From Bilabrum cf. latius (Eukaryota), in assembly GCA_965178125.1 (NCBI GenBank), contig OZ237763.1, positions 434,001-498,000 of the forward strand: a stretch of DNA of 64,000 nucleotides. Reading direction: 5' to 3'. The translations under genes and the position numbers were made by a program. Within the stretch, counting starts at the first letter, position 1. Each line of letters opens with the position of its first letter. This document shows, in pieces, positions 1 through 64,000 of the stretch. Under the pieces are notes generated by a model, which made no database searches, was not told where the DNA came from, and worked only from the letters and a program-made list of their open reading frames with translations.

Positions 1-3000
1 AGCTCTGAGCAGCCCGAAAATTCTCTGCATCGGGGTGGACGGGCACAACCCGTACGATTAGGACTTCGTGCGGGCCTACAACGCCCTTCGCTCGTATGGC
101 TCGAGCTCTGGCCGCGGGTGGTCTGTGTCGTACCACCTGCTGACGCCGTCGAAGCCGCTGTCCAAGACGACCCTAGACAACTACGACGTCATTTTCCTGT
201 ATGATCTTGGGTCGTATTCTCACGACACTTCAACAAGCATGCGTAACTCGTTCTACGCGATAGGAGACTGGTACAACGCCAAGAGAACGAGTGTCGGTGA
301 GGAAGCGTTGTTTGAGGGCTTTATTGGTGCCCCCGCCTTGGGGCGGCCCTGCTGTGTATGGGGTATAATCGCTTACCTGTATATTGGTAGTACGCACTGG
401 TCGTGCGGAGGTCCCGTGTTTCTCCTTGTGTCGCCTTTCGTCCGTTTTGCCGAACGTTCGTTGGGCTTCACATCGCGTCACCGCCGGCACTGCATGGATG
501 GCGCGCGCGCACTCATGCCAGACCCAGACCCAGACCCAGTCCCAGACCTATTTTGCAGGCGATAAACTTCACATCATTTGCGATGGACGGATCATTTCTT
601 CTTGGTGGAAGAGTAGGTGGCAAATTGCCTATAAGTGAGTACCTCTCTACTGCCTATTGTCGCACATGGTAAATGTTATCTGCCAAAGCGTTGAGTAATT
701 ATAATGCTATTTCTAGGACGTAGTAGAAATAGAATTTACTTATCTATTTAACGCAAAGCCTGCTGCTGCACCGGATGCACTGGCCGCACGTCTCACCTAA
801 ACCTCTGCCACGCAGCTACGTGTACGCCATGGTGAAGCGTGGAGGCGGCCTGATTCTTTCTACTGATCATGCGCCGGCATTCGTAGATGGAATAAATTAC
901 GTAAACGCGCGCATCGGCATTGCAGGATTCAGTGGTAACTTCCGGTGAGTCGTCGAGCGGCTCCAAGACTGAGCGTATCGCGTTGAAGCACCGAGCACAC
1001 AGCCGACACGTCCACACTTTCCTTTACAATAATCTCTTACCCAATGCAGTCTCACGTATATCCCCACCGATTCGAACCACGTGATCATGAAGGAGCCGGC
1101 TCAGGCCACATTCTCTGGCAGCACCACGAGGCTGTCAGACGGCCGCACGTTCAACCGCTACCTGTGGGACAACAGCAGCCCCTCGCAGACTCCTTACGGT
1201 CTGCAGTCTAATGGAGCATTCCTGTACAGCGTGGCGTTCCATTCTGGCAACACGCGCACGCCGGGCATTTCCACCACGATCACCGGTGCGCTCAACTTTG
1301 GAGTGAAGATCGACTCGCCCGCGTGCGACCACGTGCACACTCACGGGACCTCAATCACCATCCGAGGCTCGGTGCGCGTGGCTAGTCGCTCGCCGTACAC
1401 GTACAAGTGGTCCAGCGACGTGCAGGGAAACCTCGGCAGCGGCTCTTCCATCTCGGTTTCGACCCTGCGCACCGGCAGGCACATCATCAAGCTCGAGGGC
1501 AGGGACGCCTTCAACTCCCTGGCGATCGCCAACGTGCGCATCTTCGTCAGGAAAGCCGACGGAAACAGCTGCTCGGCCGATGACGATTGCAGGAGCGGCA
1601 ACTGCGTGGACGGCGTGTGCTGCAACGTGGACTCGTGCTCCGGGCACGGCAGGTGCCAGTCCGGCACTGGACGGTGCTTGTGCGACGCTGGCTTTGGCAA
1701 CAGCAAGTGCTCTGGCTGCCTGACCAACTACTACGGCACGAGCTGCAGGTATTGCCTGGCCTCGGAGACATGCTCCGGGCACGGCAGCTGCGCGTCCACC
1801 ACCGGGCTGTGCTCGTGCTCCTCCCCCTGGGAGGGCGGCTCCTGCTCCGAGGGCCCGTTGGCCGTGTGCACGGGCGGGTGGACCGAGTCTAGCGATGGAA
1901 ACAGCTGCTATCTGTACTCTGGCAACGAGGAGGCGGATCGCAAGACGTGGACGGACGCGCAGAGTGCTTGCAGGCAGGCGGGCGGATATCTGGCCACGCT
2001 CGATTCCCTGGCAGAGTCTAACGAGGTGCAGGACCTCTGCGACTCCGGCACCTGCTTCTTTGGCGCAAACGATCGCGGGGCGGAGGGCACGTGGCGCTGG
2101 GACGAGGACGATACGGTCATCTCGGGATCGGTGTACAGCCGCTGGGCGACTGGGCAGCCGGACGACAGCGCTGGATTGCAGGACTGCGGCAGGTATTTCC
2201 CGTCGGGAGAGTGGGACGACAGCCAGTGCACCTCATCGCTGGACTACGTGTGCGAGAAGAGAGCCGAGTGCCCCGCGGGGCAGTACCGCCATTCTGACGG
2301 CAAGTGCAGGAGGTGCAGCGAGGGCACCTACAATCCGTCAGCCGGCGCATCTGGCTGCTTTGCGTGTCCTGCCGGGCGCTACGGCAGCACGACAGGCCTC
2401 ACAAAGCAGGACTGCACCGCGGTGTGCCCCAACGGCCACTTCTGCGTGGCAGGGTCGGCGAATCCTACGAAGTGTCCCGCTGGCACCTACGGTGCCACTA
2501 CTGGGCTGACCACCTCGGCTTGCTCGGGACCGGTCGCGGGAGGGTACTACTCCCTCGCGGGCGAGACCAGCGCCACGCCCAGCGCCAGGAAGTGTGCTGC
2601 CGGCCGATTCGGTGCCGCCAGGTCTGCGGGCGAGAGCGGTCCCACGACCTCCCAGTGCGACGGCCCGTGCTCTGCAGGTTACTACTGCCCCGCCGGTTCG
2701 ACGAGTGACGAGCAGAACGAGTGCGGGGGCAACGACAAGTACTGCCCCGGCGGGTCGGGCAGTGCCACGTCGGTGCCTAGCGGCTGGCGCTCGCTGGGCG
2801 GTGGCAGCGACGGGGACACTAGGACCTCGGTGGCGCAGTGCTCTCTCGGGACTTACTGCGTTGACGGCGTGGCACGCAACTGCCCTGCTGGCAGGTACGC
2901 GGCAAAGCAGGGGCAGAGCTCCTGCGACACGTGCTCGGCGGGCTACTTTTGCCCCGAGGGCTCATCGTCTGCGACCCAGGAGCCGTGCGGTGGAGGCCCC

Positions 3001-6000
3001 AGCGGGACTAGCTTCAACCCAGCGGCCGAGTACTACTGCCCCGCCGGCACGTCCTCTCGTCGGCAGGTGCAGTCGGGCTACTACAGCACGGATCCTGACG
3101 TTCTGGCCACGCGTCGATCAGGCGAGCAGCAGGCGCTGCGAGGGTACGTGGTGGTCAGCGGGCAGAGGGAGGCGGCTGTGTCCTGGCCATTCCAGCGAGA
3201 TGGCCGCGATTTCCCGTGCGGCGGATAGGGGCTGCCAACCGGTGCAGGCGGGACTGCGTTCGGGCCGCCGGCGTCAAACGCGACGCAGTACGGCCGGGTG
3301 TTTGTGCGTGAGGATGCGGTCACTGGCAGCCTTGTGCTGCAGCTGCCCGCCGTGGTGTCCAGCGGCACGGCAGGGGGCGAGACGTCGCTGTCCTCGGTGA
3401 CCTACTCGATCCTGAGCCAGTCCAGGGCTAGCAGCCCTGGCTACGTGGAGGGCGAGGAAGCCGAGGCGGAGCAGACCAAGCTCCTCGCTTAGTGCGCCAA
3501 GACGGAGGAGGACGAGGACCCAGAGGACTGGTTTGCCGCCCAGAAGGTCACTTCCGCCGGCGCGCCTGCCGGCACGAGGGGCGACGGACAGCTGGTCGTG
3601 GGTGCCGACGGACCCATCGATCGAGAATCGTGCGCGCTCTACGACGTGGTGCTGCAGGCCGAGCTGACCTACAAGCCCAAGTCGGACGCCGACGCTACCA
3701 CCTTTGCGGCTCGTTGCGCGCTTCGCGTGTCCCTGATCGACGTGAACGACCCGCCAGAGATCCCCTCGGGGCAGAGCAGGAGCGTGCTCGAGACGGCCAT
3801 GTCCGGCACCAGCGTCGGTGAAGCGATCGAGTTCAGCGACCCTGACGACGGCCAGCAGCTCGCCTTTGAGATCATCGGCGGGAACAGTGACGGCGTCTTC
3901 CGCATCGGGCGCTGCGACGGCAAGCTGACCATCGCCAGGAGCGGCATCCTCGACTACGAGGCTCCTCAGGGCGCTGGGCGGCAGAGGGTGCTCACCATCC
4001 GCGCGACGGACGACGGCACGCCGCAGCTCAGTACCGTGTCCAACGTGACCGTGAATGTGCTTGATGGCCCGGAGCCCCCCGTCCCGCGGAACGCCAGCGG
4101 CGAGTGGGCCTTTAGCATCGCAGAGGACGCCGTGGTGGACGCCGTGGTCGGCACCGTGTGGGCCTCTGACGCGGATGCCGGTGACGTGCTCACCTGGTCC
4201 ATCGCGCGGGAGGCCTTTGCCGGGAACCCTGCCGCCGGGCCAGTGTTCAAGATCAACGGGACCACCGGGGCGATTTATCTGGCCCGCGCTCGGGCGCTGG
4301 ACCACGAGACGGCTGCAGGTTCCGAGCACAGCCTGCTGGTTCGGATCAGGGATTCCACGCCGAGCGTGTTTGCCGGCCGTGACACCAACGGTGACGGTGT
4401 GCTCGAGTCGGAATCGGACCTACAAGCTCTCGAGTCGCTGGTAGAGGTCACGATCAGGGCCAGCAACGCCGAGGAAGCGCCCCTGCTGCCTCCCGACGCG
4501 TCGCAGGGGGAGGAAAGCCGAGAGTGGCCCGAGGAGCAGCAGGCCGTGTCCCTCTTTGTGATGGAGAACGCGCTCGATGGGACCTCGGCCGGCTCCGTGG
4601 TGGCCCTGGATCAGGATATCCGCTCGAGGGGAGACTCGATCACCTACACGATGCCCAACGACGCGGACGGCCGGTTCGAGATCGATTCGTCGACCGGCGT
4701 CATCTCGGTCGCCAGCGGTCAGGGAGGCCGCGCCGGCGGCCGCCTGAACGCCGAAGAGGCGGAGTTTTACGTGGTGGGCGTGGTCGCCACAGACAACACC
4801 CCCATCGCCCCCCTCGTCGGCTCGCAGTCCTACCGTATCACGCTTCGCAACGTGAACGAGCCGCCTCGTCCGTCCGAGGGCGTGGATGCCACGATCGCCC
4901 GAACGGTTCCGGAGTCCACGGACGTAACGAGACCCAACGACGCCGGCAGGGCCGTTGGCATTCCTCTGCTGGAGAGCGTCGTGGACGAGGAGGGCCAGGC
5001 CATGACATTCCGCATCATCGCTGCGAATCCCGCGGCGGGACTGGACATCTTTGCACTGTCGCAGCAGAGCAACGGCAACGAGAGCGTGTCTTCCAGCGGT
5101 CAGATCATCATCAAGCGGGCGCTGCTCGACGCCGAGAGCCAGTCCAGGTACACGCTGACCGTGCGGGCCACGGATACGGGCAGGCCGGCGGCGTACGCCG
5201 ATCTGGCGGTGGCCATCGACGTGACTTCGCTCAACGAGCCGCCTCGGCGGGCCACTGTATCGCCGGGGTACGGCGCGAGCATTGGAACCTCGGTGGGCGC
5301 CCAGCCCGCGGGCATGTGGGTCCTCAACCTGACCGAGGGATCGCTGGCCGGCGGCGTCGCTGGTGCGGACGGATTCGAGTCGGTGGATGCCGGCATCGTG
5401 TGCAACGACGTGGACGTGGGCGACGTGGTGCGCTACCGCGAGCTCTTGCCCGAGGAGCACGGGCCGCTGCGGGCGGTGCTGGGCGTGGATGCTTCCGACC
5501 TGCTTCCGTCCAACGTAGCGGCTGCTCTCAAGGCAGCGGGCAAGGTGCGGCTCGGCACCAATGCCACCGGGTCCAGCGTGCCTGGCGTCGTGTCTGAGCA
5601 GGAGGACGACGGAGGGCCCATGTTTGAGGTGGACGCATCCTCCGGCGCGGTCCGGCTGTCTGCCTCCGCGAGGTCACCCAACCACGAGGAGGACGGCGGG
5701 AACGTGTTCGCCGTTGGGGCTCGCTGCAGGGACCAGGCCGGTTTGTTTGATGACGTGGTCGGACTAATCGTGGTGACTGACAGGCTCGAGCCCCCGCGGA
5801 TCTCCAGCTCTGCGGAGGTATCTCTCGGTGAGCGGTCCACCCCGGGCACGGCCGTGGGAGCGCCCGTGCTGGCGCCGGATGACGACATTGGAGAGACCGT
5901 TACGTTTACTCTGCAGGGGAGCTCGCTAGTGACGCAGCTCTTCTCTGTCGACTCGACCAGCGGCGTGGTGTCGGTCAAGGCCGGTGCGGACGAGAATTTG

Positions 6001-9000
6001 ATCGTGAAGGGTGACACCCACGAGATTTTCGTGACGGCCACCGACTCGTCGGGGCTGGCGTCGTCAACTTCCATCGCCGTGACCGTGGTGGACGCCAACT
6101 TCCCCCCTGAAATCAGCGTTCCCGCCCTCTCCTCCCTCTCGGCCGTGGCTGAGGACGCGGGGGTGGGCACCATTGTGATCAGTTCCTTGTCGGCGACCGA
6201 TGACGACGGTCACGGTTTCGAGTGGTTCGTGGATGGCGAAAGCAGCGAATCGCCGTTCGCCGTGGACGCTTCGAGCGGGCGAGTGACGATCCGAGACTCG
6301 GGCAGCCTCGATTTCGAGACGGCGGCTTCAAGCGATGGCACCAAGTACGTCGAGCTCAAGGTGTTGGCGAGAGACGACGGGCCCGGGGAGCTCGAAGGCA
6401 GGGCCACGATCCGCATCCCGCTGCAAGACGCCCCCGAACCGCCGAGGCTGCCGGCCTCCTTTGCCTTCGTGATTGCGCAGCTGGAGAACGTCACTGCCGG
6501 TTCCCTCCCCGGCGACAGCACTGTGCTGGGCACGGTTCCATTCTCCGACGACGACGCGGACGACGTGGTGAGCCTGCGGCTGGAGGCTTGCACTGCCGCA
6601 GACATCGCGGCGGCTCCCTCGAGCTGGGACCCGCGCCAGGGAGCCGGGCACTTTGCTGTGGTGGATGCTGGGGACGGCGGGGGCGAGGACGGTCCCCGTG
6701 GCCCTCTTCGCCTGAGGATCGACGCTTCATCGGGACGGCTCTTTGCCGTTGGAGACACTATGGACTACGAGAGGAATGAGACCGTGACCGAGATGCCCGA
6801 GAGGTCGATCATCACCGTGGTGGGGCGCGATACGGCGGGGCAGGAGACTCGCACGGTCGTCGCGATCCACGCGCTAAACACGAACGAGCCGCCGTCCGTT
6901 TCGTTCTTGGACGGCATCGGCCCCAGCCTGGCAGCCGCTGCTGAGGTGCCGGAGGATACCGCGGCGGGGACTCGCGTGGCCACTCTGCTGAGTGCTGATG
7001 ACGACGTCGCCTCCAGGTCCAACCGCCTGACCTTCCGGATCCTGGCAGTAGACGGCCGCGATGTCACCAACTTGTCGGTGCCGTACGTGTCACCGGGCAA
7101 CGGCGGGGACGACGCCCGCGACCCCGATCCGGCCAGCCTGTTTGATCTCGAGCCCGAGAACGGAAACGTCCGGCTGGCTCGGGAGCTGGACTTTGAAAAC
7201 AGGCAGTGGCACGTGCTTGACGTGGAGCTGGCGGACAACGACTACGAGCGGCCGCTAGTCGTAACAACCCGCGTGTTTGTGCGCGTGGGGGACGTGAATG
7301 ATGTGGTGGTCGAGCGCATGACTGGCGCGCTCGTGCACTCGACGAGAGGCACCGACTCTGTCGCTCTGGTTGGCAGCAACCTTGGGTGGTCCGCCTCGGC
7401 GCTGGCAAGGGCAGCGGCAGCCTCCAGCGACGAAGAGAAGACGCTCTTTGGTGCCCCCGCGGATACCGCTGCATCGCTGGCCGATGTGACGTACGCCAGG
7501 ATCGATTCGGTTGCAACCGAACTCTCTCGGTTGGAGGAACAGGATGCGGCCGAGCTGGCCGGCAGGGAGCCGGCATACGTCGCCCCGACACTGGTGTCTT
7601 TGCCGCTGTACAACGCCACCACGCAGTGCGCGTACAGCGCTGCTTCTGATTCTCTCACGTGCGGGGTCCTGCCGGGCGCAGGAGGGCCCCTAGCCTGGAG
7701 GGTGTGCGTGAGGTAGCAATGCTTCACAACGGACCCGCATCTCGAACTGGGCGCCGGCGCGGCAGCCGAAGACTAGAGCGGGAATGCCACTGTTCCTGCC
7801 ACGGGGTTCCCTGGAATCGGCACCCGGTACATGGCCCCGATCATCGGCTCCGTCCAGTGCAACGGGGACGGCATGGTGCGGGAAATCGCGGACCCAGACG
7901 AAGTCGTTATGTCGCAGGGGCTGTCGCCCGGCGATGAAATCCGGGTGCTGCCTTCTGCCGGGAGGGCGACTTGCGTCCTTTTGGGGCAGGAGTTTGGTCC
8001 CACGGACTACTCGGCATCGGTGCGGGTGCTGACCAGGCGCACCCTGGCAGAGGGTGCCTGGGGAACGATCGGGCCGGTAGACGCCGCCGCTGCCGTTGAC
8101 ATGGTGCTGGACCAGAGCGGGGACGGGATCCAGTTTGCGGGCGGCGATGGCGTGGTAGCCATGCAGGCAGGCCGGTGCTCCGTTTCCTAGGCGCACGAGC
8201 GCATCACGTGCGAGCTGAGTTCCCCTGCCGGTGCCGGCGTGAATCTTTTCTGGGCCGCCGCCATCGAGGGGCAGTCGTCCGCAGCAACGCGGGGTGACAC
8301 TGCCGCCGGTTCCGGCCGGTTCCAGCGGCCCGTGGTTCGATCGATCGCGCTGCAGAAGACAGACGATGAGGAGACCGGGGCGGTGTCGATTGCGACCGCC
8401 GGCACTCGCGGTGGCTCGAGCGCGCAGCTGGTGCTCCGGGGCGAGGGGCTCGGGCATCGCACCGCAGTGGTCGAGGTGCTGGCTCTGGCCCCGCCCAAGG
8501 GACTCTAGCCTGGATTCTTGCTGGCAGGAGCCGGCAGCGTTCCCAGTGATCAGGTGGAGGATGGCTTCCTGGTCGACGAGTCGATGCCAGCTTGTCCAAC
8601 GACCGTATATGCACCGAGGCTGCTGCTGAACGGCAGCGCGCTGGCGGGCTGGGCGCACGCTCGATCGCACGCGGGCCTGGTGCCTGCGGGGAGCAACCCC
8701 TGGCCTTGGCTCGTGTCCACCTCGTGCTCCGTGACGGTGCCTCACACCGAAGTGCAGTGCAGCTTGCCGGAGGGGGCGGGCCAGAACCTAGAGGCGAGGC
8801 TTCTTGTGGCGGGCGCCTGGGCCAGGTTCCAGCCTGACGGTGATGCCGCAGCTCCTGCCACGAATGGGTCTGACGCTGTGGCCGGCACAGAGTGCAGCCC
8901 TAGCACGAGCGGCCAGGGTACCGTGGACGAGGGCGTGAAGGCGCTGCTGCTGTCGTACGATGCTCCGGTTCTCCACAGCGTGGATGGCACGGGTACGCAG

Positions 9001-12000
9001 GGCGGAAGCACCTGGGGTGGCCAGCCATTCGCGCTGAGGGGAGACTCCCTTGGACCACCCCTGGAGCGGCTACCGGCCACCATGCGCGCCATGCGGGTCA
9101 GCTATGGGCCGTACGAAGGCGCGAGATCGTTCGAGGGAATCGATTGCGTGGTGGCGTCTGCGCACACTGTGGTGTCGTGCTTGACCGCCCGCGGCGTGGG
9201 GCAGCGGCTGAGGTACAGGCTGACGGCTGCCGGTCACGCGAGTGAAATCCTGCCCACTGATGCTCGATACGCGGCCCCTGCTGTGTTCAAGTACGACGGC
9301 GAAGGCGCGGAGGACGCGCCAACGGAGGGCGGCTCTCTCGTCATTCTCTCGGGCGAGTCGTTCGGGTTCGAGACGAGGTTCATCGAGCAGGTGCGGTACA
9401 GCGCGCTAGATGAGGGAGAGACGGGCTCCGATGGTGCCGAAGCAGCGGCGTTCCACGCGTGGGGCTGCAACATCACCAAGCCCGATGTGGAGCTCTCCTG
9501 CTACACGGAGCAGGGGGCGGGCGGGGGACTCAAGTGGGCGGTGTGGGCCGGGCGCCAGAAGTCCGTGCAGCCTACCACCAGCTACGCGCGACCCGCCGTG
9601 CAGCACTTGGATGGACCCGGCGCTGGCGATGCTGCGACTGCGGGCGGGTAGCTCGTGGTGATTCGGGGGTCTGATTTCGGACCCCCGCTGCCGCTCGGAG
9701 CTCCCGCACCGCCGCTCGACTCGGGCGTGGGCTCCAACTCTTCCGATGCTGATGCCGAGGACGTTGCCGTTGTGCACCCGTCGGCTGCCCAATCGATCGA
9801 AGTGAACGGCACGAGGCCGTTCCTGAGAGAGGTGCGATACGGTCCCACCGGAGTAGAGTACCTCGCAGACCGCTGCCTCGTGCGGTCGCATTCCATGGCG
9901 GAGTGCCTCACAGTCCCCTCTGTCGGCTCGGAGCTGCGATGGACCATGCGCGTGGAAGGCAGGACGAGCGAGCTGTCCGTGGTGACGAGTGCAACTTCCC
10001 CTGCCGGGCTGGTGTCTGCCTCTAGGCTCCAAGGCGACACGATCGGCGACGGGCGCGACACTATCGAGCTGTTCGCAACCGACCTGGCGAGCGAGGACCC
10101 CGAGGCTGAGGTGGTGTTGGTCTGGGGACAGGGCACGCCGCAGGAGCAGGTGCTTCAGGCGACCACTCCTGCCTTTGTCATGTACCGAGCCGGCAGTACC
10201 GAAAGGATCTTTGAGCAGGCCGGCGAGGGAACGATTCCCTCTGGGCCCGTGGGTAGCACCAACAGCAGTGCCAATGCCACCGATCCCGCTTCCCCATCCG
10301 AAAGCGGACCGGAACCACTCGGTGCTCCCAGTGACGAAGCTGTGGCGCTGGGCATGTGGAACAGGGAGCGCGATCTAGAAGCGGTCCGCTTCACCGTGCC
10401 CCAGGGCCAGGGTACTGGCATCCCCGTCGCTGTCGTCGTTCGCCGCGCCGGAGCTGCCATCGGCTCTTCGTCTGCCGTGCAGGCGGCTGGCGACGCCTTG
10501 TCTTTCTCCTACAGAAAGCCGGTCATCTCCGAAGTGGTGGTCAAAGAGCTCGAGGACGAGTCTACGGGGATCCCGACAGGGGAGCGGGAGATCGAGGTTA
10601 TCGGGACCTCGTTCGGTCCTTCGCCCTCGGTGCTCTTGGATGAGATCCCGCAGGCGCTCGTGCTGGCCAGCCACGAGAAGGCGGTCCTCAGGACGAGTTC
10701 CCTCCAGGGCTCCTTGCAGGTGCTTGCCGGTGGCCAGGCATCCGAGCCGGTCTCCTTCTCCGATCTCAGTCCTCGAATCGATGCGCTCACTGATGATGCT
10801 GGCCTGCCTCCGGTGTTCCGCACAGAGGGTGGCGAGCTGCTTCGGCTGCGGGGCAAGCACTTTGGTACCAGCGAAGGTGCGATTGCCTTGCTGTCAGTGT
10901 CGGTCAGCGACGACCCGTGCCGGCTGGCAGATCCGGTGCAGGACGGCATGCAGGCAATCATCGACATCGACCCGGTGCAGAAGCTGCAGGAACTGCGCTG
11001 CTTCGTGCCGCCGGGCCAGGGGCTCGGCCAGGACGTGAGAGTCATCAGGGGAGCGCAGTCCTCTGTGGCGGCTCAGATCGACTACCAGCCGCCGGCGCTG
11101 AGCGCAGCTCCGTCGCCTGCCCCGCTGTCGACTACAGGCGGGTACGTCGAGCTGAACGGGGACAACCTGGGCAAGGGAGACCTGCGGTCAGCCTATCTGG
11201 AATCGCCCCACTTTGGGCTGGTGCAGCTGGACCTGTTCAACGAGCCAGCGGAGCTGTGGCAGAGCCACGCGGATCTCCTCTTTGGGTCTTCCGATGACCC
11301 TTCCTCGGACACCTTCGGGGGTCTGCCTGTCGGCGGTAGCACATCCAATGCTACAGATGCTGGTGCAAACGAAACGGCAGTGGATCTGCCGCCGAGGCCC
11401 ACCGTGACAGCCCGCGCCGTCGATCCCCATAGGGTCATCCGCGCTTTCCTACCGTCGGGTGGAGTTGGCGTTGCTGTGATCCGGCTGGACGTGGACGGTC
11501 AGGTAAACGACCCAGACAGCGAGGGCGACGCTGCCACGCTTCAGTTCGCACCTCCGCAGATTCACGCCGTCACGGCCGAGCTGGACACGGAGGGTGGCGT
11601 GGTCGAGATTGACGGTCTGGGCTTCGGTTCGCCTGACCTGGTGCAGCCCGGAGGTTTCCTGGATGCCATCCGTCCTATCGTGCACATCGGCACCACCCCG
11701 TGTCTCGTGGGCGATGACGACTGGTCCGACACCCACATCCGGTGCATGGCACCCCCTGGTGAGGGTGCCGACTACGCGGTGTCCGTCGAGGTGGCCGAGC
11801 AGCAGGCCACGGGACCCGACGGCGTGTCGATGCCATCAGCACGTATCTCGTACAGGGAACCCGAAGTTGGAAGCATCGCCCCGCTGCAGGGACCAAGCGA
11901 GGGCGGCTACAATCTCACCATTCGGGGTTCGAACCTGGGCTTGGACCCAAGGCTGTTCTTCGTGTCAACAGGCGTGAACCACGCAGAGTTGTATGCCGCG

Positions 12001-15000
12001 CAAACGGGCGGCGACGTATCGTTTGAGGCGCAGACCCTGATCGAAGAGATCCATTCAACCGTATCATCGGTTGCTGGCGCCCTGCTCGAGCACATTCCAG
12101 AGTGCACTGCAGGCGGGGCCGGCCTGGGCGGGCCTGCTGCTCCGCGTGATGACGCTGGCTTTGACGAATCGCCCCAGTACCTGCTACCTCTCCTCAGCAC
12201 CGACTCGCTCGACTATGACGTCAGAGTGACGTCATCGGCGGTGCACCGCGTGTCAGACACCGAGGTGGTGGCCGTGGTGCCCAGCATGCAGGGCTCGCCA
12301 AAGGTGCCAGTCCTGGTGGCGGGATGCAGGCCGTCGGTCCTCGGCGGGGTGTCAACAACGGCACGCCGTGAGCGGCGTGCCCAGGAATCAGGACCTGCAT
12401 CTGGTGCGGTGCTGGCGGCAGCTAGTGCCCTGCTCAGGATCCCTCCGCCGCGAGTGCTGGCCTTGTCGCCCGCTGTGCTGCCCACGGACCGATGCACGGT
12501 GCTCACGGTGTACGGCAGCTCGCTGGGGATCGACAGGACGATCGTGCTGCGATCCACACAGTGGACGGGCCTCGTGGCGGACGGGGGCGTGGGCTCACCA
12601 GGAGTACCCACGCCGTCCTCGTCCAGCGCCCGACTCGAGACCATGGAGCTCGAGTGCAAGCCTCTGGACTAGGGACACGTGGATGGCACCATGCTGACCG
12701 ATGCCGGACTCCGGACTCCTGCCTCCGCTGCGGCAGGAACTGCGGCAGAGCTTGCGATGGGTCTCGCAGACGCGGCCCAGGAAGAGTGGGAGAGAGAGGG
12801 TACCCTCGCCACCATGCGAGAGAGGGAGGACGACCGTCTCTCGAGCGCTCAGTACATCGAAGAAACAGACCGATTCGTGGGCTTGCATCCGTCGCAGTGG
12901 CCCGCGTCTACCGTTGCCGTGCGCTGCGTGGTCCCGGGTGGCATGGGCAGTGCCGTCGAGGTGGCGGTTCGATCCGCGGCTGGACTCGAAACTTCGCTCG
13001 GCGGTGCGAGCATCGACCCAGCGTACGACCACGCCGCGGCCCCTGCTCACGACGATGCTCTAGGCAGCATGATGGCGCCGCCTTTGCCTACCACGGACGG
13101 CCTGCCTTTCTTACCTCATGTGGGCGCTAGCGTGGGACTGGTCGGCGAGGGGTGGACCGGCGTGGCGCCCGTGCCCGTGCTTCGCTTCGTGCGCCCGACC
13201 CTGGGGACCATCTCCCCGCGTATCCCGGATGCTGTCGGCGAGAACGTAGTGATCTACGGCACCAACCTCGGAGTCGCTCCTGCCTCAGAACGGTCTCTCG
13301 CAGCGGCCGCCTCGCTTCGTGGAGGATCCAGGGCCGACGGGACCGTCCCGAGCGACTACTGGCGGCCTAGTTTGGACCTGTCTATGGTGGAGGAGGACCC
13401 ATCCGCGAGCGGGAACGATCCCTCGGCCTGGGGCTGCTACGTGGCGCAGGGCTTCTTCGACAGCGCTGCGCCCGTCGTGTCGGCTGGAAACCTGACCTGT
13501 GAGGAGCCAGAGCTGGTCGCACCGAGCCGATTCGATCCCGCGCCTCAGATCCGCTGTTCCCTGCAGGAGTCCACCGTTGGCGGGCACCTGCTCGAAGTGT
13601 AGGTGGCGATGCAGACCACGAGTTGGAGCAGGGCCCGCTTCCTGCGTGAGTGCAAAGAGGGCTGGTACGGCATCAACAACGAGACGTGCCTGGAGTGCCC
13701 CGACGGAGGCACGTGCGAGGGCGCGCAGCTTGATCCCTATGCTCAAGTTGGATGGTGGCGCAGCTACGCCGATGTGCCCACCAGCTTGTGCCCTAACGAG
13801 CGCCAGGAGTACCGTGACGAGTGCCCGCACCTTGAGCCATGCATCCCGCCCGAGGCATGCCTTGCAAACAACACGTGCGCTGGGCCATACCAGGGCGAGC
13901 GCTGCCTGCAGTGCACGCTGGGGTACTACAGGCGGGACGGTGGCTGCGTGGAGTGTCCCGACAACGCGTGGGTCCTGCTCGTTGTGTTTGGGGTTGGAGC
14001 CATTGGCCTTGCGATCGCGGGCTACGTGCTGTCCAGCAAGCGATTCAACATGCAGCTGGCCAGCATCTCGGTGGACTACTTTGCTGCTCTCGGCATCTTC
14101 AGCACGTTGCGGCACGTGGCGTGGCCCCCGTTCCTGGCCGACGTCTTCCGCATCATGTCTGCGTTCATGTTCCGGATCGACGTGGTGACGATCCCCGAGT
14201 GCTCGTTCAGCAGCGTGACATTCGAGGCCAAGTTCTTCTTCATCGTGCTGGTGCCGGTGCTGGCGGCATTCATGCTCTTCCTCGCTACGTGCTGCAAGTG
14301 GGCGTACGAGAACCTGTGCAAAGGGCAGGTCCTTAAGTGTGAGGACCTGTGGCGGGGCTTTCCCTCTCTGCTGCTGACCATGCTCTACTACCTCTTCCTC
14401 CTGGAGGCCTACTCGACCATGGCCATCTTCGCCTGCGAGCCCTCACAGCCCCCCACACCTGACGGCTCCACGTATGTGGAACTGGACGAGGTGGAGAGGT
14501 GCTGGCAGCCGGGCACTACCCAGATGTTCCTGCTCCCATTCGCGCTCGCGGGGCTGCTCGTGTATGTGATCGCCTACCCTGCCATGCTGCTGTGGGCGCT
14601 GTGGACGAGGAAGGACATCATCTACAAGGACAGGATGCTGCACTGCATGGGCTTCGATGAAGACGCCGTGCGGATCCTGGACAAGGACGCTGCAGCTCTC
14701 CGTGCCAACTTTGGCAGGATGTACTCGTACTTCAGACCGGAGACGTGGTATTGGGTGGGCGTGCTGCTGGCCAGGAAGGGCATCCTGGCCCTGTGCGTGG
14801 TGGCCATGACCAGCACACCTGCTTTCCAACTGGCCTTCATGCTGCTGACGTTCTTCGTCGCATACCTCCTGCAGCTGAGGTACAGGCCCTTCCTGACGGA
14901 CGCAGACAAGGCCGTGGTGCTGTACCGTCACGAGGTGCTTGCACGGCGTGGTGCCCCCGATTCGCTGCACGCAAAGGTGCAGGCTGAGATCGAGGCGAGC

Positions 15001-16599
15001 CTGGACAAGTTCCAGAGCCACGGCGCGAGGCAGTCGCGAGCGCAGAACTGGGGCCAGCTGGAGCGTGAGCTGCTCGAGAACCGCCTGGGCATCTCGAGCC
15101 ACGCGGACGACATGAGGGAAAAGGCGCAGCAAGCACTCAGGAGCGCCCGCGGGGGTGCGGCTGCAGGCGCCGCGGCGGCTGCAAGTTCCGCTGCCCTGGG
15201 AGAGAGTGTGACGAGGGCGATGCGAGACTATAACCTGATCGAGGCCGCCTTCCTCGTGTTCCCCATCCTGCTGTCCCTGGCCGGTCTCATGTTCATGTCC
15301 CAGAGGCTGCAGCTGGACTGGTACAAGACGGAGCGGGATGTGCTGGGCTGGATCGTGGTGATCCTGATCTTCAGCTCGTTCTTGTTCTTCCTGGTTGTTT
15401 TCTCGTACGATATTTACAGGCAGGCGGGCTGCGGCCGATCAGCGCAGCTCCGGGCACAGCTGGAAGCCAGCCTGGATGGAGGCAAGGGCAAGCGCTCGGC
15501 CGGCAACAAGGGCAAGGGTGGCAAGGGCTCGAGCAGGGCGGTGAGTGACTTGGCCCCGGAGGAGATGGTGGTGACTGACTTGGAGCAGAACCCGATGCTC
15601 AACGCAAGTCTTCAGAAGCAGCAGGACGAGGCTAGCGAGCTGCATGGCTCTGAGCAGGGTGTTGCTGCTCTGGCTGCCGTGCTGGGCAGGAAGCCTTCCG
15701 AGGACCCGAGGGCTGACTTGGAGGCGCTGCAGGCCATCTCTGAAAAGCTGCTGGCTGGCGACGAGGAGGAGGCGTCGGGAGGCGGCGGGAAGGCTGACCC
15801 CGTGAAGACCCTGCAGATCGTAGCGGCGCAGCAGGTGCTCCTGCAGCAGCTAAATGCAGTCAGCAGGCGAGAAGAGCTCAAGGCGGCACAGCAGGCGGAG
15901 CTTGCCAGCAGCGCAGCTGGAGGTTCCCTTCTCCTGGCTGGCAAGAAGGACCGGTCGCCCAGGCGAGGCCGCATGGGAACGCGGGTCGGAACGGGCGGCA
16001 AGCGGGTCCGCAGCACTAGCGGGAGGTCTGTCGGGCGCAAGGCCGCCCGGGGCGAATCGGAGGATCACGCGCGCAGTGTTGCCAAGCAGGTTGCAGCCAA
16101 GAATCACCGCAGGAAGATGCAGTTTGGAAGATCGATGGCGGCGGCAGATGAGAGCGGAGACGCCGGTGCGCTGCTAGGGAACTCGGGCAGCAGGCGAGGG
16201 GGATAGCTGGGGGTGCTGACGGGGCCGGGTGAAGGCTCGGGCGAGGACGGCACCAGTACGATAAGTCCTTTGCAGCAGGCAAGGCAGGGTGGCAAGCGGT
16301 TCGGTGGTTTCCGCGGGGTGGGTCGTGGCCGTGGTCGTGGGAAGGGTGGTTCCGGCGTGTCGATGCGAGACCTTCGCAGCATGGCGAGCGGAGGCGCGCG
16401 CTCTCGCCGGGAGCAGATGAGGGCAGCAGCGGCGGCCGCCGCCTCTGCTGCAGCAGGACGAGAAGCAGACGGTGAATCCTCGCCGGTTGAAGGGGCCGAG
16501 GAGAAATATGACACGCCGTCTGCTTCCGCTCCTGGGAGAGACGAGGATGGGGGCAGCACCGGTGAGGCAACCGCGGCGGGCGGGACCGAGACCGTTTGA
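1..16599 (+). CDS. Giant cell-surface protein, 5'-partial, ~5,350 aa in window: EGF-like, C-type lectin, Cys-rich GCC2/GCC3-like repeats, many cadherin repeats, IPT/TIG repeats and a C-terminal 9-TM module (nonagonal-cadherin-like)
   Basis: Predicted exons <1-296, 559-634, 816-944, 1050-16599 with GT..AG introns that keep frame. ORF-track pieces starting at 1081, 3298, 3598, 7831, 8239, 8518, 9655, 12679, 13603 and 16213 are all in frame 1 and separated only by TAG (3226, 3490, 7714, 7774, 8188, 8506, 9649, 12670, 13600, 16204); first TGA at 16597. Motifs: cadherin DVNDPP/LDYE/ATDDG, CTL WDDSQC...YVCE, IPT GG...G.NLG; nine hydrophobic segments after 13960. Confidence 0.9.
518..548 (+). repeat. 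(CCAGAC)n hexamer microsatellite in intron 1 of the giant gene
   Basis: About 5 tandem CCAGAC/CCAGTC units just before the tttgcag acceptor at 558. Confidence 0.85.
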
Positions 16600-17513
16600 G
16601 CGCTGCCAGTGAGTTCGAGGGCAAAAAGGAGAGGAGGGTTGGGGGACAATGGCTGTGCGGAGGATTCGAATTCGTGCGACAAGCCCGATCGGAAGGCTTG
16701 TTTTGTTTATTACTGCTCGCTGAGGGGCGCGCTGGTACTCGGGTAGACCAAGTCGACCTGATGCCTGCGGCAGCGCTCGGAATGATGCGGAGTGTGGCGG
16801 TGAGATTGCCGGAGGTGATGCTTCTCTGCTTCTTTTCTTGGAAACAGTCGCAGAGCATCGCCGCTTCAATGGCTGGATGACAGCTAGTGGACCGGTGGTG
16901 TTACCGCTTTTGATGTGGTTTGCTATGGGTGTCGTTGCGCTGCCGCTCCGCCTGGTGGCGCTTGCGGCGGGTCTGCATCGGTACAACACATTTTTACACT
17001 CACATTATCCTAGGACCACTTCCACAATGCGACCCCCCAATTCGGTGGTAGGAACCCTGCCAGTGTCAGTGGTCGCGTTGCGGCATGCCTGCTGTTGGCA
17101 GTTCGCGTCGGAGCTTTCGATACCTGGGTTACCACTTGCACATGCGTTGGCCCAGCCAGGCGGGGCCCATCGGCACAGCACGTTTGAACGCCCTCACTAT
17201 GCGACCAGCCACGCATGCCCACACTTTTGCGATTCAGCCACGCCGAAACTCCCACGCCCACGCCTGCCAGTGTTACGTGTCGTTCCATTAATACGTAGCG
17301 GCATCCCAAGTTTCCTGCTGGTTCAACAACACAAGACTCGGACCAGCTTGCGCCCACTTGCCCGCGTGCTATTGTATTTTTCTACCGAAAGGCAAAATGT
17401 GAGTGGCAACGCGCTGCTGCCTTCTCGCTTGCTCATCTTGCATTACACCGACGCTGCGACGTCGCGGAACACGACGACCCTTGTCCACGAAGGGACCAAC
17501 AAGGCGCGAGAAA

Positions 17514-19487
17514 TGGATACTATTATGCTCTCCGATATTACTATACTATTGTTTGCTAATATTGAGAGTACAAACGGTGGCAAGCATGTTTCCGTTCGCA
17601 TTTGCAGGGCTGCTGCAGGCAAAGCAGCCGCAACTGGCGGCGTGTCCCCGGGCAAGCAACTCTTCAAGGCCTCCCGTATAGGAGACGTCAGTACAGTTAC
17701 TAAGATACTGGACTCCAAAGACGCTTCTGCTGCAATGGATGCGGCATGGGGTCCAACTGCGGACCTTATGGACTTCGATTCCCTCCCCGATCAGCAGGAC
17801 TGCCCGCACAAAGACTGGGGTCTGTGGTCATCGATCACCAAGAGGGACGCGCATAAGGGTCCAAGTGGTGCTAAAGGCGATGATGGCCCGGAGAATCCCG
17901 CCGAAAGGGAGGAATATTGGAACTCGAGCGAACTACAGGTGAGCCTCGGCTTTGCCAGAAGCCGGTTCAGCTCTTCCGTGAACGGTAGGTGACTTCAACT
18001 GATGACCGATGCATATAGCTATATTTGCATTTTTATGGCCCGCAGATTGCAAGCCCTTTGCACATCGCCGCCCGATACGGGCATGCAAATGTGATCACGG
18101 CCTTGCTGAAAGCAGGATACGACGCCAATCAGCAATCGAAGGAGGAGGTAAGCGGCAGCAATATATGTGTGTAGCAACTAACGATTGAGATATGAAGTCC
18201 GAACACTTTGCTCTTTACCTAATTCATCTCGCAGATGGCATGCCTCACGCCGATCGAGATTGCGGTTCGGAACAAGCACACAGAGGCCAGCATCGCTTTG
18301 CTCAAAGCAGGGGCGTCTCCAAAAGCAAAATATGTCGTGAGTCGCCCCTGTGCTTACTTATGAATCAGTTTGGCTACGTTACGAGCAAGAAAAAACCAGA
18401 CGCGCTGGGCTCCGGGCGAGATGCTGCGATCAGCACTACGAGATTGATACCAGCAAAAGTACAATTGATTGAATCGCCCCACGCGATGTTCATTGCAGAA
18501 CGGGTCCACTATGGTGCTCCTATGGGCAGCAGCAAATGGCATGGTGGAAGTGCTCACGGCCTGCGTTGAAGCCGGCTGGAAGCTGAGTGCCGTAAACCAT
18601 GTAAGTCACTTGAAGGATGTCACGGGCATGGCACCACGATAATTAATGCGCAGCTCTTCTTACTCGTATGTTCCCTGCGCCAGATTGTTGTCTTGAATCG
18701 CAGGATGGCTTCAGCGCCCTACAGGGGGCAGCGAGATTTGGCTAGCCAGACGCGCTTGTATGGCTGATAAATAACGGTGCTAGGTTCCAGGTGTCGTCCG
18801 AATCTCAGTTTCCTGTGAGAACTGGTCGAATTTGTGCAGCTTGAACCCGGACGGTAGTCCCAGCTCCGTGTAGAAAGGCACGCATCATGTTGGAGCACCT
18901 GCTCTGTTCCGATCCTGCCGCAGCCCGGAGCCTTGATGGCGCTAGCAGCTATGAATGACTACACTGTCTCCCTGGCTATCCTTGTCAAGGCAGCTGGCCA
19001 AGCTACGAAAATTGAGGACGAAGAGGACGAGGCATTTGACGAAGTCGGTGAGGACGGCTCGGATCATGAGGAACAAGAGGACGAAGATGACGAGGACGAC
19101 GAGGAGGATGATGATGACGATGACGAGGACGAGGACGAGGAGGATGACGATGATGAGGAGGACGAAGATGACGACAAAGTAAGCGATCTGCAATCATCAG
19201 CGGCAGAATACACTTCCCCTATTAGTCTGCCAGCAACTATGCATGACCCACTGATACGCATCCATGAAGTGCTTCATCACTCGCAGTACGATCCCCTCAG
19301 CAACGCAGCCGAGAGAATCGTGGATCAAGCCGGGAAGAAGGGCTTCGAGAAGAACGCCGGTACACGGGCCATACGCGACTTCCCCAGCTGCGACCACCAG
19401 GACGAGTGCCTGAAGGCGATCATCGCCCACGCCGAGCCAGAGGAGAGGGCTGCCATCGAGGCGGCCCTGGAGAAGCTCAAGGTGTGA
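17514..19487 (+). CDS. Multi-exon ankyrin-repeat protein with a long Asp/Glu tract (start uncertain)
   Basis: Successive exons give SPLHIAARYGHANVITALLKAG (~18045), LTPIEIAVRNKH (~18235), LLWAAANGMVEV (~18499) and FSALQGAARFG*PDALVWLINNGA (~18703; TAG at 18743). GTRAG donors and YAG acceptors flank them. Acidic tract ~19013-19175; TGA at 19485. Confidence 0.75.
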
Positions 19488-19695
19488 AAGATACGAGCTG
19501 GGTGATTGATGGCGAGTAGCAGCTGACGTTCGGCAACCTGTGGGTCGAGCGCGCGCATGGCGTGGGTGATACGAGCCCGATGCGCGGCATTCGCTGTTTC
19601 ATCTGGTGCGGTGCCTTGATGCCCTCAGCCGATCTAGTCTCGATGGGTCCGTTGGCTATTCTCTGCCGAGAAGCGTTTCGACTACAATCCTACTC

Positions 19696-20512
19696 TTATA
19701 CATCCTTGTGGGTCACTGCCCACGGATTTACCGTGGACTTGACGGCCTCCCGCGTCGAGTGCTGCCACTGCACGCGCATCCCCTCCTGCTGATTCACAGC
19801 GCCAGAGGCACGACAGCGCTCGGCTGCTGCCTAGATCCCCTTCACAAAGCTGTGCATCCTCTGCTCCTGAGCCTACCAGCCGAGCACACTCACCGACTTC
19901 TTCATGTAGCGATTGGCAAGTCCTAGCTGCAAGGGCTTGAGGAGGTAGTCCGTTGATGCAGAAGCGATACTAGGAGTTAACACGACTCATGGTTGCGCAG
20001 TGTCTCTTTCTTCTCACACTGTGCCCAAAACCGCCGATCCCGGTGTCGTGCGAGAAGACGATAGACTATACAAGCTCCTTGCCGCAGGATTTCCCGTAGG
20101 CTGGGCTAAACTTGAAGACGTGACTGGGAGTTGCATCGCTGCTTCTGTTTTGCCTCAATGCGACCGACCTCGTTCAAGCGTAGGCATTGCACGCTGGCAG
20201 AGCGACACAAAGCACAGCAAACAGAATCGCAATATGCACCGCCTTGATTCGCTGCAATTCTGCTCTGACTCTACAGATTTTCGCGGATGCCGGCAGAATC
20301 GAACGCAACTTTCGACGACTTGCACTTTGTCCACGTGGACGGCTGCCGGGCATGCAAGCACACTGGTTGAAAGCAGGATACAGGAACGCCGGCATTGCCC
20401 CGGTTTCGCAAGGGGGCGCACGCCCAGCCGGCGATGCAAACTGAGATCCAACATTTAGAAGGCGGATCATCGAGGCGGCGCGCAGATCGATTGGACAAAC
20501 TCTGTGCAGCAT
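19696..20512 (-). CDS. Possible small multi-exon hypothetical protein
   Basis: Minus strand after a ttgcag acceptor (~19927) reads LGLANRYMKKSVSVLGW*AQEQRMHSFVKGI*AAAERC...THKDV-TAA, open if TAG=Gln. Upstream exons not resolved; no family recognised. Confidence 0.3.
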
Positions 20513-20678
20513 GTCGGCGCCAAATCACTCCTTCAGGTAAACAAGAGCGTCAGTGGCGTGGTTCGCTGATAGCGCATAGGCTTCCGCCTCTCTTCTGGCA
20601 TCGCACGCGGAGGCCGCATGCTGATACCGCAAACTGCATCACCAACATCGATTAGTTACAAAGGCACGCAAACAGAAT

Positions 20679-21201
20679 TCACATTCCTCCACCATCTCCC
20701 GCCGCGCGAAGACGGTCCACCTCCATTCTCAATCTCTCGGCCTCGCCCTTCAACCTAGCATTCTCCTCCCGCAACTGGTCGTTCTCGGCTCGCAGCTGAG
20801 CTGCATCGTCGCCGGCCGTCTCCCCCATGAACTTCCGGACATAGTCAACTGCATTGACTGGGCGCTCGGGCTCCTCATAAAGGCCTACCAAAACTGCGAA
20901 ACATGGGATGCTGACGAGACTATGGACCATCATCGGGGTTCGATAGTGACAGCCGTGTGCTGAATAGAGCTTGTCCCACCTTTCGTCAAAGCATCCACAG
21001 TCCCTGACTTTTCCAAATACTTCCTAAACTCTTCCTTTTTCTCATCGGGGGTCTGCGTTCCGGTTGACAGAGAGCGTGAACGCACGAGGCCGAATACCAC
21101 CCGCACAAGCTTAGCTCGCGGCTAGCTAAAGTAGTCAAAGGGGGCGCTTGATGCAAGTAAATACATAGTTTGAAACTTACACGATACGCTCGGGCAGCCA
21201 T
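20679..21201 (-). CDS. MYCBP: c-Myc-binding protein (AMY-1) homolog, 3 exons
   Basis: Exons 21201-21181, 21052-20980, 20893-20679 (GT..AG introns) give MAARAYRTPDEKKEEFRKYLEKSGTVDALTKVLVGLYEEPERPVNAVDYVRKFMG plus a coiled coil, matching the MYCBP signature; TGA stop. Confidence 0.9.
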
Positions 21202-21585
21202 TTGTGAATATTAATGAGTGGGGCGGGAGCTTGTTTCCGTTGCAGTTGACGGAACCTCGCTGCAACGATTTTGCGCGGCGATTGTGGTGAGCTGCAGTGC
21301 ATTGCAACCGTGGATGGCGCCTCTTGATTTCGTATATTCGGTCCTTGCGCTGTCTTGAATCCTTATCTACACGTTTTTCGAAACCAGATAGCATATTTAG
21401 GCTGCATTTTCTCTTAGGGTCGGGTATTTAAGCCTGATACTGTCTATCCTTGACGGTTCGGTCGGTCGCGACGTATCGCAGCGCACTACATCAAGCTGAA
21501 TACCAGCCTTTGGTAGAGTTGGAGCGATTTTTGAGTCCGTGACCTGCTTTGTGTTGATCTATAAATTCGCTGAAGCCGCTGGAAT

Positions 21586-24500
21586 ATGTCCGGTCAACGA
21601 AATTACCGAGAGAGTTCCGGAGACCACCGGTCAGGAGAACGCCAAGCGGATGGCCACACCGGCACCGAGGCGCAGTCCATTCCGATGCCTGGAAGTTCGC
21701 GAGGCACTGCATTACATCCAGCATAGGCACGCAGGACAATGAGCCATTCTGTTGCCCAATCGTAGCGCGGACAGTACGTTGGTCGCCACGGCCAAGCAGA
21801 CCGGTCAATCGTGTCTCGCACCGACAGCGTCCCCGTGCACATTCCCGGTGGCGCACCGAGGCAGGCAAGCGGTGGAATAGGAGCGAATGGCAGCATGCTA
21901 TCCGTCCCTTCGGCGCGAGTGGGCGCATCCGGCCGGGAATCGGCAGTCCGCGGAGGCAGCGGCGTGCGCGTGCAGTCGGGTAGCTTCGCGGGCGGCGGCG
22001 GCTCTAGATTCGTGGTAGGAACGATGCCGTCTGGGGTTGGAATGGGGAGCTCCGCCGCCGGTATACGAAGAACAAGGGGGATCAGGCCGCAGGGGCATGG
22101 GCATGGTGCGCCCAGCTCCGGGCACGGTGGAGGCATCAGCTTTGGGAGGCCAGTGCAGCACGGCTTCCCGCCCCCTTCCCCACCCGATGGGACCATCGGG
22201 AGCGGCGGTCGCCCAGACGAACCAGGCCGCACGGCAGCCGCACTGGTGGCTAGCCGGGAGCTTGGCAACGGAAGGGAGGCCGAGGGTGGCGTGCATGGGG
22301 GCAGCGGTGGCAGCCAAACACCGCAACGATTCGGGAGCGGATACGGCTACGGAACCGGCGCCGCGCATGGCGAGATGCCGGTTGGTACCTACGGCTCCCC
22401 GGATCAGCAAGAGGGTGACGAGCAGGATGGCTACTACGGCAGCTTTGGGGCGCCGGGGGGAGCCCTCGGTGGGGAGGGCGAGATGCCGCTCGTGGGGTCG
22501 CTCCCCAGCGTAGGGATCGGATTCGGGGGAGGCATGGCGGGAAGCCTCCCATCAGCTGGCCTGGTTGGGCGGCTGGGCGGCGGCACGAAAGGCTCGGCAC
22601 GCGCGCCACCGCCCCGGGTGTAGATCGAGAGAAGGAGGGGCCCACTGCTCGTTTGCTGCCTCGACCTTCCGCCCGATGAAGAGCCTGTGGATCTGCCCGT
22701 TCCGCCCGCCTCGAGGGTGGCGCTCGTCTCCTCGCCGGGTAGTGAGGACGGCGGCATTTCACAGAGCATGCAGCTCAAACGGCAGGCGGCGCTCGAGCAA
22801 TCCAGAACCGAGTCCGCAGAGGCGGATCTGAACTCGAGGCGGATTGGTGGGCGATGGCGCCGATGCGCGGTCGAGCTCAGCCACAGCAGCTTCAGGGTCT
22901 ATGACTGGGCGGGGATGGGCCCCGGCGCTCTGCTGATGGAGGTCCCCAGGCAGGATCTCTCCAGCCTCACCACGGGCATGAAGGACAGCAGGCTGCTGGT
23001 CGCACTCAAGATGATCCAGGGCGAGCCGGGCATGGACCCATTCAGGAGCCGTGGTGCCAACAGGACGAGGTCTCTCGGTGGAGCGACGGCCGGCTCCTCC
23101 GGGGACGATGACTCGAGCGACATCGGGCTGAAGGGATTCTCCGTGCGCTGCAAGGGGCTGCAGCTAGGGTTCGCGACGGGCGACCCCGAGTCCAGGGTCA
23201 GCTGGGTGTTCGCAGTGCAGAAGGTTCTGGCAACGAACCTTCACGAACAATACGAGGAGGGCAAGCAGACGGCTGCCGATCGCAGGAGAACTCTGCGCCA
23301 GCACCGCCACCATCATCACCACCACCACCACCATGGCTGGCAGCACTTGCAGGTGGAGGGGGCTGGCGATCTGCCAGCAGGCGCGTACAGCCGCAGGCAC
23401 AGCTCAAAGGACAGAATCGAGTACCAGTAGGTGGCCACGGCCCTGCGTCCCCCTTCTCCGGCAGTGGCAGACATGCCCGGCCCGTACGGTCGCATTCGGT
23501 CGAACAGCTCCTTCGGTCTCGAGGCAGAGGCTGGATTCGGTCATCTGGGTCAGGGCAGGAGTTCACGAGACCAGGGTTCGGTTGGGAGTGGAGGCAGCAC
23601 GAGCCCCAGTGGTGGGGGTCCGGAGGGGCAGGCAAGAAGCAGCCGGGGCTCGGCCGGAGGCTCGGGGAGGAAGGGTGGCATCAAGCTGTCGAGGTCGAGC
23701 AACCGGAAGAAGAAGAGCGGTTTGTCTGCTTCTTCCATCGCCAAGAAGCTAGTTTCGGGGTAGGGCTCGTCAGCCAACGCAGCCAGCCCCGGCCCCGGCC
23801 TCCCGCTGTCCGGCAAAGGGCGCACCGATGCATCGCAACGCGAAGGTGAGGTGGGTACTGACCGGGTCGCAATCCCCGCAGAACCCACAGCATCGGCCAC
23901 AACAGAGCCATCAATTGGAAGCGCGACCACGGGGTCGAAAGCACCTCCCGAGTCTAGCCGAACAGCCAGCGCTCCGTACAAGCCCCCGAGCAGAGCGCAC
24001 ACCGCGTACAAGCCGCCGTCCTCGGCTGACAAGGCAAAGAGTACTGGCGGGGCGTACAAACCGCCGTCGAAAGGCGGGTCGTACAAGCCCCCCAAGTCGG
24101 GTGGCTACAAGCCACCCACCTCTTCGAGACCAAGGCGGCCGTTCAGCACGCCTGCGGTGGATCCAGACACGATTCACGACTGGTTTACGGACGGTGACGA
24201 GCGGGACGACGAATTGGACAGCAAGGATGGATTCACTGAGATCGACTCGGTGGCGCGGGGATCCGCGAGCTCAGTGGCGGCCTCGGGATCGGGGTCGGCC
24301 GCTGCCGTGGACTCGGATGGTGACAGGTCGAGCGTGTCTTCGTCCGGCAGCGGCTTTGCGACACCCCGCGCATCGGCTCCCACAACACCCTCGCACGGCG
24401 GACGGGTCCCCGACACTGCGTCACCGGCGAGATCCCGAAGCGGTGCCGCGTCGGAGTCGAAGTCAGCGGGCCACTCCGTGGACGAACACTTTCACGCCAG

Positions 24501-26754
24501 TGGCAGACTATCGCGGGAATAGCGCGCCAAGCAGAGGACAAAGCTGAGGCAGGATCGGGCCGACAAACGCGAGATGAACAGGAATCTCACGGAGGGGGAG
24601 GTGCTAGCCATCAAGGGAGGAGGCGAAGGCGGAGATGCTGCGGGGGCCTGGTCGAGCGTGGGTCCCAAGTCCAGGCAAGAGGACAGACTTCTCATTCTGT
24701 CCAGCTGGGATTCAATCGTCAAAAACGCGAAGGAGGCCCCCGTGCCAGAGGTGTCCAAAGACATGGTCGGGACCACGGAATTTTGGGCGCACAGCAGCGA
24801 GGCCGAGCAAGCAGAGTGGGGACCCAGCGGGCCGGTGTCTCCCCTCCCGGCAGCAGGCGCAGAGCTCTCTGTATCCTCTGGAGCAGCGGTTCGTGCACCG
24901 CCATCGTCAGAAGCATTGCCCTCTGTGTCGCTGTTCGGCGTGTTTGACGGCCACGGTGGCACTGCCACGAGCGAGTACCTGAAGGATCGCATGGCGGCTG
25001 CACTGCTGGGCTCTTCTCCTCTCGCGCCTCAGGCAGAACAGGTTAGGGCGGCTCTGGAGTCTAGCGTCGCGTCTGCTGCCCTCCTCCGTCGGTTCGCGTC
25101 AAGGCCCGCAGCAAGCCTTCGGAATGCCATGCGGCTGATCGACGCAGAATACGAGGCGGAGCAGAGGAGGCTGGAGGCAGCGGGGGAGAAGTAGAAGGCA
25201 AGGAAGTTTCTGTACGCTGGCTCAACCGCGGTCTGCGTGGCAATCGTGGACGAGCCCGCTGCAGAGGGTTGGGCGGCGCCGCATGGTTCCGCTGTCACAG
25301 CGCCTCTCAAGCGGTCGGTGTACGTGGCCAACGTTGGTGACTGCAGGGCTGTGCTGGTCTCCAGCCGTAGGCCGGGAGCTTCCACCGTCTCGGCGGCTGC
25401 AGACCCAGAGGATGCAAGCGGGGGCTCGCAGCGTGCAGACGGGGGCGAAGGGCGATCACTTGGGCCTGGGTCTCGCGCGCACTTCGCCTCGTGCGTGCAG
25501 GCGCAGCAGGTGTCTATCGAGCACACGCCCGATGACCCCATCGAGTCAAAGCGGATCAGCGACGCCAACGGCTGGATCAAGAACAACATGGAGGTGCTCC
25601 GGCCTCGGGTGAAGGACGACATTGGCTACGATGCCTTCGTCCGCGATTGGGTTGCGAGAATTGACAGGCTGATCGGGCTCGACACGGACGAGGGGTCATC
25701 CGGGGGTTCGAGCGATGGCATGGCGCACGGCGGTCTCAGGAGACAGGCCAGCGTGAGCGGCATCCTCACTCGCAAGCTGCCCGGCATGGAGATTCCCACC
25801 GTGTGCGGTGACGTGGGCTGCGCCCGCTCCATCGGCAACCTCGACTACAAGCTCCCGAGGGCCAGAAAGTACCCGTTTGCGTTTCCTAAGGCACACAGCC
25901 GCGAGCTGTACGGCGATTTGGTCACTGCCAACGCCGACGTGACTCGGGTTGATCTTCCCCTTGACCCATCCAGGGAACAGTGCGGGCTCATGCCCCGGCT
26001 GCCGCCCGTGATCGGCCCTGACGGCGAGAAGGTGGCGACCGGGATCGAATGCACGCCTCCTGTAGGCGCTTGGGACGCGACTCCCGCGCGCGGCGGGGTT
26101 GTGGGTGCCACAGACTTGTCCAAGGGGGGGTCAGATGGCCAACGAGCGGAAGCAGCGGCCGCTGCCCCCGCTCCTGTTGGTGCGGGCTCTGGTGCTGGGT
26201 CTGAGTCCCGCCAGTCCCCCAGCGCTCACAGCAGGGCTGGGACGCTGGCGGCCGCAGGGTCGCCCCCCATGCCTGCCATGCACCGCATGGTCAGTCTGAC
26301 CGGCTCGCAATCGTCACACCAATAGGGTGCTGGGGATTCCGGTGCCGATGCTGGGTGCATGTGGCAGCCGGAATGCCTGGTGATCGCATGTGACGGCGTG
26401 TGGGACGTGCTAGGAAACAAAGACGCCGGCTGCGAGGCGCTGAGGGTGCTTCGAGGGCTGGACTACAGGGGCCGCTCACGGCCTCAGCGACGATCAAGGG
26501 AGGCAAAGAGGGTCTCGGCCGCTGGGAGGCCCGCGCGGGAGAGGCACGGGTTGAGCGCGATCGTCCCGGCATCGGAGCGGATGGGACTGGAACGGCCCGA
26601 GCACGAGGACAGGCGGGAGTGGGGCAGTGCCAGGAGCGCGGCTCGGCGGCTGGTTGAGCTGGCCTTTAAGATGGGCAGCCACGACAACGTGACTTGTGTC
26701 GTGGTGGACCTTCGGAGGCCACTGGGTGCCAGCGCTAGTGGTGGCAGTTCGTGA
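21586..26754 (+). CDS. PP2C/PPM-family Ser/Thr phosphatase with N-terminal low-complexity region and PH-like domain, ~1,722 aa
   Basis: One frame from ATG 21586 (in-frame TGA upstream at 21571) to TGA 26752 with 8 in-frame TAGs (21724, 21763, 22621, 23428, 23761, 24520, 25192, 26323). Ordered PP2C motifs RQED, FGVFDGHGG, AGSTA, VANVGDCRAVL, ARSIGN, IACDGVWD, GSHDNVTCVVVD span three TAG-separated pieces. Confidence 0.9.
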
Positions 26755-26945
26755 ATACGACTAATAAATAGGAATAAAGCAAGTAGGTGCAGCAAACCGG
26801 CACGAGATGACGGATGCATTGACTGGATCCATCCTTTTGTACTACATTGCAACAAAAACGAATGCTTTCTTCATGTCATCGTCACGGCTGGCATTGATCA
26901 TATTGAGTTGCCGGCTCCAATTTCCAGTGTTCGCGCAGTTCATCT

Positions 26946-29900
26946 ATGGACATCCCGCGCCAAAACCCAGTATTTCTAAAAGAATTAATCTTTAGCGATT
27001 CCAGACCGGAATCTACCGCACAGCTTGACCTTACTGCAACAGTAGAGAGATTTGCAAGCTGGTTGGTGACAGTACGAGGTGCACTCACAACACCACTGGC
27101 ACGTGGCCGCGAAGCTGTCGATATGCACGAGGACGTCCTTCGCGAAACCGTTGAATCAATCCGCTTATGGATCAAAATGGAGCATTCTGGGTACGCGATA
27201 GTCGCCGAGCTTAAGAACGAAGAATCCTTTGAGGCAGGTGCTGTGTTGAGTCTCTTGGTTCACGCATTGCTGTACAGCAGTCACATCCCTACTCTGTAGC
27301 CTTTGCTTGTTGGGCTAATAAATGAACTAATCGTCAGTTGCCCCCTGGCAGTGACTGCACTAGACACGCCAGGCGAATACCGACCGAAACGGGAAGCAGA
27401 GCTGGACGGCTGGTCTCTAGCCATGAGTTCCACGTTTAAACTGCAGGGGGATCCTCTTGGTAGTAGATTAAGGACGCACACGCCATAGATTCACTTGTTG
27501 CTCTCGAAACTAGTTGCTCTTTCGAGCCAGGATCGAAGTGTGGTCAGCGACGGGGAGCGGTAGCAATGCGTGGGTGCAAGGCATGTTGCAGTCGTGTTTT
27601 CCAATGTGTCATGGGCGCTTGGGGCTATCATCCAATTCGGTATAGAGCATTACGGTCGTGGTCCAATCATTAGTGCGATATATGCCTCTGCTGGTGGGCA
27701 CTTGGCCACGTTGTGCTGCCAAATGCTCAGCGCATTCTTGGATTCTGACTTTGCTTCCATCAATGAGACCTGTTCTAGGCTTGATGGGAGGTCGGACTCT
27801 GCATCGACTGCCGCAGCTAGCAGTGCAGCTCAGGGCAGCTCCGACGGGTCCGTGCGTGCGATGGCGCTGGACACCGCACTGCTGGTGCTGCAGGCACTGG
27901 GCACTACCCTCTACTGGATCCCACATGCACGCAAAGAAGTCTGCAAGAACGAAGAATTCGTCGCCCGCTTGACATCACTGGTAGATGATAGAGTCACATT
28001 GATTGTTGGGGCTGCTGTCAGTGGGGAGGGGCCGAAGGCGCAAGGCACGCCGCCCGACCAGGACATGCGCTTGGCAGGGCCCGGAAAACCAGATGCAACT
28101 GCAGCATTTGAGGCCACCCAGGGCGCTAGCATGCCCGAGAAGATTCTGATCATGAGACAAGCAATGGCCAAGGTGCTGAAGTTGATCGACACGCGGCCTC
28201 CTGCCCAGATCGAGGTCACGGAAGGCACCAACCCAATCAGAGCAGCTGCCAGCCTGAGCGGTGGCAAGTCAGCGGAGGCAACGCCCCCTGCAAGCTCGGG
28301 AGCGGGCGCCGACGATGCAAGTCATTTTTTCTCGGTGCCGATGGGAGCTTCTTTCGGTTCGTCAAGTAAGTAGTGCGGAAGGGAGGGCCTGCAGGCTCCA
28401 ATAGACAGCCTAGGCTAGGGTGGATCGGGCTCATCGTCCACAGCATATGGGGCTGCATGCGGGGTCACACCGACGATGCCAATGCGCGGATCGTCCTCCG
28501 CCGCATCAGCGAGTGCTTCATCCGGTGCGGTGTCTGGTGGATCCTAGCGTTGTGATGCTTGCGCGAGGATGATGCCAGACCCGTTGCAGGAGCTCAGACC
28601 GCTGCCTCTGAAGAAAACACCCGCCGGAATTGCATTCCTGATGGGTGCCTTGAACGGAAACAGCGTGCAATTACTGCAAGGACAATCCCCTGAGATGCGG
28701 AGAAACACTATGGGGTGGGCTGGTAGCAGTTTTTACAACGTAGCTCGGAGTGCATCCCAATCAGTGCCTGCAGCGCTCGAGTTGGGCACCGGGGCCTACG
28801 AGATGGGGCTGCCGCCTGGCAGAGCACCGGCGCGAGTGAGACGATTCGACACAGCCGGTGGCGTGGCCGGTGGCCAAAAGCTTATTGACCAGGAGAACGG
28901 AGTCTTCTTGAAGACTCCAACTTCAGGGGGCATGTACGGGAGCGAGGTCATGGCAGGCAAAGTCCTCAAGCTAGAGGCCAAGGCATCTAAGTGGGTGCAC
29001 AGCCTGGACTTTGTCGGTGCCAATGCCGCACATTCCATAATTTTTGATGTTCCATACTTCCCAGTCGATACTGAAGAAGATGCTCCCGTTGCGTTCCAGC
29101 GCGTTCTTGCCCAAACGGCCCTGCCGATTAGCGGTGACACGATTCGGCTGGGGTCGTCCGACGCTGGCGTCACCCTGCACCACGACGGTGCTCAAGACGG
29201 TGTCGCATCTACCCTAGCCGATCACTGCTGGCTAGCTCCAATTGGACAGACTGGCTGCAGAAAGCTGGTCGTGCATTCGTACACCGACTCGCCGGAGAGT
29301 CGCGCGATTTCAGCAGACTGGCTTGCAGCCATGAAAAGACGATCCGTCGACTGCTAGTAGCTTGAGATGGCATGCTTCCCTTCCAATCCTCGTGAACAAG
29401 GCATCCTAGACTATGTTCTCCGATGCAGCCACGCAGACGTCTCTATCCTCTACAAATTCTGCCAGAAGAAGCATGACACTTAGCAGATCGATGACGTTCG
29501 TCGAGACGGTGGAACAGCCGTTCCACGAACGCCCGAGGGCTGGCCGAAGTGCCTACTTCCGTTCGATGTTGAGCTTCATACACTCAAGGAAGGGTACCAG
29601 ATCATTACCGACCCGCACCGTTTGCTGATTCCCGATCAAAGCTGGATCGATGGCATGAACTCAGGCTGTTTGCATCTGTTTCAGCCCCGCGTTTGGGCTC
29701 TGGTTGGTGCGGCTGGACAGGAAGCGGGAGGGGCTGGCGCAGGTCCTTCAGATATGGGTCTGAAAACTCACCCTCCCGAGTCAATGTGTACTACTGAGAG
29801 CAAGTCTGCGAGCACTGTACATTATCCCCAAAGCGTAGACTCTGCGACCAGCACGAAAGCGAAGCCTGGCTATCCATTTGGCACTGCCAGTGCAGTTAGT

Positions 29901-31592
29901 ACGACATCTGACGCATACCCAAAACTTCGATGGGATACTGAAAGGACGTCAGAAAGCGCTTCAAGCGCCAGTGCACAGTCCCTACTTAGTCCTAGGTCTC
30001 CGATGTGCCGCAAATTTTGCAGCGGCGAGAGCGAGGCTGAGGTGCGCGTTGTGTCCGGCCAGCTTCAAGCCTCTGGTAGAGCAGGTTCATACCTTTAGTG
30101 GCCCATCTGGTCTCCGGACGCGAACCGAAAGAGAGGTGATTGCATGGAAGCGAAGGGAGATTTGTTGAAAGCCGTCCGGGAATGGTTGCTAGCTTGTGTA
30201 GTAGATACGAATGCTAGCACTGGGTCAAGTGCCACCGACCCTACGGAAGCGCTTGCTATTCCTCCCGTGGCAGAAGCAACAGTGTCAGGCACTGGTCGAA
30301 AAGCAGATCCGCGAGCAGAACCGCACGCAAAGTCGCGGGTGATGCCCTGCGAGGTCGAGGTGGAGGTCGTCGACCATAATCGAGGAGCTGGAATTATCTT
30401 TCTGGCTTGCTCCATCGCTGAGTCCTCGGGCCGATTTCCAGTGATAGTGTCAGCTCCAGCATGGTATTGGGGCGATCGCCCATCCCTTTCCTGTCTGTTC
30501 TCACCGCAAGCTGCGGCTATCGCGCGATCCCTCCGAGGTCCCGAAGGAGAGCAGCTGCCTCGCGTAAGCCCAGACTGTCTTGTCCTCAAGCACTGCGCGG
30601 ATGAGATGGCGCTTGGCAACCTTAGGACGGTGTCAGATGCATTGGTTTCAGATGAACAACTCAAGCGAGTCCATGACGAGCTGCTTGCGATCAATCTAGG
30701 TCCAGAGACCCGGCCTCACACTCTAGCACCACTCAAGGGTGCATGGCTTCGATTGCGATCAGCAGCTAAGGCGGTCTTCAAGCGATCTGGTCTTTGCCTG
30801 CGACATATTGGCCTGATACAAGACATGGAGCGACGGCATAACCTCGAACCAGTGCCGCTGGAGACTGTTCTAGCTTGCTGCCTGCCGCAGATTGAATCCA
30901 CCTCCGGAGCGGCGCTTGCAAGATCGATGCGGCAGGCGAGTAGGCTAGTGACGTCTCTGCAGTAGCAGGAGCTTGTGTGCATGGTTTGTCTAGTTGCTCG
31001 TGCGTTTGGGTCGAAGACGGTCGATCTCAGCGATGCGCTGCTACCACGCGCCCTTGGGACGCAGCACCCCTACCGTGTCATAGGGTCAGAGGCAACTGCC
31101 ATGGCCTCAGCGGCTGGTTCGGATAGTCCCAGTGCACGCTTGTTGCCAGAGTGTGCTGCTTGGGACGTAATGCTGCGAAATTGCGGGCGTTTGAGCGAAT
31201 ATGCGTTGCAGCCACGTGATCCCATGGCTGGATCATCATTCGCTCCGGCAGATATTGCTGGTGTTGAACAAGCCATGTCGCGTGGTCATGATCGCTTCAG
31301 TGGTGACATCGACGGGCTCATAGATAATGTGAAATAGCTAGCCACGGAGCTAGCTTGTGCTTAGCGCAGCGGAAATATGAAGCTCGAGAGCGATATGCTG
31401 ATACAGATCGGAGCAGCTTGCGAGATGCATCGCGACTTGAGGCCGCTCGGCTTGCGGGCCATGCTGCGATTCGCCAGCATGTGCTTGAACACCGGTCAGT
31501 CTGGGGCGATGCTCCTAGTTAGTAGGTACATGGAGAGGCTTGGCCCCGATTTTCGTGCGATTGCAACGACCGCGAAAATGTTGCCGGCATAA
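26946..31592 (+). CDS. Hypothetical protein ~1,548 aa (N-terminal part possibly a helical repeat)
   Basis: ORF pieces at 26946, 27303, 27570, 28569, 29622, 30144, 30975, 31377 share one frame with ~13 in-frame TAGs (including TAGTAG at 29355-29360) and no TAA/TGA until TAA at 31590. No family recognised. Confidence 0.7.
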
Positions 31593-31834
31593 TTGGGATC
31601 TAGTCTAAATATGTTGCTGTGCTGACTAGAGCATCGGGGCGTGACAGCATCCGATCTGTCTTTAGCATCTTATCATACCCAGAAACTGCGGCACGGGCAG
31701 CTTGGCCCGGTAGTCGTAGCAATGCATACAACCGCCTAGCTGCTGCCTACTTCGAGTCCAAAGAACTCTCATTCGCCAATACTGCTGCATGTCGCAGATG
31801 CTTTGCTAGTGGATATCAGCCGGGTTTGGGCACC

Positions 31835-32051
31835 ACTGCAGCTCGGGGGCAGTGAATCCACACATCGTGATGCTGCCATTCATATCCAAAATCATTTCGA
31901 TTATCTTTTTGTTATCGACCCCGAGTTTGTCTCGGCTCCCTTGCTTCGGCATCCACCACCACGTTACCCGGAGCCACTTCGCCCATAGGATTGGCCTACG
32001 CAAACCGGTCTCCATGCGCGCGCCCTGCCTCCCCTGCCACAAGCTTAGACA
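31835..32051. repeat. Dispersed copy of the DNase I gene 3' end and downstream block
   Basis: Close match with indels to ~43739-43979 (ctgcagctcgggggcagtgaatccacacatc...ctgccacaagcttagacat); first ~35 bp also at ~37826-37864. Confidence 0.85.
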
Positions 32052-32358
32052 TGGAAAATGGTGCGCGCTGTAGCTCAAGGTGCGTCCAACCAATATCGAT
32101 CGCTGGTAGCCCGTCGGCCTCCTGCCAGATGTAGGTGTTCATGCTCTTTGTGGATGACCACCGTCCAAGACGCTGCACAATGCCGTGCTCGATGTCCAAC
32201 CGCACCCTCGTGGTGGTGCTGGTTATGCGGAAGCTGTGCCCATGCCACCCACTCGCGTCAGCATGGCAGCTTGCACAGCGCCGCACCAGGCGTACGATGT
32301 CGGCTGCGGCGATGTGCCGCATCTTGCGGCGACCGTGCGATGCGATCTCCAGGAACAA
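32052..32358 (-). mobile_element. Fragment of a tyrosine recombinase (DIRS/Ngaro- or Crypton-type)
   Basis: GHSFRITSTT...IVQRLGRWSSTKSMNTYI carries the HxxR, GRW and catalytic Tyr motifs of YR-element recombinases. No RT/RNaseH seen nearby. Confidence 0.75.
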
Positions 32359-32852
32359 CTGACTGTTGCGACAGGGTGCTTGAACTTCTGTGTTGCCTCC
32401 ATTGAATATGCGAGGACCTCATGTGAATTGGTCAAACTCATAGCGCTTTCCCTCAAGCAAGCATCTGACGTCCGGGTAGTTGGTCCGACTCACGCCGTAG
32501 ATAAAACTGTGTACCCGCCCCAGGTGTGACGCTACTCGCCATCACCGGCCACCCTGCCAGTGGCCCACAGGCGTGAGTATGGCATCCGTGGATCGCTTGT
32601 CTGCCAGTGTACCGGATCCATTGAGGGCAATGCTTGCTTTCATTAATCTTATCGGAGCTGTCTATCCTGGATGTGTTCAATGAATCAAATCCTGAAGACG
32701 AGGTGCCTGCCTCAGCAACACAATTTGTTAGATGGGACTGCGACATGTGTCTATGCCATCAACATCGGTCTATTTTCAAACAGTAATGCTAAGCAAAAAA
32801 CAGCTGTGGGGCATATCCAGAAGGCCAAACCAAGGTCTTTTTCCATTTTATA

Positions 32853-33121
32853 TTATAGGTCGCGCTGGCGTTCGAGGCTGACTCCTACTCGTGTTGCATG
32901 GCCCACAGAGACCAGGCGCTCTCGTTCAGAGGCACGCCCGCATCGTTGGCCTGCACCAACCGGCCCACAAACTCCTCCCAGCTGCTGGCGTACAGCGTGC
33001 CCGCGATCCCGGCCCACTGCCGCTGGGCCTACGACTGCAGCATGGCCCCATGCAGAGCCTCCCAGCCCTGAATCACCAGCTGCCGGGCGTCGCTCGGGAC
33101 GTTCTGGTCCTGCAGGCCATA
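32853..33121 (-). pseudogene. NAGLU: Alpha-N-acetylglucosaminidase (GH89) C-terminal fragment
   Basis: Hand translation ARQLVIQGW...MLQS*AQRQWAGIAGTLYASSWEEFVGRLVQANDAGVPLNESAW...HE*E resembles the NAGLU C-terminal domain (LDYANKQ.AGL...Y..RW..F). Absent from the ORF track because of TAGs. Confidence 0.65.
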
Positions 33122-33703
33122 CCTGGATGTGATGAATGAATGCAGCAGCCAGTCATCATATTGGTTATACAAACGTTATCAGATCATCGCCCCGATGAGA
33201 GATTACAGACCCCGATTTGGCTTTCTACTTGCCCAATCAGCCAGTATCTTGCCCAATCGCGCAAACGCAACCTGAAGATTGCAACCTCGAACCGCTAAAA
33301 TTCGCTATGCTGGTCCACCCAGCTGGAAACAAAGGGGGGCTCTGGTTGGAATCATATACTATTACTGATTACGTGTCGGTGTAAGGCGGATTTGTTCACA
33401 TGTACACGATACATCCTCAGATCTTGGGATCGGTGATATTCAGGGTGGTGAACTTGGTATGCTTGGTCTCGCCTCAATTCAAAGTTTCCAGCTGACGCAA
33501 AGGTTCAACAGCCATAATTGCTTTTAAAAAGCCCGTATTCGGCTTCTCATATCCCAGAAAGAAATCTGGTCACAAAGCCGGAAACTTTGAAGTTCGACTC
33601 GGACCTGTTGACATGAGTTGTGGTCACAATTTAATGACACAAGAGGTTGATAGCTTAATCCACAAAAACCTGTACTGATTATTTGATAGCAAAGCAAGGA
33701 AAT

Positions 33704-36700
33704 TCAGACACTCTGGCGAACATCATTGACCTGCCGGCGCTGTTTCCACAAAGCTTCAGCAAGGCTGGTTGAATCGAATTTGCCGGCTGCCATGCTAGCA
33801 GTTCCAAGGCCAAGCTCGCGCGCAAGCTCATCGAGGACAGTACTCAGCGCCAACTAAGATTCGTGTGCCTCTTCTTCTGTTTCGCTCAGCAGAACTCGCC
33901 TCCTGGCCAGATACAGCCGAGCATCGGCGAATAGCATGTCATGCAGGTCAGCCCCGTAGATCACATCCATGTTCTCTTGTTGCGGAATTGCATTGGGCTT
34001 CCTGCCGGGCCGATTTCCCCCCTGCTCTGCATGGCCGGCCAGCTTTCGCACAGGGTCACTCACAGGCTTGCTAGTGATGATAAGTCGGTGCATGACCACA
34101 TTACCCGGGGTTTGGTGCTCGCCAAGCAATTTGCAGTACCTTTGATGGACATCGACCTACGTATCCCGGCCAAGAATCTTCTTAAGATCGCTAGCACCGA
34201 CGACTTGGGATTGTGAGTAGCCAGCCTTCACCTGAATCCGAATGACGTGAAAGATCTGCTTGGCAGCATTCTCGGGACTTGGGTTGCTTCGCAGCACCAC
34301 GACGAGATCAGAGCCGAACTAGTCCGGAAGCTCCTTGAAAATTTGACCGAATGCCGAGAACTGCCTGATTGCAACCCCAAGTCGACGCTTCTTGCGATCA
34401 GAGCCGCTATCCCTAAGCTCTCCCAAGCGAAGCTCTTGATCGGGCATGGACGGATTACTCCGATCCCAAGTCAGCTCCAACACCCCAGGTTTAGAGGAGT
34501 ACACGTCTCTGGGCAAAGAAGGCAGGCGGCCCTTGTCCAGTACCTTGGACTTGAAGTTGCGCCGCAAAGACTCGGCGATTACCAATTCGTAGTCCTCACC
34601 GAAGTCACCCGTCGGAAGATCAAGTGCCTGTTGCTCCCGAACCGTCAAGAAGATGTCTCGGGTGAGATCGATCTGCAGGGCTACTCGTGCGTATGCCAGA
34701 TTAGGGAACTGTACGCACCCCGAGCCCAGCTGCGGTTTGATTTGATTGAACTTCTGTTCCTCAGGAGAGTGGTACATCAACCACTAGTCATCGTGCCAGT
34801 TACGCAGCAGAACATCAAGCCCATCTTCGTACTTCAGACGATCTGAGGCGACCTGATCTGGCGGCAGCACTTCTTTGCCGACCTGTTCCAAATAGAACTT
34901 GACAGTGGACAAAGATACTAGCGGCATGACCTGGAAAGGGTTATCGAGGTCGAGTATCGCTTGCTTGCTTCCTGCATCACCTGCGAGAGAAGCTCGCGAG
35001 AGAGCCACTCCAAACCTGCTGAAAAGCGACTTGCGGTCCGACATCGCTCTAATGTACGATCTGAACTTGACACTCGTCCCCTGGAGCGCCCCCAGGCTCC
35101 TTGCAATTTCCCCGTTCAGCATGTATGCTCGCACAACCCGGTCATTGGCGGATTTCGCGGAGGCCAGTACTTCGTTGTCTTGCAGGTGCCTCTCAGCAAC
35201 TTCCAGGGTGATCCTGCCAACCGGGGCACTATTGGTATCCAGTGCATTCTGAACCTATGAATCAGGCTAGAGTGAGCGCACAGCGTGTTCCAAGCTGGGC
35301 TGAACATAGTACCCAGCCTGGTGCCACCACTGACCAAGCTTTAAGCCACCCCGCTTGCGCAAGCAGAATGCCAAGGCTAGAACTGCATCAGCTGCTGTCA
35401 CTACGCGGCGTTCAAATGGCGCACCTTGCTGCTATTCAGAAACGTCGTCAGGTTCCTGATCATTTAAGAGAGGTTGCCGAAGCAGCATGAGGTGCAGTTC
35501 CGGTTCAGAGTACACATTGGGCATTGCGTTGACGAGAAACTTGTCGTCCTGAAGCACCTCGCGCCCTTCAACTGGCCCATACACTTCTTTAGCCAGGCCC
35601 TTCTACGAGCCAGTCAAGAAGACCGTGGGCCTGCGCTACTCAATATTTATCATGTCGGCCATGATCGTCCAGAACTAGGATACCATTTCGCTGTAGTGCA
35701 AGTCCCTGGGACGTTCATCAGGCATCCGCACCTTTTGAGCTTCGTCAATGGCCAGCACAACGTGGATGTTGTACTCCGACAGCCAGTCTCCCATGAGCTG
35801 AGGAGTGAGCTAGTTGATTGTCCTGGCCCAGTCGGGCGGACTGCTGGCGTTTATGATCCCTGCTTTGGCAAGGCCGGCGGCAATCAACGCAACTGGGCTG
35901 GCATATCTCAAGTCACCGATATTACCAGTAGGGTCCTTGACGTAGATACCGACATGGGTAACGCTGGTTTGCGAGGTCGTTTTCTGGTGCGAATCCATAG
36001 ATGGCTCTCCCTAGTATTCAAGTGCCCAACGCACGAGCGCCTTTCCAAAGATCACATTACGCATCAGCTAGGACTTGCCGTATCCTCTGAAGCCGGTTGT
36101 CACACCGCCACGCATGACAGATGACCCGAAAGTTGTGGTCGCGAACGCTTCCTTCAAAAAGACGTCCAACCAAAACTCACGCTCAGACCCACACCTTGCG
36201 TCCACGATAGGAAGAACTGGTGCATCCGCAAATCCGTCGAAGCTGCTCACAGCAACAAGTGCCTCTCCAATCAGCAGAAGCGAATCTCGGACCGCTGCTA
36301 CCAGTGAGCTGCCACCTGCATCTGCTGCACTGGCGATGCGGTTCCTCACAGCAGTCTCCAGGTCGGGTCCCTTGAAATCGCCCTTGATTTCAAACTTTAA
36401 GTCTTTGGCGCGTTCGCTGAGTCGTGGAACCCAGCTGCAGTCAGGCACATCCAAGTAGTGCGCGTCCTTGAGGTAGTCCTTCGGGGGGCGGCCTTCCGCG
36501 ATATCGGCAAGGGCCTCCTCTCGAGCTCTCCTTGTTGCTGCTGGCAATTCCTTCAGCACGTCTTGAACGGTAGCAATAAGCGACTGTATGCCACGATCAT
36601 AGTCTTGGGACAAAATGAAGTCCTAGAACTTGGTATTCAAGACAATGTGTAGCAGACCACGATCAACAGCGCGCAACTCAGCGGCTGGCGCAAACCAGGG

Positions 36701-37180
36701 CTCTTCCTCGCTGACCGCTCGGCCGTTTGGTGCTTTATCTGCCCCTTCTTCGAATGCACCAAGCACGATGCTTGGCGATATATGCCGGTCTTGCTTCAGT
36801 TCTTGCACGAGAGAAGGTGGTACACCTTCAAGTACGGTTGCAAGCTCATCGAGCACGGAGCTCTGTACCGTCACGTCAGCACAAAACTAGACACTGGGAC
36901 TGGATTGGATATTTCTACTCATCCTACGGATTTTACTCGTCATTATCACAAAGTTTTGAAGACGTAGGGAAGACTCGAACGCTGAAATCCAAGTCTGCTT
37001 TGCTTGCACGGCAGCTGCTCGCCCCCCAGATTGGGAGTCTTGAACTGTCGAGCATAACCTTAGCGATTGCCATGCCAATGGTTTATGTGTTGCAGCTATC
37101 GAGGCGGGGGCGCGCACCCTATTCGTGCTTGCCCGAACGCGCAAAGCCTGCGAAATGTTATGGTCAGCACTCTTCTGCAT
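33704..37180 (-). CDS. P-loop NTPase + restriction-endonuclease-like protein (Crinkler/CR-type), copy A; start uncertain
   Basis: Pieces starting at 36874, 36613, 35998, 35134, 34780, 34129 lie in one frame joined across TAGs; TGA at 33704-33706. Walker A GFRGYGKS, Walker B hhhhDE, C-terminal GSDL...IRIQVK (D...QxK). Confidence 0.75.
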
Positions 37181-37530
37181 TAGTTTCCAGCGTCGTTGAC
37201 AACATGAGCACTCAAGTACTAGCGTGCGTCTTACCTACCGAAATTGAAGCCCGGCGAAGACGTGCGAACTGCTCTATCTCCCTTGAAAACGAAACTTGTT
37301 CAGTGCTTTGCTGATTGACAGCACCTGCCGCTGGGAAGCCCGCATATCTCAAGACTCCTAGCTGCAAGCTTCTATAAGCTGTTACAATAATATGGACGGA
37401 AGAAATGCACGATAATCCCGGGGTAGGACGCAGGCGTGCTACAAGGAAGTCTGTGAAGCATGGTCCATCGTTCAATCCCATTATATCTGATCTGCACGAT
37501 TTAAAGTGTTCGACCCAAGGGACCCAGGGA

Positions 37531-37864
37531 CAAGCCTATGCAATTTGGGGACACCAAATGAGTCCCCAAATCCCCAAATTACTCATTTTGAAAACAGTCA
37601 TTAGGGGTGCCTCACTCGCCGTTCCGATCGGTAGCCGAGGGGTAGCAGCGTGGTGGAGCTCGTTGCTATGAGCAATCCAATGCGGGATGCTCGTGTGTGT
37701 GCCAGAACAGCCGGGTACTGGCTACCCAGGCGCCTCATGGTACCGGCCACTGCCTACAGACAGCGTGGGTACACTTCCTAAAGACGACGAGTCCGCGGAG
37801 GAGCCCCCAGCGCCCACCTTTTGGGCTGCAGCTCGGGGGCAGTGAATCCACACATCATGATGCA
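37531..37864. repeat. Repeat block duplicated at ~43428-43777, with an ATTTGGGGAC/GTCCCCAAAT hairpin
   Basis: Near-identical to 43428-43777; inverted repeat at 37543-37571. Confidence 0.85.
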
Positions 37865-37871
37865 CCTGTTT

Positions 37872-38527
37872 TCAGCCCAGGTCCGCCAGCAGCCTGTACA
37901 TGACTGGGTTGTCGTAGATGCCCTCTGGGGAGGACCCCACGCCCGCCATGCCGCCACCGTGAGAGGTCGCGTTCGCCGCGGCCGCCGCAACATGGGTCAG
38001 GTTCCCGAAGATGCCCACGCGCCCGCCCCCGTTGTTGAGCACGCACCACACGAAGTCCTGTCCGAAGAGCCCCTCCGTCTCCTGCCAGATGGGGTACTTG
38101 AAGGCAGCCAGGTCCAGCACCAGCATGCGGCCCATGGGCACCCCCGTGACGAATGCCTTGATCTGAGGGGGCTTCCAGAAAGCCGGCTCGAAGGAGAAGG
38201 CCCACCCCTGGATCACCCACACCGCGTCAGGGTCCACCTCGGCCATCGAACCGAACGTTCGCGAAGCCACCGAGGCCAGGAACTAAGTGTCGTTGGACTG
38301 CGGCAGCATCTGGTTATAGCAGACCGCATTGAACAGGCGCGGCGTCCCCGGCTGCCCCAGCCCACACATAGTCTGGTTGTAGAACTGCAGGAAGTTCCTC
38401 TGGATCTGGTCGAATAGAGGGTCCGTGGGCTCGATGAACCCGTCCTCGGTGTACTCCTCCGGCATGCCCGCCCAGTAGGGAGACCTCGTGATGGTAGCGC
38501 CAGGAAACAAGTCCTGCAGGGCCAGCC
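37872..38527 (-). pseudogene. NAGLU: Alpha-N-acetylglucosaminidase (GH89) central catalytic-domain fragment (orphan exon)
   Basis: LQDLFPGATITRSPYW...IEPTDPLFDQI...YNQMLPQSNDT*FLASVAS...DPDAVWVIQGWAF...RMLVLDL...FVWCVLNNGGG...GVGSSPEGIYDNPVMY; TAG at 38283 joins two ORF-track pieces. Truncated at both ends. Confidence 0.85.
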
Positions 38528-38555
38528 TGCCACGCCGTTTGCAGCGGATCATGAT

Positions 38556-41500
38556 TCATAGAACCACAGAACTAGTAACATCACTGGCAAGCTTGCGCTT
38601 CTCCCAGTGGGCTTCAGCAAGGTTGAGTGAATCGAAGGTGCCGGCCTTCTCACTTGCGATTCCGAGAGCAAGCTCTCCAAAAACCTCTTTGAGGACAGCC
38701 CGCAACACCTCCTACGCTTCACGCGCTTCTTCTTCAGTATTGCTCAGCAGGACCCGTCTCCTAGCCAAGTACAGTCGCGCATCGGCGAATAGCAACTCCG
38801 GCAGGTCATCTCCGTAGATCACATCCATGTTGTCTTGCTGAGGGATTGGCTCGGGCTTCCTGCCAGGGCGCTGCTTCCCCCCCCTCGCTACAGAAATGGG
38901 GTTTCTCGTCTCCGGGTGGCTGGCCAGATTTTGCACAGGGTCATTAACAGGCTCGCTAGTGATGAGGAGTCGGTGCATGACCACGTTGCCAGAGGTCTAC
39001 TCCTCGCCAAGTAACTTGCAGTACAACCGGTGAGCCTCTGCCTGCGCATCCTGGCAAAGCAATTTCTTCAATTTGCTAGCGCCAAGTACTGGTTTTTGCG
39101 AGAACCCGGCTTTGACCTGGATACGAACCACGTGATAGATAGGCTTCTAGGGGCTGGCCTTGGTTCTCTGTTTCAGCACCATGGCGAGATCAGCTCCGAA
39201 TCGGTCTGGAAGCTCCTTGAATAGTTGACCAAAGGCCAAGAATTGCTAGGCCGAGGCCACCTGCGGACTTCCACTGTCAACGATTCCCCCACCGTCAATG
39301 CGACCCAACTGAAGCTCTTGATCGGGCGCGGACGGATTACTTCGATCCCAAGTCAGCTCCAACACCCCAGGTTTAGAGGAGTACACGTCTCTGGGCAAAA
39401 AAGGCAGGCGGCCCTTGTCCAGTACCTTGGACTTGAAGTTGCGCCGCAAAGACTCGGCGATTACCAATTCGTAGTCCTCACCGTAGTCACCCGTCGGAAG
39501 ATCAAGTGCCTGTTGCTCCCGAACTGTCAAGAAGATGTCTCGGGTGAGATCGATCTGCAGGGCTACTCTTGCGTATGCCAGATTGGGCAGCTGCACATGC
39601 CCCGAGCCAAGCTGCGGCTCAATCTCGTTAAACTCCTGTTCTTCGGGAGAGTTGTATACTACCCACTAGTTATCGTGCCAACCTCGCAGCATAGCATCGA
39701 GCTAATCTTCATAATACTGACGATCTGACGCAACCCGATCTGGCGGGAGCAATTCGTTGCTTACCTCTTCCAAGTAGACCTTGACTGTAGACACAGACAC
39801 TCGTGGCATGGCTTGGAAAGGATCATCATAGTTGAGCATCGCTTGCTCGCTTGCAGAGTCTGCGGCAGAGGCTCGCACGAGCGCAACTGCAAACCTGCTG
39901 AAAAGCGTTTTGCGATCCATCATCGCCTTGACATAATTTTTGAAGTTAACGCTAGTCCCTCCAAGCTCCCCAAGGCTCCTTGCAAGTACCCCATTCAGCA
40001 AATACGCGCGAACGACCCGCTCGCGGGCAAATTTCGCAGCTTCAAGCACCCGGTGGTCTTGCAGGTACCTCTGAGCAATTTCGACCGTAATTCTGCCGAC
40101 CGGCGCACCCTTGGTATTCCGTGCGTCCTGAACCGATGACCCAGACTAGATTAAGCGCACAAGGTGTTTCAAACTTGGCTGCACAAGGTACCCAAGCTAG
40201 TGCCACCACTTCCCAGTCTTAAGGTCATCTCGCTTGCGCAGGTAGTACGTTAAGGCCAGAACTGCATCAGCCGCAGACACCGAAGGCCTTTTGAGCGGGG
40301 CGTTAAGTTGCTTGGGATAGACGCTGGCGGGTTGCTGTCTTTTTGGCTGCTAACGAAGCAGCATGAGGTGCAGTTCCGGTTCAGAATACGCATTTGGCAT
40401 TGCGTTGACGAGAAACTTGTCACCCTGTAGCACCCGGCGCCCATGCACCGGGCCATACACTTCTTTAGCCAGGCCCTTCTGGGAGCCGGTCAAGAAGACC
40501 GTGGGCTTGCCCTCCTGCATCCTCAACATGTCTTCCAGGATATTCCAGAACCTGCGGGCCATAGTACGGTAGTGCCAGTCCTCGGATCCTTCGGGTGGCA
40601 TCTGCACCTTTTCAGCTTCATCAATAGCCAGCGCAACATGGATGTTATGCTCTGAAAGCCAGCGTCCCATGGAGGTGGGGGTGAGCTCGTCTGGCATGGC
40701 CCATTTAGGCGGACTGTCGCCATCAATGAGCCCTAGCTTGGCCAGGCCAGCAGCTATCAACGCGACTGGGCTGGCATACCTCAAGTCACCCATATATCCG
40801 GTGGGGTCCTTGACGTAGATACCGACATGGGTCATGGTCGGTACCGAGCTCATCCTCGGGTGGGATGCAAGGCTTGCTGCGGACTTCGAACCCGAGGAAC
40901 TATCGCCCGATGGTGCAAGTGCCCAACGCACGAGCGCCTTGCCGAAAATCACGTTCTAAATAAGCTCAGACTTGCCGTATCCTTTGAATCCGGTTATCAC
41001 ACCGCCGCGCATAACTGAAGATGCCCCCAATGTGTCGGCCGTGAGAGATTCTGAGATGAACAAATCCAACCAACCCTCACGCTCAGACCCACACCTTGCG
41101 TCCACGATCGGTAAAATGTGGGCATCAGTACGACCAAGAACGCTATGCACTTTAACTAATGCCTCTCCAATCAGCAGAAGCGAATCTCGGACCGCTGCTA
41201 CCAGTGAGCTCCCTTCTGTATCTGCTGCACTGGCGATGCGGTTCCTCACAGCAGTCTCCAGGTCGGGTCCCTTGAAATCGCCCTTGATTTCAAACTTCAA
41301 GTCTTTGGCGCGTTCGCTGAGTCGTGGAACCCAGCTGCAGTCAGGCACATCCAAATAGTGCGCGTCCTTGAGGTAGTCCTTCGGGGGGCGGCCATCCGCG
41401 ATGTCGGCAAGGGCCTCCTCTCGAGCTCTCCTTGTTGCTGCTGGCAATTCCTTCAGCACGTCTTGAACGGCAGCAATAAGCGACTGTATGCCACGATCAT

Positions 41501-42044
41501 AGTCTTCGGACAAAATGAAGTCCTAGAACTTGGTATTCAAGACAATGTGTAGCAGACCAGGATCAACAGCGCGCAACTCAGCGGCTGGCGCAAACCAGGG
41601 CTCTTTCTCGCTGACCGCTCGGCCGTTTGGTGCTTTATCTGCCCCTTCTTCAAATGCACCAAGCACGATGCTTGGCGATATATGCCGGTCTTGCTTCAGT
41701 TCTTGCACGAGAGAAGGTGGTACACCTTCAAGTACGGTTGCAAGCTCATCGAGCACGGAGCTCTGTACCGTCACGTCAGCGCAAAACTAGACACTGGGAC
41801 TGGATCGGATATTTCTACTCATCCTACGGATTTTACTCGTCATTATCACAAAGTTTTGAAGGCGTAGGGAAGACTCGAACGCTGAAATCCAAGTCTGCTT
41901 TGCTTGCACGGCAGCTGCTCGCCCCCCAGATTGGGAGTCTTGAACTGTCGAGCATAACCTTAGCGATTGCCATGCCAATGGTTTATGTGTTGCAGCTATC
42001 GAGGCGGGGGCGCGCACCCTATTCGTGCTTGCCCGAAGGCGCAA
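38556..42044 (-). CDS. P-loop NTPase + restriction-endonuclease-like protein (Crinkler/CR-type), copy B; start uncertain
   Basis: Tandem paralog of copy A in one frame across TAGs to TGA 38556-38558. Walker A GFKGYGKS, Walker B VALAIDEA, GADL...VRIQVK. Confidence 0.75.
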
Positions 42045-42415
42045 AGCCTGCGATATGTTGTGATCAGTACGTACTCTTCTGCATTAGTTTCCAGCGTCGT
42101 TGACAACATGAGCACTCAAGTACTAGCGTGCGACTTACCTACCGAAATTGAAGCCCGGCGAATACGTGCGAACTGCTGTATCTTCCTTGAAAACGAAACT
42201 TGTTCAGAGCTTTGCTGATTGACAGCACCTGCCGCTGGGAAGCCCGCATATCTCAAGACTCCTAGCTGCAGAGCTTCTATAAGCTGTTACAATAATGTGG
42301 ACGGAAGAAACGCACGATAAGCCCGGGGTAGGACGCAGGCGTGCTACAAGGATGTCTGTGAAGCATGGTCCAGTCCACCGTGACGACTCCGAGTCGGATT
42401 TAAAGTGTTCCACCC

Positions 42416-43400
42416 GAGACAATTCCCGGATCCTCGGCCCTTCGGCCATGCCGGCGATAGCACGGAGCACCTGGCGAGGCCGAGACGGCCGCCTCATCCT
42501 ACGATGGCTCACTGGGCGTTACCCTCGGGAAGGGACCATGCACCACAGAGGAGAACGCTCGGTACAGGCCGAGATGATGCGCGCGGAAGCCACGCACACG
42601 GACGTACCCTGGGCACCCACGGCAGTGGGGAGAGCACTATGGATGGAACACGTCAAAACGGAGCAGGTGCTGACACAGGAACACCGAGGGGACGCAGACT
42701 CCTTGGAGCTCTCTATCGTCCAAGGCACCCTCGAACAACTCCAAGAACGGTGCCGACGTGCAATCCGACGCTTGTAGCAGAGGGCCAATGAGAGCTTCGG
42801 ACGAGCCATTGAGGGGTTGTAGTCCTGCCAACTGTGCGTAGCTGAACAACTCAGCTCGGGCAGCCCAACAGCCCGAGACCTTGCAATCCGAGCCCACCCG
42901 CTCGGACACATACTGAATCCCTCCGAGAACTAGTTCATCGGAGAGTGGATGACAGGAACGCTGGGCCGTTGCGCCCTCAGCAAGGAGCTTCAGGTGCTAG
43001 AACGCATCTGGGCGAAGGGAACGGCAAGGCTAGCACGCTCCCGGATCTGGAGCAGGCAACAAGTCCTAGAGGCGGACTATATGGCGGTCTGGTGGCGAGA
43101 GGCTGAACGCCTCACGCCTCGCCAGGCCTTCCTCGCGCATGCTCCCTCACTGCGGACGTTCGACTGGGTCTGACTCCCAGGAGATCTCAACGCGATGCGC
43201 TTAGGACACGGGTCCTAGGCATGTATCGGTCTTAACCAGACCAACTATTTCTTCAGAGGCCTTTTCAGGTCCTGACTGGCTCCGCCAACGCGGGTACAGC
43301 TGGGTCCCCTGTTAAGGTGCGCGTTACTTTGGTGGCAGTCCTCGGATTGTCTCTGGTATTGAATTGCGTGCGAAAACTCTATTTTCTCTCTCTCTCTCTC
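42416..43400 (+). mobile_element. 5'-truncated non-LTR retrotransposon-like element with (TC)n tail, copy 1
   Basis: Absent at the equivalent site of the duplicated segment (~37515). Coding 3' end (LILRWLTGRYP...RTFDWV-TGA 43173) is read through 3 TAGs, followed by a 3' UTR and a TC tail at 43385-43400. Possible CACCC duplication at 42411/43400. No RT domain visible. Confidence 0.65.
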
Positions 43401-43883
43401 ACCCCAGGGTCCTGGGCCAGGGACCCTCAAGCCTATGCAATTTGGGGACACCAAATCCCCAAACAAGCCTTTTTGAAAACAGTCATTTGGGGGTTAGATC
43501 TATTTGGGGACGATCCAGGGATGCCTCACTCGCCGTTCCGATCGGCAGCCGAGGGGTAGCAGCGTGGTGGAGCTCCTTGCTATGAACAATCCAATGCGGG
43601 ATGCCCTTGCGTGTGCCAGAGCAGCCGGGTAATGGCTACCCAGGCGCCTCATGGTAACGGCCACTGCCTACAGACAGCGTGGGTACACTTCCTAAAGACG
43701 ACGAGTCCGCGGAGGAGCCCCCAGCGCCCACCTTTTGGGCTGCAGCTCGGGGGCAGTGAATCCACACATCATGATGCTGCCATTCACATGTCAAAAATCA
43801 TTTCGATCATCTTTCTGTTATCGACCCCGAGTTTGTCTCGGCTCCTAATGGCAGCCCTTGCTGCGGCATCCACGACCACCACG

Positions 43884-45536
43884 TTACCCGTGACCGGACC
43901 CGCCCTCGCCCATAGGATTGGCCTACGCAAACCGGTCTCCACACGCGCGCCCTGCCTCCCCTGCCACAAGCTTAGACATCGACTCCTCTTTGGACTGCAG
44001 CGGAAGCCCATCTCCGCTACTGTACCTGCTACCGACCTTCACGCCAGGGCGCGCTGCAGCAGAGGCTGTTGCACCGCTGGCCTGAGAACCACTTTTCGCT
44101 GCAGCCACCGCCGCGGTCGATTTGACTGCACCACAGAGCAACACCGCGAGTCCAAATCCACCCACAGCTCCCACAGCAAGCCCTCCAACTGCCGCTCCTA
44201 CCACAACCCCTACCCCGTACTGGTCACTCGAGGACCCCTCACCGCCGCAACCAGCCCCATCCCCAGGATCCTCTGATAGACCACCCTGTGCTGCCCCCGG
44301 CGTGCTACTAGGCGACACGATCGGAGATGGCGATACCGCTAGGTCAGGACTGGCACTTGGCAATGACGTGGCTGCACTAGGGATCGCGCTGGTGCTCGGT
44401 GGCGCGCTGGGACTGGGTGTGGTCGAGATGCTCGGACTGCTTGTTGGGGATGCCGACGGTAATTGCTACGGGTCACCGGAGCAGTTTCTCTCCGGTACAC
44501 CCTCTGCCAACCCCCCGTTTGGAATGAAGTCCACAGCTACCGGGAAATGGTCCGAGACCCGCTGTACGAAGGCATAGTCGGTCAGGTTAAGCGCAACGTC
44601 AAATCGGTGCACCCGCGCGCTCGTCTGGTTCAGCCTGGGCAAGAGCGATTGACTGGCTACGATGCGATCGTACGCGCAGCTAGATCCCGTGGCCACATTA
44701 GTGTCCGCGTCATCACCAATAAGCCAGTGGTAGAGGTCGGTCCTGTTTCTCATGGCGATGCCCGGCCACTCGCTCTCGCGGACGTACGTGCAGTCTGCAT
44801 TGAAATCTCCGACGATTATGACGTTGCCGGATCCGTTGCTGCAGTGCACGCCTAGAGATCCATTTCGCATGATGTCTAGCGTCGGAGAAGATCTGCTATA
44901 GGGCTGCACTACGCTGTTTGTGCCGCCACCGGTGCTCGGACCAGTGCCGAAACCTTCGCCGTTCCACACCGTTGCCACCCAGCGTGCGAACTTTTCGAGC
45001 TGAACAATTTCTTCGACTACCAAATCTGGCTTCATGTGAATAGATATGAATGCAAACGAGTTTGACTCGTCTTCAAGCTCTGAGCCAGCTCCATCCAGAA
45101 CCCGAAAGCGAACCGCGAAGGGATGATACGTAAACTTGCTTGCTAGCTCTTCCGGTGGTTCGGTTGCATTTACGGCACGCAATATGTTCGATCGATAAAT
45201 AATAGCGTGCTGCTCCTTCCGCCCAGCTCCAGATCGTTTGCTTAGGAGCATTTCATACTCTCCACCGGTCGACGGTGTGCCGCCACTGCCGGCCGGCCCC
45301 GACAACGAATTGACGAGTGAAAGCAAGTCCTGCGGAGCCGATTGGTCAATATCCTACACTTCTTGAATTGCGATCAAGTCAAAGAGTCTGACCGTGTTTG
45401 CTAGCGCAGATAGCTGGTTGGGATCCCCAGCTAAAGTATCACCAAACTACTGCACGTTCCATGACGCTACCTTGACCGCACCAGAGGGAGCCACCATCAA
45501 AATAATCGCTATTAGAGTCGATTGATTGACCAACAT
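43884..45536 (-). CDS. DNase I-family endonuclease with signal peptide, Ser/Pro/Thr stalk and C-terminal TM anchor, ~550 aa
   Basis: ATG 45536 MLVNQSTLIAIILMVAPSGA; motifs VASWNVQ*FG, IAIQEV*D, ISIHMKP, IIVGDFNADC, CAYDRIV, VSDHFPV; TM GVGVVVGAAVGGLAVGAVGGFGLAVLLC; TAGs at 45447, 45354, 44466, 43923; TAA at 43884. Confidence 0.9.
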
Positions 45537-45620
45537 ACTCCCAAGTTATTTCGTTTGTGGAGCTGGAGCTGCTGGAGCAGTGGAACCGGAAATAGAATTC
45601 TTGGCAAATCATTGGCTCTC

Positions 45621-46332
45621 CAGACTCCTTGGAGCTCTCTATCGTCCAAGGCACCCTCGAACAACTCCAAGAACGGTGCCGACGTGCAATCCGACGCTTG
45701 TAGCAGAGGGCCAATGAGAGCTTCGGACGAGCCATTGAGGGGTTGTAGTCCTGCCAACTGTGCGTAGCTGAACAACTCAGCTCGGGCAGCCCAACAGCCC
45801 GAGACCTTGCAATCCGAGCCCACCCGCTCGGACACATACTGAATCCCTCCGAGAACTAGTTCATCGGAGAGTGGATGACAGGAACGCTGGGCCGTTGCGC
45901 CCTCAGCAAGGAGCTTCAGGTGCTAGAACGCATCTGGGCGAAGGGAACGGCAAGGCTAGCACGCTCCCGGATCTGGAGCAGGCAACAAGTCCTAGAGGCG
46001 GACTATATGGCGGTCTGGTGGCGAGAGGCTGAACGCCTCACGCCTCGCCAGGCCTTCCTCGCGCATGCTCCCTCACTGCGGACGTTCGACTGGGTCTGAC
46101 TCCCAGGAGATCTCAACGCGATGCGCTTAGGACACGGGTCCTAGGCATGTATCGGTCTTAACCAGACCAACTATTTCTTCAGAGGCCTTTTCAGGTCCTG
46201 ACTGGCTCCGCCAACGCGGGTACAGCTGGGTCCCCTGTTAAGGTGCGCGTTACTTTGGTGGCAGTCCTCGGATTGTCTCTGGTATTGAATTGCGTGCGAA
46301 AACTCTATTTTCTCTCTCTCTCTCTCTCTCTC
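45621..46332 (+). mobile_element. 5'-truncated non-LTR retrotransposon-like element, copy 2
   Basis: Appears identical to 42695-43400, with a shorter 5' end and a longer (TC)n tail (46311-46332). Confidence 0.7.
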
Positions 46333-46516
46333 CACGGCATATAATTGAAGTATCCGCGATCACGAGCTTGATCTGGAGTATAAATGCATTAACACTTCAA
46401 CCAGATCTTGCGTTTGGCGGCGGTTAGTTCCGTCGCTTCGTGTGACAGCCCAACTGCCAGTGCGTGCTTGCATTTCCAACAGGCAGGCAGTTGGTGGGAT
46501 CCTGGCGTAGTATTGC

Positions 46517-47365
46517 TCAGCCAGTTTTGATTCCACGGAGGATTGAGACGCACTCTACGTGTCCACCAAGCTCTGCCGCCTCAATGGGTAACATCTCACT
46601 GCGACATGCTGCGCCTCGAGTGGCCTGTTCCGCTTGAGCATCCGCATGGACATGGCCTGTCATCAAGTGTCCACCAACATACTTGCCCAAGCGTAGTCTC
46701 TTAGATAATTCAAGAGGACGACCCTCCGCCGCGGCCACAAACACAAGAGTAGCGTCTCGCCGGGCTTGATGCGCGCGCCGAAAGCGGATCAAATCCCCAG
46801 GTCGAAAGCGCCAAGGCAGGACGTCCCGAACTGTATTTACCTCCTAAGGGCTGCAGTACTTGCTGATCAACCGAATACAAGTATTGCCGCATCTTCCCGA
46901 TTCTTGCAAGGCCCTCCGCAGGGCAGCGTGCGTCGCGAACTGCCACGGGTGCGTATCGTCAGTGGACCTAAACTACTGCGGCGATGAGGTGAGGGCAGAC
47001 CCAGTCACATATAAAAAAAAATGCTACGAAGCTCTGCGCTTTCGCGCCGTGACGCCGCCATGGGTGGAAGCCAGAGGCGTGGCTCACCACTTGCGAAGCA
47101 TTTGGCCTTGCGCCGGCATCTAGCAGTAGCACTGCAGCTGGGACGCTGGTCCGCCTGGCTGCTACATGAAGCAGAGAAACGGTCAATTGCTGCTATGTGA
47201 GTACGGGCTTTTGTTGCCACAGTACTTTGTTGAAGTCCAGAAGATCTCTGTCGTCGTGAAGGATAGCCGGCAGATCTTCGTGGTTTCTCAGTAGCCTCAG
47301 GAAGACATACATTGCTTTCCAATGATTGCCTTGGACTGCAACCAATAAAATTCGCCGAAAGGTCT
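46517..47365 (-). CDS. Putative multi-exon ankyrin-repeat protein (boundaries uncertain)
   Basis: Ankyrin-like segments ILLVAVQGNHWKAM, *QQLTVSLLHVAARRTSVPAAVLLLDAGARPNA and TLVFVAAAEGRPLEL, with GT/AG signals between them. Confidence 0.45.
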
Positions 47366-47920
47366 GCGATACGCTTCATGTTGCCAACTTGAAGGCACTC
47401 TATGTACGCTTTTCTTGGAACTCCCACGCATGCAATGTATGGCGGCTATTGCGCTTACTCTGAATGTGTACAACTGTAAAAATTCTTCAAGATCCTACTG
47501 CGTAACGAGACTCCCTGAAATCGAGCCTAGGATAGCAGAACATCGCTCAAGCTTGAATGTAGCGGCAGCATGAAATAAGTCGCACAGCACCATCACCCCA
47601 GCTCCCTTTGGAGTTTGCAGAAACAACAATGTGCTAGTACACCAAACGCTCGACCTGGTGTATCGAGTAGCTTGAGGCTTAGCCGAGAAGTCGTGAACTA
47701 GTCGTGCTGGCGAAAGGTGCAACATGTGACGAGCCTTTCTGGAGTGGGTGGCCAAATGTGATGAGGAAATACGAACAGTGGCACCTGCCGCCGAGGTGAA
47801 AGCGGGGGAGAATGCTACAATCCCAAAGACAACCTGGTGGAAGGATGCGCTGTAGCAACAAAAGGCTCGCTTATCTATTCGCAGCAAGCAGCCAGCACGG
47901 CATGAGATCATCCCGCCTCG

Positions 47921-49714
47921 TCAGTGCCCCCTCGTGTGCCTCCGCCCGTCGAGTCCTACCTCCACAGAAGCCTCCTCTCTCTTGCCCTCCTCCTATTCAA
48001 GCGCAGGAGCGGGGCCCTTTTTCCCCACGGGCCGGAAGCTGGGATCGGCCCCGTCTCCAGTCTTCTTCTACTTTCCTCCCTTCGATCCCTTGCCTCCTTT
48101 AGTCTTCTTGTTCCCCGACTCAATGACCACCACTCCCGTGATCGGATCATCTCCGCCCATCTCGCCTCCTCCGTCCTGCTCTTGTTCTCCCGAGTCGTTG
48201 CCCTGCCCCTCTACCTCTTCGTCTTCAGGGTGCACGTCTTCCTCCCCACCAGCCTGCTTCGGCTCGTCGTCCGCGGCTGGCGCGGGCAGCCAGCCCGCAG
48301 CGGCTGCGGCAGCACCACCACCGCTGCTGCTCCTCGCCTTTTCACCCTGAGAGGAAGAAGAAGAGAGTTTCTTTGACTTGCTGCCGCCCTCCTTGGCGTC
48401 CCCCGTGGCAGCCGATTCCATCGCATGGATGGCCCGGGCTCGCTCGTCGAAGAATACGCCGGAGGACCATCGCACCAGCTCGATGGAGGCAGATGCCATC
48501 GCCGCACCGCCACGCACCAGGCCATGGCCCATCCCGCAGAACACCTTGGCATCCACGGTTGACGCAACCCGGAGCGGCAAAGACACGCACACCCCGCGCG
48601 AGGCAGAGTCGCAGGCGCCCGCGGCCCGAGAGCAGCCCTCCGCAGCGATCTCGGCGCCCTCCAGCACCTGCGAGCTGAGAGAGCGCGGCGCCTGCGGAAC
48701 AGGCACGTCAGCCGGGGACACTAGTGATTCCTGGGAGCCGGCCCCCTCTGCCCGTGGCAGCATGCCAACCGCCTTGCGCGCGGCGCCCAGCGGCAGCGGA
48801 ACCGCCGCTCCGATCTTCTCGTCGGCGGCCAGCACCAGTTTGGCCACCCCAATCCTGGCGTCGGCACGCCCCGCGGCCCCCAGGCACCCCGTGGTCACCA
48901 CTTTGACCGCCCCCGTACCTGCGCGGACGGTCCGCTCGGCCAACGACTCTGTGGCAATCCTCAGGTGCTGCACCCTGCCCGATGCCTCCGAGAGTACTGC
49001 GGCCAGGGCGGATTGGGCGTCAGCCAGCGCCTTCGTTGTTCCCTCCCTCAGAGGGGCGGTCCTGGCCAAAGCGGCCGCCTGCACGGCGGCTAGGGCTCCC
49101 CTCGCGGCGGCAAGTGCCTCCGCTGCCGCCTCCTGCGGCACGTCCTGCGGGGGGAGCTCGGCCCACCTGGCCCTCACGGCAGTGACTTGTTCCCTGGCGC
49201 TGCGGAGGGCGAAGGCCGCCTGCTCGAAGGGCTTCAGGCCGGACACCTGGGCGGCCACTTTGTCCAGCTGTTCCCCCACGCTCTGCAGGGAACTGCCCGC
49301 CGACTTGGCCATGTCTGACTCGCTCAGCCTCGTCGCCTGCTCCTCCGCTGCTTGGGCGGCCCGCCCGAGACCCACCACGACCGCGGCAGTGGCGTCGGTG
49401 AGCGGCTGTCGCACGTACTGCTGGGTGGCCCCTGCTGCCATCTGCCTTGCGCGGGTGAGGCCGCTGGCGGCCTGGAGGTAGGCGTCCCCGAGCGCCGTGA
49501 CGAGGCGGTGCTGGAGCTTGTGCTGCTCGTCGAACTGGGCTGCTCGCTCCACTGCAGAGGAGCAGAGCTCCAGGGCCCTGCCGAGAAGTACGTCGAGTTT
49601 TTCTCTCTGCGCGTGGTGCATTTGGGTGGGGCGGAGGACATGAACGAGAATGGGCGGAGGGTGCAACTTGCTACGGGGTTGCGCCGGGTCGGAGCTTTGG
49701 GTGGATCTCGGCAT
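47921..49714 (-). CDS. Ala-rich amphipathic/coiled-coil hypothetical protein with charged tail
   Basis: 548-aa ORF with strong GC3 bias, extended 49 codons past TAG 48068 (second TAG inside) to TGA 47921-47923. Confidence 0.7.
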
Positions 49715-50477
49715 GTTTCTACCGATCTGTACTAGCAGCTACTCACCACGCCCTGGCTTGATCCTTCTTTGATCTTATCGCTTGCTTCTAGTAGCTGTGG
49801 GGAACTAATGTTGCTGGGAAGTGGCTGGAATCATGGGAAGAACGGTATCGTCACGGCGATTCAATGAGCCGGCGGTTGCCTTACTCTGTTTGCAGCCTCC
49901 TGCGTATCTTCGGTCAGCTATTTCAATACCGGTCGACCATCCTTGATAGTTGATGCATATCTATCGGCAAATTCCTGGATAGTGGATGCCATCTGCGGGT
50001 TAATTGAGGCTGATATCGGCAGGAACAAGGGAGATTGGAGACAAGTCGTAGAGCACATATACCTATCTCTCTTGCCTCATAATGCTCACTTCTCGGATCG
50101 ATGCGTACGCCAACGCGACACTATCTTGTGTGAGCTCCGTTGGTACCTCTGCTACTTGCTGTGCTTCAACAGAAGACATGTTGGAGTCCTCGGAAAGTGA
50201 TTCGGGCAAACGTACCCCAGCATTTTGTATCCGAATTGTTCAAACAACACGGTACTTTTCAAGTAAATATGATTTGTAAAATTCCAGGAAGCTCCTTCAT
50301 TAGGTTGAACGGAAAATGCGACTTCTAGCAGTATATTCAACTTTGGTTTCTTATGCTTTTGGTCGATTCCCCCCGGATCAGGACTGGTGAGATAAAATGT
50401 AGTCACTGGGGAGCTTGCAAGGTGTCCAAGAAGGAAGCAGTAGCGGCAATTGTTCCGCCGTCTCCGTCTCATCGCAG

Positions 50478-51902
50478 GAATACCGTGCCCCTATTTGCAC
50501 ACTGCGCAAATGGAACTGGTTCATTCGACCATGATACGGCTATGGGTCTGTCGCGGTTCCCTCTGCTGACCGTTGAGAAGTTTCAGGGAGCCTCTGACCC
50601 AAACCATACCGAAGGCCAGTACGCCGAGGAGAGAATCGTGGCCGCGCTAGCGCAAGCCAAGGCGCACAACCCGAGGCAGCTTTCTTTGTTTTACCTCAAC
50701 ACGCTGATTGATTTCAAGTTCTACAGGCTGTACGAGACTACGCTCGCTAATCCCGATATGCTTCTGAAGGATATCCACGGTGACCGGGTGACAGTGAAAG
50801 AATTCCCCGTATTTGACGTAAGTCATCAAGACTAGGCATATACGCGTAATTCTCCAGATGCTCACGCCAACGCTGTAACACCCCACATTCGAAATTTTCA
50901 ATCCCCCCGCAGCTCCGCCGCAACGACACCAGGAAAGCGTGGCTAGACACCGTGCGCTACGCCATGACCAAGGCTCCCGGCCACGAGGCTGTGGACGGAG
51001 TATTCGGTGACAGAGGCAGAGGCAGCGCCTTCGTCGACCTGAAGCACGCCAAGCTCACCAACGCCACGCGGGCGGCGTGGGATCGCGGCCACCTGCAGCT
51101 GCTGGCAGACGCGCAGGCGCTGATCGACGAGCTGTCCCCCGGGGAGGGTGGGGGAATCCTGGTGCTGAACGGGAGGGATATGCCCGGCGTGAACGGCCGC
51201 ATGTACGAGAACTTCACCTGGGACGATTCCAAGGCAGTTCCCCCCGGTGACGACCTTGCGATCCTGCAGAAGGAGTGGCCTTGGCACTACCCCGAGGCCC
51301 AGCGCGCGGGGAACAGCGACACCAATGACGGTGGTGGTGGTGGTGCGGGGCTGGGCGAGGGCCCGTACCGTGTGGCCGAGGTGCACAGCGACGACTGCCC
51401 GAACGGGTACAGCGGCAAGTACAACGTGACCCTGACTGCCTTCCTGGTGGGAGCGTCGAACCGGAGCTACTACGGCTGCACTGAGACGTGGGCATGCGAG
51501 GGGGGCTGGCTTGTGCCCCGAGCGGAGTACTCGCAGCCTCTCGGCCTGCCCAAGGGGCCGCCCACTAGGGAGCTAGCCATGGGTGATGGAGATGGAGATG
51601 GCGTTGGTGATCCGTTTGCCGGCGCGTGGGGAGGGGAGGCGTCGTGCGGCTCCCTGGCCGCTGCCATGCCGAGGGAGGGCAGAGAGGGGGGCTCGCACGG
51701 GTGGCCCACGGAGGGCGCGGCGCCGGTACGGTTCCGCAGGGAATTCGGGGCGGGCACGGTGGCGTATCTGCAGCAGGAGGGCGGCAGCCAGCAGTGGGTG
51801 GCGCCCTGCATCCTGTGGTCGTCGGGATTCCGGACCGGTGCGGCGGCGGACTGCGCAGCCTACGACTGCCTGGAAAGGGCAAGGCATTCCAATGTTTAGT
51901 AA
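50478..51902 (+). CDS. Putative glycoside hydrolase (GHL15-like); 5' exon(s) unresolved
   Basis: NTVPLFAHC, LSRFPLLTVEK, LFYLN, LLKD..G, VFD|LRRNDTRKAWL (intron 50818-50912, GTAAGT..CGCAG), DGVFGDR, FLVGA...YYG, PLGLPKG, FRREF; ends TAG-TAA-TAA. Confidence 0.6.
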
Positions 51903-52279
51903 TAATTGTTGCTTCTGTCAATGTGCGGTTGATGTGACTGTCACCTGAGGCACGCTGGTCGTTTGGGTGAACTTTTTGAGTAACGTGACATCAGGCAGAA
52001 TCTCCGATCCTCGCGCGACTCTGGGTGGAGCTACGGCCACACCAACAGGTACCACGCCAGTGTCACGATGGCAATCGAGGCATAGCAATTATCGCAAAAT
52101 TGAAGCTCATACATCGGTTGGATCGTGAGACTGCACGCATATAGCAGCGCCCGTGCGAGTTCCGTACTGCGACTGTACGCTATACTCTCTGACGGGCCAT
52201 ATTCTTCGCCTCTCAGGCATCAAACAGTAGAGTTGCAGATCATTCAGATAGAGCATCACTGATTGGCGCAACTGTTGTG

Positions 52280-55200
52280 ATGAATTTGCGCAGATGTGTC
52301 CTCCCCTGTGCTTTTTCGATTGGCTGTGGCAGCCTGAGTTCCAGCTTGTCCTTGCTGGCCTTCATGTCCGTCCTAGTACAAATGGTTATGGCTATGTCTG
52401 CATCAGCACATATTTGTAGTTTGCCTTTCAATGTGTCTAGGTCGGTTGGAAGCTTGCAGGCTCGCGTTGACTGGCCGCCGTCCGGGGCACGCGCCGAAGC
52501 TCGACTGCCGCCCCTTGCACAGAATGGATCTCGCAGCGGGACACTGTGGGTGGGAATAGTATCACAGAATACTCCAAGCGCCGCGGGTTAGCCTGCATGG
52601 AGCTGCAGCTAGACTCCAACGAAGAGCTACGATGCCTCAGTACGTGACGGCTCATGTCTCAAGTTTATCGCGAAGGCCATTATCTTGGACAACCCGGGGG
52701 ATGAAAGCTCGTCGATACAATCTAATGATACGCTGAAGCCGTTTTGGAGCAGTAGACAAACAACAGCGGCTATCGAGGCGTTCGTACTGGCTCCGAAAAC
52801 TGAGCTGGCGCGACCGTGGCTGCCACGCCCATCCTTTGTCGATGATGCACAGCAGCCAAATGCATTGCTCAACTACACCTCTGGTTGGGCTAGAAATCCA
52901 TCGCTGGCATCCGACATTCGCCTGGCTACAGAAGCTACGATGCATTCGGGCGAGAGCGACCACAACAATGCTACGAGCGTAGCCCTATCGTTGCCTCTTT
53001 CCTTGCTGGACTTTGTTTCAAATGAGGCGACTTGGGATTGGCGACAAGGCTTACGAATTGGCTATGAGTGCATAAAGCCGGCTGGTGGCATCCAGTCTTT
53101 CGGGGAGGCGGTAGCTTTCCTTGCTTCCAGCAATGGATCCCTCGGAGAAGGAAGCGACTTCGCCTTACCAACATGGACTGCTTAGAAGGCTGTTTCTATG
53201 AATCCAACTGTCGGGTAGCTGCTACGTCCACCAGTACACAGCGTTCCGCGTGTCAAAGTCGGCAACCAAAGCAGATCGAATGCTGATCACGACGCTCTCG
53301 CCGTGATCTCGGCCGGATCCAGGCACGCCTGTGGTGTAGTTGCCGGAACAGGCGATGTGGTGTGCTGGGGAGATCACTCGGGCGGGGCTACTGGAATAGA
53401 ACCATCTTCCCGGGTCGAGTATGCCGGTCCAAGAGACATCGGCAGCGTGGCCCTAGGCCCTGGCATGCGGGCCAGGGACGTTTGCGCGGGGCTCGATTCC
53501 ACTTGCGTTGCCCTTGACAACGGTGGTGTCACATGCTTTGGGAGAGGGTCTGACTCGTGGATGGGCCTAAGAAGTGAGGCCTCCAACGAAGCACCGTACC
53601 GTCGTCCAGTAGTCCACTTCGAGTCACCGGTGGAGAGACTATCCTGCTGGGCCTATCACGGTGTGGCAGTCCTGAGGGATGGAACGATGAGAACGTGGGG
53701 TGGCAGTGGACCCTACGGCTAGCTGGGGCGCGGAGGTGTCGTGAGAAAGGACGACACGTTCACGCTTGCAGACCCAGTCACACCTGACCTCGACTACGCG
53801 GAGCAGGGCGGGGTGCTTGATGCGTGTGCGATGCTCTATGCCACCGCCGTGCTGTTCAAGAACGGGAGAGTCAAGACTTTTGGGGAGATGCGACAGGGGA
53901 GCATTATCCCGGACTATGACGATGACTTGATCGGCCCGCCTGACACCAAGGTCATCACTGCTCCCCGCTTGCTGGACCCCGTGAACCTACTCAACGGGTC
54001 TTTGGTGGAAAGCATCTCTTGTGGGGCTTTTCATGTGTGTGCAGTCCTTCGTGATGGTGCTGGGAGCATCTGCTGGGGCCTCCCGAACCCTGTAGGTTAG
54101 ACGTGCCGTGGCGGAGCTTGCAACAGCTACTAGCCCGAGACGCTATCGGCCATTGAGTTTCCCCCGGACATGGGCCGCATTGTTCAGGCAGATGCATCGC
54201 CTGAGAATTCATGCTTCCTCGATGACCATGGGTAGATTCTGTGCACAGGTGAGACTGTGACCGGGGTGGCGATGGCAGCTGAGGGCCTATCACCGCTGAC
54301 ACAGGATGCGAACGACAGCCTGATACTCGACCTGGGCGAGCCAGCATAGGACCTGGCCTGTGGCACAAGGTTCTGCTGCGCGATATTGCAGAGTTTAAGA
54401 GTGCGCTGCTGGGGGCAAGGCACCGAAGGTCAGCTCGGCAACGGTCAGCGTACCTTGTACGGGGACGATGAGCCCATTTCTGCGTCTCCTCCGGTTCCGA
54501 TCGGGCAGGAGTTTGCAGTAGCTCAAGTCGACGTCGGGGGTGTGCACGTGTGTGCGCTTGGTATGCAGGGTCAGATAAGGTGCTTTGGATCAGTCAGTGA
54601 CTACGCATCTGGTTTCATGCCAAACGATGACGAGGGTATCGGTGTCGTCTTAGGCGACGACGAGCACGCCAGGCGTGGCAGGCCTGTGGAACTACCTCCA
54701 GACAAAGAAGCAGTGCAGGTGTGTGCTGCCGCGGGATATGGATGTGCCGTTGTGCGCCCCATATCATCGCTTAGTCGGAGTATGACTAGGCATGACGATG
54801 ACTGGGTGTCGCTGCGGTACGGTCAAGCTCACATAACGGGGTTAGAAGCGTCTCAGTCAGATTAGAGCGAAAACGATCTGTACTGCTGGGGCACGTTGCT
54901 TCAGGTTGGGAACGGAGACTTCACTGCCGTTGATCCCAGACCCTCCAAGGTTCCGCTCCCAACAGGTAACATCTCGTGGCTGGATTGCGCAGAAAGGTAG
55001 GTCTGTGTGACGGGTTCCAATGGCACGTTCTGCTTCGGGTACTTCTGGTACCCAAATCCGGATTTTGTGACGCAGACAGCCGACTTTGTGTTTAGCGCAA
55101 TTGCTCCTGCAATTCCACAGTCTGTGCATGAGAACATTCCTGCAGTCTGGGTGGATGTGGCAGTTGGGGCGTCCCATACAGTAATGATCTCGGACGTGGG

Positions 55201-58200
55201 GCACGTGTACTTTTTTGGGACGATTCCAACCGGATTTGACACGCCAGGTCCCCGCATATATGTTGTTGCTGACGTCAACCGCCTGGAGATGCCAGAGGGG
55301 AGGAGGGCAGTAAGGGCGTGCTCTGGTGTGTCGCACTCGTGCGTTATTTTGGAGGGGGGAAAGCTGCTGTGCTTTGGCAGCAATGATATGGGGCAGCTTG
55401 GTTTTGGAGTCGCTGGCGCCTTCATGCCTGGAGCACCGCTCTATAGCGTACCCTTTGTCGATTTCGGGGATCGTTCGGCGTTTGCAGTCGACGTATCATG
55501 TGGATCGTCTTTCACGTGCGCGATAGTTATTGTAGAAGGAACTCGTCGGGAGATTCGTTGCTTCGGATCGAACGACAATGGCCAGCTTGGCCGATCTACG
55601 GCCACTAAATCGGATAGCATTGATACAACGGTTGCTTCAAATCACGTTAGCCTGGGTGGTAGAATACCAGAGTAGATCTCATGTGGCCTCACAACAGCTT
55701 GTGTCGTTCTGTCTGGAGGTGCGGTCACATGCTGGGGAACAGCAGTGTCGGTGTAGCCAGAGCGCTTGCTGGGTAGGGGGCAACCTCTCCCAGAGGGTCG
55801 TTGGGCGGCGAGCACGAGGTCTTCGCTGGTGCAGTTCGGTCGCCGACGACCTGCTGTTGTGCAGCTGCCCAGTGGCGAAAGGTCCTAGGATTCAGAATGC
55901 AGCGACTTGGAGCAAGACGTCGCATTCTTGAGGGGGACTGGTTGGCTTCTTTCTTCGCCCTCCGGTGCCAGCACTGTTGCAGTTGTCTCTGGTCCTGGCC
56001 CGTGTAACCCTGCATCCGCGTCTCTGGCATTCGGCACGGCCGAGGCGTTTCAATTGAACGGATGGCAGCTACGAGAAGGGATTTCTGGGGGATTGCAGGC
56101 ACTGTTGGGGTCATTTGGTTTTGATGAAGTGTCTAAGACGTATCTTGGGACGTTTGTTGGACGCCAGTTGATCGTTCCAGGAACATCGTAGATCGTCTCA
56201 GAACGGAGCCAGCAGTGCGACACTTTGGACCAGCAGGTCTATGCGGATTCTTTCTCGAGCCTCTTAGATAGCATTGCTTTAAGCGTCTAGGCTTTGACGA
56301 GCGATGGGCTTGTGGCCACTGCAGGCGGTTCCAGACTGAAGCTGTCGTCGCCCATTTTGGAGCTGCTGCAGCACCTGCGGCCAAACGCCGTACCCGAAGG
56401 TGTACAGTTGCAAGTTCGATCTGCACCCGCAACAGATTGCAACTGGAATGCACAAGACGGCATCGTGTGCATGAGCCCGCCTGGGTATGGCGAGTCAAGT
56501 CCGACCACAGCATGTCTACCTGGGCTTGCACGACGTTCTGGGCACTTGCTAGGACCAGCTGCCCAAAATAGCAGCAGCGCTGCGTGCACTCACGCAGGGC
56601 ATCTATCCTTCCTTGCGCCGTAGGTGAGGCGCATATCACCTTCTGCAGGCTTGATTCCGTGCCCATTCAATCGCAGTGCATCAGGCTGCGGAGATATTGA
56701 GCAGGCTGAGCTCGGGGGATTCCTTATTCGACTAGTAGGGTCTGGTTTCGGTCCACTGCGAGAAAAAGATGGCTTTCTGGTTTTGATTGGTGACCAAGCT
56801 TGCATGGACGCGCGGGTAGAGTCAGATCTGGAAATTGCTTGCGTGCTTCCACATTTGCTTGGTGACGATTGGCCGGTTACGGTGCTTGTAGGTGGGCAGA
56901 CCAGCGAAGGTCCCACGGTTTCCTTTGCCACCCCTGTAGTGCAAGCCGTGAGTCCCAGCGCCTTGATGCCTTCGAGTTTCGGTGGAAAGATAGCTGTGGT
57001 GATGTAGACACGCGGTCTTGCACCGACTTTATTGCAGTCTGTAGAGATTGGGGGCTCTGCATGCGACTCGGTGGCATTGGGTCCCGAAGGTTTGCTTCGA
57101 TGTGATCTCCATCTACCCGAGTCATTCAATGGGACGGATGGGTCATCAATAATAGTGCGTTCTGCGATGCGTGCTGGTGCAAGTGGCTGGAATAGCACCG
57201 TTGTATCCGTTTCTGCCCCCGAGCTGCTCGAGCTTGCGCCTCCTCCCTCGATCTTTGAAATCATCACGTTCGGGGTCCCGACGTCTGGTATGCTGCGGAC
57301 TCCCATTGGAGTCGCTGGGGCGGGACTTGGATTTAGCGGAGACGATATTCAAGCTGTTCTTGTCAACAAAATACCCTTGAACTCCTCGGCTTGGCTTTGG
57401 AGAAGCCCGAATCGGGTAGAGCTACTGGCGGTGCCGCCAGGAGTGGGGACAGGTATCGTGCGGATCGTCACCTCTCAAGGACTGCAGTCAAACGAGGACT
57501 TATTTGAGTATGATAGCGCGCAAGTTGAGCTCATTTCGCCCGACTACATGCTAGCTGGGCAGCAGAACGCAACTGTGGCTGTGTGTGGGAACGGGCTGCC
57601 TCGAGAAACTTCAAGCATAGTCTCACTCGTGATCGGAGGCACGGACTGCCTTGAAGCAAACGGGCGCATCTAGATCACGTCTCTGCTTGGTTCGGCAAGG
57701 GATTTCTCCGAGAGCTGTGTTGAGTGTTAGGGTTTCGACGCGCCAACTCTGTGGGCTGAGCCAGACGATGTTCGCATCCGACTGGCTGACTCTGCTTCAA
57801 GTGCCAAACACGCCACCAGTGAGTTCCTTGATACTACCACGCATGCGAAGAGCAATTTATGGATTAACCAGACTGGTCGGTTTAGGGGCGAGCCGGCGCC
57901 AGTCATTAAGTCGTTGTCCTATGCTTCAGCGACGGTGGATGGCGGCGAGATAGTGCAAGTGTTCGGCTCCGGGTACGGAAGGTCGGAGCGGGACATCGCG
58001 AGAGTAAGGATATGCGATAGGTGGATAAATGCAGTCGTAGACAGATCTACTGGAATTGCCAACAATGTCACGACCGTTTGGTTGTCACCTGGTGAGATGG
58101 CCGTGGCGCTACCGCCGGGAGTCGTGTCCTGCGAGGTCCTGATCGAGTCAAGCGCCGGTCTCTAGGCACGATCCGGATCCAATGTAGTACGCCAGTCACC

Positions 58201-61200
58201 GTCAATCGAAGTGGTACGGCCGTCTTACATACTAGCGGGTGATGATCTATCCGATCCTACTTCTAATCTGATCGCATGCGGCAGCGGTCTGTTGCCTCTC
58301 TCGTGGCAAGATTCTGGAAATTTGGCGCACGACCTAAGTCAAAACTCGTCGGTTGTATCGATGAGAGTGCTAGGGATCGAGTGCTTGAGTATAGCTTCGA
58401 TTAACAGTAGCTGTATTCGCTGCGATGGCCTATCTGACCGTGTTCCAAGCGACATCCCTTCCGCGGCATCTACAAGTGCCATGCTGGTGCGATCTGGAGA
58501 CAGGACTGCGGGGGTATCTCCCCAGGTGTTTTCAGCCGTGTCTCGTCCCAGCGTTGCAACATTAAGCCCACCCTAGCTTCCGAAGGACCTAGACGAGGCC
58601 GTATTGTACCTAGGCTCCGGGTTTGGAGAGACTTCTGACGACCTCAGTGCCCTTTACATGCTGGCCGATGACGCAGGCAGCGGCGCGCTGACTCGCCTAG
58701 CAGCGAACTTGGCAATCGAGAGCTCTGAATCACAGTCGTTTAGTGAAATCATGCAACAATTGAGGCAGCCCAGTCAACTGACGCGTTGCACTTCCTCAAG
58801 GCATGTATCCCCGTCTCTTGCGGAGTGCGTACTGGATTTGAACCACCCGCTCAGGCTACTGGCGCAGATGTACGCTGTCGGTAATTTGACCGCGCTCTTG
58901 CCACCGTTCGCTCGAGCCGTCGCATGCAACAAGCACGGAGTATGCTCTGTGCCAAGTGAAGCCGTAGTACAATTGTCGCAAGCATCCGTGTCATTCCCGC
59001 CCCTGTTCGTGCCTTGGGACGTTCGCGTGCAGAGGTCTGTGGGCCAGTCCGCTGTGGATGTGCAGTGGTGGTATCCAACGGAGGCAGCAGAGTCAGCTGC
59101 ACTTGGACAGGTTCCTAGCGCCTCGGCATTGCACACGACGGCCAAGTATTTCGTTGTGGAGTCGATAGAGTTGAAGCAGAGCTCACGCAATGCGTCAGAG
59201 TTCTATACCGTGGCGGGCAGTAGGCAAACTGTGGCAGTATTCGCAAGATCGCGGACTCTGACAGCCAAAGGTACTGTTGATTTGCAGCACCCAGACGTAC
59301 TGACTGCGCTAGGTTCGCCTGAATACTGCAGTCTCGATCCAACTGTATCAGCTGATGCGCTAGGCAGCGTTCGGCGTATTGCGATTGCGGATTTGCAGTC
59401 GTCAGAGCCAGGCCCATGGCAGCTCGGTGAGCACTTGTCAGCTGCAAGGCAATCAGCCTTGCGTCATTGGGTACAGGATGGCGTGCAGCTGCATCGCATT
59501 GCAGCGCCTCTTGCCAGTGATGGAGCGTTTGCAATCCGAATTTCAGCCACTGACTAGTCCGGATACGTGCTGTAGCATGGGCCTTGGAGCCGCCCTAGTT
59601 TGCCACAGTGCGCGCAGTCTCAGTTTCTGGACGCAGTCGCTTGGAATGATAGCTAGTCAACGGCACCCTGCAGTGGTCCTGTTCTGCTGCCATTTGACGT
59701 AGATGATGGAACGGATCAACAAACGCGAGGCACCTCGTCGTCTGTTGTGGTGACAACAGACACTGGCAGCTCCCCTGCCGGTAAAAGCAATCAAGTCGAT
59801 AGCAGTTTGCAGTGTTTCTAGTGTCCCTCAGACCAGGCAGACTGCAGTGGCAGAGCCAGGAATCAGATCGAACCACTACCAGGGTACTGGAGGGTACCAT
59901 GGGCTGCAGTCCCGGACCTTGCATTTGCCACGTGCCCACACCCCTGGCGCTGCGCTCCACAGCCGCTCCATAGCGTCGCAAACGGTGAAGCTAGTGGCGT
60001 ATTGCCTGGCCAGTCTTCGCGTCCAGTGCAGGAAACGGTGCAGGCAAGCAATAGACCAGTGGACAGCCTTGATACACTGGAGGCCATCCTGTCTTAGCCA
60101 GATTTCCTTTCATTTGCAGCCGCTTTCGAAGTCTAGCTGGCGCAGAACGAGTCTGACAACTACGCGAAACCGCTCGTGTGTGCCGAGGGGTACACTGGTG
60201 TGCTATGCGAATCCTGTGCGGCGGGATACGTCAGGTTGCTGTTTGGATCGTGCGGACCGTGCCCTAGCCGGTCCACTTCTATCGGCATCGCCTTCGTGGT
60301 CTGCGTGGCCATGCTGGCCTTCTACGGCGCACTAGTCGCGCGTTCCCACTGCAATGCGGTGCAGCGCACTCGGCGACAGGACGAGGTGGCTGCAAATTTC
60401 AAGATCTCAAGTGCACCCGTAATCTTGACGGAATCGTATACCCCTGCAAAGTCGAGCGGAGTTGCGAGCGAAGTTGCGGGAGCCAGGGGCACGGTCCACC
60501 AGAATGTCAGCAGCACAAGTGGCTCGACTAGAATCAACACTCGGTCACGCAAAGAGACCCCAGAAGAAGCCCTCCGTCGTCTGAGGTCCTCCTCGATCCT
60601 CAAGGTGATCCTCGGTCACCTGCAGATGCTAGCAATGTGCGCCATTGTGGATGCAGGGTGGCCAAACCTGCTCGAGTACGCCATTGTCGGTGCGACCACA
60701 GCGTCTTCTGTGGGGGCCTAGGTCGTCGCCCCTATGTGTCTGCTGCCTCAGGAGGACACCCGTTTGGGGCTAGACGGCCAAATGGAGGAAGGGATCTGGT
60801 TCGGCCGCAGCAGTCTTTACTACAGTAGTGCAGCTATCCTGGTACTGCCAGTGGTGCTGCTAGGTGCCGTGGTTGTAGGCGCTGCGGTGCTGCAAGCCGT
60901 GTCGGGCTGCAGGCAGTTGGGCTTTCGGACTTGCTGCAATGCATGGACGGTTCCAGTCCGCCTTTGCTTGCAGAATTGCGGGGTGCTTTAGAATGGGGGT
61001 CATCAAATGGTCCCAATCCCGATCCGTGATCGCGCAATCATTGCAGGCGCCTCGCAAGCTAGAAGGCTGCAAGCTATTGCCGAGCACTATGCCGTGGAAG
61101 AGAAAGACGTGGCAGTTGTACCTGCAGACCGCGCCAGTGGAGATGAAAACAGGGATGTTGTCGCTTTCGGCCAGCGAGAAAGGGACGGCTCAATCTCTGT

Positions 61201-62752
61201 TGCTATGGGAGACGAGATGGTGGCAGTGGCCGACGGGGTGCAAGATCACATCGATTATGACGAGAATCGGCTGGCATCACTTGCGAATGAAGAAAGCGTT
61301 CAAGACTCGTCGAGTAAGCAGCAATCACGGCGCACCATTGCCGCTCGGGTTCGGGTTCCCGATTCGCTGAACGAATTTCAACCATCAGTTCCCCTGCGCT
61401 TCTGCTACGCCTCTATCACTGTTGCCTTTCTGGCGTACAGTACCATGACGACAGCTGCTCTTCGTCTCCAGGCCTGTGTATCTGTAGGAGCCGACCGCAG
61501 CGAGCTGGCTCGCTTCGAAGGCTCGTCTGTTTAGCACGATGGGTCCGAAGGCAGCCAGCTCAGAATGCTGTTCGAGCTGGACGTACGCTGCGACGATAGC
61601 AAGTCGACGAGTTTGCGATAGGCCATGTCTATTCCTGTGCTGCTGCTGGTCTCCCTCGGTCTGCCTCTCGTGGCTGTACTATCCATGGTGTTCACCGGGA
61701 TCTAGCAGGTCCCGCGCTGGCATTGTGTCATGGATCATGAGCCTGTTGGGCGACGCTCGGCGGCGATCTATCGATACTTGTGGGGTTTCCTGACTGTCGG
61801 TATGCGGTCCGGTTTCGACTCGTGGGAGGCCGTAAACATGACCCGCAAAGCACTGGCAGGCTGTGCTGTAGTTTTCTTGGCTCCCAGCGGGCCCTTCATG
61901 CAGCTCGCAGCAATGCTAGGTGTCACAGTCAGTTTCTTGCTCTTGTAGGTAGGGGCTGCTCCCTACGACCACGCTTTGCTGAATCGTTTGCAGCTGGGGT
62001 GCTAGGGTCTGTTGGTTGTCACCCTTCTGGTCGCGCTGGCAGGCGTGGCTGACGCTGACAGTGGTTTGGTGCAGGTGCTGGGTGGCTTCACAACCACGGC
62101 ACACGTCGCTGTGGTTCTATTTGGTCTGTATGAGGTGGCGCTCATCGGCAGCATGGAGTTGGGGCTTTCAAACTCCTTGAGAACCTGCTAGGTTTTGAGC
62201 GTGTGCAGCTCGTGCTACAAATGTTCTCTGTGCGGCGATGTTCCCGACGAATGCAAGAATCAAGAGGCAAGACAGTCTGATGAAACGTAGCGTGTGCCTG
62301 GTCATCGAAACGGTCTTGGTGGTCCGAGACGACGTGCGGGAAACAGAGGGGGTGATGCTGGTGAAAGCGACTAGATTCAGTCAATGACTTCTAATCCTGT
62401 GGCTGGTGGAAGGTACAGAAATCCGCTGAGATTGGGCGAAACGACAGTATCTCCTATAGTTGCGGTCTCATCAGGGCACGGACAGGATGCTCGCACTTCG
62501 CGGGCTTCCGAACACAGTAGATCCGCTCGTGAGTGGGGTTCCGCTGGAGATATGGCCGCAAGCCAGACGGGTGAAACCGTGAACTCACTCTCCGCTTCTA
62601 TTGGTCCACTCGACCCGCCCACTGCGTTAGGGAGCCGTGCAGATCGCGTCAGACTTGTAAACAGTGCTCGTGTGGGGTCACTGGCGCCAGACTCAAAGGG
62701 CGTGAACCCAATGATCCGCGCTCTGGGCAAGTCCGCAGACCGTGAGTGTTGA
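52280..62752 (+). CDS. Large surface protein ~3,490 aa: signal peptide, RCC1/BLIP-II beta-propeller repeats, IPT/TIG repeats, Cys-rich segment, multi-pass (~9) TM module
   Basis: All main ORF-track pieces from 52277 to 62384 lie in frame 2. About 38 in-frame TAGs and no TAA/TGA until TGA 62750. Motifs CWG...GQLG, ISCG..H.C, GSGFG, CAEGYTGVLCESC, WGFL..G.....WEAVNMTRK. Confidence 0.88.
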
Positions 62753-64000
62753 CTGCTGAGGCCCTCAAGTGGCCCCTGCCAGAGCCTGTGGAACTCTCTA
62801 GGCACTGGGACTCCATGAGCTCTGCAGCGGCCTGGGTCCATCCGTGCGGACACATGTGTATTTTTCAGATAAGTCAAATGTATAATTTTCACAGCCACCT
62901 GAGTATATTTCAGCAGGCTAGATTGCCGCTCAAGTTTTTTTGTGACCTCGCAACTTCCTCGTCCGTATGTGTGATCCGATCCCTGATCCGGTTCACTCGT
63001 CACCCACACGTCACCCGATCCCTGATCCGCTCCGGCGGACACACCGGGCAGGGCATCCCAACTGTGTGGCACGCTCTCTTTTGACGACCCACGTGAGATT
63101 GCGTGCCCCGCGACTTATTCAGGACATCTGGCGCGAGCAACAGCCACCTGCCCAGAGTGGAGGCAGCGCTGGTGCAGCCAAGGATGCACAGCCTCACATG
63201 GCAAGCGGGGAGCAATCGGAGATATCCTACCAGCTCAACATGCACGCGCCACCAGCGGCCATGCCTCGGGAAGGCTACAAGGCGACACCTCCATCACTCG
63301 ACGCTCATGATACCGAGTCGACGGTGCGCGTGGTCCAAGTCGATGACAATGCCCTCAGTCCGCTCGTCATCCCTCGGGCAGAATGCGGCAACACACGCAC
63401 CAACCCACGCCGCCCGGCTGGACGCAGACAAGCTGGCCCAGTCGGGACGCGTGCACTTGCTGGCCCAGTCGAGACGCGTGGGCTTGCTGGCGGCAGCTGA
63501 AGTCTTTGCGTGCAGCGGCAAGGACCACAGGGTGGTGATCGATGAGTTCTTGACCCGGTTTCCCGATCGGGGCCGCAGGGATCTGCCTCATCCGCAGGGG
63601 CCGCAACCCCGCTCGGTTCGCACGGGCTGCCAGACCAGAACTTGCGCAGCAGCGCCCTCGCGGGCTCCTTGCCCACAAAGCATCATCCTCCGCACGTTGC
63701 TGCCGCCAGGTAGTCGTTCTTGCCGCAAACTCCACCCGTGGGCCAAAGCCCCACGATGCCAGTGGAGAAGGTTCGCTGTGCCGTACTAGGTCGTTGTGGT
63801 TCGTTCACTCTTACGGGACTCAAGCACGCCATTACGAGCCGAGTCTAGGCATGGATGAACCCCTCGCCCTACAGGACCATAGTACTTCCATGGAGGCTCG
63901 CAAGCGCGTCGCGCTAGCAACGGCTCACAGGCTACGCTCCATGGAGAACGAGCTTGATCGCATGCAACGCAGGATTCGGACGCCTCAGCAGCTCCTGCTG

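Follow-up and report, generated by a model that had tools for sequence, protein, structure and literature searches.

A GC-rich eukaryotic DNA stretch in which UAG most likely serves as a third glutamine codon

Codes in which UAA and UAG have been reassigned together to glutamine (UAR = Gln, table 6) are known from many ciliates, ulvophycean green algae, hexamitin diplomonads, Streblomastix and Amoeboaphelidium; nuclear codes that split UAG from UAA are very rare. One of these was described by Panek et al. 2017 for Iotanema spirale (Fornicata), where UAG is translated as glutamine and UAA and UGA remain stops (PMC5304391). As reported there, only ≈ 19% of the UAG positions are Gln-dominated, and the predicted mechanism combines a tRNA-Gln(CUA) with an altered eRF1 carrying T32G in the GTS motif. 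McGowan et al. 2024 list the same assignment (UAG = Gln, NCBI table 15) for the phyllopharyngean ciliates Hartmannula sinica and Trochilia petrani, and for Protocruzia tuzeti, and report suppressor tRNAs with the anticodon CUA (PMC11687900). In the excerpts of both papers on which the present comparison draws, UAG = Gln alone is named for Iotanema and three ciliate lineages, which makes four published lineages (PMC11687900, PMC5304391). UAG has acquired other meanings as well, i.e., Leu in the rhizarian exLh and in a TARA phyllopharyngean lineage, and Ser in Scotinosphaera (PMC11687900). An earlier note on the DNA discussed here, which had called UAG-only reassignment rare and had named Iotanema, a rhizarian and phyllopharyngean ciliates, agrees with these excerpts.

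The window, that is, the whole 64-kb stretch of DNA that was analysed, very probably represents GC-rich, intron-poor nuclear eukaryotic DNA in which the UAG stop has become a third Gln codon, with UAA and UGA as the only terminators. Equal in-frame rates of the three triplets were looked for, and 105 TAG were found versus 0 TAA and 0 TGA in 16,030 codons (11 CDS segments, 10 genes, both strands). The two off-frames of the same coding DNA contain 110 TAA, 638 TGA and 252 TAG; at this off-frame rate ≈ 374 in-frame TAA and TGA would be expected for non-coding sequence, compared to none observed. At least eight genes on both strands had been described as single frames interrupted by TAG only; there are ten, all of them free of in-frame TAA and TGA. 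With TAG read as Gln, frames of 5188, 3519, 1726, 1561, 1214, 1175, 617 and 553 aa open on both strands of the window, and its longest open frame measures 5188 aa as compared to 1407 aa under the standard code. Making TAA a sense codon too brought almost no gain (21 versus 19 ORFs of at least 300 aa) and added no long ORFs; a UAR = Gln code (table 6) was rejected, as TAA occurs in none of the 16,030 codons in frame and ends three genes. The TAG-sense frames comprise the Pfam families Cadherin, Lectin_C, TIG, PP2C, Exo_endo_phos, RCC1 and GHL15, and in-frame TAG codons are located inside the PP2C, DNase I-like and RCC1 domains. Across the ten genes, Gln codon use includes 144 CAA and 105 TAG, the latter accounting for ≈ 16% of all Gln codons. 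The ten gene ends, which are without a homology anchor, consist of TGA (7) and TAA (3), the sole terminators seen, as had been claimed.

The first gene of the window, a single-exon cadherin/TIG gene of 5170 codons (1087..16599, plus strand), carries 10 TAG and ends with TGA at 16597-16599; its start had been given as 1050, but the first ATG is actually found at 1087. The protein is composed of C-type lectin, Ephrin_rec_like, cadherin repeats (at least five), TIG and, at its C-terminus, a multi-pass membrane region, and the atlas neighbours of its C-terminal part are labelled TRP/Ephrin_rec_like. A small acidic, D/E-rich ORF of 222 codons (18819..19487, plus strand; 1 TAG, TGA at 19485-19487) follows, which gave only sub-threshold low-complexity matches (Nop14/NOA36) and is a weak candidate for a gene. 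The PP2C phosphatase gene (21586..26754, plus strand; 1722 codons, 8 TAG, TGA at 26752-26754), with AATAAA-like signals downstream of its TGA, had been claimed to have motifs that straddle TAGs. Indeed, four motif blocks share one frame across the TAG codons 1207 and 1584, numbered from the ORF start at 21574 and both situated between catalytic motif blocks. Adjacent to it, a gene of 1548 codons without a Pfam family (26946..31592, plus strand) contains 13 TAG and ends with TAA at 31590-31592. On the minus strand, a tandem pair is formed by paralogue A (33704..36943; 1079 codons from MTSKIRRM, no Pfam family, 15 TAG, end TGA) and paralogue B (38556..41843; 1095 codons, 12 TAG, end TGA). Both are 76% identical, have five TAG codons in common, and are under purifying selection (dN/dS 0.375), with 12-15 TAGs per frame. 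The DNase I-like (Exo_endo_phos) gene (43884..45536, minus strand; 550 codons, end TAA) has four TAG, two of them in the catalytic domain; its Exo_endo_phos Pfam match (aa 27-333) spans the TAG codons 33 and 64, in keeping with what had been noted, and the protein further possesses a Ser/Pro-rich stalk and a membrane anchor. An Ala-rich gene of 597 codons without a Pfam family (47921..49714, minus strand; 617-aa open frame) has 2 TAG and ends with TGA. The GHL15-family gene (50134..51902, plus strand; 2 TAG) comprises two exons, to 50817 and 50913-51902, separated by a 95-nt intron (GTAAGT...CAG, 50818-50912) whose removal restores the frame; its end reads GTT TAG TAA TAA, in which TAG would be the final sense codon. 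The single-exon RCC1/TIG gene (52280..62752, plus strand; 3490 codons, TGA at 62750-62752) encodes RCC1 and TIG repeats, a module rich in Cys, and a multi-pass membrane region, and holds 38 TAG. Upon recounting, the in-frame TAG numbers of the earlier note for the cadherin/TIG gene (10), the PP2C gene (8) and 52280-62752 (38) were obtained again, and its gene ends were found in place, with TGA at 16597, 19485, 26752 and 62750, and TAA at 31590, 43884 (minus strand) and 51900.

As to the meaning of the codon, the proposal that TAG is sense, and most likely Gln, stands on motif columns, a relative, paralogues, codon usage and identical contigs from four studies. Two TAGs of the RCC1/TIG gene coincide with the Q in 'GQLG', a motif of RCC1: at residues 131 and 257 of the RCC1 region, 54 of 95 and 49 of 104 homologues carry Q, versus 12 and 9 with E. 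The protein fragments of a relative, 70-93% identical to the 1548-codon gene, show Q, Q, Q, K and Y at five TAG sites of the window. Gene calls of this relative, which is known from protein fragments alone, end exactly at the window TAGs q181, q476 and q805; three other ends fall on GAG codons of the window (q945, about q1140, q1382). When the partners of TAG in the alignment of paralogues A and B were compared with the partner spectrum proper to each residue, Q ranked first (-41.9), followed by R (-45.4), K (-50.0) and E (-51.2). Column log-odds on 14 TAG columns of distant homologues likewise placed Q first (1.09) and R second (0.46), and the control recovered 19 of 20 known residues; this procedure with its controls replaced a crude first scoring by residue-conditional averages, which had put K and R above Q. 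Conservation is far lower at TAG columns than at ordinary Gln columns (mean log-odds 0.08 versus 1.01). With more CAA in a gene, TAG makes up a larger share of its Gln codons, and with higher GC content a smaller one, from 23% at 56% GC to 5% at 66% GC; the neighbours of TAG are enriched in Q (6.7% versus 3.6% background). The columns of DNase I-like homologues, with S/V/T at TAG 33 and K/R at TAG 64, were uninformative. Three word-index protein searches (RCC1 region, DNase I-like protein, PP2C domain) returned only distant homologues, with at most 34% identity over long stretches; the length window of these searches leaves out short fragments and hence close relatives cut at TAG. Two scans of JGI metagenome contigs, queried with the 1548-aa protein of the window and with fragment P0232, yielded no relative. 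Judged from sequence comparison, TAG is most likely glutamine; few sites bear on its identity, and the lead of Q over R on distant homologues is marginal. More generally, TAG appears to be translated and behaves as Gln, and the triplets are present in real DNA and common to a related organism. Pyrrolysine-type recoding was rejected on account of the 105 sites at variable, Q-like positions; such a system is not known from eukaryotes.

It is unlikely, though to be considered, that UAG is sense but encodes another residue, most plausibly Glu by way of a tRNA-Glu with the anticodon CUA, or else Arg or Lys. Glutamate is the main competitor to Gln because TAG often pairs with GAG. Four such pairs occur between the paralogues in the local alignment (three in the global one), and together with the three gene-call ends of the relative on GAG codons they render TAG-Q about as frequent as TAG-E in comparisons with close relatives. 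Furthermore, R came second in two scorings, K and R came first in the crudest one, and an uncultured ciliate with UAG = Glu has been described, according to excerpts of PMC10553269 and PMC11687900. On the other hand, the RCC1 'GQLG' columns prefer Q over E (54:12 and 49:9), the relative displays Q at three of the five TAG sites and never E, D is a partner of TAG in none of the paralogue positions versus six for true E, and E scores 9 log units below Q by partner spectrum. In the same paralogue alignment, no residue replaces true Q more often than E does, which shares first place (7 of 87), and GAG, one base away from TAG, outnumbers CAG 1.45-fold; if TAG is Gln, one would thus expect TAG-GAG pairs. 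Glutamine being the preferred meaning, one has to ask whether UAG could in addition be dual and context-dependent, read as sense within genes but as a stop close to certain 3' ends, in the manner of Condylostoma or Blastocrithidia. The end GTT TAG TAA TAA of the GHL15 gene can equally be read as a TAG stop with back-up stops, and there are only ten gene ends, none of them fixed by homology. Against this, TAA and TGA never serve as sense here, unlike in the ambiguous codes known so far, motif 11 of PP2C sits 100 codons past the last TAG of its gene, and the base following TAG is distributed like the base following CAG (p = 0.22). In Iotanema, which uses the same code, 730 transcripts are without a UAG terminator in the excerpted account (PMC5304391). 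Altogether, a dual role is improbable. An ambiguous stop/sense code of the Condylostoma or Blastocrithidia type was rejected as well, given that TAG alone occurs in frame, not all stops or both UAR codons. Runs X5 and X7 have contigs that stop at 26778 and 26802, 24-48 nt past the TGA of the PP2C gene and beside AATAAA-like signals, and that of run X1 continues; this gives a weak hint that the TGA is a true end.

That the TAGs are never translated, being base-calling errors, RNA-edited or spliced-out sites, or marks of dead genes, is the least credible of the readings, with hardly any probability left to it. Contigs from four studies, compared with 21574-31600 (≈ 10 kb), show 0 mismatched letters and are free of gaps and joints, and all 8 TAGs of the PP2C gene are present in runs X1, X5 and X7; thus, the possibility of TAG as a base-calling error for CAG, raised earlier, met with no sign of error. 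The contigs of runs X5 and X7 keep every TAG and begin and end at gene borders, and their depth differs between genes (37.8 versus 14.7); the RNA labels of both libraries are guesses, X5 being marked 'probably DNA', which leaves some room for untranslated TAGs. Five TAGs are retained between paralogues under purifying selection, three TAG positions are common to the relative, as judged from its gene-call ends, and decay is incompatible with the complete lack of TAA and TGA in 16,030 codons. Translated TAGs in real DNA being the preferred reading, it can be asked whose DNA this is. The window has 54-67% GC, a coding density of 75% and spacers of 1-5 kb; its canonical GT-AG intron of 95 nt, its protein domains of eukaryotic type and the wide spacers between its genes speak for nuclear DNA. 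The atlas neighbours of two TAG-free ORFs form a mixed set (Chlorophyta, Haptophyta, 'Cnidaria', one Bacillariophyta cluster), which lends no support to the stramenopile-like host suggested earlier. That the window is instead a giant virus, or an integrated giant-virus element, with TAG = Gln is very improbable. Code 15 is among the codes tried in the GVMAGs V2 paper, as an excerpt of it states (PMC13524828), but 20 translated frames of this window searched against Pfam revealed no capsid, packaging ATPase, polymerase or other viral hallmark family, and two viral_contigs scans gave no relative. Neither the huge genes for surface proteins (5170 and 3490 codons) nor a coding density of just 75% speak for a virus, and the stretch resides in a 33-kb contig of ordinary depth, in a run whose longest record is 212 kb.

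With nuclear DNA as the favoured reading, decoding of UAG may be envisaged by analogy to the other UAG-only codes (PMC5304391, PMC11687900, both in excerpt). A tRNA-Gln with the anticodon CUA would pair with UAG and not with UAA, and an eRF1 with an N-domain devoid of affinity for UAG would still read UAA and UGA. Within the 64-kb window, neither a tRNA gene (ARAGORN) nor an Rfam match nor an eRF1 gene was found.

The chances are about even that the source of the window and its 70-93% identical relative belong to a new eukaryotic clade of at least two species, outside the ciliates and fornicates, which arrived independently at UAG-only reassignment to Gln in a GC-rich genome with UGA as the main stop. 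If true, this GC-rich, UGA-terminating setting does not fit simple AT-driven codon capture. A further case of this kind, non-ciliate-like, would provide an independent data point on how UAG and UAA can be uncoupled by eRF1 and a CUA suppressor tRNA, and would test the need for codon capture under AT pressure. There is also a practical side: gene callers that use the standard code break up the genes of this organism, as seen for the 1548-aa protein, stored for the relative as at least six fragments of 74-278 aa, and its proteome consequently is invisible or wrong in public protein collections. Speculatively, the code could point to host lineages of giant viruses that share it.

The code of the window is most likely of the known UAG-only-to-Gln type, as in Iotanema and the three ciliate lineages. 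Iotanema resembles the window in having UAG as its sole reassigned codon, with the meaning Gln, in retaining UAA and UGA as stops, and in placing UAG mostly at poorly conserved positions. Differences are found in the 54-67% GC of the window and in the gene ends, with UAA 104 and UGA 15 in Iotanema, as given in the excerpted report (PMC5304391), versus TGA 7 and TAA 3 in the window (Fisher p = 1.5e-4). In the literature searched, no account of UAG = Gln in a GC-rich non-ciliate came to light apart from Iotanema, and the supplementary tables of the code papers might list further taxa. The UAR = Gln codes share with the window a stop-to-Gln reassignment that involves UAG. In exLh, the TARA phyllopharyngean and Scotinosphaera, UAG is uncoupled from UAA as in the window, but Leu (exLh, TARA lineage) and Ser (Scotinosphaera) score far below Q for the TAG of the window, and no TAG-TTG pair occurs between the paralogues. 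Phyllopharyngean chromosomes are gene-sized, and the introns of ciliates are very short. Seven ciliate genomes range from 29 to 50% GC, with contigs of 1-10 kb (PMC10089648, in excerpt). The code table of Hartmannula, Trochilia and Protocruzia is that of the window; yet the window, a multi-gene stretch of 64 kb with 54-67% GC and a 95-nt GT-AG intron, is unlike these UAG = Gln ciliates.

Under the standard code, the longest open reading frame in the window encodes 1407 aa. Reading TAG as a sense codon produces frames of 5188, 3519, 1726, 1561, 1214, 1175, 617 and 553 aa, located on both strands, whereas the same treatment of TAA instead leaves the number of frames of at least 300 aa nearly unchanged (21 vs 19). 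With frames cut to the first plausible ATG, and with a small acidic ORF and the two-exon GHL15 gene included, the gene set comprised 10 genes in 11 CDS segments, i.e. 16,030 codons or 75% of the window. TAG occurs 105 times in frame, TAA and TGA not once, and all ten genes end at one of the latter two (TGA 7, TAA 3). Across the two off-frames of these segments there are 110 TAA, 638 TGA and 252 TAG; non-coding frames with that density should contain ≈ 374 in-frame TAA plus TGA. The TAG-interrupted frames are real, far beyond chance. An earlier note had proposed that TAG encodes glutamine while TAA and TGA remain stops; its TAG counts for three of the genes (10, 8 and about 38) were reproduced on recounting, and its seven listed stop positions were all correct.

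Several of these genes belong to known Pfam families. The 5188-aa frame (gene 1087-16599) carries Lectin_C, Ephrin_rec_like, Cadherin (five stretches) and TIG, the 3519-aa frame (52280-62752) RCC1 repeats and TIG, and the two-exon gene (50134-51902) GHL15. In the 1726-aa PP2C frame (21586-26754), comparison with solved PP2C structures showed the four blocks FGVFDGHGG, VANVGDCRAVL, LVIACDGVWDVL and GSHDNVTCVVVDL to share a single frame and to have TAG codons 1207 and 1584 between them. Exo_endo_phos covers aa 27-333 of the 553-aa frame (43884-45536, minus strand), whose nuclease domain contains TAG codons 33 and 64. The products of 1087-16599 and 52280-62752 are giant surface proteins of common architecture, in which extracellular repeats (cadherin/TIG or RCC1/TIG) are followed by a Cys-rich module, Ephrin_rec_like or laminin-EGF-like, and a multi-pass membrane region, whose atlas neighbours bear ‘TRP C-terminal domain’ labels. 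The 5 kb between 16600 and 21570 are gene-poor apart from the acidic ORF (18819-19487), which contains a D/E stretch some 60 residues long and gave nothing above threshold against Pfam, only low-complexity sub-threshold matches.

The TAGs are not sequencing errors. A 10-kb segment with 21 TAGs (21574-31600) was compared with contigs from four coded runs, each belonging to a separate study; one of the runs may itself be the source of the window. Every long contig piece matched with 0 letter differences, no indels and no joints. Contigs of two of these runs, X5 and X7, begin and end at gene borders: those of X5 span about 21346-26778 and 26934-31865, and that of X7 reaches as far as 26802. Directly after the PP2C stop (26752-26754) come AATAAA-like signals (26755-26810), and X5 depth is 37.8 vs 14.7 between the PP2C gene and the neighbouring 1548-codon gene (26946-31592), whose X5 contig begins at 26934, 12 nt before the ATG. 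This pattern gives a weak hint of transcripts retaining UAG, weak because the library types of X5 and X7 are guessed and X5 is marked ‘probably DNA’; if the contigs are transcripts, the UTRs are very short.

The DNA is eukaryotic and probably nuclear. The frame of the GHL15 gene changes at a 95-nt GTAAGT...CAG interval in phase 0 (50818-50912), excision of which fuses the two GHL15 frames exactly; it is the sole intron recognised in the window, the remaining genes being single-exon. Genes of 5170 and 3490 codons are intronless. Spacers measure 1-5 kb and GC content is 54-67%. No viral hallmark family was found by Pfam among 20 translated frames, and two scans of a viral contig collection returned no match. 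The atlas neighbours of two TAG-free ORFs are mixed (Chlorophyta, Haptophyta, ‘Cnidaria’ records and one diatom cluster), and the label ‘stramenopile-like’ for the source organism is a guess.

Regarding the amino acid, two TAGs of the RCC1 protein, in ‘GPYG-TAG-LGRG’ and ‘NPVG-TAG-TCRG’, align on the Q of the GQLG signature among 120 distant homologues, the two columns holding Q in 54/95 and 49/104 and E in 12 and 9; three other blades of the same protein have the GQLG motif with CAG or CAA. The 1548-codon gene belongs to a family without a Pfam model that has 69 matches at E<=0.001 and conserved cores near aa 636-787 and 860-930. Aa 1-1200 of its product served as query in an exhaustive HMMER search, which recovered fragments of 74-278 aa, 70-93% identical, all from Logan contigs that are 5099 or 3084 nt long; they are the orthologue of a relative as cut by a standard-code gene caller. 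In public protein collections this orthologue exists only as six or more fragments cut at in-frame stops (proteins P0163-P0176, P0232 and P0233). Three fragments stop immediately before window TAGs at residues q181, q476 and q805 of the product, so the relative is interrupted at the same sites. Where it reads through, it has Q at q118, q206 and q1340, K at q1051 and, in an ungapped reading, Y at q804. As counter-evidence, three fragment ends lie on window GAG codons (q945, about q1140 and q1382).

A tandem pair of paralogues on the minus strand (33704-36943 and 38556-41843; period about 4.9 kb) provided a further comparison. The two frames, with 15 and 12 TAGs, share 76% protein identity and five TAG positions, and dN/dS is 0.375. 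The region 33700-43800 is a tandem duplication of genes of 1080-1095 codons each, whose coding sequences show 73-83% DNA identity except for one 300-nt block at 95% (34422-34721). The 5' leader and upstream stretches 37169-37467 and 42073-42372 are 96-97% identical, as is a further 261-nt piece (37603-37863 vs 43517-43777) at 96%; the high leader and upstream identity suggests gene conversion or a conserved promoter/leader.

In a local alignment of the paralogues, TAG is paired with TAG (5), CAG/CAA (5), GAG (4), Arg codons (4), TCG (2), AAG (1) and GGG (1). When the non-TAG partners in one global alignment were scored against each residue's own partner spectrum, Q ranked best (-41.9), followed by R (-45.4), K (-50.0) and E (-51.2). 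The one serious rival is glutamate, which the four TAG-GAG pairs and the three fragment ends at GAG would suit. TAG-GAG pairs are, however, expected under glutamine, since a single base separates the two codons, GAG is 1.45 times as common as CAG, and E is the joint commonest replacement of Q in the paralogues. Substitutions of true Q there are mostly to R and E (7 each among 87), a pattern that TAG shares; for true E the usual substitutes are K, Q and D, and D never occurs opposite TAG. When 14 usable TAG columns from four homologue sets were scored by column log-odds, Q reached 1.09, R 0.46 and E -1.94, with 19 of 20 ordinary residues recovered as control; a cruder earlier scoring had placed K and R above Q. 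Conservation is much lower in TAG columns than in columns of ordinary Gln (mean log-odds 0.08 vs 1.01). TAG makes up 15.6% of Gln codons over all genes, from about 5% in genes of 66-68% GC to 21-24% at 54-56% GC, a trend shared by CAA, and its neighbours are enriched in Q (6.7% vs 3.6%) and not in E. Taken together, motif, relative, paralogues, column log-odds and codon usage favour glutamine.

The base after TAG is distributed like that after CAG (p=0.22), with no termination-context signal. The GHL15 gene closes with GTT TAG TAA TAA (TAG TAA TAA at 51897-51905), which can be read as glutamine before tandem stops or as a possible instance of UAG acting at a 3' end. Published UAG=Gln codes are explained by a tRNA-Gln(CUA) and an altered eRF1 (PMC5304391, PMC11687900), in Iotanema with the eRF1 change T32G in the GTS motif (PMC5304391). 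By analogy, a tRNA-Gln with anticodon CUA would pair with UAG and not UAA, and eRF1 would no longer recognise UAG; the 64-kb window contains no tRNA genes or Rfam matches, and neither tRNA-Gln(CUA) nor an eRF1 gene was seen in it.

The window is best explained by a nuclear reassignment of UAG to glutamine that keeps UAA and UGA as stops and that at least one related organism has in common with it. UAG=Gln with UAA as stop has been published for Iotanema spirale, Protocruzia tuzeti, Hartmannula sinica and Trochilia petrani (PMC11687900); supplementary files aside, no published report of a UAG=Gln-only code in a GC-rich non-ciliate was found. An independent origin would follow, conditional on the placement of the organism. 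The low conservation of the TAG columns has a parallel in Iotanema, where Gln dominates about 19% of UAG positions only, the proportion at canonical Gln codons being no higher (PMC5304391). The window differs from Iotanema in stop usage (TGA 7/TAA 3 vs UGA 15/UAA 104 in PMC5304391; Fisher p=1.5e-4). It also differs in GC content and layout from ciliate macronuclear genomes, described with 29-50% GC and contigs of 1-10 kb (PMC10089648). The type of code itself is known but rare, and the window is a further case.

Follow-up and report, generated by a model that had tools for sequence, protein, structure and literature searches.

TAG is probably read as glutamine, with TAA and TGA as terminators, in the genes of a GC-rich, eukaryote-like stretch of DNA

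In the nuclear code of Iotanema spirale (Fornicata), as far as the cited accounts set it out, UAG specifies Gln and UAA and UGA are stops (Panek et al. 2017, PMC5304391; Fussy et al. 2022, PMC9161772), and eRF1 carries a diagnostic change in its GTS motif, a T-to-G replacement. TAG-recoded phages have been described under the name 'genetic code 15' (PMC9523058, in the parts that concern recoding). According to the overview in PMC5304391, UAA and UAG together encode Gln in ciliates, dasycladacean and other ulvophyte algae, diplomonads, oxymonads and an aphelid, and the rhizarian exLh reads UAG as Leu. Ciliates with UAG-only or split UAA/UAG reassignments are covered in sections of PMC11687900 and PMC10553269. 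All three stop codons serve as sense codons in Blastocrithidia and in Amoebophrya sp. ex K. veneficum, as outlined in PMC12153298 and PMC12005148.

The window analysed here, a stretch of 64,000 nucleotides with 53-68% GC, appears to share with I. spirale, to the extent that its code is described in the two accounts, the reassignment of UAG alone, to Gln, with UAA kept as a stop; the window is GC-rich and shows no fornicate sign. With the code-15 phages it appears to have in common that TAG is Gln and that TAA and TGA terminate, but its genes look eukaryotic, and the relevant parts of PMC9523058 report recoding for phage, not cellular, genomes. The uncoupling of UAG from UAA would link it to exLh and to the UAG-only and split ciliates as summarised in the sources above. 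In-frame stop codons within functional protist genes are likewise described, in the passages cited, for Blastocrithidia and Amoebophrya, which are AT-rich and carry TGA and TAA in frame, whereas the window is GC-rich and carries TAG alone; on these grounds Amoebophrya was discarded as a possible source. Literature searches turned up no GC-rich eukaryote with UAG = Gln.

By its gene content (PP2C, RCC1, cadherin, C-type lectin, DNase I, NAGLU), the window appears to come from a eukaryote rich in GC and poor in introns, one that very probably reads TAG (UAG) as sense, most likely as Gln, with TAA and TGA still terminating. This apparent code, TAG = Gln, corresponds to NCBI table 15. Within the window, TAA and TGA are non-sense and gene-terminating: eight ORFs with 15,455 codons contain 104 TAG, 0 TAA and 0 TGA in frame, their other five frames hold 129-332 TGA, 30-61 TAA and 109-153 TAG, and the terminators are TGA in six cases and TAA in two. 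Reading TAG as sense yields ORFs of 5172, 3491, 1722, 1548, 1213 and 1162 codons. TAA and TAG could instead both be Gln, as in ciliates, dasycladaceans and hexamitids, with TAA just rare from GC-richness; this is the commonest stop-codon reassignment in eukaryotes according to the overview in PMC5304391, and the window appears to share with those codes the reassignment of a stop codon to Gln. We nevertheless consider a double reassignment highly unlikely, as the CAA/CAG counts of 150/416 in the eight ORFs predict about 37 in-frame TAA beside the 104 TAG, where none is observed, and as TAA ends two of the eight ORFs and, when read as sense, adds just 20 and 11 codons to two ORFs and joins none.

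On the plus strand, the window contains an ORF of 5172 codons at 1081..16599 (C-type lectin, EGF, ephrin-receptor-like, cadherin and TIG domains, C-terminal membrane spans; 10 TAG, end TGA), one of 1722 codons at 21586..26754 (PP2C phosphatase domain; 8 in-frame TAG, end TGA), one of 1548 codons at 26946..31592 (without a Pfam family; 13 in-frame TAG, end TAA) and an RCC1-like ORF of 3491 codons at 52277..62752 (RCC1-like repeats, TIG, membrane spans; 38 in-frame TAG, end TGA). The minus strand carries, besides a tandem paralog pair, a DNase I-like gene (Exo_endo_phos) of 550 codons at 43884..45536 (4 in-frame TAG, end TAA) and an ORF of 597 codons at 47921..49714 (without a Pfam family; 2 in-frame TAG, end TGA). 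One ORF ends in TAG-TAA (51897-51902), and some genes may conceivably be terminated by TAG as well. Across genes, TAG use follows CAA use, with TAG/CAG/CAA counts of 10/165/10 in the GC-richest gene versus 38/87/42, 17/32/29 and 12/27/20 elsewhere, and 5-23% of all Gln codons are TAG even where the GC content of a gene is 55-67%.

Copies A (33704..37345; 1213-codon frame, 17 in-frame TAG) and B (38556..42044; 1162-codon frame, 12 in-frame TAG) of the paralog lie in tandem on the minus strand with 75% amino-acid identity; both terminate at TGA and neither contains an in-frame TAA or TGA. Since TAA and TGA amount to about 2-2.5% of codons in the other frames of the genes, two frames this long (1213 and 1162 codons) without either are far beyond chance. 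Translation probably begins at the Met at 36943 (MTSKIRRMSRNI) in copy A and at the Met at 41843 in copy B. Walker A (GFRGYGKS) and Walker B (VLAIDEA) motifs are readable in the copy A sequence, and the Pfam family AAA_22 matches copy A only, weakly (E 0.0018, 19 bits, under the 27-bit cut-off); these features make it a putative P-loop-type protein. PADLOC and NCBIfam gave no match for the paralog protein. Its AlphaFold model has a mean pLDDT of 56 and is confident only for approximately residues 80-460, and a Foldseek search against the PDB returned 0 matches at E <= 0.001 and only weak AAA+ look-alikes. A PD-(D/E)xK nuclease at the C-terminus, an impression gained from the sequence, was backed by no tool and was dropped.

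Purifying selection acts on both copies from end to end. pS is 0.320 and pN 0.143, and dN/dS is 0.38 overall and stays within 0.23-0.66 in each 150-column segment, even where many TAGs lie upstream; indels between the copies are all whole codons, and a single open frame is kept in each. Three of the five TAGs common to both copies sit where dS is 0.3-0.8. That the copies are decaying pseudogenes, or targets of C-to-T repeat mutation that turns CAG into TAG, would fit their duplication and the CAG/TAG pairs in 3 of the 16 columns with TAG opposite a sense codon, each a single C/T transition. Of all alternatives we find this one the least credible, and the data contradict it: neither copy has a TAA, TGA or frameshift in 1162-1213 codons, CAA would become TAA, which is not seen, and a further 75 in-frame TAGs lie in single-copy genes across the window. 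The view of the earlier note that the TAGs are not nonsense decay thus holds, on the dN/dS value, the open frames, the whole-codon indels, the five common TAGs and the 7 of 16 sense partners that TAG could reach only by two or more mutations.

The earlier note, whose coordinates mark the low end of each minus-strand codon, had listed three sites at which TAG in copy B faces CAA or CAG in copy A, and all three are present where it placed them. Codon 1078 of copy A (CAA, 34112..34114) faces codon 1016 of copy B (TAG, 38997-38999) in the context LLGEH-Q-T / LLGEE-TAG-T, and codon 676 (CAG, 35318..35320) faces codon 616 (TAG, 40197-40199) in WWH-Q-AGY / WWH-TAG-LGY. For the third, codon 624 (CAA, 35474..35476) and codon 565 (TAG, 40350-40352) after LMLLR, the pairing is ambiguous because copy B reads CGT TAG CAG CCA and copy A CGG CAA CCT, with one extra codon in B; MAFFT places this TAG opposite a gap. 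All other TAGs had been described as shared or as facing R, E, S or G. Such cases were found, but K and A partners had been missed, as had two sites of the reverse polarity, codon 581 of copy A (TAG, 35603..35605) opposite codon 522 of copy B (CAG, 40479-40481) and codon 1063 (TAG, 34157..34159) opposite codon 1001 (CAG, 39042-39044). Codon 854 of copy A (TAG, 34784..34786) is common to codon 793 of copy B (39666-39668) in WHD(D/N)-TAG-W, and codon 426 of copy A (TAG, 36068..36070) directly follows Walker A (GYGKS-TAG-L), where copy B has E.

The pair contains 29 TAG codons, 10 of them in 5 TAG/TAG columns, 2 in an upstream extension found only in copy A and 1 opposite a gap; the remaining 16 face sense codons for Q (4; CAG three times, CAA once), R (4; AGG twice, CGT, CGA), E (3; all GAG), S (2; both TCG), K (1; AAG), G (1; GGG) and A (1; GCC). 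In a likelihood comparison of partner residues, Q ranks first, with R 2.6-3.1 and E 3.1-6.6 natural-log units lower, depending on the matrix. The pair by itself thus shows a modest preference for Q over other partners and cannot name the amino acid, because Q and R each occupy 4 of the 16 columns. A codon alignment of both copies, which had been proposed as a check, accordingly confirms that TAG/CAR exchange exists, but finds R partners as many as Q (4 vs 4).

Database relatives of the paralog family comprise 33 fragments, all of 59-575 aa. At the TAG site behind Walker A (A426), 12 of 15 fragments carry Q, with H in 2 and D in 1; Q is found in 3 of 3 aligned fragments at the common site A854/B793 and in 2 of 2 at B565. 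With equal weight per site, the family likelihood is best for Q, with E second by 2.5 natural-log units. Poorly aligned sites give a mixed picture: at B363 the 15 relatives are divided among R (7), L (5), Q (2) and K (1), A1063 has V in 3 of 4, and B1016 has V in 2 of 2. At least four fragments (P0004, P0009, P0010, P0023) break off precisely where A or B has a TAG, which is what standard-code gene calling on TAG-bearing relatives would give. No relatives of near length were found for copy A, and a search for shorter ones returned only 2 already-known fragments. A single-protein scan of bacterial and archaeal genomes gave no relative of the paralog, with 41 pattern matches and 0 confirmed.

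In the RCC1-like protein, the Q slot of the motif (W/F)G....G-Q-(L/T)(G/C) is filled by CAG in three repeats and by TAG in two. These are residue 482 (53720..53722, plus strand) in the RCC1 signature PYG-TAG-LGRGG, which aligns to the Q of the UVR8 GQLG, and residue 608 (54098..54100, plus strand) in PVG-TAG-TCRGG. For a substitution test, a single-domain segment with 5 TAGs was scored against three Pfam RCC1 profiles. Each profile gave Q its highest score (PF25390: Q 94.9, K 89.6, E 88.5, L 82.6; PF13540: Q 80.5, R 78.1; PF00415: Q 39.9, R 38.7), and L was worst or near worst; no conserved TAG site has an L majority, which further sets the window apart from exLh. A 1001-residue segment scored against PF25390 had given the highest value for L (319.0) and a low one for Q (218.7), and as the matched stretches were unstable (3-5), the test was redone on one domain; on the long segment, Q beats E, K and R in PF13540 and PF00415.

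TAG might also be a sense codon for another amino acid, most plausibly E, K or R, or be decoded ambiguously by a near-cognate tRNA. Consistent with this, the pair has TAG opposite R four times, E three times and K once, as against Q four times, E comes second in the site-weighted family likelihood, and TAG61 of the DNase I-like protein lies opposite R/K in PDB structures (TAG30 opposite T/S; both variable positions). The TAG of NAGLU faces T, T, R, K, R, V and V in the PDB alignment, and those of PP2C fall outside the aligned blocks; with TAG on variable or unaligned positions, these three enzyme alignments are uninformative. Because the conserved positions of the family all give Q, TAG fills the GQLG slot twice and Q exceeds E, K and R in the three single-domain profiles as well as in the long segment with PF13540 and PF00415, we judge another amino acid or ambiguous decoding improbable. 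TAG thus falls on conserved Gln positions at the family sites, in the GQLG slot and in 3 of 3 Pfam profiles, in a small sample in which many TAGs occupy variable sites. It is this evidence from family homologues, the RCC1 motif and the substitution test that upholds the earlier proposal of TAG as a synonymous Gln codon.

Under this assignment, copies A and B would have arisen by tandem duplication of a functional gene that encodes a putative P-loop-type protein. TAG, CAG and CAA may swap between them as synonymous Gln codons, and Gln sites may drift also to E, R, K and S. Such drift is normal for Gln sites. By analogy with published cases, a Gln-charged tRNA with the anticodon CUA would decode UAG, and eRF1 would have lost its recognition. 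The window contains no tRNA gene and no Rfam match, and no eRF1 gene was found among its ORFs scanned against Pfam. A standard code with U-to-C RNA editing, converting UAG into CAG in the mRNA, would equally predict Gln at every TAG and the TAG/CAG exchange between the copies. To our knowledge, the U-to-C editing systems known so far also repair TAA and TGA, yet both are absent in frame from all 15,455 codons, so that editing is disfavoured and, in our estimate, very improbable.

If UAG is read as Gln and the code of the organism has already been published, the finding is a re-discovery. It is possible, though we hold it to be less likely than not, that UAG alone was reassigned to Gln independently in a GC-rich lineage of eukaryotes that belongs neither to the ciliates nor to the caviomonads. 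If true, models in which AT pressure drives stop-codon capture would face a counter-example, stop-codon reassignment being usually tied to AT-rich genomes in the account given in parts of PMC12153298. UAG and UAA would then also have been uncoupled in favour of Gln for a second time outside the ciliates; codes that give the two codons different meanings are described as rare in the corresponding sections of PMC5304391 and PMC10553269. A GC-rich case would test how eRF1 and a tRNA(CUA) can free UAG when the codon is not lost by mutation. Standard-code gene calling fragments these genes, and annotating this genome and its relatives needs TAG = Gln.

With TAG read as sense, the tandem minus-strand paralogs formed open frames of 1213 codons with 17 in-frame TAG (copy A, 33704-37345) and 1162 codons with 12 (copy B, 38556-42044), each ending in TGA and each containing zero in-frame TAA or TGA; under the standard code, the largest ORFs of the region reached ≤216 aa. 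By our own arithmetic, at off-frame rates of ~2% per codon, the chance that a frame of 1162 codons lacks both TAA and TGA is ~1e-10. The tandem duplication (38577-42372 vs 33719-37467) has a nucleotide identity of 81%, and the proteins are 75% identical across 1139 aligned residues, with every gap comprising whole codons. The dS was 0.016-0.038 in the first ~300 alignment columns and 0.27-0.80 in the remainder, and these near-identical 5' columns next to a diverged remainder suggest that the 5' end underwent gene conversion or was in part recently re-duplicated. Identity of ~98% was observed over the 5' ~300 aligned codons together with the upstream leader (36400-37467, 41300-42372). A Met common to both copies (MTSKIRRMSRNI; copy A, 36943; copy B, 41843) is the likely start.

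Elsewhere in the window, reading TAG as sense gave frames of 5172, 3491, 1722 and 1548 codons. In-frame counts over 8 ORFs (15,455 codons) were 104 TAG, 0 TAA and 0 TGA, and the other five frames of the same ORFs contained 129-332 TGA, 30-61 TAA and 109-153 TAG. TAG is translated through, and TAA and TGA terminate. As reading TAA as sense lengthened two ORFs by just 20 and 11 codons, and as the 8 ORFs end in TGA (six) or TAA (two), TAG alone is the reassigned stop codon. In a GHL15-like ORF (50952-51902, plus strand), TAG is immediately followed by TAA (51897-51902) and is either the final Gln or the terminator. TAG accounted for 10 of 185 Gln codons in the GC-richest gene (CAA, 10) and for 38/167, 17/78, 12/59 and 13/64 in other genes; its share tracks that of CAA across the genes of the window. 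In this, TAG resembles a minor, GC-poor synonymous codon.

The earlier note had described TAG exchanging with CAA or CAG between the copies. On the minus strand, CAA 34112-34114 and CAG 35318-35320 of copy A do lie opposite TAG 38997-38999 and 40197-40199 of copy B; the third pair, CAA 35474-35476 and TAG 40350-40352, exists at these coordinates, with an ambiguous pairing, as copy B has TAG CAG against the CAA of A. Two additional exchanges were found, codons 581 and 1063 of copy A (TAG) opposite codons 522 and 1001 of copy B (CAG). Among the 29 TAG codons, 10 form five columns common to both copies, two lie in an upstream extension unique to copy A, one faces a gap, and 16 face sense codons, for Q and R (4 each), E (3), S (2) and K, G and A (1 each), so that the partners noted for the remaining TAGs (shared, or R/E/S/G) occur, but K and A must be added. 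In the diverged part, Q-conserved pairs were CAG/CAG 10, CAA/CAA 7, CAA/CAG 5, CAG/TAG 3, TAG/TAG 3 and CAA/TAG 1; by these counts, TAG mixes with CAA/CAG about as CAA does with CAG.

Nonsense decay, which the note had discounted, is strongly argued against by an overall dN/dS of 0.38 (pS 0.320, pN 0.143), by sense partners more than one step from TAG (7 of 16: CAA, AGG twice, CGT, CGA, GGG, GCC), and by three shared TAGs retained in the diverged part. The dN/dS was 0.23-0.66 in each 150-column block, including blocks after many TAGs. A C-to-T repeat-mutation process behind the TAGs would have converted CAA to TAA as well, and neither copy has any of the predicted TAA.

The paralog pair by itself is weak evidence on the amino acid, because Q and R tie (4/16 each), although a likelihood over the partner list ranks Q first, with R 2.6-3.1 natural-log units below. 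A search of the full library with copy B retrieved 33 relatives, each a fragment (59-575 aa), of which at least four have their ends precisely where A or B has a TAG. At the TAG after the Walker A motif (GYGKS-TAG-L), relatives have Q in 12/15, H in 2 and D in 1; Q occupies the WHD(D/N)-TAG-W site in 3/3 and the LMLLR-TAG site in 2/2. Opposite the variable codon 363 of copy B, 15 relatives had R (7), L (5), Q (2) or K (1), and two TAG sites where the relatives align poorly had mostly V. With sites equally weighted, the family likelihood placed Q first and E second, 2.5 lower. The RCC1-like protein carries five repeats of the form (W/F)G....G-Q-(L/T)(G/C), whose Q slot is CAG in three and TAG in two, and GQLG of UVR8 aligned with one TAG-bearing repeat. 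A single RCC1-like domain with 5 TAGs was scored in nine translations (eight amino acids, and X as neutral control), and Q led with PF25390 (94.9; K 89.6, E 88.5, L 82.6), PF13540 (80.5; runner-up R 78.1) and PF00415 (39.9; runner-up R 38.7). With a longer segment, Q once more came out best for PF13540 and PF00415; the PF25390 result (Q 218.7, L 319.0) was not relied on, because it was erratic, with 3 to 5 matched stretches. TAGs of the PP2C, DNase I and NAGLU sequences fall at variable or unaligned positions, uninformative in either direction. The proposal of a synonymous Gln codon is therefore supported by three independent lines, the relatives, the RCC1 signature and the substitution test, and Gln is the most consistent assignment.

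The paralog protein has Walker A and Walker B motifs, a sub-threshold AAA_22 match, and no match in PADLOC or NCBIfam. Its predicted model (mean pLDDT 56) found no structural match at E ≤ 0.001, the weak hits being mostly AAA+ ATPases; we call it a putative P-loop-type protein of a multi-member family.

A strong NAGLU (alpha-N-acetylglucosaminidase) TIM-barrel fragment (37875-38552, minus strand; residues ~260-470 of homologues of ~775 aa; Pfam E 8e-55) begins two codons past the TGA of copy B in the same frame, and a weak C-terminal piece (32762-33061, minus strand) lies 3' of copy A, likewise in the frame of that copy. No sequence for the first ~259 residues was found, and no clear splice sites were seen for the pieces; either the two copies interrupt a NAGLU gene, or the pieces are exons or relics. 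A 706-bp direct repeat, 100% identical (42695-43400, 45621-46326), flanks a DNase I-like gene (43884-45536) and could be a recent duplication, mobile-element ends or an assembly artefact. Two more repeats of 84-86% identity surround the paralogs (37524-37863 ~ 43417-43777; 31836-32055 ~ 43740-43982), adjacent at 43417-43982 but separated by about 5.5 kb around copy A; the latter includes the DNase I-like ORF's 3' end (SMSKLVAGEAGRA.GDRFA-TAG-ANPMGE), with the TAG common to both repeat copies.

The genes look eukaryotic: they encode PP2C, RCC1-like repeats, a homologue of DNase I, the NAGLU fragment, and cadherin, TIG and C-type lectin domains. They fall into three orientation blocks (plus to 31.6 kb, minus to 49.7 kb, plus from 50 kb). 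Two giant intron-free plus-strand ORFs, 1081-16599 (5172 codons; C-lectin, EGF, ephrin-receptor-like, cadherin, TIG) and 52277-62752 (3491 codons; RCC1-like plus TIG), combine extracellular modules with membrane spans at the C-terminus and a Cys-rich stretch. No tRNA genes or Rfam families were found within the 64 kb.

By analogy with published cases, UAG would be decoded by a tRNA-Gln whose anticodon is CUA, and eRF1 would no longer recognise it; neither gene lies within the window. Both features have been proposed for Iotanema spirale, whose published code (UAG = Gln, UAA and UGA stops) is of the same type (PMC5304391, PMC9161772). Some phages have a code of this type too, published as "code 15". 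UAG alone has also changed its meaning in ciliates and in the rhizarian exLh, in which it becomes Leu. The code type is thus already published, and the present case may be known too, although the literature searched, with incomplete coverage, yielded no GC-rich eukaryote with UAG = Gln. The window has a GC content of 53-68%, and its unusual aspect is this GC-rich setting, since stop-codon reassignments are usually tied to AT-rich genomes (PMC12153298).

Follow-up and report, generated by a model that had tools for sequence, protein, structure and literature searches.

Long reading frames of the window

The window (the whole stretch of DNA that was analysed, 64,000 nt) has a GC content of 53-68%. 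When TAG is read as a sense codon it contains ORFs of 5172, 3491, 1722, 1548, 1213 and 1162 aa; under table 11 no stop-to-stop frame is longer than 1408 codons, and this stays so if TAA is the codon taken as sense. The main genes are as follows.

1081..16599, + strand: giant gene, 5172 codons with 10 in-frame TAGs, ending in TGA
21586..26754, + strand: PP2C-domain gene, 1722 codons with 8 TAGs
26946..31592, + strand: ORF without known family, 1548 codons with 13 TAGs
33704..37345, - strand: paralog A of an unknown family, 1213 codons with 17 TAGs
38556..42044, - strand: paralog B, 1162 codons with 12 TAGs, 75% identical to A and compared with it codon by codon at the TAGs
43884..45536, - strand: DNase I-like gene, 550 codons with 4 TAGs
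52280..62752, + strand: CDS of an RCC1 / IPT-TIG / multi-pass membrane protein, from the ATG at 52280 to the TGA at 62750-62752

The giant gene encodes C-type lectin, cadherin and TIG domains and a multi-pass C-terminus. Repeats and a fragmentary NAGLU gene are also present in the window. The protein clusters matched (TRP, DUF7630, Ephrin_rec_like) are eukaryote-wide, Chlorophyta being commonest among their few labelled members; a second query matched NAGLU clusters, whose taxa were uninformative.

Eight ORFs, 15,455 codons in total, hold 104 in-frame TAGs and not a single TAA or TGA; in the two other frames of the same ORFs the counts are 53/61 for TAA, 138/109 for TAG and 264/332 for TGA. 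The distribution of TAGs along the genes is even, with no depletion near the 3' ends. The same pattern is seen within the ORF that holds the RCC1/TIG gene (52277-62752, + strand), where frame 1 has 38 TAGs, no TAA and no TGA, and frames 2/3 have 16/13 TAA, 52/35 TAG and 60/87 TGA. At this off-frame density the chance of a 3491-codon frame free of both TAA and TGA corresponds to ln P ~ -89. Furthermore, Pfam domains span TAGs within the long frames. It is clear that the long TAG-containing frames lie far beyond chance.

The RCC1/TIG gene and its transcript

The product of the RCC1/TIG gene, a protein of ~3490 aa with 38 in-frame TAGs, starts at an ATG that has an in-frame TGA upstream of it. 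Its Pfam matches are WD40_RLD (2e-60), RCC1_2 (1.2e-32), RCC1 (7.7e-16) and TIG (1.7e-09). For the RCC1-repeat propeller families tested (PF00415 / PF13540 / PF25390) the scores exceed the curated cut-offs, given here in brackets: 205.5 bits for WD40_RLD (150), 111.2 for RCC1_2 (22) and 58.9 for RCC1 (21.7).

A 10,755-nt transcript contig from the public run X5, spliced and polyadenylated, spans positions 52217-62891 with no differences to the window. It defines two further features of the gene.

52125..52216, + strand: 5' UTR intron of 92 nt, GT..AG, with ends GTGAGA..TCTCAG and the joint 52124->52217 in X5
62753..62891, + strand: 3' UTR, with the poly(A) site at ~62891, beyond which X5 has the loose end AAAAAAAA

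The RNA nature of X5, and of a second run, X7, is presumed, their records carrying no RNA label; the GT..AG joints and the A-tail of X5 are the grounds for taking it as derived from RNA, and further GT..AG joints of 90-140 nt were seen in the same comparison. Since the contig matches without differences, all 38 TAGs are in the mature mRNA, and since no other letters are found in it the TAGs are neither spliced out nor edited. UAG therefore stands in frame within a bona fide mature mRNA.

Residues found opposite TAG in orthologs and paralogs

A close ortholog of the 3491-aa protein, 72-85% identical, is present in a public protein collection, where it is split into pieces of 297, 231 and 162 aa; these ORF pieces (P0034, P0035 and P0186) come from one 11,900-nt contig. 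P0185, a member of one of the clusters looked up, was found to be unrelated. The comparison with the close ortholog covers the 9 of 38 TAG sites that lie within the three pieces, and the residues there are Q at four, L at two (TAGs 1799 and 3086) and H, E and A at one each, with R at none of the nine. Where the flanks are 10/10 identical, which is the case at four TAG sites, the residue is Q three times and A once (TAG 1818).

A distant ortholog, the metagenome contig L001, is 42% identical and has itself 24 in-frame TAGs, no TAA and no TGA in 1926 codons. The partners of TAG in its alignment are R (6), Q (5), D (3), S, A and V (2 each) and 6 singletons, in addition to 2 TAG-TAG pairs. The frames of both orthologs are open across their own TAGs. 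Between paralogs A and B the partners of TAG are Q (5), R (4), E (3), S (2) and K, G and A, with 5 further TAG-TAG pairs. A homology search found no homolog of the A/B family among proteins of near length, and no locus of this family was found in metagenome contigs.

Taken over the close ortholog, L001 and the paralogs, the 52 informative partners of TAG include Q 14 times, R 10, E 5, S 4 and L 3 times, and neither Y nor W. The summed log-likelihood is highest for Q at -129.7; it is -148.0 for R, -150.2 for E, -150.4 for K, -163.5 for S, -194.2 for L and -197.9 for Y, so that the gaps to Q are 18.3, 20.5, 20.7, 33.8, 64.5 and 68.2 nats, respectively. The BLOSUM classifier was correct for 55 of 59 control codons and miscalled GAA and GAG as Q. 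A self-calibrated empirical classifier, correct for 46 of 59 control codons, placed Q over R by just 4.4 nats on 43 columns. The partner profile of TAG (R.23, Q.23, E.09) resembles those of CAG (R.17, Q.16, E.14) and CAA (Q.24, R.16, E.11), and is unlike those of GAG, CGG, TTG and TAC. At the codon level TAG<->CAG makes up 0.18-0.19 of the non-identical TAG sites, as compared with 0.14 for the synonymous pair TTG<->CTG and 0-0.10 for eight non-synonymous pairs that differ by T<->C at the first base; the pairs TAG<->TAC/TAT, TAG<->TTG and TAG<->TGG are at 0 each. Judged by these alignments, the evolutionary partners of TAG are those of a glutamine codon.

Profiles gave similar results. Log-odds summed over 16 columns put Q top of the 20 residues at +8.3, followed by T (+5.0) and S (+2.5), with E at -0.9, R at -1.5, Y at -7.5 and L at -9.1. 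Thus Q comes first in the pairwise likelihood, in the empirical profile classifier and in the 16 profile columns, although by a modest margin in the self-calibrated test. Of the 104 TAGs the greater part sits in unconserved sequence, outside the residue comparison. Two TAGs of the DNase I-like gene lie opposite T/S and R/K when aligned with DNase I chains of solved structure, a result that Q would fit but that does not decide the matter.

Individual TAG sites

The TAGs to which particular residues could be set against are listed here, with the numbering of the RCC1/TIG protein.

9649..9651, + strand: giant gene, TAG preceded by GG within a TIG repeat; flat column (T.12, A.11, S.09, Q.07)
53720..53722, + strand: TAG at the x of GxLG in an RCC1 repeat; column emissions Q 0.45, E 0.08, R 0.08
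55673..55675, + strand: TAG at residue 1133, before ISCG; weak column (A.16, S.14, Q.14)
58163..58165, + strand: TAG at residue 1963, in SSAGLxA; CAG in the distant ortholog at a local identity of 2/12; outside the TIG model
60719..60721, + strand: TAG at residue 2815; Q in the close ortholog with flanks 10/10 identical, CGC in the distant ortholog
61703..61705, + strand: TAG at residue 3143; close ortholog Q, distant ortholog CAG
61946..61948, + strand: TAG at residue 3224, in LLLxV..PY; close ortholog Q, distant ortholog CAG; family column H 59, Q 46 of 130
62003..62005, + strand: TAG at residue 3243; Q in the close ortholog with flanks 10/10 identical, TAG in the distant ortholog
33029..33031, - strand: weak NAGLU_C fragment in which TAG takes a Tyr position (DY.N.QW motif, bacterial NAGLU chain, E 0.4)

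The first-pass annotation had proposed that TAG is Gln from five internal parallels. Its TAGs are indeed in frame, at 53720, 55673, 58163 and 61946 in ORF 52277-62752 (+) and at 9649 in ORF 1081-16599 (+), its peptides (GSGPYGxLGRG, ExISCG, SSAGLxA, FLLLxVGAAPY and TAGGxLVVIRG) are quoted exactly, and all the parallels that it cited (GTEGQLG, NDMGQLG, NDNGQLG, TSQGLQS, AYLLQLRYRPF and TWGGQPFALRG) were found. As evidence for Gln, however, the parallels are uneven: the RCC1 GQLG match at 53720 and the LLLQ match at 61946 hold, but the column at 55673 is weak, that at 9649 is flat and 58163 falls outside the TIG model. Whole-domain phmmer alignments of RCC1 homologs are too thin at the TAG columns (0-13 residues each) and were replaced by a repeat HMM, for which 31 homologs supplied 324 repeats; this supports Q at the RCC1 GxLG column, but the columns of the TIG-repeat HMM beneath the TAGs are flat and the TIG parallels carry no weight. 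The annotation's own evidence is thus thinner than it claimed, and the decisive support comes from orthologs that lay outside its view. Its conclusion nevertheless stands, TAG = Gln being the maximum-likelihood reading in all tests run, that is in the close ortholog, in the codon alignments of distant ortholog and paralogs and in the profile columns; an enrichment of Leu, Tyr or Glu at the TAG columns, which it had named as the contrary outcome, is absent from the 52 partners.

TAA and TGA

The first-pass annotation made no claim about TAA. In the 15,455 codons of the window and the 1,926 of L001, in which CAA is used 148 + 20 times and TAG 104 + 24 times, TAA is never in frame, against ~37 occurrences expected at TAG-like usage. 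This zero is partly built in, as the ORFs are bounded by TAA; independent evidence comes from reading TAA as sense, which lengthens hardly any long ORF and fuses none. The change to the code is therefore one of TAG only, and TAA is no sense codon here.

TGA ends most ORFs of the window, and in one gene this stop is backed by the transcript end (TGA 62750, poly(A) 62891). UGA also terminates all three ORFs of L001. No transcript end marks a TAA as the stop of an ORF, and each TAA-ended ORF has a TGA 9-30 codons further on.

Discussion

The observations are best explained if the window comes from the nuclear genome of a GC-rich eukaryote in which cytoplasmic UAG means glutamine, UGA terminates, and UAA is never sense (a stop or unused), a TAG-only code of the 'code 15' type; the probability of this reading is put at about 0.88. 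Glutamine is most likely the meaning of TAG.

The strongest competitor, although an improbable one, is that TAG is sense but encodes another residue, with Arg, Glu and Lys as the statistical runners-up and Leu, Ser or Tyr, to which reassignment is reported or plausible in other organisms, as further candidates. In favour of one or other of these, R equals Q among the partners from the paralogs and the distant ortholog (10 each of 43), E and Q are confused by the BLOSUM method, and the family columns at TAGs 3115 (L 49/101) and 3243 (L 51/81) are Leu-rich. A TAG in the NAGLU TIM piece lies opposite a Ser of human NAGLU, and that in NAGLU_C opposite a conserved Tyr. The NAGLU gene is fragmentary, however, and a TAG there may therefore be a plain mutation; when 31.6-34.0, 37.3-38.6 and 42.0-47.9 kb were searched in three frames for more of its exons, only two pieces turned up. 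Against all of these residues stand the likelihood gaps to Q, from 18.3 nats for R up to 68.2 for Y, and the profile log-odds, in which E, R, Y and L are all negative. R is absent from the nine close-ortholog sites, of which Q takes four, including three of the four with identical flanks; Y and W are missing from the 52 partners, and no codon pair links TAG to TTG, TAC/TAT or TGG. A further, still less probable, reading is that TAG is ambiguous, Gln within genes and a terminator at some gene ends, depending on context as in some ciliates. Transcript evidence for a gene end comes from a single gene, which leaves room for it, but no ORF of the window or of L001 requires a TAG stop and the TAGs are not depleted towards the 3' ends.

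That TAA is also Gln, as in table 6, and merely rare in a GC-rich genome, would fit the predominance of UGA at the ends of ORFs and the TGA that follows each TAA-ended ORF, by which termination at TAA is left unproven; the shortfall of in-frame TAA and the slight effect of reading through it make this very unlikely. It is scarcely credible that TAG is still a stop and that the frames reflect pseudogenes, chance, unspliced introns, edited sites or occasional read-through. The prior for the standard code alone would suggest it, together with the repeats and the NAGLU fragment in the window, but chance does not produce such a frame (ln P ~ -89), Pfam domains run across the TAGs, the polyadenylated mature contig retains all 38 of them unspliced and unedited, the frames of two orthologs are open across theirs, and 38 serial read-throughs would yield no protein.

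If UAG is read as glutamine, a tRNA-Gln with the anticodon CUA, or an equivalent decoder, would supply the residue, and eRF1 would have lost recognition of UAG while keeping that of UGA and probably that of UAA. The window itself contains no eRF1 gene and, according to ARAGORN, no tRNA gene, and it has no match to an Rfam family.

TAG to Gln is a rare but already described variant of the genetic code, and the finding would be ordinary if the code of this organism is already on record. Reassignment of UAG separately from UAA is documented in a handful of eukaryotes only (PMC5304391, PMC11687900), and each independent case constrains the evolution of eRF1 and suppressor tRNAs. Gene calling with the standard code shatters the genes of the organism; TAG = Gln is thus the setting needed for annotation, binning and proteomics, both of this organism and of its relatives. 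A literature search found no GC-rich lineage with TAG-only reassignment to Gln, supplementary files, possibly with more lineages, being outside that search. It is tentatively suggested, as a possibility with somewhat less than even odds, that the window and the two orthologs belong to an unrecognised GC-rich eukaryotic lineage in which UAG alone became Gln in a reassignment separate from those of fornicates and ciliates, the main terminator being UGA and not UAA, and whose public gene calls are cut at every TAG.

Among codes described in the literature, that of the TAG-recoded bacteriophages ('Genetic code 15': TAG = Gln, with TAA and TGA as stops; PMC9523058) would share its codon table with the window. 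The window, however, is cellular and eukaryotic: it has genes for cadherin, RCC1, PP2C and NAGLU proteins, spliceosomal introns and poly(A). Codes of the table 6 type, with both UAA and UAG as Gln, are reported for Dasycladales, Cladophorales, Trentepohliales, hexamitin diplomonads and many ciliates; they share with the window UAG = Gln and a working UGA stop and differ in that TAA is never in frame here (PMC2984419, PMC8271138). UAG alone is reassigned also where it is Leu, as described for Rhizaria sp. exLh and uncultured phyllopharyngeans (PMC5304391, PMC11687900), or Ser, as in Scotinosphaera (PMC8271138); UAA is kept as a stop in these codes, as it may be here. On the TAG columns of the window, however, Leu and Ser fall 64.5 and 33.8 nats short of Gln, with profile log-odds of -9.1 and +2.5 as against +8.3.

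The closest parallels are found among eukaryotes with UAG alone as Gln. In the phyllopharyngean ciliates Hartmannula sinica and Trochilia petrani, a TAG-only change to Gln was, as here, found by mining public assemblies, and UAA is described as the fixed preferred stop; the genes of the window differ in being very long and GC-rich, with GT..AG introns of ~90 nt (PMC11687900). In the fornicate Iotanema spirale nuclear UAG alone is Gln, UAA again being outside the sense set, and the assignment was likewise inferred from transcripts and homolog columns; there UAA is given as the primary terminator, whereas in the window, at 53-68% GC, it is UGA that ends most ORFs (PMC5304391).

Reading frames with TAG as a sense codon

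With the standard or bacterial code the window falls into short frames, none of them longer than 1408 codons from stop to stop; reading TAA rather than TAG as sense left the ORF set in the window unchanged. With TAG read as sense the following ORFs were obtained.

ORFs in the window with TAG read as sense (coordinates, strand, product)
1081-16599, +: 5172 aa, giant gene, 10 TAG
21586-26754, +: 1722 aa, 8 TAG
26946-31592, +: 1548 aa, 13 TAG
33704-37345, -: 1213 aa, paralog A, 17 TAG
38556-42044, -: 1162 aa, paralog B, 12 TAG
43884-45536, -: 550 aa, DNase I-like
47921-49714, -: 597 aa
52277-62752, +: 3491 aa, RCC1/TIG gene, 38 TAG

In the 3491-aa product, RCC1 propeller repeats and TIG domains are combined with a multi-pass C-terminus. 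The giant product carries TIG together with a C-type lectin domain, an ephrin-receptor-like repeat and cadherin stretches, of which there are at least five. Among the other ORFs, PP2C, DNase I-like, GHL15 and NAGLU domains occur. The tandem, same-strand paralogs (about 1200 aa; matching DNA 33753-37467 and 38611-42372) gave no relative at near lengths in a search of 5.8 billion proteins, and a sub-threshold hit to AAA_22 is their sole domain match. Their DNA is 93% identical over the 5' 1.46 kb and 76% over the 3' 2.26 kb, a sequence pattern that suggests partial gene conversion or mosaic duplication.

A 706-bp direct repeat of 100% identity (42695-43400 and 45621-46326) flanks the DNase I-like gene and may represent a dispersed repeat, LTR-like ends or an artefact of the assembly; within one copy, 45621-46175 has raised depth in all four runs, including two otherwise nearly empty over the region. 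Short dispersed repeats also lie between genes (31836-32052 with 43740-43979, 86%; 37603-37863 with 43517-43777, 96%).

Stop-codon usage

Stop triplets were counted in each of the three frames over the 15,455 codons of the eight ORFs.

Stop triplets in the eight ORFs (frame 1, frame 2, frame 3)
TAA: 0, 53, 61
TAG: 104, 138, 109
TGA: 0, 264, 332

It is clear from these counts that TAA and TGA are kept out of the coding frame and that TAG is not avoided there. For the frame of 3491 codons to stay open, with TAA plus TGA as dense as they are off frame, ln P is about -89. At the usage ratio of TAG to CAG, and with 148 CAA codons in the eight ORFs, about 37 in-frame TAA would be expected against the zero seen; this zero is partly built in by the definition of an ORF, and the independent evidence is that no ORFs fuse on TAA read-through. 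TGA ends most ORFs of the window and all three on L001, a metagenome contig bearing a distant ortholog of the RCC1/TIG protein. No transcript end places termination at TAA, and each TAA-ended ORF has a TGA 9-30 codons downstream.

TAG codons in mature mRNA

Contigs of public sequencing runs were aligned to 43801-63800 of the window. A 10,755-nt contig from run X5 spans 52217-62891 without a differing letter, joins 52124 to 52217 over a 92-nt GT..AG interval and terminates in an A-run at 62891; X5 was treated as RNA-derived on account of its splice joints and A-tail, its recorded RNA label being a guess. Since this contig is identical to the window, spliced and A-tailed, all 38 TAGs of the RCC1/TIG gene are present in mature mRNA, unspliced and unedited. 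An upstream in-frame TGA precedes the first in-frame ATG of the gene at 52280, and its stop is the TGA at 62750-62752. Five more joints, of GT..AG or CT..AC type and spanning 90-140 nt, at 49606-50090 (-) and 50385-50913 (+), show that the 597-aa ORF and the GHL15 gene have upstream exons beyond the listed ORFs. The window is thus expressed eukaryotic nuclear DNA.

A short upstream ORF (52068-52118) lies in the 5' UTR exon of the RCC1/TIG gene; it starts with the ATG at 52068 and reaches an in-frame TAG five codons later and, at codon 16 of the contig frame, a TGA. The gene at 47.9-49.6 kb has by a wide margin the highest contig depth in a second run, X7. Inside the 597-aa ORF, 7 nt at 49350 are missing from one X7 contig (depth 140 of 340), which may reflect a frameshifting allele, a paralog or a variant of the assembly. 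At 63116-63597 the contigs of three runs concur, yet depart from the window sequence through 24-26 substitutions and 43 gap letters in about 480 nt, next to the 10.7-kb gene whose contig is identical to it; a diverged allele or a copy of a repeat may lie behind this.

Identity of the residue at TAG

The first-pass annotation had read TAG as Gln from five parallels between internal repeats. All five triplets are TAG and in frame, the peptides are as quoted and the cited parallels are present; two of them carry weight, because only the columns of TAG 53720 and 61946 are informative. In an RCC1 repeat HMM of 324 repeats from 31 database homologs, with the window's protein left out, the GxLG column (53720) emits Q 0.45, E 0.08 and R 0.08, and the LLLQ column (61946) of the C-terminal family holds H 59 and Q 46 of 130. 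The ISCG column (55673) of the RCC1 HMM is weak (A.16, S.14, Q.14). In a TIG-repeat HMM built without recoded proteins the column of TAG 9649 is flat (T.12, A.11, S.09, Q.07), so that this parallel falls away, and TAG 58163 lies outside the model. When the expected residue was tallied over 16 TAG columns (3 RCC1, 4 TIG, 9 C-terminal family), Q was best, with summed log-odds of +8.3 (T +5.0, S +2.5, E -0.9, R -1.5, Y -7.5, L -9.1).

An exhaustive HMMER search with residues 2480-3300 of the RCC1/TIG protein gave 272 relatives, including P0034 (297 aa, 85% identity) and P0035 (162 aa, 69%); P0186 (231 aa, 72%) came in addition from a word-based search. These three share one 11,900-nt contig and are one ortholog fragmented by standard-code gene calling; the end of P0034 coincides with the position just before window TAG 62189. 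Nine TAG sites could be compared.

Close-ortholog residue at TAG sites of the RCC1/TIG protein (residue number; ortholog; identical flanking residues out of 10)
1799; L; 7
1818; A; 10
2815; Q; 10
2905; E; 3
3086; L; 6
3115; H; 6
3143; Q; 8
3224; Q; 10
3243; Q; 10

The distant ortholog on L001, 42% identical over 1265 columns, is an ORF of 1926 codons with 24 in-frame TAG, no TAA and no TGA before its terminal TGA. Taken in both directions, the TAG partners are R6, Q5, D3, S2, A2, V2, L1, G1, E1, P1, F1 and I1, with two TAG-TAG pairs. On L001, 3' of the ortholog, 6059-7726 and 7923-9005 (+) are TGA-ended ORFs of 555 and 360 aa with 6 and 3 in-frame TAG; their Cys-rich, membrane-like products match no Pfam family. 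Between paralogs A and B (75% identity) the partners are Q5, R4, E3, S2, K1, G1 and A1, with five TAG-TAG pairs.

With conditional probabilities taken from BLOSUM90, BLOSUM45 and BLOSUM80, one matrix for each of the three alignments, the summed log-likelihood is -129.7 for Q, -148.0 for R, -150.2 for E, -150.4 for K, -163.5 for S, -194.2 for L and -197.9 for Y; empirical substitution tables gave Q -131.6 and R -153.9. With same-codon pairs excluded, the BLOSUM procedure was correct for 55 of 59 sense codons; it called both GAA and GAG 'Q', and a fairer test of Q against E was therefore needed. Empirical partner profiles, a classifier correct for 46 of 59 codons, gave Q -105.9, R -110.3 and E -115.7 over 43 columns (paralogs and L001). 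The TAG profile (R.23, Q.23, E.09) resembles those of CAG (R.17, Q.16, E.14) and CAA (Q.24, R.16, E.11), and is unlike those of GAG (S.18, D.16, Q.13) and CGG (R.42). Furthermore, among non-identical TAG sites the share of TAG-CAG exchanges is 0.18 and 0.19 in two alignments, against 0.14 in both for synonymous TTG-CTG and 0-0.10 for eight non-synonymous first-base T-C pairs; no TAG paired with TAC/TAT, TTG or TGG in the codon alignments.

Some sites speak against Gln. Two TAGs fall in Leu-rich columns of the C-terminal family, 3115 (L 49 of 101) and 3243 (L 51 of 81); the second of these is Q, in identical context, in the close ortholog and TAG in the distant one. TAG 1818 is A in the close ortholog despite identical flanks, and two TAGs of the DNase I-like gene align with T/S and R/K of solved DNases. 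A weak NAGLU_C fragment at 32762-33175 (-) (29.3 bits, cut-off 25; profile positions 170-245) has a TAG at 33029-33031 that is Tyr in a bacterial NAGLU chain, three residues N-terminal to a shared RQW.G (E 0.4); this may be a plain TAC/TAT-to-TAG mutation. In the well conserved NAGLU TIM piece at 37872-38552 (-) (E 8e-55, profile positions 123-332, GC3 0.87) a TAG aligns with Ser of human NAGLU. No further parts were found in the window regions scanned and, with two pieces only, the NAGLU gene is fragmentary. The pieces flank paralog A, the TIM piece beginning 3 nt past the stop of paralog B; from this arrangement the gene looks broken up by paralog-bearing segments.

Discussion

UAG is read as a sense codon in cytoplasmic mRNAs, and its evolutionary behaviour is that of a Gln codon. 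By analogy with other lineages in which UAG or UAR is Gln, a tRNA-Gln would decode UAG and eRF1 would have lost its recognition; neither gene is present within the 64-kb window. It is possible, with the odds somewhat against it, that this is an unrecognised independent reassignment, shared at a minimum by the organism of the window and those from which the two ortholog contigs derive. No matching GC-rich lineage with UAG alone as Gln was found in the literature searched.

UAG alone is described as Gln in Iotanema spirale (PMC5304391) and two phyllopharyngean ciliates (PMC11687900), and the 'genetic code 15' of recoded phages has an identical codon table (PMC9523058). Variants with UAG as Leu or Ser have also been described (PMC5304391, PMC11687900, PMC8271138); both meanings were tested on the window and rejected on the likelihoods. 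In Table 6 lineages TAA is also read as Gln, according to PMC2984419 and PMC8271138, whereas the window does not read TAA so. From Iotanema and the phyllopharyngeans the window differs in that UGA prevails as terminator, GC is 53-68%, and very long genes are combined with introns of about 90 nt.
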